Both the position numbers and the translations under genes were made by a program. Below, piece after piece: positions 1 to 28,219 of a stretch of DNA of 28,219 nucleotides. How positions within the stretch are numbered: position 1 is the stretch's first letter; each line of letters opens with the position of its first letter. The notes under the pieces were generated by a model that saw only the letters and a list, made by a program, of their open reading frames with translations, did not search any database and was not told where the DNA came from. The DNA comes from a virus (taxonomy: Duplodnaviria > Caudoviricetes): positions 1-28,219 of the IMG/VR virus record IMGVR_UViG_3300030331_005938. One strand, written 5' to 3'.

Positions 1-977
1 TCATCACCAACCTCAACAAGTGCATCATCTTGAGCATTTACTGCATCAATTACATCACCGTTTATATGAGTATCTATAGTTGTTCCATCTTCACCACGGT
101 TAACAGTAATATTATTTCCATCTATTTCTTTAATAAACATTAGTTCATCACCGATGGCAATGTAAGTATCCACAACCAAACTTGCAGTATTTTGAACCAA
201 GAATTTCCTTTGAGTTTTTGTTATATCCTCTGCAAGTCTTGTAACTCCATCGTCATTGTAATCTTTAAGAGCTCTAGGTGTGGCAATATATCTTTTAAAT
301 CTTTTTGCAGTTTTAGTATTTGTACTTGTATGGTAGTCAACTTGAACTTTCTTAATAAGACCACTTCCAGAATCTGATACTGGGCCAAATAAGTAAGTCT
401 TTGCTGTAAATCCTAATGTATGAGTTATAACTCTTTTCTGTTCAAATCCACTCTCATAATTGTCGTCAAAAGTTACACTATCTAAAATCATTGGTATATC
501 TCTTTTTTCACCAATTGCTTTGACTAAATCTACAGTTAAATTAAATGATGGTTGAAAATATGGTAATATCTGCTCAATAATTTGTAGAGAATCTTCATTA
601 TATTGAGTCATTGCATACAACTTAAAACTTAAATTATACGGAACTGGCATAAAAACTTTTCTTGCACTTTTAGATCCATCTTTTGTAAATGCTTTAAAAG
701 TTTGCATTGTTGAAACTTTTCTCGCAGAATCATATGATATACCGTCCATCTCAAATGCTAGACGGGGTAAAGTTATTGCAACTCTTTTTCTTAAATCTGG
801 TTTTTGCTCTAATCTTGCTAAAAACTTTTCTGTTGGGCCATAAGCAATTGGAACTCTTACAGTTGAAAATGCTCCACCTGCAGATGTTTGGTGTTTTATG
901 TCAATTGCATTAAAAAGAGTACCAAAGGATATAATAGTCCTTCTGATTATTTCATGGTAATAATAGGTTCCTAACAT
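1..977 (-). CDS. gp15: Tail sheath stabilizer/tail terminator protein gp15 (3' end outside window)
   Basis: Not in the ORF track. Manual translation from ATG at 977: MLGTYYYHEIIRRTIISFGTLFNAIDIKH...VRVPIAYGPTEKFLARL...ITLPRLAFEM...PVPYNLSFKL...QIIEQILPYFQPSFNLTV...KRDIPMIL...FTAKTYLFGPV. These are T4 gp15-family motifs. The frame is open to the window edge and follows gp13-gp14. Confidence 0.95.
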   Translation of the reverse strand, partial: MLGTYYYHEIIRRTIISFGTLFNAIDIKHQTSAGGAFSTVRVPIAYGPTEKFLARLEQKPDLRKRVAITLPRLAFEMDGISYDSARKVSTMQTFKAFTKDGSKSARKVFMPVPYNLSFKLYAMTQYNEDSLQIIEQILPYFQPSFNLTVDLVKAIGEKRDIPMILDSVTFDDNYESGFEQKRVITHTLGFTAKTYLFGPVSDSGSGLIKKVQVDYHTSTNTKTAKRFKRYIATPRALKDYNDDGVTRLAEDITKTQRKFLVQNTASLVVDTYIAIGDELMFIKEIDGNNITVNRGEDGTTIDTHINGDVIDAVNAQDDALVEVGD

Positions 978-1001
978 AACTTAAACAGAACTTATCCAAA
1001 C

Positions 1002-1009
1002 TATTTAGA
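1002..1009 (-). promoter_or_regulatory. Possible late promoter variant (TCTAAATA) for gp15
   Basis: One mismatch to TATAAATA. Overlaps the gp14 stop codon and lies about 25 nt upstream of the gp15 ATG. Confidence 0.5.
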
Positions 1010-2450
1010 AATCACCGAATGGATTGTCTTCAGAAAAGTCTATAATTGCATCTGCTTCAGACTCTACAAGTATATTTTCATTATAATTATCAAACTCATC
1101 CTGATCGGAAACACTTTTTACAATGTATTCAGAATCAGATCCTAAAAGTGTAGTTCCAATACCTACCACTGATTCACCAGGTGCAAATCCAACACCACCA
1201 ATATTTGTAACTTTGAGTATTCTATCATCTGCATCCCAATCAGCAACAATCGCTGTTGTTCCAGTTGAAACTCCTCTAACAAGTTCTTTAAACTGATAAT
1301 TACCAGTTGCTAATCCAGCTCTTGCTGGTGGATCAATTGTGACAGTTGGAGTTGCAGTATATCCAATTCCAGCAAAAGAATATCTGATTGAAGCAATCTG
1401 ACCAAGAGTGTTGACTATTGCTATTGCCTTCACAGTTGACCCAATACCAATATTTGTATCCAAACCAACAGCGTTTATGGTTACATTTGGAACAACACCA
1501 TAACTCGCACCACCGTTAATTATTGTTGGTATCGATATTGTTCCATCTGCTATAACTGCAGTTGCTGCAGCACCAGTTCCAAATGCGTTTTGACTTCTAA
1601 TTGTAATTGTTGGTGGATTTGTATAACCAAATCCAGGATTTGTTAACTCTATACGATCTATAGATTGTCCTGACTGACCAATTCTACTAGTCATAATTGC
1701 AACAGCAGTAGCGTTAATACCATCACTTGGTGCAGATGTTATTCCAACTAAAGGTGGAAGTGTATATCCAGTTCCATCATTAATTAAATCAACAAATGCA
1801 ACACCCTTTCCAACAGAAGTATTTCCAGCATTTTTTGATAACTGAACAGTTGCCGATGCTGTTGATGCAGCAATACTCACCATACTTAATCTTGTTGTAA
1901 ATCCAAACTCAACTGCTGCTCTATCTACCTCCTCAATTCCTGTATCAATATCTTCATCAAGTGCATAATCCATTACTTCACAACTTAAAGTGTAAACGTA
2001 AAGATCATTCAATTGATAAAAAGGTTTTTTTCCCTCAACATATTTAATTTCAAACATTGTATTATCAAGAGGAAAATAGATCAGATCACCTTCTTCTGGT
2101 CTTGTAGCTAGTTCTATCTGAATATCAGAAGTTAAAAAAGGACTTATAAAATCTTCATATCTTTCTTTTGATATAACAAAAGTTACTGCATCTGTAGTTT
2201 GTACTCCAAATTTTTGCAAAATATCTCCGTTACCTTCAAATCCCTGATAATTCAAAAGATATGCTTCCATACGATAAGCATCATCAAAAGTCGAGGCTAC
2301 AACCTCTTTCATGATGGTTTTTTTGTTTATGATTTTACGAGGAAGATAAACTATATCCTGCCCATAAATTTTTAGTTGCTCATTAATTAGATCTTGAACT
2401 AATCTCTGTTCACCTTGCGATCCTTGTAAAAAATACGGAGAAAGTGGCAT
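1005..2450 (-). CDS. gp14: Neck protein gp14 with inserted Gly/Thr-rich repeats
   Basis: N-terminal EQRLVQDLINEQLKIYGQDIVYLPR, FGVQTTD..TFVISKERY, RPEEGDLIYFPL..FEIKYVE..PFYQL and C-terminal IIDFSEDNPFG match gp14. Located between gp13 and gp15. Confidence 0.95.
   Translation of the reverse strand: MPLSPYFLQGSQGEQRLVQDLINEQLKIYGQDIVYLPRKIINKKTIMKEVVASTFDDAYRMEAYLLNYQGFEGNGDILQKFGVQTTDAVTFVISKERYEDFISPFLTSDIQIELATRPEEGDLIYFPLDNTMFEIKYVEGKKPFYQLNDLYVYTLSCEVMDYALDEDIDTGIEEVDRAAVEFGFTTRLSMVSIAASTASATVQLSKNAGNTSVGKGVAFVDLINDGTGYTLPPLVGITSAPSDGINATAVAIMTSRIGQSGQSIDRIELTNPGFGYTNPPTITIRSQNAFGTGAAATAVIADGTISIPTIINGGASYGVVPNVTINAVGLDTNIGIGSTVKAIAIVNTLGQIASIRYSFAGIGYTATPTVTIDPPARAGLATGNYQFKELVRGVSTGTTAIVADWDADDRILKVTNIGGVGFAPGESVVGIGTTLLGSDSEYIVKSVSDQDEFDNYNENILVESEADAIIDFSEDNPFGDF
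1320..1880 (-). repeat. About 4 tandem protein-level repeats (I-x3-G-x-GY-x3-P-x-V-x-I...A-x-A-x-A) in gp14
   Basis: LINDGTGYTLPPLVGI, LTNPGFGYTNPPTITI, IINGGASYGVVPNVTI, YSFAGIGYTATPTVTI. Boundaries approximate. Confidence 0.8.
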
Positions 2451-2454
2451 AATA

Positions 2455-3270
2455 TCATCCTATGAAATCAAGAGGTGGTAATTCGTATTCTCTCTTAAGT
2501 GTTTCTTCTAATTCTTCAAGTTCCCTAATTGCATCTTCATATATTTGTCTTCCATTCAACTGAACTCCACCAGGTAACATCACACCTTGGAATTTAATTA
2601 AATTCATTCCCCATTGTTTTTTAATTAATGATGTAGCATATTTTTTTAACCAAAAATCATTGTAAATTTTAGTAACATCATCTGGATCTAAAAGACGATA
2701 GCAATCAATTACTATAAAAGTATCATCAGACATTTGTTCAAAATCAATATCTAAATATAATCTTCCTTGTTTTCTATTAAATCTTATTTGGGTATCTGGT
2801 GTGATAATACGACTTAAATCTTCCAAATATGTTTTGGTCATTGTATAATTTAAAAGATCAAGTGCACCATAATAGTAAAGATCATTCAAAAATATTTGAT
2901 ATTTAATATTAAACAAACCACTTGATATGGTGTTATTATCCATCTTTAAAACTCTTTCTACACCTAATATGTGATCAGGTAATTGTAAAAAGTTTTGATT
3001 TTCCTGAAATTTAGTTGTTGTTATACCAACTGTAGAACTAGCTGTTGTTGTAGTGATACCTGTTCTCAATATTTCTCTTTCTTGTTCTGTTATCTTATGT
3101 TTCAATAACATCCTTTCCACACCATCAAAATGACGGTTTTGAAAATATTGAATTGCATCATCAATTAAATCTTCAACTTGATCATCATCCACATTAATTT
3201 CCAACACAGGAAATCCAAGTCTTCGCAGACAATAATCTATTAATTCCTGTCTAGTGGATGGTTTACTCAT
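2455..3270 (-). CDS. gp13: Neck protein gp13
   Basis: PSTRQELIDYCLRRLGFPVLEINVDDDQVEDLIDDAIQYF..HFDG and WLKKYATSLIKKQWGMNLIKFQGVMLPGGVQLNG match gp13. AAGGAG SD at 3281-3276 and ATGA overlap with the upstream ORF. Confidence 0.96.
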   Translation of the reverse strand: MSKPSTRQELIDYCLRRLGFPVLEINVDDDQVEDLIDDAIQYFQNRHFDGVERMLLKHKITEQEREILRTGITTTTASSTVGITTTKFQENQNFLQLPDHILGVERVLKMDNNTISSGLFNIKYQIFLNDLYYYGALDLLNYTMTKTYLEDLSRIITPDTQIRFNRKQGRLYLDIDFEQMSDDTFIVIDCYRLLDPDDVTKIYNDFWLKKYATSLIKKQWGMNLIKFQGVMLPGGVQLNGRQIYEDAIRELEELEETLKREYELPPLDFIG

Positions 3271-3443
3271 TTTTTCTCCTTTTTCTTGTCTTCCTCTAAT
3301 TTAAGCAGTCTTTGTTGTAAATCCATATACTCTTTTGTTATAGATTCTACTTTTGCTTCTAATAAAACATTTTGATTCACTACTGTTGATAATTTTTTAT
3401 GGTAATGATTAATTAAAATGTTCACATCAACTTCACTGTTCAT
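3267..3443 (-). CDS. Small coiled-coil hypothetical protein (58 aa; start revised from 3500 to 3443)
   Basis: MNSEVDVNILINHYHKKLSTVVNQNVLLEAKVESITKEYMDLQQRLLKLEE shows a heptad pattern. ATG at 3443 sits 4 nt after the fibre stop, with GGAGG at 3462-3458, so no 53-nt overlap is needed. Confidence 0.8.
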   Translation of the reverse strand: MNSEVDVNILINHYHKKLSTVVNQNVLLEAKVESITKEYMDLQQRLLKLEEDKKKEKK

Positions 3444-3447
3444 AGTA

Positions 3448-4881
3448 TTAGAATTGACCTCCATCAATTGTTGTTGTCCATTTAGGTATGCCACTGGCAT
3501 CAGTTGTTAGTACGAAGTTTGAGGTTGTTATACCTGCTGTAGTACCAGCCGCACCAACTATTTTACCTGTTGTATCAAAGTATAATACTCCGTTACCAGC
3601 AGTGGAGAAATCTCCATTCTGGAAGAATATACCTTTTATATCTAGGAAACCTTTAGTACCACTTAAAACATTACCAGTGATAGTTGCATCGGGTATATAA
3701 GTCCATGACCTTTCAGGTGCATTACTAGTTTCTCCAGTACTATCATTATAACCAAAGAATCCAGTTTTGTTATTTGCTACTCCAGTACCAGTGTTATAGT
3801 TAAATGAAATACCACGATCTGTATTTGTATCAAATCCGTGAGTAATTGTTAATTGTGTTGTAGTTGTTATACCAGCAGTTGTCTGTCCATCAATAAAAAT
3901 GGTTCCAATTCCTGTTCCACCTGGTTGTGTGGTAAAAGAATTTATTGTGGTGGTTCCAGCACCTGGTAGTGAACTACTACCACTTATGACATCACCAGTG
4001 TTAATACCAACAACGGAATCTAAAGTAATTGCTGATACACCAGATCCTACTGTAGAAGTAACAGTTCTTTTGCTTGATACATCACCAATATTCATTATTG
4101 GATCATTCAAAGTCGCATTAGTGGAATTAACAGTAGTTGTTGTTCCATCTACCTGTAAACTACCTTTGATGATAACCATACCATCACTATCTAAACCATC
4201 TGGGTATGGATCAATAAACAGTGTATTTCCACCACCAGATCTAGTTCTTATAACATTGGATGAAATTCCAATATTATCAACGGTTAATCCACCAAAAATT
4301 TCAATTTCTGTATTGTATACCCAACCTTTACCTGTTACTTGAACTTTATCTGTTCCATCTTCATCGTATTCAATACTTGCATCTTCACTTGCACCAAAGG
4401 TTAATTTGGTATCATCATTAATAATTACCTGTCCATCACCATTGGTTATAAATCTAATATCTCCATCTACATCGTTTGATGATATTGAATTTCCATCTAT
4501 TGTAATGTTATCTACGTTCCATTGGTTAACTCTTGGCATAAACCCTACGGCTGCAGTAACCTCTCCAAAACCTGTAGCACTACCACCTGGATGACCTCCA
4601 TTTTCTCTTTCAAGTATTGGTATGAATCCATTTGATAGTGTATTATTATTAGCATTCGAACCACCAGCAACCGTACCTGGTGTATTGCTCATCATATCGG
4701 TGAAATATTTACCGCCAATTACTATTGGATTTGCATCTGGACTAGTATTGTCTCCAACAAATAATCTTCCACCTAAATTGCCTTGGGTTCCATTTGAAAC
4801 TGTAACCGCAAGTTCACCAAAATCAATGGTTGGGGGTGCACTAGTGCCAGTTGATCTTCTTGTCCTTATTATGCTGGCCAT
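3448..4881 (-). CDS. Fibre-like virion structural protein (477 aa)
   Basis: N-terminal IIRTRRSTGTSAP..IDFGELAV resembles Mtd N-terminal/fibre anchor motifs. VDNITIDGNSISS, GSLQVDGTTTTVNST and DRGISFNY are typical trimeric fibre motifs. Gly/Thr-rich, ends IDGGQF. SD-like GGGGGA at 4896-4891. Confidence 0.8.
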   Translation of the reverse strand: MASIIRTRRSTGTSAPPTIDFGELAVTVSNGTQGNLGGRLFVGDNTSPDANPIVIGGKYFTDMMSNTPGTVAGGSNANNNTLSNGFIPILERENGGHPGGSATGFGEVTAAVGFMPRVNQWNVDNITIDGNSISSNDVDGDIRFITNGDGQVIINDDTKLTFGASEDASIEYDEDGTDKVQVTGKGWVYNTEIEIFGGLTVDNIGISSNVIRTRSGGGNTLFIDPYPDGLDSDGMVIIKGSLQVDGTTTTVNSTNATLNDPIMNIGDVSSKRTVTSTVGSGVSAITLDSVVGINTGDVISGSSSLPGAGTTTINSFTTQPGGTGIGTIFIDGQTTAGITTTTQLTITHGFDTNTDRGISFNYNTGTGVANNKTGFFGYNDSTGETSNAPERSWTYIPDATITGNVLSGTKGFLDIKGIFFQNGDFSTAGNGVLYFDTTGKIVGAAGTTAGITTSNFVLTTDASGIPKWTTTIDGGQF

Positions 4882-5109
4882 TTAAAAACTTCCCCCATTA
4901 ATGTTTAAATTTTGTGTTGCTCCTGGCGTTAGTTCATCAGTTGCTTCAAATTTACTCGTTGCTGCATTAAAAACTAACACCATTCCATCCTTTAAACCAC
5001 CAGATATATCCACATCTGATAATCCACCTAAAGTTCCTCCACTACCTGATATGGTGGATATGACCTTTTTGGCATTTCTTGAACCGACTCTGACTTTTAT
5101 ATCAGCCAT
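4882..5109 (-). CDS. Small virion/fibre-associated protein (75 aa)
   Basis: Contains LGGLSDVD...DGMVLVFNAATSKFEA, the L..L.DV...DG.VL.[YF] motif seen in phage fibre proteins. Ends INGGSF and is tightly packed between neighbours. Confidence 0.8.
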   Translation of the reverse strand: MADIKVRVGSRNAKKVISTISGSGGTLGGLSDVDISGGLKDGMVLVFNAATSKFEATDELTPGATQNLNINGGSF

Positions 5110-5114
5110 ATTAA

Positions 5115-5453
5115 TTAACCTGTAGTAACTCCAGCAGTAACAATTGCACTTCCACTAACAATTCTAGTTTTTAAAGAACCATCATTTAATAATACATCGT
5201 AACTATATCTACCTGCCTTCAAAGCAGATGTAATAGAAGATCCTAAAGATATTCTTAATTGTCCTTGTGTTCTGTTTGGAAATGACACTGTAAATGATGC
5301 CTTGTCCTTTAAAGAAGCAGGATGTTTTTTTAGTTTTGACGTGGCTGAAAAACCAGTCAAATCTAAAGGTGAGTTGGCCGAATCCTCTAAGTTGAAAATT
5401 TGGTCAAAATCAGCACCAGCATCGATTATTATGTTACTAATATATGCTGCCAT
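5115..5453 (-). CDS. Small beta-sandwich virion protein, BppU-N-like (112 aa)
   Basis: NIIIDAGADF...PLDLTGFSATSKLKK...G.L.ISL....T.ALKAGRYSYDVLL...RIVSG...V..GVT matches a common phage Ig-like/BppU-like pattern. Directly downstream of a perfect late promoter. Confidence 0.8.
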   Translation of the reverse strand: MAAYISNIIIDAGADFDQIFNLEDSANSPLDLTGFSATSKLKKHPASLKDKASFTVSFPNRTQGQLRISLGSSITSALKAGRYSYDVLLNDGSLKTRIVSGSAIVTAGVTTG

Positions 5454-5482
5454 TATTTAACTAATTAGAATCTATCTTGGAA

Positions 5483-5490
5483 TATTTATA
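5483..5490 (-). promoter_or_regulatory. T4-type late promoter TATAAATA
   Basis: Exact gp55-sigma consensus in the 39-nt intergenic gap, 29 nt upstream of ATG 5453. Confidence 0.85.
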
Positions 5491-5492
5491 AA

Positions 5493-5717
5493 TCATTTAT
5501 CCATAATATTTTTAAGAAGAGTTTTTATCTCTCTCATATCGTTTTTTAAAGAATCTAAATCCTCACGCATGTTATCAAATTTTCTTTTTTCCTCATATTT
5601 TTTTTGAGACAAACTTAAAAATTTATCAAATTCACCTTTATTTCTATTTACAATGGCATTAGAGTCCATATCTCTAACATGAGTTTTATCGGATTCTACT
5701 TTTAAATACCTTTCCAT
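5493..5717 (-). CDS. Conserved hypothetical protein with C-terminal coiled coil (74 aa)
   Basis: YLKVE....VRD..SNAIVN followed by heptads (MREDLDSLKNDMREIKTLLKNIM). TAATG stop/start overlap with the VrlC-like gene. Confidence 0.85.
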   Translation of the reverse strand: MERYLKVESDKTHVRDMDSNAIVNRNKGEFDKFLSLSQKKYEEKRKFDNMREDLDSLKNDMREIKTLLKNIMDK

Positions 5718-8700
5718 TAATCTATTTCAAATGATCTCAAAGCGATTGCTCTAAAGTTTTTAAGTCTAGGTGGTTTGGCCTGATTAGTGGATGTCATGAC
5801 AACTTTAATCATAAATCCGTTAAATTGAGGTGTATTTTCTGCAGTAAATTTATATTCACTGAAACTATTTCTGGTTCTATTTGGTTTTACAGAATTATCT
5901 GATAACCCATCCCCATTGAATGGAACGTAACTTTGTCTAACACCACTACCATCACTTCTAACTAATTTATAAAATACTCTTATATCACCTTCTGCCTCTC
6001 GATGTCCATCAAATTGAACTAATAATGAATTAGAAACAAATTCTAAATTAATCATTTTTGTTTCATATACTGCATTATTTGGTTCAGAACCTGGAATTTT
6101 TGTTCTATTATCAGTTTCAAAGTTATCAACTTTATCGTCTACAAGATTACTTAGTAAAATTGCATTAGCTGTATCTAAGTTAATCATTGGTGATACATCA
6201 GAATCATTAGTTGTAAGTGTTAGTTCAAGAGAAAGGGATTTTTGATTATCAAGTAGTTGGAATTCATTAGTTCCAGATGCTACCATTCTTGGAGTATCAA
6301 AATAATTAATCTTATTCAACGCAACCGTTTCATAACCCATATCATTAAATGATGGTTCATTTCCACTTAAACTTGTACCAGAAGTTGTTTTAATTCTAGC
6401 AGAAATATTTGTTCCAGTAGGTGTTATTGATGTTATTTGTGGATTTATTGCTTCAAAAGGTATATTTTGAGTTACACGTAAATCATTTCCACCACCAGTT
6501 TTAGTTGTTTTAAATGAAACTTCAGTAGATGCTGTAGATACTTTAACATGATAACTATTAAATGTTTTTTCTCTAGGATCAATATCGTGTCTTTTGTTAA
6601 TTTTTCTTAGAGATATACCGTTGAACTCATACTTATACACATATGCTTTTGCTTTGTGATTCGACTTTCTGCGTTCATCGTCACCCGAATCTATAGATCT
6701 AGTAATACCAGTTAAATCATTTCCTGATACACCTGTATATTTTATAATTTCTTTATCTATCTGAACAAATCCAGGAAAATCTGCAGAAACTGTTTGGTCT
6801 TCAAATTTATCAAATCCAGTTGATGAAGTAACGGATATGATAGTCGTATCATCATCAATTTTTTGTGTTAATGTAGTTGGTTTAACGTCTGAATTAAATC
6901 TTGTGATTTTAACTTCATTTGTATTTGAATGCATTCCATGATTTCTATGTCTAACTTTCATTGTATATCCATCTCTTACAGGATCTGGAATAACTGAAGT
7001 AACATCACCATCAGCGATTGTATTTTCACCTCCACCATTAGGGAAGTGCTTCATGTCTTGACTATCAATAAAATTATTTTTGACATCATCTAATATAATT
7101 ACATTTGTACCAGCAAGTCCGACATGACCCTTTACAATAACTCTAACTCCCGATCCAGTTGATCCAAGAGGATTTAACATTAATAAATCACCAGGTGCAT
7201 AACCAGAACCACCGTTTTGAATATTAATATTTGCAGCAGTTACTGCTCCATTTTGAACTGTGACATTTGCAGTTGCACCCTGACCAAATCCAGTCAAACT
7301 TGTAAATCCAATTCCACTGTATACTTGAGATCCACTTGTTGGTGTAAGTCCAATACCAGTATTTTCAACTCTCGTCAGATTGTTACCTGATGCTCCAGTT
7401 TTTATTGGGCCTCCAACAGCAAATACTTTTGCTGTATGATTAAAACTGTCTACCGTCTGTTCAAATTTATCTCCTTGTGTAAACACAGTTTGAGTTGTTG
7501 ATCCTAAATTAACACTAACTCTTTTTGAAAAAGCAATGGCTGGATTTTTTTTCTTTATCCTATGACGTTTAATTCTAGAGTTAAATAATAAAACACTAGA
7601 TGGTACATTTGTTACAAACTGTGCTTTGTTGAGTTTGAATTTAAGATCTTCATATTGACTTGGTGTCCATGTGCTATTATTTTGTGATTTAAACAGTGAA
7701 CCAAGAACAGGTTGAGTTGAATTTATTCCCTGAGTAATTAAATCACTCTCACCCATTCTATTGATAAATGCCAAGTAATTAAGCGTAGCTGGTGCCATTA
7801 AAACTAAAGCATACTCATATCCACTCTGCAAATATACAGGTGTTTTAAATTTAAATGATGTTGCTTCACTACCATCTTGAGATAATTTAACGTTTTTGGG
7901 TTTTATTTTTGTCTCAGCAAATGGAACTACTGTTTTAGTTGGTATTCCATCTCTCATGGTTCTTATCTGAACAGTTACTGGAATTTTTTCATCTTTAGTT
8001 TTAAAGAATAATTCTCCACCAGTAATAAATATACCATTTTTATAAGTTTCGGATTTTACTTGAAATGACTGTGCTAAAGGATCATCGTCATCAACTTCTT
8101 CAATATCTATATCTGTTTCTATGATAGTTTCTGTTTCAGTTCTATCTTTTGTAAATTTTCTGGTTACATCTTTAGAACCAATTTGAACTCTTTCTATTTG
8201 TGGTTGTTTAATTGATAAAGTTTGCTCTTGAGTGCTTGTTTGATATCCACTTGCAAAATATTCTGCCTCTGCTGAACTTGAACCAGGATCTAATATACTT
8301 GCATTACCAGAATCTGTTGTTATTCTAATTGTATTATTTCCTGTTGTAAATACAGGATTGCTTGTAATTTTAGGATCAGGAATATGTAAGGAGAAAATTA
8401 AATCACCTTTTTCATCACTGAATAATGCTAAATCCTGAACAGTTGCTTCTGCAGTTCCAGATTCATTTACAATTTCCATACCCTTGATTACATATCCACT
8501 ATTTTCAACATTATTTTCTAATGATAAATCTGCAGTATCAATATTCAATACTTCACTAGTGCTTGAGTATGCTGATGATAATGTTGTAGTTGGATATGGT
8601 AAATTGGTAATTGTATCTTCTGGATCATTATATGGCCCCTCCTTATGATTAAGAGTTGCAACTCTAAATCTAATTTCAGGAGTAGTGGTAAATTCATTAG

Positions 8701-11700
8701 ATTGTGATATACTTTCTACAATATCATTAACTGCAAAAGTACCTTTTACCATTTTAATTGGAAGATACTTAGGAACTGCATATTTTGTTAAATCAGTGTT
8801 TTCCATGAAAACATAGAATCTTGTATTTGGTTTTAATCTCTGAGCAAAAACCTCAACATTTCTTGATCTCACATTATAAAGGATATTCATCCCTACAACT
8901 TTTGTTCCCAAGTCAATAACTTCTTGACCTGCAGATAACTCTAAACCAAATGTTTTTTCTACACCAGATTCTTCAAATGTTTGTCTAATTGTATTTTCAA
9001 CATCCTTAGTTGTTGTTGTGGTTGTTACTATGTTATTTCCATGATCTTGAACGTCTCTAGTTGTAGATGAAGATAAAATTTCCTGTCCAATCAATTCTTC
9101 ATCAACTAAAGTAGCACTATCTCTACCATTCCAAGTAGTTTCATGAGAATTCCAGAAACTTGATGCCATTCCACCATTATCATCATCTACTCCCAATAAA
9201 TCGGCTATACTATCAAAAACACTATCTACTTGAATATTTTGTGATGGTAAAACTGTTTCTTCAATCCAAAAATCAGAACTTGGAGTTAACTCAATTGATC
9301 CAACGAATATATCTGTGAGGAATGGATTTAAATTTTCAACTCTAGTTGCATTTGGTTGATCTATAAATGTAACGTCTGTATAACTTAGAGTTAATGCAGG
9401 CCCTCCTCTAGTTATGTTGAGATCATCAAAATCTTCAGTAAATTTATAATCAGTGGTTATTGGGTTTTTAGATGAAGTATTTGTTTCAAAAACTAGTGAT
9501 ATATTTCTTTCTGTAGATCTAGGTCTACATTCTCCCTTTACTATATCAATATCAAAATTAGATTCTCCTTTTAAATTATGTGTTTTATGAGTTTTAAAAT
9601 TATCCACATAAAAACCAGATTTAAATTTATCTAATCCTGTGTTAGGATCTTTTACCGATAAGTTTTTAGTATCAGTTTCAAGTAGAGATAAAGTTGTATA
9701 ATTTTCTAAAGTTTTTATTCTATGTTCAAGACTACCAATATCTCTCATGGTATATCTTTTATGTGGAACAGTTTTAGTTAAAACTTCATTTGCCTCACGA
9801 ACATATGGAGGATATGAAAGTGTTGCGACTTGGAAAGATCCCTCATCATGAACTGGTGATTTTGGTACTCTAGATGGTTTTCCCTCTTTTAAAGTAAAGA
9901 CTCCTTCTTTTGTTAAGTATAATCTATCAACTCTACCTAAGTAGTAAGAATAATCCACAACAACAGTTTTATTTGTCACTACTGTTTCGGAATTAGATGA
10001 TGAAAAATTCCTAGACGCATAAGAGAATGGAGAATTACTATTTGCTGTGTATGGTGCAACTCTAGGTCTAAAATCAATATAATCTGAAGCCCAACTGTCA
10101 AAAACAAATGGCAAATCTCTTGAATAATCAAGAGTATTGTAACTGTTTACAGTTTCAATATTACCGACTGACTCATCGTTTACTAGGCGATCAAAGATAA
10201 CTCTCAATTTACGAGTTGGTTTTTCTGTATCTGGATTTCTAACAAGTCTTGCATAGTCTACGAAATCATTTCGATGCCCACTATCTAAAGTAAAATCATC
10301 AAGTATATTTGAATCACCAATAGTTATATTAGATATTTTAGCTGTTATCCCAGAGGTCTTCAGAGCGATGATTTCATCTAATTGGAATACATTTTCGTTT
10401 TCATAAACAAAAGATAACTGAGTTGCTCCTACAACCACTACACGAGCAACTGCACCTGAAGTCCCACCAATAAATTGTTCCCCAACCAATACATTGCTTG
10501 TAAATGTATCACTCTGCTCACTAACAGCTATTGCTGGTAATTCAGGATCATTAGTATCATTTGATTCTAATACTGCTAAAACACGAGTTGCCTCTGGAAA
10601 ATTTAATGATATTTCTTCGTCTTGAACTCTCGTTCCATAAACTTCATTAAAAGATAATCCATCATTTAAAGATGTTGATCCAATACCAGATCCTGATAAC
10701 TCAGATTTACTAACAATTAAATTTTCGCATCTTGAAATAGTTTTTTGTTTTGAAACTAATTTACTTCTTCTTATTGCAGCAGTTAATTCTGCAGTTCCAT
10801 TTGGTAATCCAGAGATAGTTACTGTTTTAAGATTACTTGAAACAGTTACCTGAGAATCAAAAAGAGTTATTGGTACATTATTTACATCTAAAAAATAATT
10901 TGATGAACTAAACAGTTCAAAAAATAATTCACTAGTATCTCCACCAAGTGAAGAAATATTAAAGGTAGCAGAACTCGCTGAAACTGTTGTTGTAAATTGT
11001 TTTCTAGTAATATATGAACTGTCCAGAACATTCATGGATGAAATATATTTGTCTGCTAATTTAACTCTTAAACCAGGATTATCCGATTCATTTAAAGTTG
11101 GAATTAAAACAGAAATGGAAACTGGATCAACATTTTCTACTGAACCATCACAAACGTTAAAAACATTTGCATTTGATGCAAGACCAACACTATTGACACC
11201 TACTTGAGTTACTGTATTGAATTGTGGAAGATCATTTATTCCTCCTCCTGCTGAATATGAAATTACATCACCGACTTTTAATTGACTTCTAAAATCAGCA
11301 ACTGATGCAGATCTTAACGTATTATTATTGGTTATATTAAATTGAGATCCTTCGGGAAATACTTGTTTTTTACGATCTAAAACAGTATTTGCAGCAAATG
11401 TTGTACTTCCAGATCCTACTCCTCCAATTGAACCACTAGTGCTATGAACTGCTTTAATTGATTCAATATCATTATCAACTATTGCTGTAACATTATTACC
11501 AGAATCAATTCCATTTATAATTAGTGGTTCATTAATTTGAAATTCTCCATTTACATCACGAAGAGTTATTGAAGTATTATTAGTAACTGCTGAAACCACA
11601 TATCCTGCCGATCCACTAAATTTACCTTTTACATAAGAATCTGCAGTAATAGTTGAACTATTGGATATAGTTAAAACTGTGTAGAGTTGAATGTCATAAA

Positions 11701-13087
11701 TTTTTAGATCAAAAGTTGTGACTCCTATACCTGCAGCTGCTTTTTGATTAAAATCAAAAACTCTAGCATCTCCAATAATTGTTCCATTTTCGGCAAATTT
11801 AGTTGTATTTAATCTTCTATTAACTAATTTTATTTTTGCATCATTTCCAAATCCAATCGCTGGTGTTCCTTTTAAATTTGTAAGTTTTATCGATGTACCT
11901 ACTCTAATTGGAACACTTTGATTTTCAAGTAATTTAGTTGTTCTTGGTTTTAATATATCTAAAGATGAAGTAGATACCTTTTCAATCTCATAACCCCTTA
12001 CAAATGCTTTTCCAGATGAAATTTGTAATGTAATGATATCATCAGAAGGAGTATTTCCATTTTTAGTTGTTTGGGTGTCAAAATATATTCCTCTATTTCC
12101 AATTCTATCATTTAAAGATTCTCTTACTTCAAGGGAAAATGGTCTTACATAATAATCTCCAGATTCATCATAAGTTCTTCTGGCTAATTCGGATGCAAAA
12201 ATATTATACTCTGTTTTTGTTACTATCTCCTCTACAGTTCCATTTTCAACTCTAAAAAGTTCAACAAAATTACCATCATCATTATCAGTTAAAGATTTTT
12301 TGTGTAACGTTGTTGATAATTTAAATCTATCAGCACCTGGTGCTGCTTCATTAGCAAATCCCTTTGCATTATCATATAAATCAGAGTTAACTAAAGATGG
12401 ACTCACAACCTCTTCCTTTAGTAAAAATCCAACTCTATAACTTGGTTTATTTGTATATTGATCTAGTATTATAGTAGAAGTTACATTTTTAACAAAAAAT
12501 CCTCTAATAAAAAATACACCTTCGCTTACAGAAAGTGCAGATCCAGTGGATGTTGAATCTGAAACAATACATCTTGCAAACTGTCCATTTGCTGCGATAC
12601 TTGTGTTAGCATAATTTATACTAGAAAGTGTTATTAAATTTTCTCCATCAGCAAAAATTTTTGTTGAACCATCTGTGCCTGATTTGGTATATTTTATATA
12701 AAGAGTATCAAACCCATCAATTGACTGTGAAGATGTTAATCTATTAACTACTATTGCCTCTACACCAGTGGTTTCTCCTTTTATTTCTATTTTATTATCT
12801 GCTAAAATTTTTGTATAACTACTAACTGGAATATTTAAAAAATTAGGATCTATTTTTACAGCAGTATAATCAGGATCGTAAGAAACTCCACCTGGAATTA
12901 TCATCGCACCTTCTTTGAAAAAATGCTGTCCAAATTTTTCAACTTGATCTTGTAAAATTGTTTGTAAAGTAGTTAATTCTCTAGCTTGAACTGGAAATCC
13001 TGGTTTAAATAAAACCTTGTGATAGTTTTTACTATCAACAAAATCATCAAAATAAGGAGAAACGTTTAAATTAGTATTTTGTGGCAT
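5717..13087 (-). CDS. Large virion structural protein, VrlC-like / DUF4815 family (2456 aa)
   Basis: MPQNTNLNVSPYFDDF...KVLFKPGFPVQARELTTLQTILQDQ, APGADR, LARRTYDESGDY, KRYTMRDIGSLEHRIKTLENYTTLSLLE, DKFKSGFYVDNF and DPLAQSF are motifs of the protein that follows gp8 in marine T4-like phages. Confidence 0.9.
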   Translation of the reverse strand: MPQNTNLNVSPYFDDFVDSKNYHKVLFKPGFPVQARELTTLQTILQDQVEKFGQHFFKEGAMIIPGGVSYDPDYTAVKIDPNFLNIPVSSYTKILADNKIEIKGETTGVEAIVVNRLTSSQSIDGFDTLYIKYTKSGTDGSTKIFADGENLITLSSINYANTSIAANGQFARCIVSDSTSTGSALSVSEGVFFIRGFFVKNVTSTIILDQYTNKPSYRVGFLLKEEVVSPSLVNSDLYDNAKGFANEAAPGADRFKLSTTLHKKSLTDNDDGNFVELFRVENGTVEEIVTKTEYNIFASELARRTYDESGDYYVRPFSLEVRESLNDRIGNRGIYFDTQTTKNGNTPSDDIITLQISSGKAFVRGYEIEKVSTSSLDILKPRTTKLLENQSVPIRVGTSIKLTNLKGTPAIGFGNDAKIKLVNRRLNTTKFAENGTIIGDARVFDFNQKAAAGIGVTTFDLKIYDIQLYTVLTISNSSTITADSYVKGKFSGSAGYVVSAVTNNTSITLRDVNGEFQINEPLIINGIDSGNNVTAIVDNDIESIKAVHSTSGSIGGVGSGSTTFAANTVLDRKKQVFPEGSQFNITNNNTLRSASVADFRSQLKVGDVISYSAGGGINDLPQFNTVTQVGVNSVGLASNANVFNVCDGSVENVDPVSISVLIPTLNESDNPGLRVKLADKYISSMNVLDSSYITRKQFTTTVSASSATFNISSLGGDTSELFFELFSSSNYFLDVNNVPITLFDSQVTVSSNLKTVTISGLPNGTAELTAAIRRSKLVSKQKTISRCENLIVSKSELSGSGIGSTSLNDGLSFNEVYGTRVQDEEISLNFPEATRVLAVLESNDTNDPELPAIAVSEQSDTFTSNVLVGEQFIGGTSGAVARVVVVGATQLSFVYENENVFQLDEIIALKTSGITAKISNITIGDSNILDDFTLDSGHRNDFVDYARLVRNPDTEKPTRKLRVIFDRLVNDESVGNIETVNSYNTLDYSRDLPFVFDSWASDYIDFRPRVAPYTANSNSPFSYASRNFSSSNSETVVTNKTVVVDYSYYLGRVDRLYLTKEGVFTLKEGKPSRVPKSPVHDEGSFQVATLSYPPYVREANEVLTKTVPHKRYTMRDIGSLEHRIKTLENYTTLSLLETDTKNLSVKDPNTGLDKFKSGFYVDNFKTHKTHNLKGESNFDIDIVKGECRPRSTERNISLVFETNTSSKNPITTDYKFTEDFDDLNITRGGPALTLSYTDVTFIDQPNATRVENLNPFLTDIFVGSIELTPSSDFWIEETVLPSQNIQVDSVFDSIADLLGVDDDNGGMASSFWNSHETTWNGRDSATLVDEELIGQEILSSSTTRDVQDHGNNIVTTTTTTKDVENTIRQTFEESGVEKTFGLELSAGQEVIDLGTKVVGMNILYNVRSRNVEVFAQRLKPNTRFYVFMENTDLTKYAVPKYLPIKMVKGTFAVNDIVESISQSNEFTTTPEIRFRVATLNHKEGPYNDPEDTITNLPYPTTTLSSAYSSTSEVLNIDTADLSLENNVENSGYVIKGMEIVNESGTAEATVQDLALFSDEKGDLIFSLHIPDPKITSNPVFTTGNNTIRITTDSGNASILDPGSSSAEAEYFASGYQTSTQEQTLSIKQPQIERVQIGSKDVTRKFTKDRTETETIIETDIDIEEVDDDDPLAQSFQVKSETYKNGIFITGGELFFKTKDEKIPVTVQIRTMRDGIPTKTVVPFAETKIKPKNVKLSQDGSEATSFKFKTPVYLQSGYEYALVLMAPATLNYLAFINRMGESDLITQGINSTQPVLGSLFKSQNNSTWTPSQYEDLKFKLNKAQFVTNVPSSVLLFNSRIKRHRIKKKNPAIAFSKRVSVNLGSTTQTVFTQGDKFEQTVDSFNHTAKVFAVGGPIKTGASGNNLTRVENTGIGLTPTSGSQVYSGIGFTSLTGFGQGATANVTVQNGAVTAANINIQNGGSGYAPGDLLMLNPLGSTGSGVRVIVKGHVGLAGTNVIILDDVKNNFIDSQDMKHFPNGGGENTIADGDVTSVIPDPVRDGYTMKVRHRNHGMHSNTNEVKITRFNSDVKPTTLTQKIDDDTTIISVTSSTGFDKFEDQTVSADFPGFVQIDKEIIKYTGVSGNDLTGITRSIDSGDDERRKSNHKAKAYVYKYEFNGISLRKINKRHDIDPREKTFNSYHVKVSTASTEVSFKTTKTGGGNDLRVTQNIPFEAINPQITSITPTGTNISARIKTTSGTSLSGNEPSFNDMGYETVALNKINYFDTPRMVASGTNEFQLLDNQKSLSLELTLTTNDSDVSPMINLDTANAILLSNLVDDKVDNFETDNRTKIPGSEPNNAVYETKMINLEFVSNSLLVQFDGHREAEGDIRVFYKLVRSDGSGVRQSYVPFNGDGLSDNSVKPNRTRNSFSEYKFTAENTPQFNGFMIKVVMTSTNQAKPPRLKNFRAIALRSFEID

Positions 13088-13091
13088 CTTT

Positions 13092-14684
13092 TTAGAATTC
13101 TATGACGATTTTTACTTCTTCTTTTTGTGAAGTTGTTCTTGTTACTGGTGCTCTATTATCAACATAGATAATGTCTCCAGAATATTTTTTAACATCTGGG
13201 TTTGCTTTTCCGTTAACAAATGTTTGACCTAAACTTTGGCTTGCACCACCGACAGTAGCAGTACCACCGTTAAAATTGTCATCAACAGTTGCATTTTCTG
13301 GACTTCCTCCAGTAATTACAATATTTTCACCTACAAAATCAAGTTTTTGATAAGAGTATTGTGAAAGTGTTGAAAAACCAACTGGTTGATAGTATTTTAG
13401 TACTCCAGTTTCTGGATCCCAAGAAGCAACATAACCAACCGCAGTAGATCCGAGTCCAACAGTTTGAGTAATTAAACTGTTAGAAGTATATGTTATATCT
13501 GAAATTTTTTTACTAGAACCATCAGCAGGTTTTAACTTTAAAGCACTTAAATTAGTTGCAGTCGTACTATTTAGAAGGTCAGTTCCACTTAATTGAAGTG
13601 GGTTTCTAACTATTCCAACACGAGAAAAGTTATTACCTACAACATAATCGGGAGCATCATTAATATTATTATCAAATTTAGCATATGTCATAACTCTAAA
13701 TCCACCCAATTCACGATATACATCAGCACCATGTCCCCCTTTTGGAGGTATTACCACTTCAAAACTTGCACCACTTCCTGCTTCAAGATCTTTCCCGTTA
13801 TATGTTCCAGATTCAAATCTAACTTCAGCATAAGTATAACCACTTCCACCAACTACACTTTCTACACGTTCAATTGATTTATTACTAATTTTTATAGTTA
13901 CAAATCCACCAGTTCCATCTCCATCGATTGGAATACCTGAAATTGAACCATTAGGAAAACCATCTATATCAATGGCAGTTCCTTTACTTTTTAATACAAC
14001 AGTTTCAATTTTTCCGTCTACAGCAGCATCTTTAATTGCTAAATTAGAAGTATCTCCCCATTTTTGTGGAAGTGGTATAAATTTTGTTGTAACAAATTTT
14101 ACTATATCTGATGGTGTGATACTGTAAAGGTATTTCCACAAATACCCATCAGATCCATTACCAGCTGCCTGTGGAGTTGTATTTGTATGAGTTGGTTCTA
14201 TTTCAGATCCCACTCCCTTAGTATTATCTGGACTTGTTCCGTTGTTAATACAAAGATAAACTTTAAATTCAGAAGTTACAACATAGTAATTTGACCCATA
14301 AAGAGATGTAGAATTAGTGTTTGGTGTTCTATTCTCATCAGTGTAACTATTATCAGCTGAATAATTATTTCTATACATTTCATATACAGTTCCCACTTGC
14401 CAATTTATTCTTGGAATTACCCTTCGAACATCATTTGATGTAATTTTTTTTAAAAATAACATACTATCATAGTAAAAACTTTCTTGAGAAAAAGAATCTA
14501 CTGGAGCTGGCAATTCTGCACCCCAATTAGGAGCTCCATAATTTTTAATGCTTATATTTGTGGGATTTGGATGTCCCAGAAACGCATAATAATTATTATT
14601 TCCAGATGTGCCAATACCTACAAAACTATCAACAAAAGTTTCTGCATTTAAAATTCGATATTGGTCAGTGATTATTGCGGGCAT
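13092..14684 (-). CDS. gp8: Baseplate wedge subunit gp8
   Basis: MPAIITDQYRILNA, RINWQVGTVYEMY, YYVVTSEFKVYLCINNG, DGYLWKYLYSI, PPKGGHG and SGDIIYVDNR...QKEEVKIVIEF match gp8. Synteny gp6-gp7-gp8. Confidence 0.92.
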   Translation of the reverse strand: MPAIITDQYRILNAETFVDSFVGIGTSGNNNYYAFLGHPNPTNISIKNYGAPNWGAELPAPVDSFSQESFYYDSMLFLKKITSNDVRRVIPRINWQVGTVYEMYRNNYSADNSYTDENRTPNTNSTSLYGSNYYVVTSEFKVYLCINNGTSPDNTKGVGSEIEPTHTNTTPQAAGNGSDGYLWKYLYSITPSDIVKFVTTKFIPLPQKWGDTSNLAIKDAAVDGKIETVVLKSKGTAIDIDGFPNGSISGIPIDGDGTGGFVTIKISNKSIERVESVVGGSGYTYAEVRFESGTYNGKDLEAGSGASFEVVIPPKGGHGADVYRELGGFRVMTYAKFDNNINDAPDYVVGNNFSRVGIVRNPLQLSGTDLLNSTTATNLSALKLKPADGSSKKISDITYTSNSLITQTVGLGSTAVGYVASWDPETGVLKYYQPVGFSTLSQYSYQKLDFVGENIVITGGSPENATVDDNFNGGTATVGGASQSLGQTFVNGKANPDVKKYSGDIIYVDNRAPVTRTTSQKEEVKIVIEF

Positions 14685-14705
14685 TGATACTTACATTTTT
14701 TTGAT

Positions 14706-14713
14706 TATTTATA
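14706..14713 (-). promoter_or_regulatory. T4-type late promoter TATAAATA
   Basis: Exact consensus in the gp7-gp8 intergenic gap, 21 nt upstream of the gp8 ATG. Confidence 0.85.
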
Positions 14714-14717
14714 CCTG

Positions 14718-17700
14718 TTATGAGTAAGAAGTTCTCAGAGGTAGAGTTCTTACAATTTGAGCTGAGGTTTCGATTCCAAGTAAACCGTTTTGGTTATGGA
14801 AAGTAAATGGTTTTGAAGTAGAACTTCTACTTACATTAATTGCACCCCAACTATAATTTCCAGATTTGAAATGAGTAGACAAACCTGCAGTATTTATTCC
14901 TGAAACTGAATTGACATTTGCAAAAATTCTTGTTATTGAAGATCCAACAGAAACAAAATGCTCGACATAATATACATTATCTAAGAAACTATTACCAATA
15001 CTTACAGTTTCTGGCCCAGAAGAAGTTGTTCTTATTCCAGTGATTCCATTTCCTATAAATGTATTTTCAATTACAAAATAATCACCAGTTGATATTCCTG
15101 ATCTTGTTATTTTATTTGTTGATCCTGGATTCTGAGAGTATATTCCAAAATCTTCAGTAGGATCTGGTTTAATTTCAAAAAAGAGAGCAGGGCCGCTTGT
15201 ATTGATACCTACTGAACTAACACCAATACCAACTACGATTCCATAATCTCCAGCATATGTTACCCTTTCAATTGTCTCTACAACAGCAGTTGTTCCTAAT
15301 CCAACTATGCTTATATCGTTTTGAGTTTGTCCTAAATTATCCACTTGTTGGAATAACCAAGTATCTTTAACACATATTTTTGTATCAGAAGAACTAATAG
15401 ATTTTATAATTCCTGTTGTTGGTAGTATTTGTGGTTCCAAAGAATTTCTTTCTTTTGATATACTCTGACCATCGATAACTACATCAGTTGTTTGCTTTCT
15501 CCACATCACAGGACGAGAGAAATCAGGATCAGTGGATATACCAACTCCTGAATATGTTGTGGTTTCTACAGTATCTGATGCAATTAACTCATATACAACT
15601 CGATTACTTTGCTCTGATTCTTTATCTTCGACAATTCTAGATTCGGTTCTAACCTTTGAATCATCATCAATTGTAACTCTAACAGATAAATTTGATCCAG
15701 AACCACCAATCGCATTTTTTATTCCAGATGTATATAATGTTCCAGTGTTTATAATACTTACACCTGTAACTTCTCCAAGAGGATCACCATTTTCATCAAC
15801 TGAAGATGATATTGAATCAATTTTTAGTTTAACTAAATCTGCATTTGGATTTCTAGGAAAACCTGTATTACCAATTCCTGATTCATCAGATCCACCCAAG
15901 AGTTCCACTTCTTCACCTATACTATATCCAGTTCCACTGTTTACTATAGTAACAGTATCAACTAAATTATGAGGAGTTGCTGTTACAATACCAGAATTAA
16001 CAGTTTCTTCACTAAAGTATTGCAATCTTAATTCATCACCTGGTTTTATTGTTTCATCAACATCGGTTTCAACAAAGTCGTCATTTGATCCAGTATAGAA
16101 ATAAATTTTAAATTTACTTCCTGATTTTGGAGCTTCTTTGAAACTAAATCTTGTTCCACTTTCAAAAGTATAGTCTTTATCTGGTATTTGTAAAATATCA
16201 TTAATGAAGACTAAGAAATTATTTTTAAGAATAATTCCTGATCCTTCTCTTGCCACTATACTATAATATTGTTTATCTGTGATAGTTCTAGTAAGAAGGA
16301 ATGATTTTCTAAATCCATTAAATTGTGAACTAAAATCATCAAGTTCTAACAACTGTCCGAAAGTCCATCCTGAGAATTTATCTTGGAATTTATTTTTTAC
16401 AGTAATGTTAAATGCACTTGTTCCTATTCCAACTTGGAATGGTAAAGTTGTCAATTGTAAAGTATCCTCAATTTCATAACCAATACCACGATTTGACATG
16501 TTGAACGATATAATACTTCCACCAGTTCCCACAACAACATCCATAGTAGCACCTGATCCGTTACCACCAGACAGAGGTATATTTTTATAAGGACTTGGAG
16601 GTGCCACTGTAACAAAATTAATTCCAGTTGAAATTCCTGTGGATGTATAACCAGTACCAGGATTATTAATAGTCACAGATGTAACTACACCAGCAGTAAC
16701 AAAAGCAGAAATGGCTGCTCCAACTCCAGTTGTTGAACTAACAGATACTAATGGATTTGCTAGATAACCTGCACCTCCACTTGCTATGCCAACAGATTGA
16801 ATTGTTCCACCTGCAGATACAACTGCAGTAAATATTGCTTTTCTTGGAATTTGATATCCACTTCCTATTCCAACATCAAATTCATTAATAATTCCACCTC
16901 TAGGTAAATCTTTATCTAGAGAACTTCCAGTAAAATCAATTGTCTGCCCAGATCCAACTAATCTGTAATCTGATTTATTAATATCCCCAACATCTCCATA
17001 AAAAGGTTTTTGGAAAATATTATTAATCAATAGTGTTCCAAATTTTTCACTAGTAATTCCAGATATATCATTTCCTCTTGATGTTATAGCAAACTTATCT
17101 GTAGATCCATCAAATCTATCTGATATATCATCAATAATTAAATTAGTGGTATAATCTAATCGATAATATGCTCTTCCAGAAAAAGTGGAAAAAGTAACAA
17201 TACCAGAACTAGCAGTCGGGCCATAAGGTGCTTCAGAGAAATATATTCTTCCCTGATCAATTCTATAATCACCTTTAACTACTGTAACTGCTGCACCAAC
17301 AGTATGTGCTGCAGAAACAGTTCCCATTTCACCTCTTATTACATTTAATGAATTTGTAGATCCAACACCAACTAAATTTACTTTAACTATTTCATCTTCA
17401 ATTTGAATCAATGATTTTCCTGAAATTTCTGAAACATCATTTAAAAATATAATATCTGTTGATAATCCAACTGCAGTAGATAATCCTACAGAAATAATTG
17501 TTGAAAATCCAACAGGACTTTGAATCATATTATCAATGGAAATTAAAGTTCTAATTGTAGCATCATCCGATGGAACAAAAATAGTATTGGTGTTACCAAT
17601 ACCACTTGTATTAGTAAAGGAAACTGCAACTCCAGCAGAAGCAAAACTGGCAGCAATCGCAATTTTAACTTTATCATTATCAACTTTAATTGCGAAAATT

Positions 17701-20700
17701 TCTGATGGTAATAAAGTTGTTGCAGCAACACCTGTATTTGTATCTGATGTAGTTCCAATTCCAATTGGAGACTGACCAGAATGAGGTTTATATATTAATC
17801 TTTCACCTGTATTAAAATTATGATTAGGGATAGTTAACTGATGATTTGTAGTGTTTATAGTAGATGGGTCAAATTCCCTATGGAATAATGAATCACCTCC
17901 AGTAAATAAATTAAAATTAGTTGTTCCTATGACTCCACCACCAGTTGAAGTTACGATTCCTGTAAATTGTGAACTTATATCATCAATTAAAAGAACTTTA
18001 TTAGATACTGATTCATTATAATCTGTTAAAACTTTAGATCTAAATATGACTAATTTTGATAAATTTTCATCTTCAGTGTCCTCACCAACCATATCATAAT
18101 AAAATCTTTCATGAACAGATGCTTCCTCATCAATATTAACATCAAAGTCTATTTGTGATTCTGCAGTTGGTTTTAGATTTGTTTTTCCTTCGGTTGCATT
18201 AGCGGTTGTACCTATACCTAAATTACAGAAATTCTTAAATCCTGCAATATGACCTAAACTATTAACAGAATCTTTCCACATTTCAAATGGAACATCACCT
18301 TTTATTGAATAAGAAAATCTTTGATAATAATCATTATCATGTATTTTTTGGATATCTAAATTTAATTTACCAACATCATCTTTCCAACCATTAAAGTTTC
18401 TTGCAGTGCTGTTTACATCTAAATCAAAATCAAATTTAAATTGTTTTGTTACTGTTCCTTTATTATCACTTATAGTTCCTCTAATAACATCACCCTCTAC
18501 AAAATCTCCATTAGCATTAAATATTTTTAAAGATTCTGATAATTGATCCCAACCATTTTTAGCTACCACTCCCAAAGTATTTTTTCCAATAACTTTAACA
18601 ACTTCATTATCATTGAAAGATGTCTTTTTAAATACTGGAGAAAATTCTGCTAAATTTTCTTTTTTTATAACTCTACCAAAATTATTATCTACTTGATAAA
18701 TTCCCCCACTTGCTCCAAGACCAACTAAAGAGTAACTTACGGATTCTTCACCACCTCTAGTATCAATACCAACTACAGTGAAATATTTGTAATTATAATC
18801 ACTTGAATTATATCCATCTGCTTGATTTGTTATTTTAATATTTTCAACAAATATTTCATCACCTATCTCAAAGGGAAAACTACCAGAATTATTGTAAAAA
18901 CCACTGCCAGATCCAGAGTCTGGAATTGGTGCTCTTAATTCTAATGTAACTGTTTTATTAGAGTCAGTTGATGCTCCTTTTACAACAATTCCGTTAGAAT
19001 TTGTTATTGGTATTATTCTAAGATCTTCAGATAAACCACTTTCATTTGCTAAAATTTTAATATTATTAACTGAAGATCCCGTTAAAAATGTCTGTGCAAC
19101 TATAGATGTTTTACCTATAGCTAACACATTTGGTGGACTTGTATAATTAATTCCACCTGAAATTATATCTATGCGTTCAAGAGTTAAAGTATCCTTTAGT
19201 TCTAAAATTAAATTACTATCTGCTTTTGGTTTTAAAGTTTTATCTGGTGAAAATTCTAATCCTTGATTCACAACTTGAGTGTCAGAAACAGATCCAATTT
19301 TATCTGTTTCTACAGATACAACAGCGTTTACTCCAGTTGTAGTTCCTATGGAAGTAACAATTGGTAAATTATCAACATTTATTCCATCACTAAGAACTTT
19401 TACAGAATATATTCCTCCAATTTCTCCTGTTGATTGTGTTGAATAAAATGCAGATGAAAAACCTGAAGATGTATACGAATTAGTTTCTGCTATAATTTTC
19501 GGATTAAAATTGAATGTAGTACTTCCGATTCCAGTAACTATGTGTTCTCTATTAAAAATAGAATCAACTACTTCTATCTTGGCATAATCAATAACTCTTT
19601 CATCAACTGGTAAAAATAAAGTTTTACTTATATTATTATTTTTTCCTTCAATTTTATAGAAAAATTCAGTAGATAAAGAACTTCCAACAGATATTAAAAT
19701 ACTACCACTTGTTTTAGTGATTAAATTTGTGTTATATTTTGATTGAAAATTTATATCTTCATAAAAGTCTATATCAAAATCATTTAGACTTGAATCTGAT
19801 GTTATTAAATTTATTTGGTTATTTTTATAAAAAGTTAATTTTGGATTTATTTTTGATATTTGATGATTCTGTCCACTAGTTGCCCCAATACTTATATAAT
19901 TAACTGGAAACTGAGATAAATCATATAAATTTTCTGCTAATCTAATATCATTTATTGAATCTTTAATTACATAGTAAACACCATTATTAACTAATGGAGT
20001 CGCTGGTGTTGATGAATTATAAACAACTAAATCTCCAGTTTTAAAATCATGATTATCAATTTTTATCCTAGAATTTGTTGTTCCTATTCCTATAGCTGAA
20101 TCTAGAAAAGATATAGGATTAACTACCAACTTTCCAATAGTTGAATTATATCTTAAATCAAAAGTTTGTGTATTACTTGAAGTTATATGTAATTCAAATT
20201 TATCTCTTTCAGATAACCCATGCTGCTGTCCTGTAGTTGTAGCTGTGGCAACAGTTACTGTTCCATTTATTTTTCTTACAAAACCAGAAATATTTTCAGT
20301 TATTCTTTCAATCTTATTATCATCACCATTACTGATATTGATTGATTCAAAAAATATTTGATTAGAATTAAAATTTGTTTTTTCTGTTGATAATCCAATA
20401 AAATCATCGTTTATTTTAGAACAATAAAATGTGCCAATCCCAGCTAAATCAAATGCATTTGATAAGTTAACATTTTTTGTTCCCTTAACAGTTGATCCAA
20501 TAGAAGTTAATCTTACTTCATCACCATTTTCAAAATTATGATTTGGTAGATATATTGCTTTTGCTGGAATTGATTTGTTAATTGGTAAACTACCAGCAAA
20601 TCCAACTACTACATTGGTAGTTGTTGTTCCTATCCCAACCGATTTATCCAATTCAAAATATCTTGTTGCTGATAACTGTACATTTTTATTTTTAACATCC

Positions 20701-23700
20701 TTAGATATTGGATAATTAAATGATATTTCAGATCTTTTAACTATGGTTCCTGCAGAATGAGTAGATGATGTTGTTGAATTATGTCCTCTTCTAACTCTAT
20801 ATCTGTTATTAACATCATCATGTCCAAGTATAAGAAACTGTTCATTTCCTATTTCAATAACATCATCAACTTTAAATTTTCTAGAAATAGTAGAATCAGA
20901 AAAAGTTACAAATGTTGTGATTCCAGTTGCAGAAACATCTAAAATATTTGTTGATAACCCAGAACTAACTGTTGAAACTCCTATTGTTCTAACTCCCTCC
21001 AAATTTTTGTAACTTGTTGATGTTATTCCTGAAATTTCTACAATATCACCATCAGAGAGATTATGAGGAATTGTTGATATTCCTGTAACTTTTCCATCCA
21101 ATACTGTAAATATAAGATTATCTACTATTGTATTCGTAGTTTCCACAGAAACAATAGGCTGTCCTATCACCTGATCAACTTTAGCTAAAATAGTAGGATC
21201 ATTGAAATTTAATTTATCATTTACTTTGTAATTAGATCCAAACTGATCAATTTTAATACCTGTTATTGTAGATGATTCAATTGAACTAACTTTTATTTCT
21301 GCATTTGAATTTAAAGAATCTTGAAGTAAAGGATATCTCCTAAACTCATCATTTAATCCTAAATGAGTAACATTTCTTTTATAATCACCACTATTTAAAA
21401 TAGTATCTAATTGTTTACTATCAACCGTTAAGTTAAATTCATCTGTAAGATCACGATGTGAAAATGTTATATATGGAAATGAAGGATTTTTAGTTGTACT
21501 GTCTATAGTTGAAAAATATGCGTATGTCCCCTCTGGAAAATCAGAATTTATTATAAATTTACCATTATTTTCATCTAAATCTCCACTTCCATTATAAGTA
21601 TAATCTTTAATGAAAAAACCATTGCCATAAGATGAAGGTCTTAATTGGGGATCAGAAATTGGATTAAGAATGTAACTAGATCTTAAAAAGGTAAGTCCAA
21701 TTCCTATTCTTTCTCCAACTGGCCCATATATTGGATTACCATCATAAGACCAGCCAACAATTTTTGAATGATTGTCAGTTGATTCTGCAGTATTAGTATC
21801 ATCGATATTATCTGTAAGTAAAATACGATATTTCTTTACTGGATAAAATGAACAGATACTATTATTTTTCGATGTTTCTCCACGTATTTGAATAAATTGA
21901 GAGTTATTTTCAGTTAGAGTATAATTATATCTTTCTACTGCATTTATTTTCCATTCATGTATTTTAGTGTTAATAATTTCACCAGATCCAGCAGGAGTGA
22001 TTTTTACAAAAGTATTATTTAAATTATAACCAGATCCACCCTCAATTATAGTAACTCCTGTAATTGTTCCATTTGAAACTATAGATTTTAATTCTGCAAA
22101 TTGTCCTACAGTTCCAGATGTGCCACCAATTCCAATAACTTCAAGATTTGGTGGAGTTGTATAGTTAGTTCCACCATTAATGATGTCAACATCTGTTATT
22201 CTACCATCAACAATAATTGGACGTATAACCGCATTTTCATCTCCAGTTAATAATTTTATTTTGGGTGGATTTATGTAATTAATAATATTTGTAACTCCAT
22301 ATCCAACTCCTCCGTCTTCAATATAAACATTTTTTAATTTACCGTTAACTACAGGTGTAGCAGTAGCTTTAAAATAATCAGGAATTGAAGTTGTTGTTCC
22401 AACAGATACTACACCTTCAATATTAACTTCTATATCTGGATATTTAAATGTGTGTGTTCCCACGCCAACACTATTTAAATTTACATATATTTTTCTCTCA
22501 TAATTTGTATTTGTTATTGCATTTATTGTTCCAGCATCACTTAATTTAAATTTATCACTATCAATAATTGTCACTTGATATGTTTTTGATGTTGATAATC
22601 CAGATATAACTGAACCATCAAATTGATATTCTAAAACATCACCATTTTTCAAATTGTGATTCTTAGCATAAATGTAATTATTTTCAACATTTACACCACT
22701 AAAAGTTTCTAAAAGATTACTAGTTGGATAGTTATTACTTCTTATTGAAATTTTATGATTATCATATCCCGATCCAGAATCATTAACAATTATTCTATCA
22801 ATAATTTTTCTTATTTTTTTGGATCTAAATGTATGACTTTTGTTTCCATCATCTAAAAATTCTATTAAATTTGTTTTATTTAATGCTCTTTCTTGATTTA
22901 TTGCTAATTTAAATGAATTATCATCAATTTTTGCAATAAAATAAGTTGTTTCAGATGTCAATCTATCAGTGTTAAATCCCACATTAACAGCAGTATTGAT
23001 TCCAATTGGTGTTCCTGTGGCGATATATGTAACCTCCTCTCCATCTAAAAATCTATGATCTCCTATAATTTTATTATTTGTTACATCTATTTCAGACTCA
23101 ATGAATGTTTTGCTATGAGTAAATCCTCTCATTTTTGCTTCACAAATAGCACCAGATCCATTTCCACCAATTACTTTTACTGATGGCGTGGTTGCATAAT
23201 CAAATCCTTTTTTATCTAAAACTATTTCTGATACTGATCCTGAAAAATTAGCATTAGCTAGACATCCATTTCCATTATCATCCAATATCGATAATGATGG
23301 AGGTTGAATAACATTATAATTATCTCCAGAATCCAAAACTTCAATTTCATCAATCTGTCCATAAAAAACTGAGTCGTTTGAAATTGGTGAATGATACTCT
23401 ACACCGTTTAAAGATAATCCTATTGGCCCAGTAATATTAGTGCTATTAACTTTTATTTTTGGTTTTCTGAATATTCTTTTAAAATTATTTTGATTATCTA
23501 ATTTTTTACCATCATGTAAATCTGCAGGTGTTATGGTATGGATACCAACTCCAACATTGTTATATTTAATTTTTTGAAAATTATTAATATAAATGTCAGA
23601 GGAATTTAAAGATAATCTAAACGTATTATCATCAACTACATTTACAAAATAATAACCACTATCAATATCAAATAATCCAGAATTGGGTATAATTGACAGG

Positions 23701-25511
23701 TAAACTTTTTCACCATTTAAAAAATTATGATCATTTATAGTAATTGTATTATTACTAGTGCTAACATTATTTGAATTAAATTCATGTGACCTATTGGTTG
23801 TTTGACTATCAAAAGATGGATATCCCGAACATGCAATATAAGCATTTTTTTCAGAATCCACAAAAGAATTTTGAATATTTGATAAAAGTGATGTAATACC
23901 AAAATTAGAAGATACGTAGTTTAATCTTTTTTTAATTGTGTAATCACCAAATGCATTTACACCACTACTAGCTTGGAATTGTTTAGAATTGTTTATTACA
24001 TCTACCCTTACATTCTCTAAAACAGAAACTCCAGTATTTTTAGATATAACATCAATCCTATCACCAACTTTTAAAAAATGTTCTGACAAAGTATTGAATG
24101 TTTTTGCTGCATCACTACCAGATCCTGATGGATGTTGAATAACATCAACATACGATATGTTATTATAAAACCAAGTATTAAATCTTAAATCATCTACATC
24201 GTATTTTTCTCCTAAATGTTTTACTTTAATTGAATCATTAAGATCAAAATATTTTGTAGTATTAACATTGTCAGAAGTTTTTCTAATTGATCCAACCACT
24301 CTCATTTGACAAATTTTGGTTAAATCATTGTTTTCATATCCATAAATAAAATTCAAATCTATAATTGGATCTGATTCTGTTAAAGTTGTAGTTATACCAG
24401 TACACCCAAAAAATTGATTACTTGATTTTGATTTAAATTCTGCTAAAGTGTATATATTATCTGCGTTTGGATAGTAAAAATTACCAGTTTCTCCAAACCC
24501 AATTGTAGAATCTACACTTATAATACTATTTGTCTGTGCAGTTGATACTACTCTAGTTTTTGTTGAAATTTTAAATTTATTAAATATTGTTCCCTTTGAA
24601 AAAGATATTCGGTAATATAGTTTACCACCTAAAAACTTTGTAGATACATCTGAAACTGCTCCACTAGCAGTTGGATTGGTAAATGAATCTTGATATATCT
24701 TAACTCCTTTCAAATTTAGAGGATTACCAGATAAGACCTCAACTATAATGTCATCAGTTATATCCCATCTAGATTCTGAGGGTCTAATTGTTTGATCAAA
24801 TGGTTTAATAACTTCAATCTGTTCACCATATAAAACTTGAAAGAGTATCTTTAGAGATGTATCTGTTCCCTTTGAACTGTAAAAATCTCTTGCTCTTGAT
24901 AAAATATTTTCTACATTCAATCCATAAGCAAAACTTTTTCCCTCTAAACCTGGTAAAAAGTTTTTTCTAAATTTTCTATAAAATTCAGTTACAAAACGAA
25001 AACTTAAATTCAGAACAAATGAATTAGATTCATGTGTTGATGCATTTGTATAACTAAATGTTAAAAATTCAGGATTTCCCTGAGTTTTAATATTTGAGAT
25101 ACCACTAAATCCACGAATACATCCTGTAAATGAAGTATCAGTTTTTCCAGTATATGTAATAATTTCATTACCAATTTTTAGTAAACCATACTTGTCAGGA
25201 AACCCAACAGTTTGATTCACATTAATAATATCATCAAAAGCAAAAATTTTAGAAGTTAAAATAACTGGTAATTCTGGAGCAGTACTATTTGGTGCATTAA
25301 CTGTTTGTTTTTCAACCAGAGAAATATCTGAGACTGTAGATATATTTTTAAAAGATGAAATATTATCAGCTAAGTATGTTGTTCCATACTCACGTTCCTC
25401 AGATTCATAGTATTGAGTTAAAAACTCTTTAAAGAGTGGATTATCTGCTTGTATAAAATCTGGTATTTGACTACCAAGAATATTTGAAATTTTAACTTTT
25501 TTATCAGACAT
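14718..25511 (-). CDS. gp7: Baseplate wedge initiator gp7-like giant structural protein (3597 aa)
   Basis: N-terminal QIPDFI...FKEFLTQYY and DFYSSKGT..SLKILFQVLYG, plus internal IHDNDYYQRFSYSIK...W...V..L.HIAGFKNF, are wedge motifs. Uninterrupted 10.8-kb ORF between gp6 and gp8. Confidence 0.85.
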   Translation of the reverse strand: MSDKKVKISNILGSQIPDFIQADNPLFKEFLTQYYESEEREYGTTYLADNISSFKNISTVSDISLVEKQTVNAPNSTAPELPVILTSKIFAFDDIINVNQTVGFPDKYGLLKIGNEIITYTGKTDTSFTGCIRGFSGISNIKTQGNPEFLTFSYTNASTHESNSFVLNLSFRFVTEFYRKFRKNFLPGLEGKSFAYGLNVENILSRARDFYSSKGTDTSLKILFQVLYGEQIEVIKPFDQTIRPSESRWDITDDIIVEVLSGNPLNLKGVKIYQDSFTNPTASGAVSDVSTKFLGGKLYYRISFSKGTIFNKFKISTKTRVVSTAQTNSIISVDSTIGFGETGNFYYPNADNIYTLAEFKSKSSNQFFGCTGITTTLTESDPIIDLNFIYGYENNDLTKICQMRVVGSIRKTSDNVNTTKYFDLNDSIKVKHLGEKYDVDDLRFNTWFYNNISYVDVIQHPSGSGSDAAKTFNTLSEHFLKVGDRIDVISKNTGVSVLENVRVDVINNSKQFQASSGVNAFGDYTIKKRLNYVSSNFGITSLLSNIQNSFVDSEKNAYIACSGYPSFDSQTTNRSHEFNSNNVSTSNNTITINDHNFLNGEKVYLSIIPNSGLFDIDSGYYFVNVVDDNTFRLSLNSSDIYINNFQKIKYNNVGVGIHTITPADLHDGKKLDNQNNFKRIFRKPKIKVNSTNITGPIGLSLNGVEYHSPISNDSVFYGQIDEIEVLDSGDNYNVIQPPSLSILDDNGNGCLANANFSGSVSEIVLDKKGFDYATTPSVKVIGGNGSGAICEAKMRGFTHSKTFIESEIDVTNNKIIGDHRFLDGEEVTYIATGTPIGINTAVNVGFNTDRLTSETTYFIAKIDDNSFKLAINQERALNKTNLIEFLDDGNKSHTFRSKKIRKIIDRIIVNDSGSGYDNHKISIRSNNYPTSNLLETFSGVNVENNYIYAKNHNLKNGDVLEYQFDGSVISGLSTSKTYQVTIIDSDKFKLSDAGTINAITNTNYERKIYVNLNSVGVGTHTFKYPDIEVNIEGVVSVGTTTSIPDYFKATATPVVNGKLKNVYIEDGGVGYGVTNIINYINPPKIKLLTGDENAVIRPIIVDGRITDVDIINGGTNYTTPPNLEVIGIGGTSGTVGQFAELKSIVSNGTITGVTIIEGGSGYNLNNTFVKITPAGSGEIINTKIHEWKINAVERYNYTLTENNSQFIQIRGETSKNNSICSFYPVKKYRILLTDNIDDTNTAESTDNHSKIVGWSYDGNPIYGPVGERIGIGLTFLRSSYILNPISDPQLRPSSYGNGFFIKDYTYNGSGDLDENNGKFIINSDFPEGTYAYFSTIDSTTKNPSFPYITFSHRDLTDEFNLTVDSKQLDTILNSGDYKRNVTHLGLNDEFRRYPLLQDSLNSNAEIKVSSIESSTITGIKIDQFGSNYKVNDKLNFNDPTILAKVDQVIGQPIVSVETTNTIVDNLIFTVLDGKVTGISTIPHNLSDGDIVEISGITSTSYKNLEGVRTIGVSTVSSGLSTNILDVSATGITTFVTFSDSTISRKFKVDDVIEIGNEQFLILGHDDVNNRYRVRRGHNSTTSSTHSAGTIVKRSEISFNYPISKDVKNKNVQLSATRYFELDKSVGIGTTTTNVVVGFAGSLPINKSIPAKAIYLPNHNFENGDEVRLTSIGSTVKGTKNVNLSNAFDLAGIGTFYCSKINDDFIGLSTEKTNFNSNQIFFESINISNGDDNKIERITENISGFVRKINGTVTVATATTTGQQHGLSERDKFELHITSSNTQTFDLRYNSTIGKLVVNPISFLDSAIGIGTTNSRIKIDNHDFKTGDLVVYNSSTPATPLVNNGVYYVIKDSINDIRLAENLYDLSQFPVNYISIGATSGQNHQISKINPKLTFYKNNQINLITSDSSLNDFDIDFYEDINFQSKYNTNLITKTSGSILISVGSSLSTEFFYKIEGKNNNISKTLFLPVDERVIDYAKIEVVDSIFNREHIVTGIGSTTFNFNPKIIAETNSYTSSGFSSAFYSTQSTGEIGGIYSVKVLSDGINVDNLPIVTSIGTTTGVNAVVSVETDKIGSVSDTQVVNQGLEFSPDKTLKPKADSNLILELKDTLTLERIDIISGGINYTSPPNVLAIGKTSIVAQTFLTGSSVNNIKILANESGLSEDLRIIPITNSNGIVVKGASTDSNKTVTLELRAPIPDSGSGSGFYNNSGSFPFEIGDEIFVENIKITNQADGYNSSDYNYKYFTVVGIDTRGGEESVSYSLVGLGASGGIYQVDNNFGRVIKKENLAEFSPVFKKTSFNDNEVVKVIGKNTLGVVAKNGWDQLSESLKIFNANGDFVEGDVIRGTISDNKGTVTKQFKFDFDLDVNSTARNFNGWKDDVGKLNLDIQKIHDNDYYQRFSYSIKGDVPFEMWKDSVNSLGHIAGFKNFCNLGIGTTANATEGKTNLKPTAESQIDFDVNIDEEASVHERFYYDMVGEDTEDENLSKLVIFRSKVLTDYNESVSNKVLLIDDISSQFTGIVTSTGGGVIGTTNFNLFTGGDSLFHREFDPSTINTTNHQLTIPNHNFNTGERLIYKPHSGQSPIGIGTTSDTNTGVAATTLLPSEIFAIKVDNDKVKIAIAASFASAGVAVSFTNTSGIGNTNTIFVPSDDATIRTLISIDNMIQSPVGFSTIISVGLSTAVGLSTDIIFLNDVSEISGKSLIQIEDEIVKVNLVGVGSTNSLNVIRGEMGTVSAAHTVGAAVTVVKGDYRIDQGRIYFSEAPYGPTASSGIVTFSTFSGRAYYRLDYTTNLIIDDISDRFDGSTDKFAITSRGNDISGITSEKFGTLLINNIFQKPFYGDVGDINKSDYRLVGSGQTIDFTGSSLDKDLPRGGIINEFDVGIGSGYQIPRKAIFTAVVSAGGTIQSVGIASGGAGYLANPLVSVSSTTGVGAAISAFVTAGVVTSVTINNPGTGYTSTGISTGINFVTVAPPSPYKNIPLSGGNGSGATMDVVVGTGGSIISFNMSNRGIGYEIEDTLQLTTLPFQVGIGTSAFNITVKNKFQDKFSGWTFGQLLELDDFSSQFNGFRKSFLLTRTITDKQYYSIVAREGSGIILKNNFLVFINDILQIPDKDYTFESGTRFSFKEAPKSGSKFKIYFYTGSNDDFVETDVDETIKPGDELRLQYFSEETVNSGIVTATPHNLVDTVTIVNSGTGYSIGEEVELLGGSDESGIGNTGFPRNPNADLVKLKIDSISSSVDENGDPLGEVTGVSIINTGTLYTSGIKNAIGGSGSNLSVRVTIDDDSKVRTESRIVEDKESEQSNRVVYELIASDTVETTTYSGVGISTDPDFSRPVMWRKQTTDVVIDGQSISKERNSLEPQILPTTGIIKSISSSDTKICVKDTWLFQQVDNLGQTQNDISIVGLGTTAVVETIERVTYAGDYGIVVGIGVSSVGINTSGPALFFEIKPDPTEDFGIYSQNPGSTNKITRSGISTGDYFVIENTFIGNGITGIRTTSSGPETVSIGNSFLDNVYYVEHFVSVGSSITRIFANVNSVSGINTAGLSTHFKSGNYSWGAINVSRSSTSKPFTFHNQNGLLGIETSAQIVRTLPLRTSYS
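17780..24110 (-). repeat. Dispersed H-x-[FL]-x2-G-[DE] beta-domain repeats in gp7 (about 9 copies)
   Basis: EHFLKVGDRI, DHNFLNGEKV, DHRFLDGEEV, NHNLKNGDVL, PHNLSDGDIV, NHNFENGDEV, QHGLSERDKF, NHDFKTGDLV, NHNFNTGERL. Several are followed by Y[YF]V..[VI]DD..F.L. Boundaries approximate. Confidence 0.8.
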
Positions 25512-25514
25512 TTC

Positions 25515-27392
25515 TTATCTTGTATATTTTTTATTGCTAATAAAACTAGAGGGTGGTGCATAATTTGTTCCTGAAATATTTGAACCAGAAACAAGAACAT
25601 CTTCTAGTAGGTTTAATTTACTATTTCCTGTAGTATCTAGCACAATATAAAGGTTCTCTTTTGCGACAATATCATTTGATTCGGGAGTAACTTCAATCTC
25701 AACACGATCTAATAGTGATGTTGATGTAATATTTACTGGAAATAAGTTTACTTCACCTTTCATATAATCAACTGAACCTGCATTATTATTAACATAAGTT
25801 ATTACACCATCAACGAACGTAAAAAATTTAACAACTCCTGTGAGTTGATTAGTGTCTGGAAAATCGGTTAAAAATAGATCTCCATCAACTCCTTCTATTC
25901 TAAATGATGAAGAACGAATATTAAAGCCTTCTAAATCTGCATGAAATCTATTTCCATAGCAAACTTCATAAGTTGCAACTTGATTTATTAAAGGACTTAG
26001 ATTCCTTCTCATTACAAGAGTCGTAATATTTGAGGTAATTCCATTATCAACATTATCAATTTGAGAAAGTAATTTACTATATTTTAATCTTCCTCCAAAA
26101 GAATTGATATCGGTTGATTTTGCATAATTTTCAATTGTTGATAAAATTCTAGATTGTAAATTTAACTTATCTGAGATAAATCCAGTATCATACGATACAG
26201 TTGTATTAAATTCAACATAAAGATACATTAAATCAAGAAGTTCTTGTTTAATTCCAGCTACAGTATAGTTTTTAAGATCATTTTTAATAGAATCTTTAAC
26301 TACATCAGATAATACCTCTCCGTATTTTGGTTTAATAGTGATATAAACTTTTCCAAATTCTGGTGGATCAAGTTCTTCACCCCCATATGCACTTACAGAA
26401 TCAACGTTTGGGTATAGAAAGGGTATTAGACTCTTATAATCATTTGGTGTAACTGCTCTATATTGAGACGCATAGACCCTTGGAGCTAAGTATTTTATAT
26501 TGTCAATAGATTCTATCGAATCACCATTTTCAGACCGTTGTAGGGTTGTTAAGAGGGATATTCCACTTGTAATATCAGCACCATTATTATCTGTTAATCT
26601 TCCCGAAAAATTAAAGTTTACAGCGTTATTTCCATCTTTTCCATTTGTGACTATGTAACTAACATTTATTTCTGCTGCATCAGATAATTTTTTACCTAAA
26701 ATACCATCCCCAAAAAGAATCTGATATTTTTCATCATTAATTTCTTGTATCAAGAATAATCTTGACTCAGAATTAACATCAAATATGTTAGTAAAGGCAT
26801 TATAAGTTAAAGTTCCTTCATTATCCTTCACTTCAACACGAATTGAAGATGTATCAATATTTGTATTTGGTAATATAAACCTTTGATTTGTTTGTGAACT
26901 ATCTACTTTGAAGGTTTTTGTAAGATAACTACCTTCAAAAATTGAAATATTATTAAAACTAGCAATTCCATTACTATTTGGAGTAACTGTAATATCATCT
27001 GGTATTGAAAATATGTAATTTCCACCTTGAACCGAACCTAAAGCAACTATACCTGCGTTTAATTTGACACTGAGTACATCTGATCCTGATACATTAACAT
27101 TAAAATTAACAATTGCAGTTGATGATTTACTTGATCTTGGTACATAACCAATATTTCTTGCTAATGATACAACATTTTCACGTAGAGTAGCACTATCAAT
27201 GAAAGACTCATTGACAGCCATGTTTGTATTATAAGAAGTTATATAAGAGTTATATGCTAAAGTGTCTATTAATATAGAAAAATTAGACCCCTCGAAATCA
27301 AAATCAGTAAAATTTGAGTTTGATCTCAAGTAATCTTTGATCTGAGCTCTTAAAGTATTAAAATCGAGGTTTGTAAACTGTGTAAATGACAT
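25515..27392 (-). CDS. gp6: Baseplate wedge subunit gp6
   Basis: LDFNTLRAQIKDYL...FTDFDFEGSNFSILIDTLAYN...ESFIDSATLRENVVSLARNIGYVPRS, FGDGILGK, QYRAVTPNDY and YGGEE..PPEFGKVYI match T4 gp6. Confidence 0.96.
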   Translation of the reverse strand: MSFTQFTNLDFNTLRAQIKDYLRSNSNFTDFDFEGSNFSILIDTLAYNSYITSYNTNMAVNESFIDSATLRENVVSLARNIGYVPRSSKSSTAIVNFNVNVSGSDVLSVKLNAGIVALGSVQGGNYIFSIPDDITVTPNSNGIASFNNISIFEGSYLTKTFKVDSSQTNQRFILPNTNIDTSSIRVEVKDNEGTLTYNAFTNIFDVNSESRLFLIQEINDEKYQILFGDGILGKKLSDAAEINVSYIVTNGKDGNNAVNFNFSGRLTDNNGADITSGISLLTTLQRSENGDSIESIDNIKYLAPRVYASQYRAVTPNDYKSLIPFLYPNVDSVSAYGGEELDPPEFGKVYITIKPKYGEVLSDVVKDSIKNDLKNYTVAGIKQELLDLMYLYVEFNTTVSYDTGFISDKLNLQSRILSTIENYAKSTDINSFGGRLKYSKLLSQIDNVDNGITSNITTLVMRRNLSPLINQVATYEVCYGNRFHADLEGFNIRSSSFRIEGVDGDLFLTDFPDTNQLTGVVKFFTFVDGVITYVNNNAGSVDYMKGEVNLFPVNITSTSLLDRVEIEVTPESNDIVAKENLYIVLDTTGNSKLNLLEDVLVSGSNISGTNYAPPSSFISNKKYTR

Positions 27393-27793
27393 TATATCCT
27401 AGTCGGTTGGAGTAAAAATTCGATATTTTGTGTCGGAAATGATAATCCAGTGATCTCATATTCAATTCTTATCTGTAATTCATAAGAGTCAACTAAAGAA
27501 TCAACAATAACATTCGTTAAATTTATCCTTGGTTCAAAATTTTTAAGTAAAGTAGAAATTTCTCTCTCTAAAAATGATCCAATATCACTCAAATTAGTTT
27601 CAAATAGTGAATCTTCAATTGATGTACCTAATAAATCGTTAAAAAATCTCTCATTTATGCGTGTTCGGCATAAATTTACTACTGATTTCTTAATTGCATC
27701 TTCATTTTTCAACACGGTTACGTCATTTGTAACTGGATGTCGAGTAAAAGACAAACTAATGTCCTTAAATGCACGAGAAATTTTAACTACCAT
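27392..27793 (-). CDS. gp25: Baseplate wedge subunit gp25 (sheath initiator)
   Basis: FKDISLSFTRHPVTND...NEDAIKKSVVNL...ERFF...G..I...LFE...NFEPRI is the gp25/GPW family pattern. TAATG coupling to gp6. Confidence 0.95.
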   Translation of the reverse strand: MVVKISRAFKDISLSFTRHPVTNDVTVLKNEDAIKKSVVNLCRTRINERFFNDLLGTSIEDSLFETNLSDIGSFLEREISTLLKNFEPRINLTNVIVDSLVDSYELQIRIEYEITGLSFPTQNIEFLLQPTRI

Positions 27794-27800
27794 TCAATTT

Positions 27801-27822
27801 GATATATTTTTCCTAATATATC
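27801..27822 (-). promoter_or_regulatory. Stem-loop in the gp25 leader
   Basis: Perfect 8-bp inverted repeat GATATATT-AGGAAA-AATATATC (minus strand) ending 7 nt before the ATG. Confidence 0.5.
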
Positions 27823-27847
27823 TATAAGGGTTTTTAAGATATAGGTA

Positions 27848-27855
27848 TATTTATT
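27848..27855 (-). promoter_or_regulatory. Late promoter (AATAAATA) for gp25-gp6-gp7
   Basis: Matches the NATAAATA cyanophage late consensus. Overlaps the 43-aa ORF stop codon, 54 nt upstream of gp25. Confidence 0.65.
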
Positions 27856-27982
27856 GATCTTCTTTCAAAAATTGAGGTTTTTCGTCCTCTTTTTCTTCAA
27901 AATAAGCTTCACCTTCATACTCACTAATCAATTTTCGACCACTTTTAATAAATTCTTCATCTTTATCAACTTTGATTACCAT
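27851..27982 (-). CDS. Small acidic hypothetical protein (43 aa)
   Basis: Not in the ORF track. MVIKVDKDEEFIKSGRKLISEYEGEAYFEEKEDEKPQFLKEDQ*. GGAG SD at 27992-27989, 6 nt before the ATG, with a late promoter just upstream. Confidence 0.8.
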   Translation of the reverse strand: MVIKVDKDEEFIKSGRKLISEYEGEAYFEEKEDEKPQFLKEDQ

Positions 27983-28001
27983 TTTTTACTCCATAATGAC
28001 T

Positions 28002-28009
28002 TATTTATC
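28002..28009 (-). promoter_or_regulatory. Late promoter (GATAAATA)
   Basis: NATAAATA match overlapping the stop codon of the upstream gene, 19 nt upstream of ATG 27982. Confidence 0.65.
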
Positions 28010-28219
28010 CTAATTCTGGTTCAATATTAATACTTACCTCTTCTTCTGGTTCAAATGGAAGTCTTTCTTTCCTTTCTTTTGCTGTTTTCCAGAAATAATT
28101 CTCTTCTGAACCCAATCCATCACGATCATGACCGTTTTCCACCTGATAATACACGGTTGAAACCTTAAAATCGGGATTCTTAGGTGTCTCAGGAGTGATA
28201 CTGTTGTCATATATCCTCA
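28005..28219 (-). CDS. C-terminal part of a conserved cyanophage hypothetical protein (5' end outside window)
   Basis: Open frame ..RIYDNSITPETPKNPDFKVSTVYYQVENGHDRDGLGSEENYFWKTAKERK...EPELG*. Resembles a conserved hypothetical found upstream of gp25 in T4-like cyanophages (from memory). Confidence 0.85.
   Translation of the reverse strand, partial: RIYDNSITPETPKNPDFKVSTVYYQVENGHDRDGLGSEENYFWKTAKERKERLPFEPEEEVSINIEPELG

Follow-up and report, generated by a model that had tools for sequence, protein, structure and literature searches.

Synonymous removal of every GGWCC site in a clade of uncultured, probably marine T4-like phages points to selection by a GGWCC-specific nuclease

Why should a segment of phage DNA whose glycine codons are overwhelmingly GGA or GGT contain not a single GGWCC site? 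The segment is a contig of 28,219 nt, analysed over its whole length (the window), from an uncultured virus with Kyanoviridae relatives, and profile and homology searches indicate that it carries a T4-like structural module. All ten long open reading frames lie on the minus strand, comprising gp15 tail sheath stabilizer, truncated by the contig end (3..977; phrog_227, E=4e-91), gp14 head closure (1005..2450; phrog_460, E=2e-118), gp13 head-tail adaptor (2455..3270; phrog_211, E=2e-49), a 477-aa protein of unknown function (3448..4881; phrog_15769), a tail fibre assembly protein (5115..5453; phrog_3304), a 2456-aa virion protein (5717..13087; phrog_358) and the baseplate wedge proteins gp8 (13092..14684; phrog_438), gp7 (3597 aa; 14718..25511; phrog_2885), gp6 (25515..27392; phrog_219) and gp25 (27392..27793; phrog_261). 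PHROG assignment makes all ten structural or function-unknown, in keeping with the claim of an earlier note on this DNA that the gene responsible for the gap lies outside the window. The note's name for the 2456-aa gene, VrlC-like, stands by gene position, which equals that of the so-annotated S-SM2 gene, rather than by direct comparison, and PHROG 358 is itself of unknown function. The T4-like core structural genes are in cyanophage order and the closest named relatives are Kyanoviridae; window gp6 is 57% identical to that of S-SSM7 (the best named match) and 48% to that of P-SSM2, and Kyano_Gp96 was found in a record of the same clade (G001). The host is probably a marine cyanobacterium, and the T4-like module and Kyanoviridae kin suggest, from the 28 kb in hand, a virulent dsDNA phage.

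A computed count gave no GGACC and no GGTCC in the window, in any frame or in intergenic DNA, since GGC or GGG is the glycine codon of each Gly-Pro pair. The ten long reading frames hold ten such pairs, five GGC-CCN and five GGG-CCN, and the five GGCCC and five GGGCC of the window fall exactly on the ten coordinates that the earlier note had listed. Two are in gp15 (minus strand throughout; Gly198-Pro199 GGC-CCA, 382..386; Gly47-Pro48 GGC-CCA, 835..839), three in the 2456-aa gene (Gly1893 GGC-CCA, 7407..7411; Gly1484 GGG-CCA, 8634..8638; Gly1229 GGG-CCT, 9399..9403) and five in gp7 (Gly3499 GGG-CCA, 15013..15017; Gly3440 GGC-CCT, 15190..15194; Gly2764 GGC-CCG, 17218..17222; Gly1263 GGG-CCA, 21721..21725; Gly695 GGG-CCA, 23425..23429). 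Glycine codons total 393 GGA, 301 GGT, 35 GGG and 19 GGC, and GGS makes up 44 of the 738 that do not precede proline (6%), a background at which ten of ten before proline has a probability of 5.7e-13. In 300 synonymous-codon shuffles 10.7 ± 1.5 GGWCC sites were expected (z = -7.4, the lowest among all 5-mers), and a maximal-order Markov model expected 7.5, close to the ten or so that the note had estimated. Chance or base composition is thus ruled out by shuffles, Markov model and codon statistics alike. The target is not GGNCC, since GGSCC is in excess (10 observed versus 1.1 expected, the highest z of the 5-mers), and GGCC (13), CCWGG (20) and GATC (120) are present, so that the gap is specific to GGWCC, as had been proposed. 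The recoding is protein-neutral, with GGS in all ten Gly-Pro pairs and different codons at the orthologous positions of sister phages.

GGWCC is not the only word missing. The whole contig (1..28219) also lacks CCGG, GCGC and CGCG, the latter two counted in coding sequence. The CCGG gap (0 versus 13.7 ± 3.3 in codon shuffles) was overlooked in the earlier note; GCGC (0/4) and CGCG (0/3) reach significance only in pooled relatives. GTAC (30 versus 79 expected) and AGCT (29 versus 57) are depleted in the same shuffles. Kyanoviridae often lack other words altogether: in the 252 kb of P-SSM2, CCGG, GCGC and CGCG are likewise all 0, although P-SSM2, unlike the window clade, keeps 347 GGWCC. The GGWCC purge may be the newest layer over an older purge of these three words that is common to both.

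The GGWCC-free state characterises a clade with a sharp boundary. All 59 gp15 loci at ≥88% identity are free of GGWCC (457 kb including duplicates), whereas at 84-85% identity the sisters, whose codon bias is the same, have it at identical codons. Gly198 of gp15 is GGC in 51 of 51 unique clade sequences covering the site and GGA or GGT in these sisters, and Gly47 is GGC in 45 and GGG in 4 of 49 clade sequences. For gp6, 12 of 12 loci at ≥79% are free of GGWCC, compared with 4 of 68 more distant loci, and those four were expected to hold merely 0.1-1.4 sites; the 12-row clade has an SH-aLRT support of 100. Four whole records (G001, G002, G003 and G013) contain none, and 218 kb of pooled clade DNA contains 0 against 137 expected under a first-order Markov model, the sequences being non-independent. 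Genome walks were started at gp15, gp18, gp22, a gp23-adjacent reading frame and the helicase; clade records are 4-26% complete, none exceeds 52 kb, and the replication and photosynthesis regions lie outside their coverage. A few loci with GGWCC, possibly mosaic relatives, are exceptions (L340, L187, L196, L201, L233 and L313), and the trait flips among close relatives. None of eleven named phages (~27-50 kb each) is GGWCC-free, S-SRM01 being partial (4/10). A gp15 search of genome_contigs confirmed no relative, and no single-cell run was listed as containing window positions 3-4881.

Selection by a GGWCC-specific nuclease, the lineage-wide pressure suggested in the earlier note, is supported as the best reading of the purge, because the substitutions are synonymous, oppose the AT-rich codon usage and leave GGSCC untouched, and because the whole clade has them fixed at orthologous codons where sisters keep GGW. 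AvaII and SinI (PF09570) recognise GGWCC and not GGSCC, an exact fit to the gap. We somewhat favour avoidance of a host AvaII/SinI-type (Type IIP) enzyme, the candidate host being probably a low-light Prochlorococcus-like lineage. Incoming unmethylated phage DNA with GGWCC would be cut in such a host; in an AT-rich genome nearly all GGWCC would arise at Gly-Pro, where selection would maintain the costly GGS codons; and the GGWCC-keeping sisters would use different hosts or methylate the site. Keepers need not methylate: S-SSM7 retains 150 sites with no match in a search limited to N6_N4 methylases. GGWCC may well be a contested site at sea, since m4C at GGWCC is reported for marine Myoviridae-like MAGs (three V-MAGs; Hiraoka et al. 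2022, PMC8919816). Those myoviruses reportedly methylate the same target that the window clade removes.

An AvaII/SinI-type gene is absent from the window and from every clade fragment examined, and a search of 401 Cyanobiaceae genomes found one with a family member. This genome (G075), Prochlorococcus-like and the sole member of its genus in the collection, encodes a PF09570 nuclease adjoining a C5 methylase, and a profile of the nuclease's homologues matches PDB entries 6G3B, 6S48 and 6S58 (E=4e-70), which are AvaII (PMC7337904). In 200 kb of sequence away from the locus, G075 has 60 GGWCC against 162 ± 10 expected (ratio 0.37) and 162 GGSCC against 124 expected; nine other small Cyanobiaceae pooled have a GGWCC ratio of 0.85. 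Family membership and this depletion suggest that the enzyme's specificity is GGWCC. The phage has none of these sites, whereas G075 keeps 37% of those expected. The TdeIII family was also found in one of the 401 genomes, and in G284 a related methylase faces a TdeIII-like reading frame; the Eco47II family was found in none of the 401, in a search whose positive control gave no signal. G075, G284 and G266 each have one adjacent phycobiliprotein gene pair, presumably the low-light Prochlorococcus layout. Against the host reading, the Prochlorococcus phages P-SSM2 and P-TIM68 keep 347 and 105 GGWCC, few of the sampled hosts carry cognate restriction-modification (R-M) systems, and a lone phage nuclease accompanies an absolute purge in S-SM2 of the same virus family. 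Many Prochlorococcus are reported to have no R-M system (PMC8262939).

The purge could instead be self-protection from a methylase-free GGWCC nuclease of an unrecognised family, borne by this phage or by rival phages, which we hold possible but doubtful. That the phage bears the enzyme itself, cutting host or competitor DNA while the purge spares its own genome, seems rather unlikely, although S-SM2 offers a close parallel: one palindrome is absolutely purged by synonymous change (no CTAG in the 118 kb covered, and 0/59 within the structural region) and the cognate nuclease, the lone MjaI-family SSM2_066 (E=1.5e-47; 1/5 phages), is in the phage with no N6_N4 methylase match. Gain and loss of a single gene would be consistent with complete absences and with flips of the trait among close kin, host R-M systems are rare, and, with no more than 26% of a genome in the longest clade record, searches could overlook a phage nuclease from an unrecognised family. 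In clade relatives the neighbourhood beside a ResIII-type helicase holds many nuclease-like reading frames and methylases, including an MvaI/BcnI match, and a PvuII-like candidate (Atlas 0.93; the family assigned to 44% of cluster members) occurs in a lineage with GTAC 0. However, no nuclease-like reading frame at this hotspot is common to all clade loci, and L340 has two GGWCC despite a helicase 97% identical to that of G001. In G001, a 207-aa reading frame that separates helicase from methylase matches nothing in Pfam and has only unnamed Atlas neighbours; 5 of 80 helicase loci carry its cluster. By BLASTP, the GGWCC-free lineages share no nuclease-like protein that five keepers lack, save one GIY-YIG-like reading frame (assigned by eye from its motif), which is also present in L380 with its five GGWCC. 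The SinI/AvaII, TdeIII and Eco47II families had no match in the fragments searched or in the complete 141.5-kb genome of Melnitz, a Methylophilales phage of the Kyanoviridae whose host is OM43 and which also has GGWCC 0 but, unlike the window clade, retains CCGG and GCGC. Five clade records had no C5 methylase, and a Pfam scan of 90 reading frames (110-520 aa) from the GGWCC-free G006 and G007 gave no restriction family. In complete genomes free of CCGG or GCGC, HpaII, MspI and HinP1I had no match, which suggests that such zeros need no recognisable enzyme of the phage's own. Of the two sources that the earlier note had left side by side, host defence thus has the better direct support, and the phage-encoded option found no match for three known families.

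We consider it improbable that the cutter is a lone nuclease of other phages sharing the host, used in co-infection, with the clade purging the site to survive. A lone nuclease is known within Kyanoviridae (S-SM2), GGWCC-free lineages recur on different hosts, including that of the OM43 phage, and hosts seldom carry GGWCC systems; but two profiles, of 2 and 3 peptide patterns, confirmed no AvaII/SinI- or TdeIII-family relative in viral_contigs, none was confirmed in 5.57 Mb of viral loci, tblastn of INPHARED phages matched just a Streptococcus phage and a 4-kb unannotated record, and co-infection is probably uncommon at open-ocean cell densities. Explanations that need no nuclease, namely mutation of methylated cytosine or a Gly-Pro codon-pair or translation preference, are largely refuted and very improbable, even though CpG-containing words are absent too and the Melnitz C5 methylase adjoins a TET-like oxygenase. 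Deamination would alter Pro or Gly, not shift GGW to GGS against the AT bias, and both it and codon-pair preference were rejected in view of the GGSCC excess and of the 84-85% sisters, which put GGW at the same Gly-Pro. Out-of-frame GGWCC is also absent, though with merely ~1.4 of the 10.7 expected sites this has low power within the window alone.

Rusinov et al. (2018, PMC6286503) report that sites are completely or almost completely eliminated in roughly a tenth of viral genomes. The present case resembles those described there in that a short palindromic Type II site is wholly lost from a presumably lytic dsDNA phage, and differs in that four words are purged together and in that the host and enzyme are candidates. 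The main text of that paper names neither GGWCC nor cyanophages, Synechococcus or Prochlorococcus, and its supplements, like those of PMC8919816, may bear on the topic. Among titles and abstract openings of the open-licence literature, no paper was found that describes this purge or lone cyanophage nucleases.

Avoidance of a host enzyme, the likely reading, would make the clade a clean example of an escape strategy already known (PMC6286503). The purge would also predict a host for this uncultured clade, namely a Prochlorococcus-like lineage with an AvaII-family system, because the genome of the Prochlorococcus-like carrier itself displays the same shift from GGW to GGS. Such a prediction would bear on the importance of R-M in picocyanobacteria, for which few systems are reported (PMC8262939). 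The sharp boundary, between 85% and 88% gp15 identity, may make the purge useful for tracing where a host was switched or a nuclease gained. If self-protection were true, the clade and the CTAG cutter of S-SM2 would together mean that marine T4-like phages practise restriction with no modification partner, exchanging nucleases at the helicase hotspot and adapting their codons to each; a phage-borne cutter would add a new specificity to this kind of restriction.

The window is an entire virus record of 28,219 nt with a GC content of 31%. Its ten long genes, all on the minus strand, belong to a T4-like baseplate and neck module that runs from gp25 to gp15. Direct counting returned neither GGACC nor GGTCC in the window, against 10.7±1.5 GGWCC expected with protein and codon usage fixed, which bears out the absence that an earlier note had reported. 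Under the same constraints no 5-mer was more depleted than GGWCC and none more enriched than GGSCC, demonstrating a recoding that is specific to GGWCC. The ten GGSCC positions in that note agree exactly with the computed coordinates; they are ten Gly-Pro pairs, and the window holds no other. Its contrast in glycine codons also held: GGA or GGT is used in 694/738 Gly codons outside Gly-Pro, and the use of GGS in 10/10 Gly-Pro pairs therefore has P = 5.7e-13. About nine of the approximately eleven GGWCC expected in this AT-rich window arise at Gly-Pro.

The nearest named phage to the window is S-SSM7 (Kyanoviridae; gp6 57% identity). Across 80 viral gp6 loci compared, GGWCC and CCGG were both absent in 12/12 loci at ≥79% identity, and 4/68 of the remainder were GGWCC-free, each with merely 0.1-1.4 sites expected. 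The gp6 tree, which excluded two short matches, placed the window and 11/12 close loci in one clade (SH-aLRT 100). A survey of 160 gp15 loci, some present twice across collections, demonstrated a phylogenetic boundary, with no GGWCC in 59/59 loci at ≥88% identity (457 kb), 88 over 31 loci at 75-87% (six loci free) and 466 over 70 loci below 75% (none free). At two orthologous gp15 Gly-Pro codons, unique clade sequences use GGC (45) or GGG (4) at one and GGC (51) at the other; the other 18 Gly columns of clade gp15 are mostly GGA/GGT, and sisters at 84-85% identity have GGA or GGT at those two codons. In a FastTree analysis of 46 subsampled gp15 proteins, additional GGWCC-free loci fall in a separate, mixed branch, and the trait is therefore labile. 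Exceptions include locus L340, with two GGWCC despite a helicase 97% identical to that of the clade virus record G001, and L187, L196, L201, L233 and L313, with 1-5 each; any of these could be a mosaic or a sister. GGWCC is also absent from unrelated records, namely the viral records G007 (119 kb), G006 (66 kb) and G014, and Melnitz, an OM43 phage with a complete genome; the state was found in 0/11 named phages, sampled in their structural region.

Other words are also depleted. CCGG was absent from the window (13.7±3.3 expected), as were GCGC and CGCG, and GTAC and AGCT were each cut to roughly half. Pooled clade DNA (218 kb, non-independent) gave observed/expected counts of 0/137 for GGWCC, 0/86 for CCGG, 0/52 for GCGC and 0/28 for CGCG, and CCGG is missing from every gp15 locus at ≥75% identity. 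The cyanophage P-SSM2 (complete, 252 kb) also has zero CCGG, GCGC and CGCG, yet retains 347 GGWCC; the GGWCC purge is therefore the newest layer. No HpaII, MspI or HinP1I match was found in complete phage genomes with CCGG or GCGC zeros. Many sister lineages (L021-L047 and neighbours) are almost without AGCT and GGCC, both of which the window's clade tolerates. S-SSM7 (NC_015287.1) and P-TIM68 (NC_028955.1), taken whole or nearly so, show the mirror purge, with no GGSCC and 150 and 105 GGWCC, respectively; TCGA is nearly gone from P-TIM68 too (11).

The earlier note had proposed a search of candidate hosts, and this yielded a candidate system, an AvaII-family nuclease gene with a C5 methylase directly after it, in one of 401 Cyanobiaceae genomes (G075, the only PF09570 match). 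One genome (G266) matched TdeIII, a family that includes GGWCC cutters, and Eco47II matched 0/401 in a search in which no positive control responded. The G075 methylase has one other close match among the 401, in G284 (40%), facing a TdeIII-like ORF. These three genomes are 1.4-1.8 Mb each with one pair of phycobiliprotein genes, the layout of low-light Prochlorococcus. In all, nuclease-methylase pairs of AvaII/SinI and TdeIII-like types lie in two Prochlorococcus-like genomes, one of them G075 (L499:1372-3193, L655:1468-3531). A 13-sequence profile of the G075-type nuclease matches PDB entries (E=4e-70) that PMC7337904 identifies as AvaII structures, with G^GWCC as recognition and cut site. 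In 200 kb of G075 away from the nuclease locus, GGWCC numbered 60 against 162±10 expected and GGSCC rose to 1.31; nine other small Cyanobiaceae genomes had GGWCC ratios of 0.85 pooled and 0.71-1.0 singly. The G075 word bias is a weaker form of the phage signature, and suggests long carriage of the system. No link from the phage to G075 was found, and a search for single-cell runs containing window 3-4881 listed none.

On balance we lean towards avoidance of a host restriction enzyme as the cause of the GGWCC purge. If phage DNA without methylation met a GGWCC cutter, each GGWCC at Gly-Pro would become costly, and GGC or GGG would be the sole silent escape; we infer that cleavage occurs, that the phage is tied to such a host and in which direction selection acts. 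Against this reading, such systems are rare (1/401 each for PF09570 and TdeIII), many Prochlorococcus lack R-M according to PMC8262939, and the phage shows no link to G075. Carriage of its own lone GGWCC nuclease by the phage is rather unlikely, although S-SM2 offers a precedent: CTAG is absent from the 118 kb examined, and a lone MjaI-family gene (E=1.5e-47, matched in 1/5 phages; NC_015279.1 50147-50674, loci L337 and L338) lies two genes upstream of the helicase, with no N6_N4 methylase match in that phage. The helicase neighbourhood in 80 relatives of the clade helicase is likewise rich in methylases and nuclease-like ORFs, but no single one of them occurs at every clade locus.

Searches for known GGWCC/GGNCC families did not confirm a phage-borne enzyme. 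AvaII and TdeIII profiles gave 46 and 223 candidates in viral_contigs, none confirmed, and nothing confirmed in 5.57 Mb of viral loci; TdeIII and Eco47II had no match in 34 records, and complete Melnitz had none to AvaII/SinI, TdeIII or Eco47II. No shared nuclease distinguished GGWCC-free lineages from five keepers. These phage-side negatives are limited, since the completeness of the clade records is 4-26% and the sequences of restriction enzymes change quickly. It is improbable that the nuclease of a rival phage drives the purge. Hiraoka et al. (PMC8919816) report 3 viral MAGs from the sea with m4C at GGWCC, which shows that the site is contested but does not name the contesting party. Nuclease warfare through an unrecognised family, whether own or rival, is possible but doubtful overall, and non-nuclease causes of the gap are very improbable.

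Several other modification and nuclease genes were observed. A 205-aa nuclease-like ORF at L396:8384-8998 (+), also in L401 and L407, has a PvuII-like Atlas lead and no methylase called alongside; this lineage has GTAC 0/136 and no GGWCC, and the ORF is a candidate lone GTAC cutter. An SPPY-motif N6_N4 methylase adjoins the helicase in most helicase loci, and that of G001 (L164:9408-10229 (-)) is 76% identical to the S-SSM5 protein. It is missing beside the helicase in the G014 lineage, where CCWGG is depleted (10/40), a hint that it targets CCWGG; S-SSM7 lacks it and nonetheless keeps CCWGG. Between gp16 and gp17, G001 encodes an S-adenosylmethionine lyase family protein (L162:9092-9799 (-); PF23780, E=3e-15), possibly an anti-restriction gene. 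In Melnitz (MZ577097.1), a TET/JBP oxygenase annotated as hypothetical comes after a C5 methylase (L613:4010-6191), and the two are likely a cytosine hypermodification pair; GATC is strongly depleted in this phage too (23 in 141.5 kb). A PD-(D/E)XK-like ORF, its motif judged by eye and the member scanned having no Pfam match, is paired with an NPPF-type methylase in L359:103-1153, L375, L381, L340 and L393, as well as in P-SSM2 (L641:7251-7754) and P-TIM68 (L631:7192-8275), and is possibly a phage-borne R-M pair common to Prochlorococcus phages. At L371:1137-1823 (+), an MvaI/BcnI-family nuclease (E=1e-41) is inserted just ahead of the common N4 methylase; the CCGG purge has already eliminated CCSGG.

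The window purge behaves as in the classical avoidance of Type II sites set out in PMC6286503, whose main text mentions neither GGWCC nor cyanophages. It has the sequence-level signature of such avoidance, and the G075 pair is a candidate for the host enzyme. On the host-restriction reading, the purge is a further case of an already known site-avoidance strategy.
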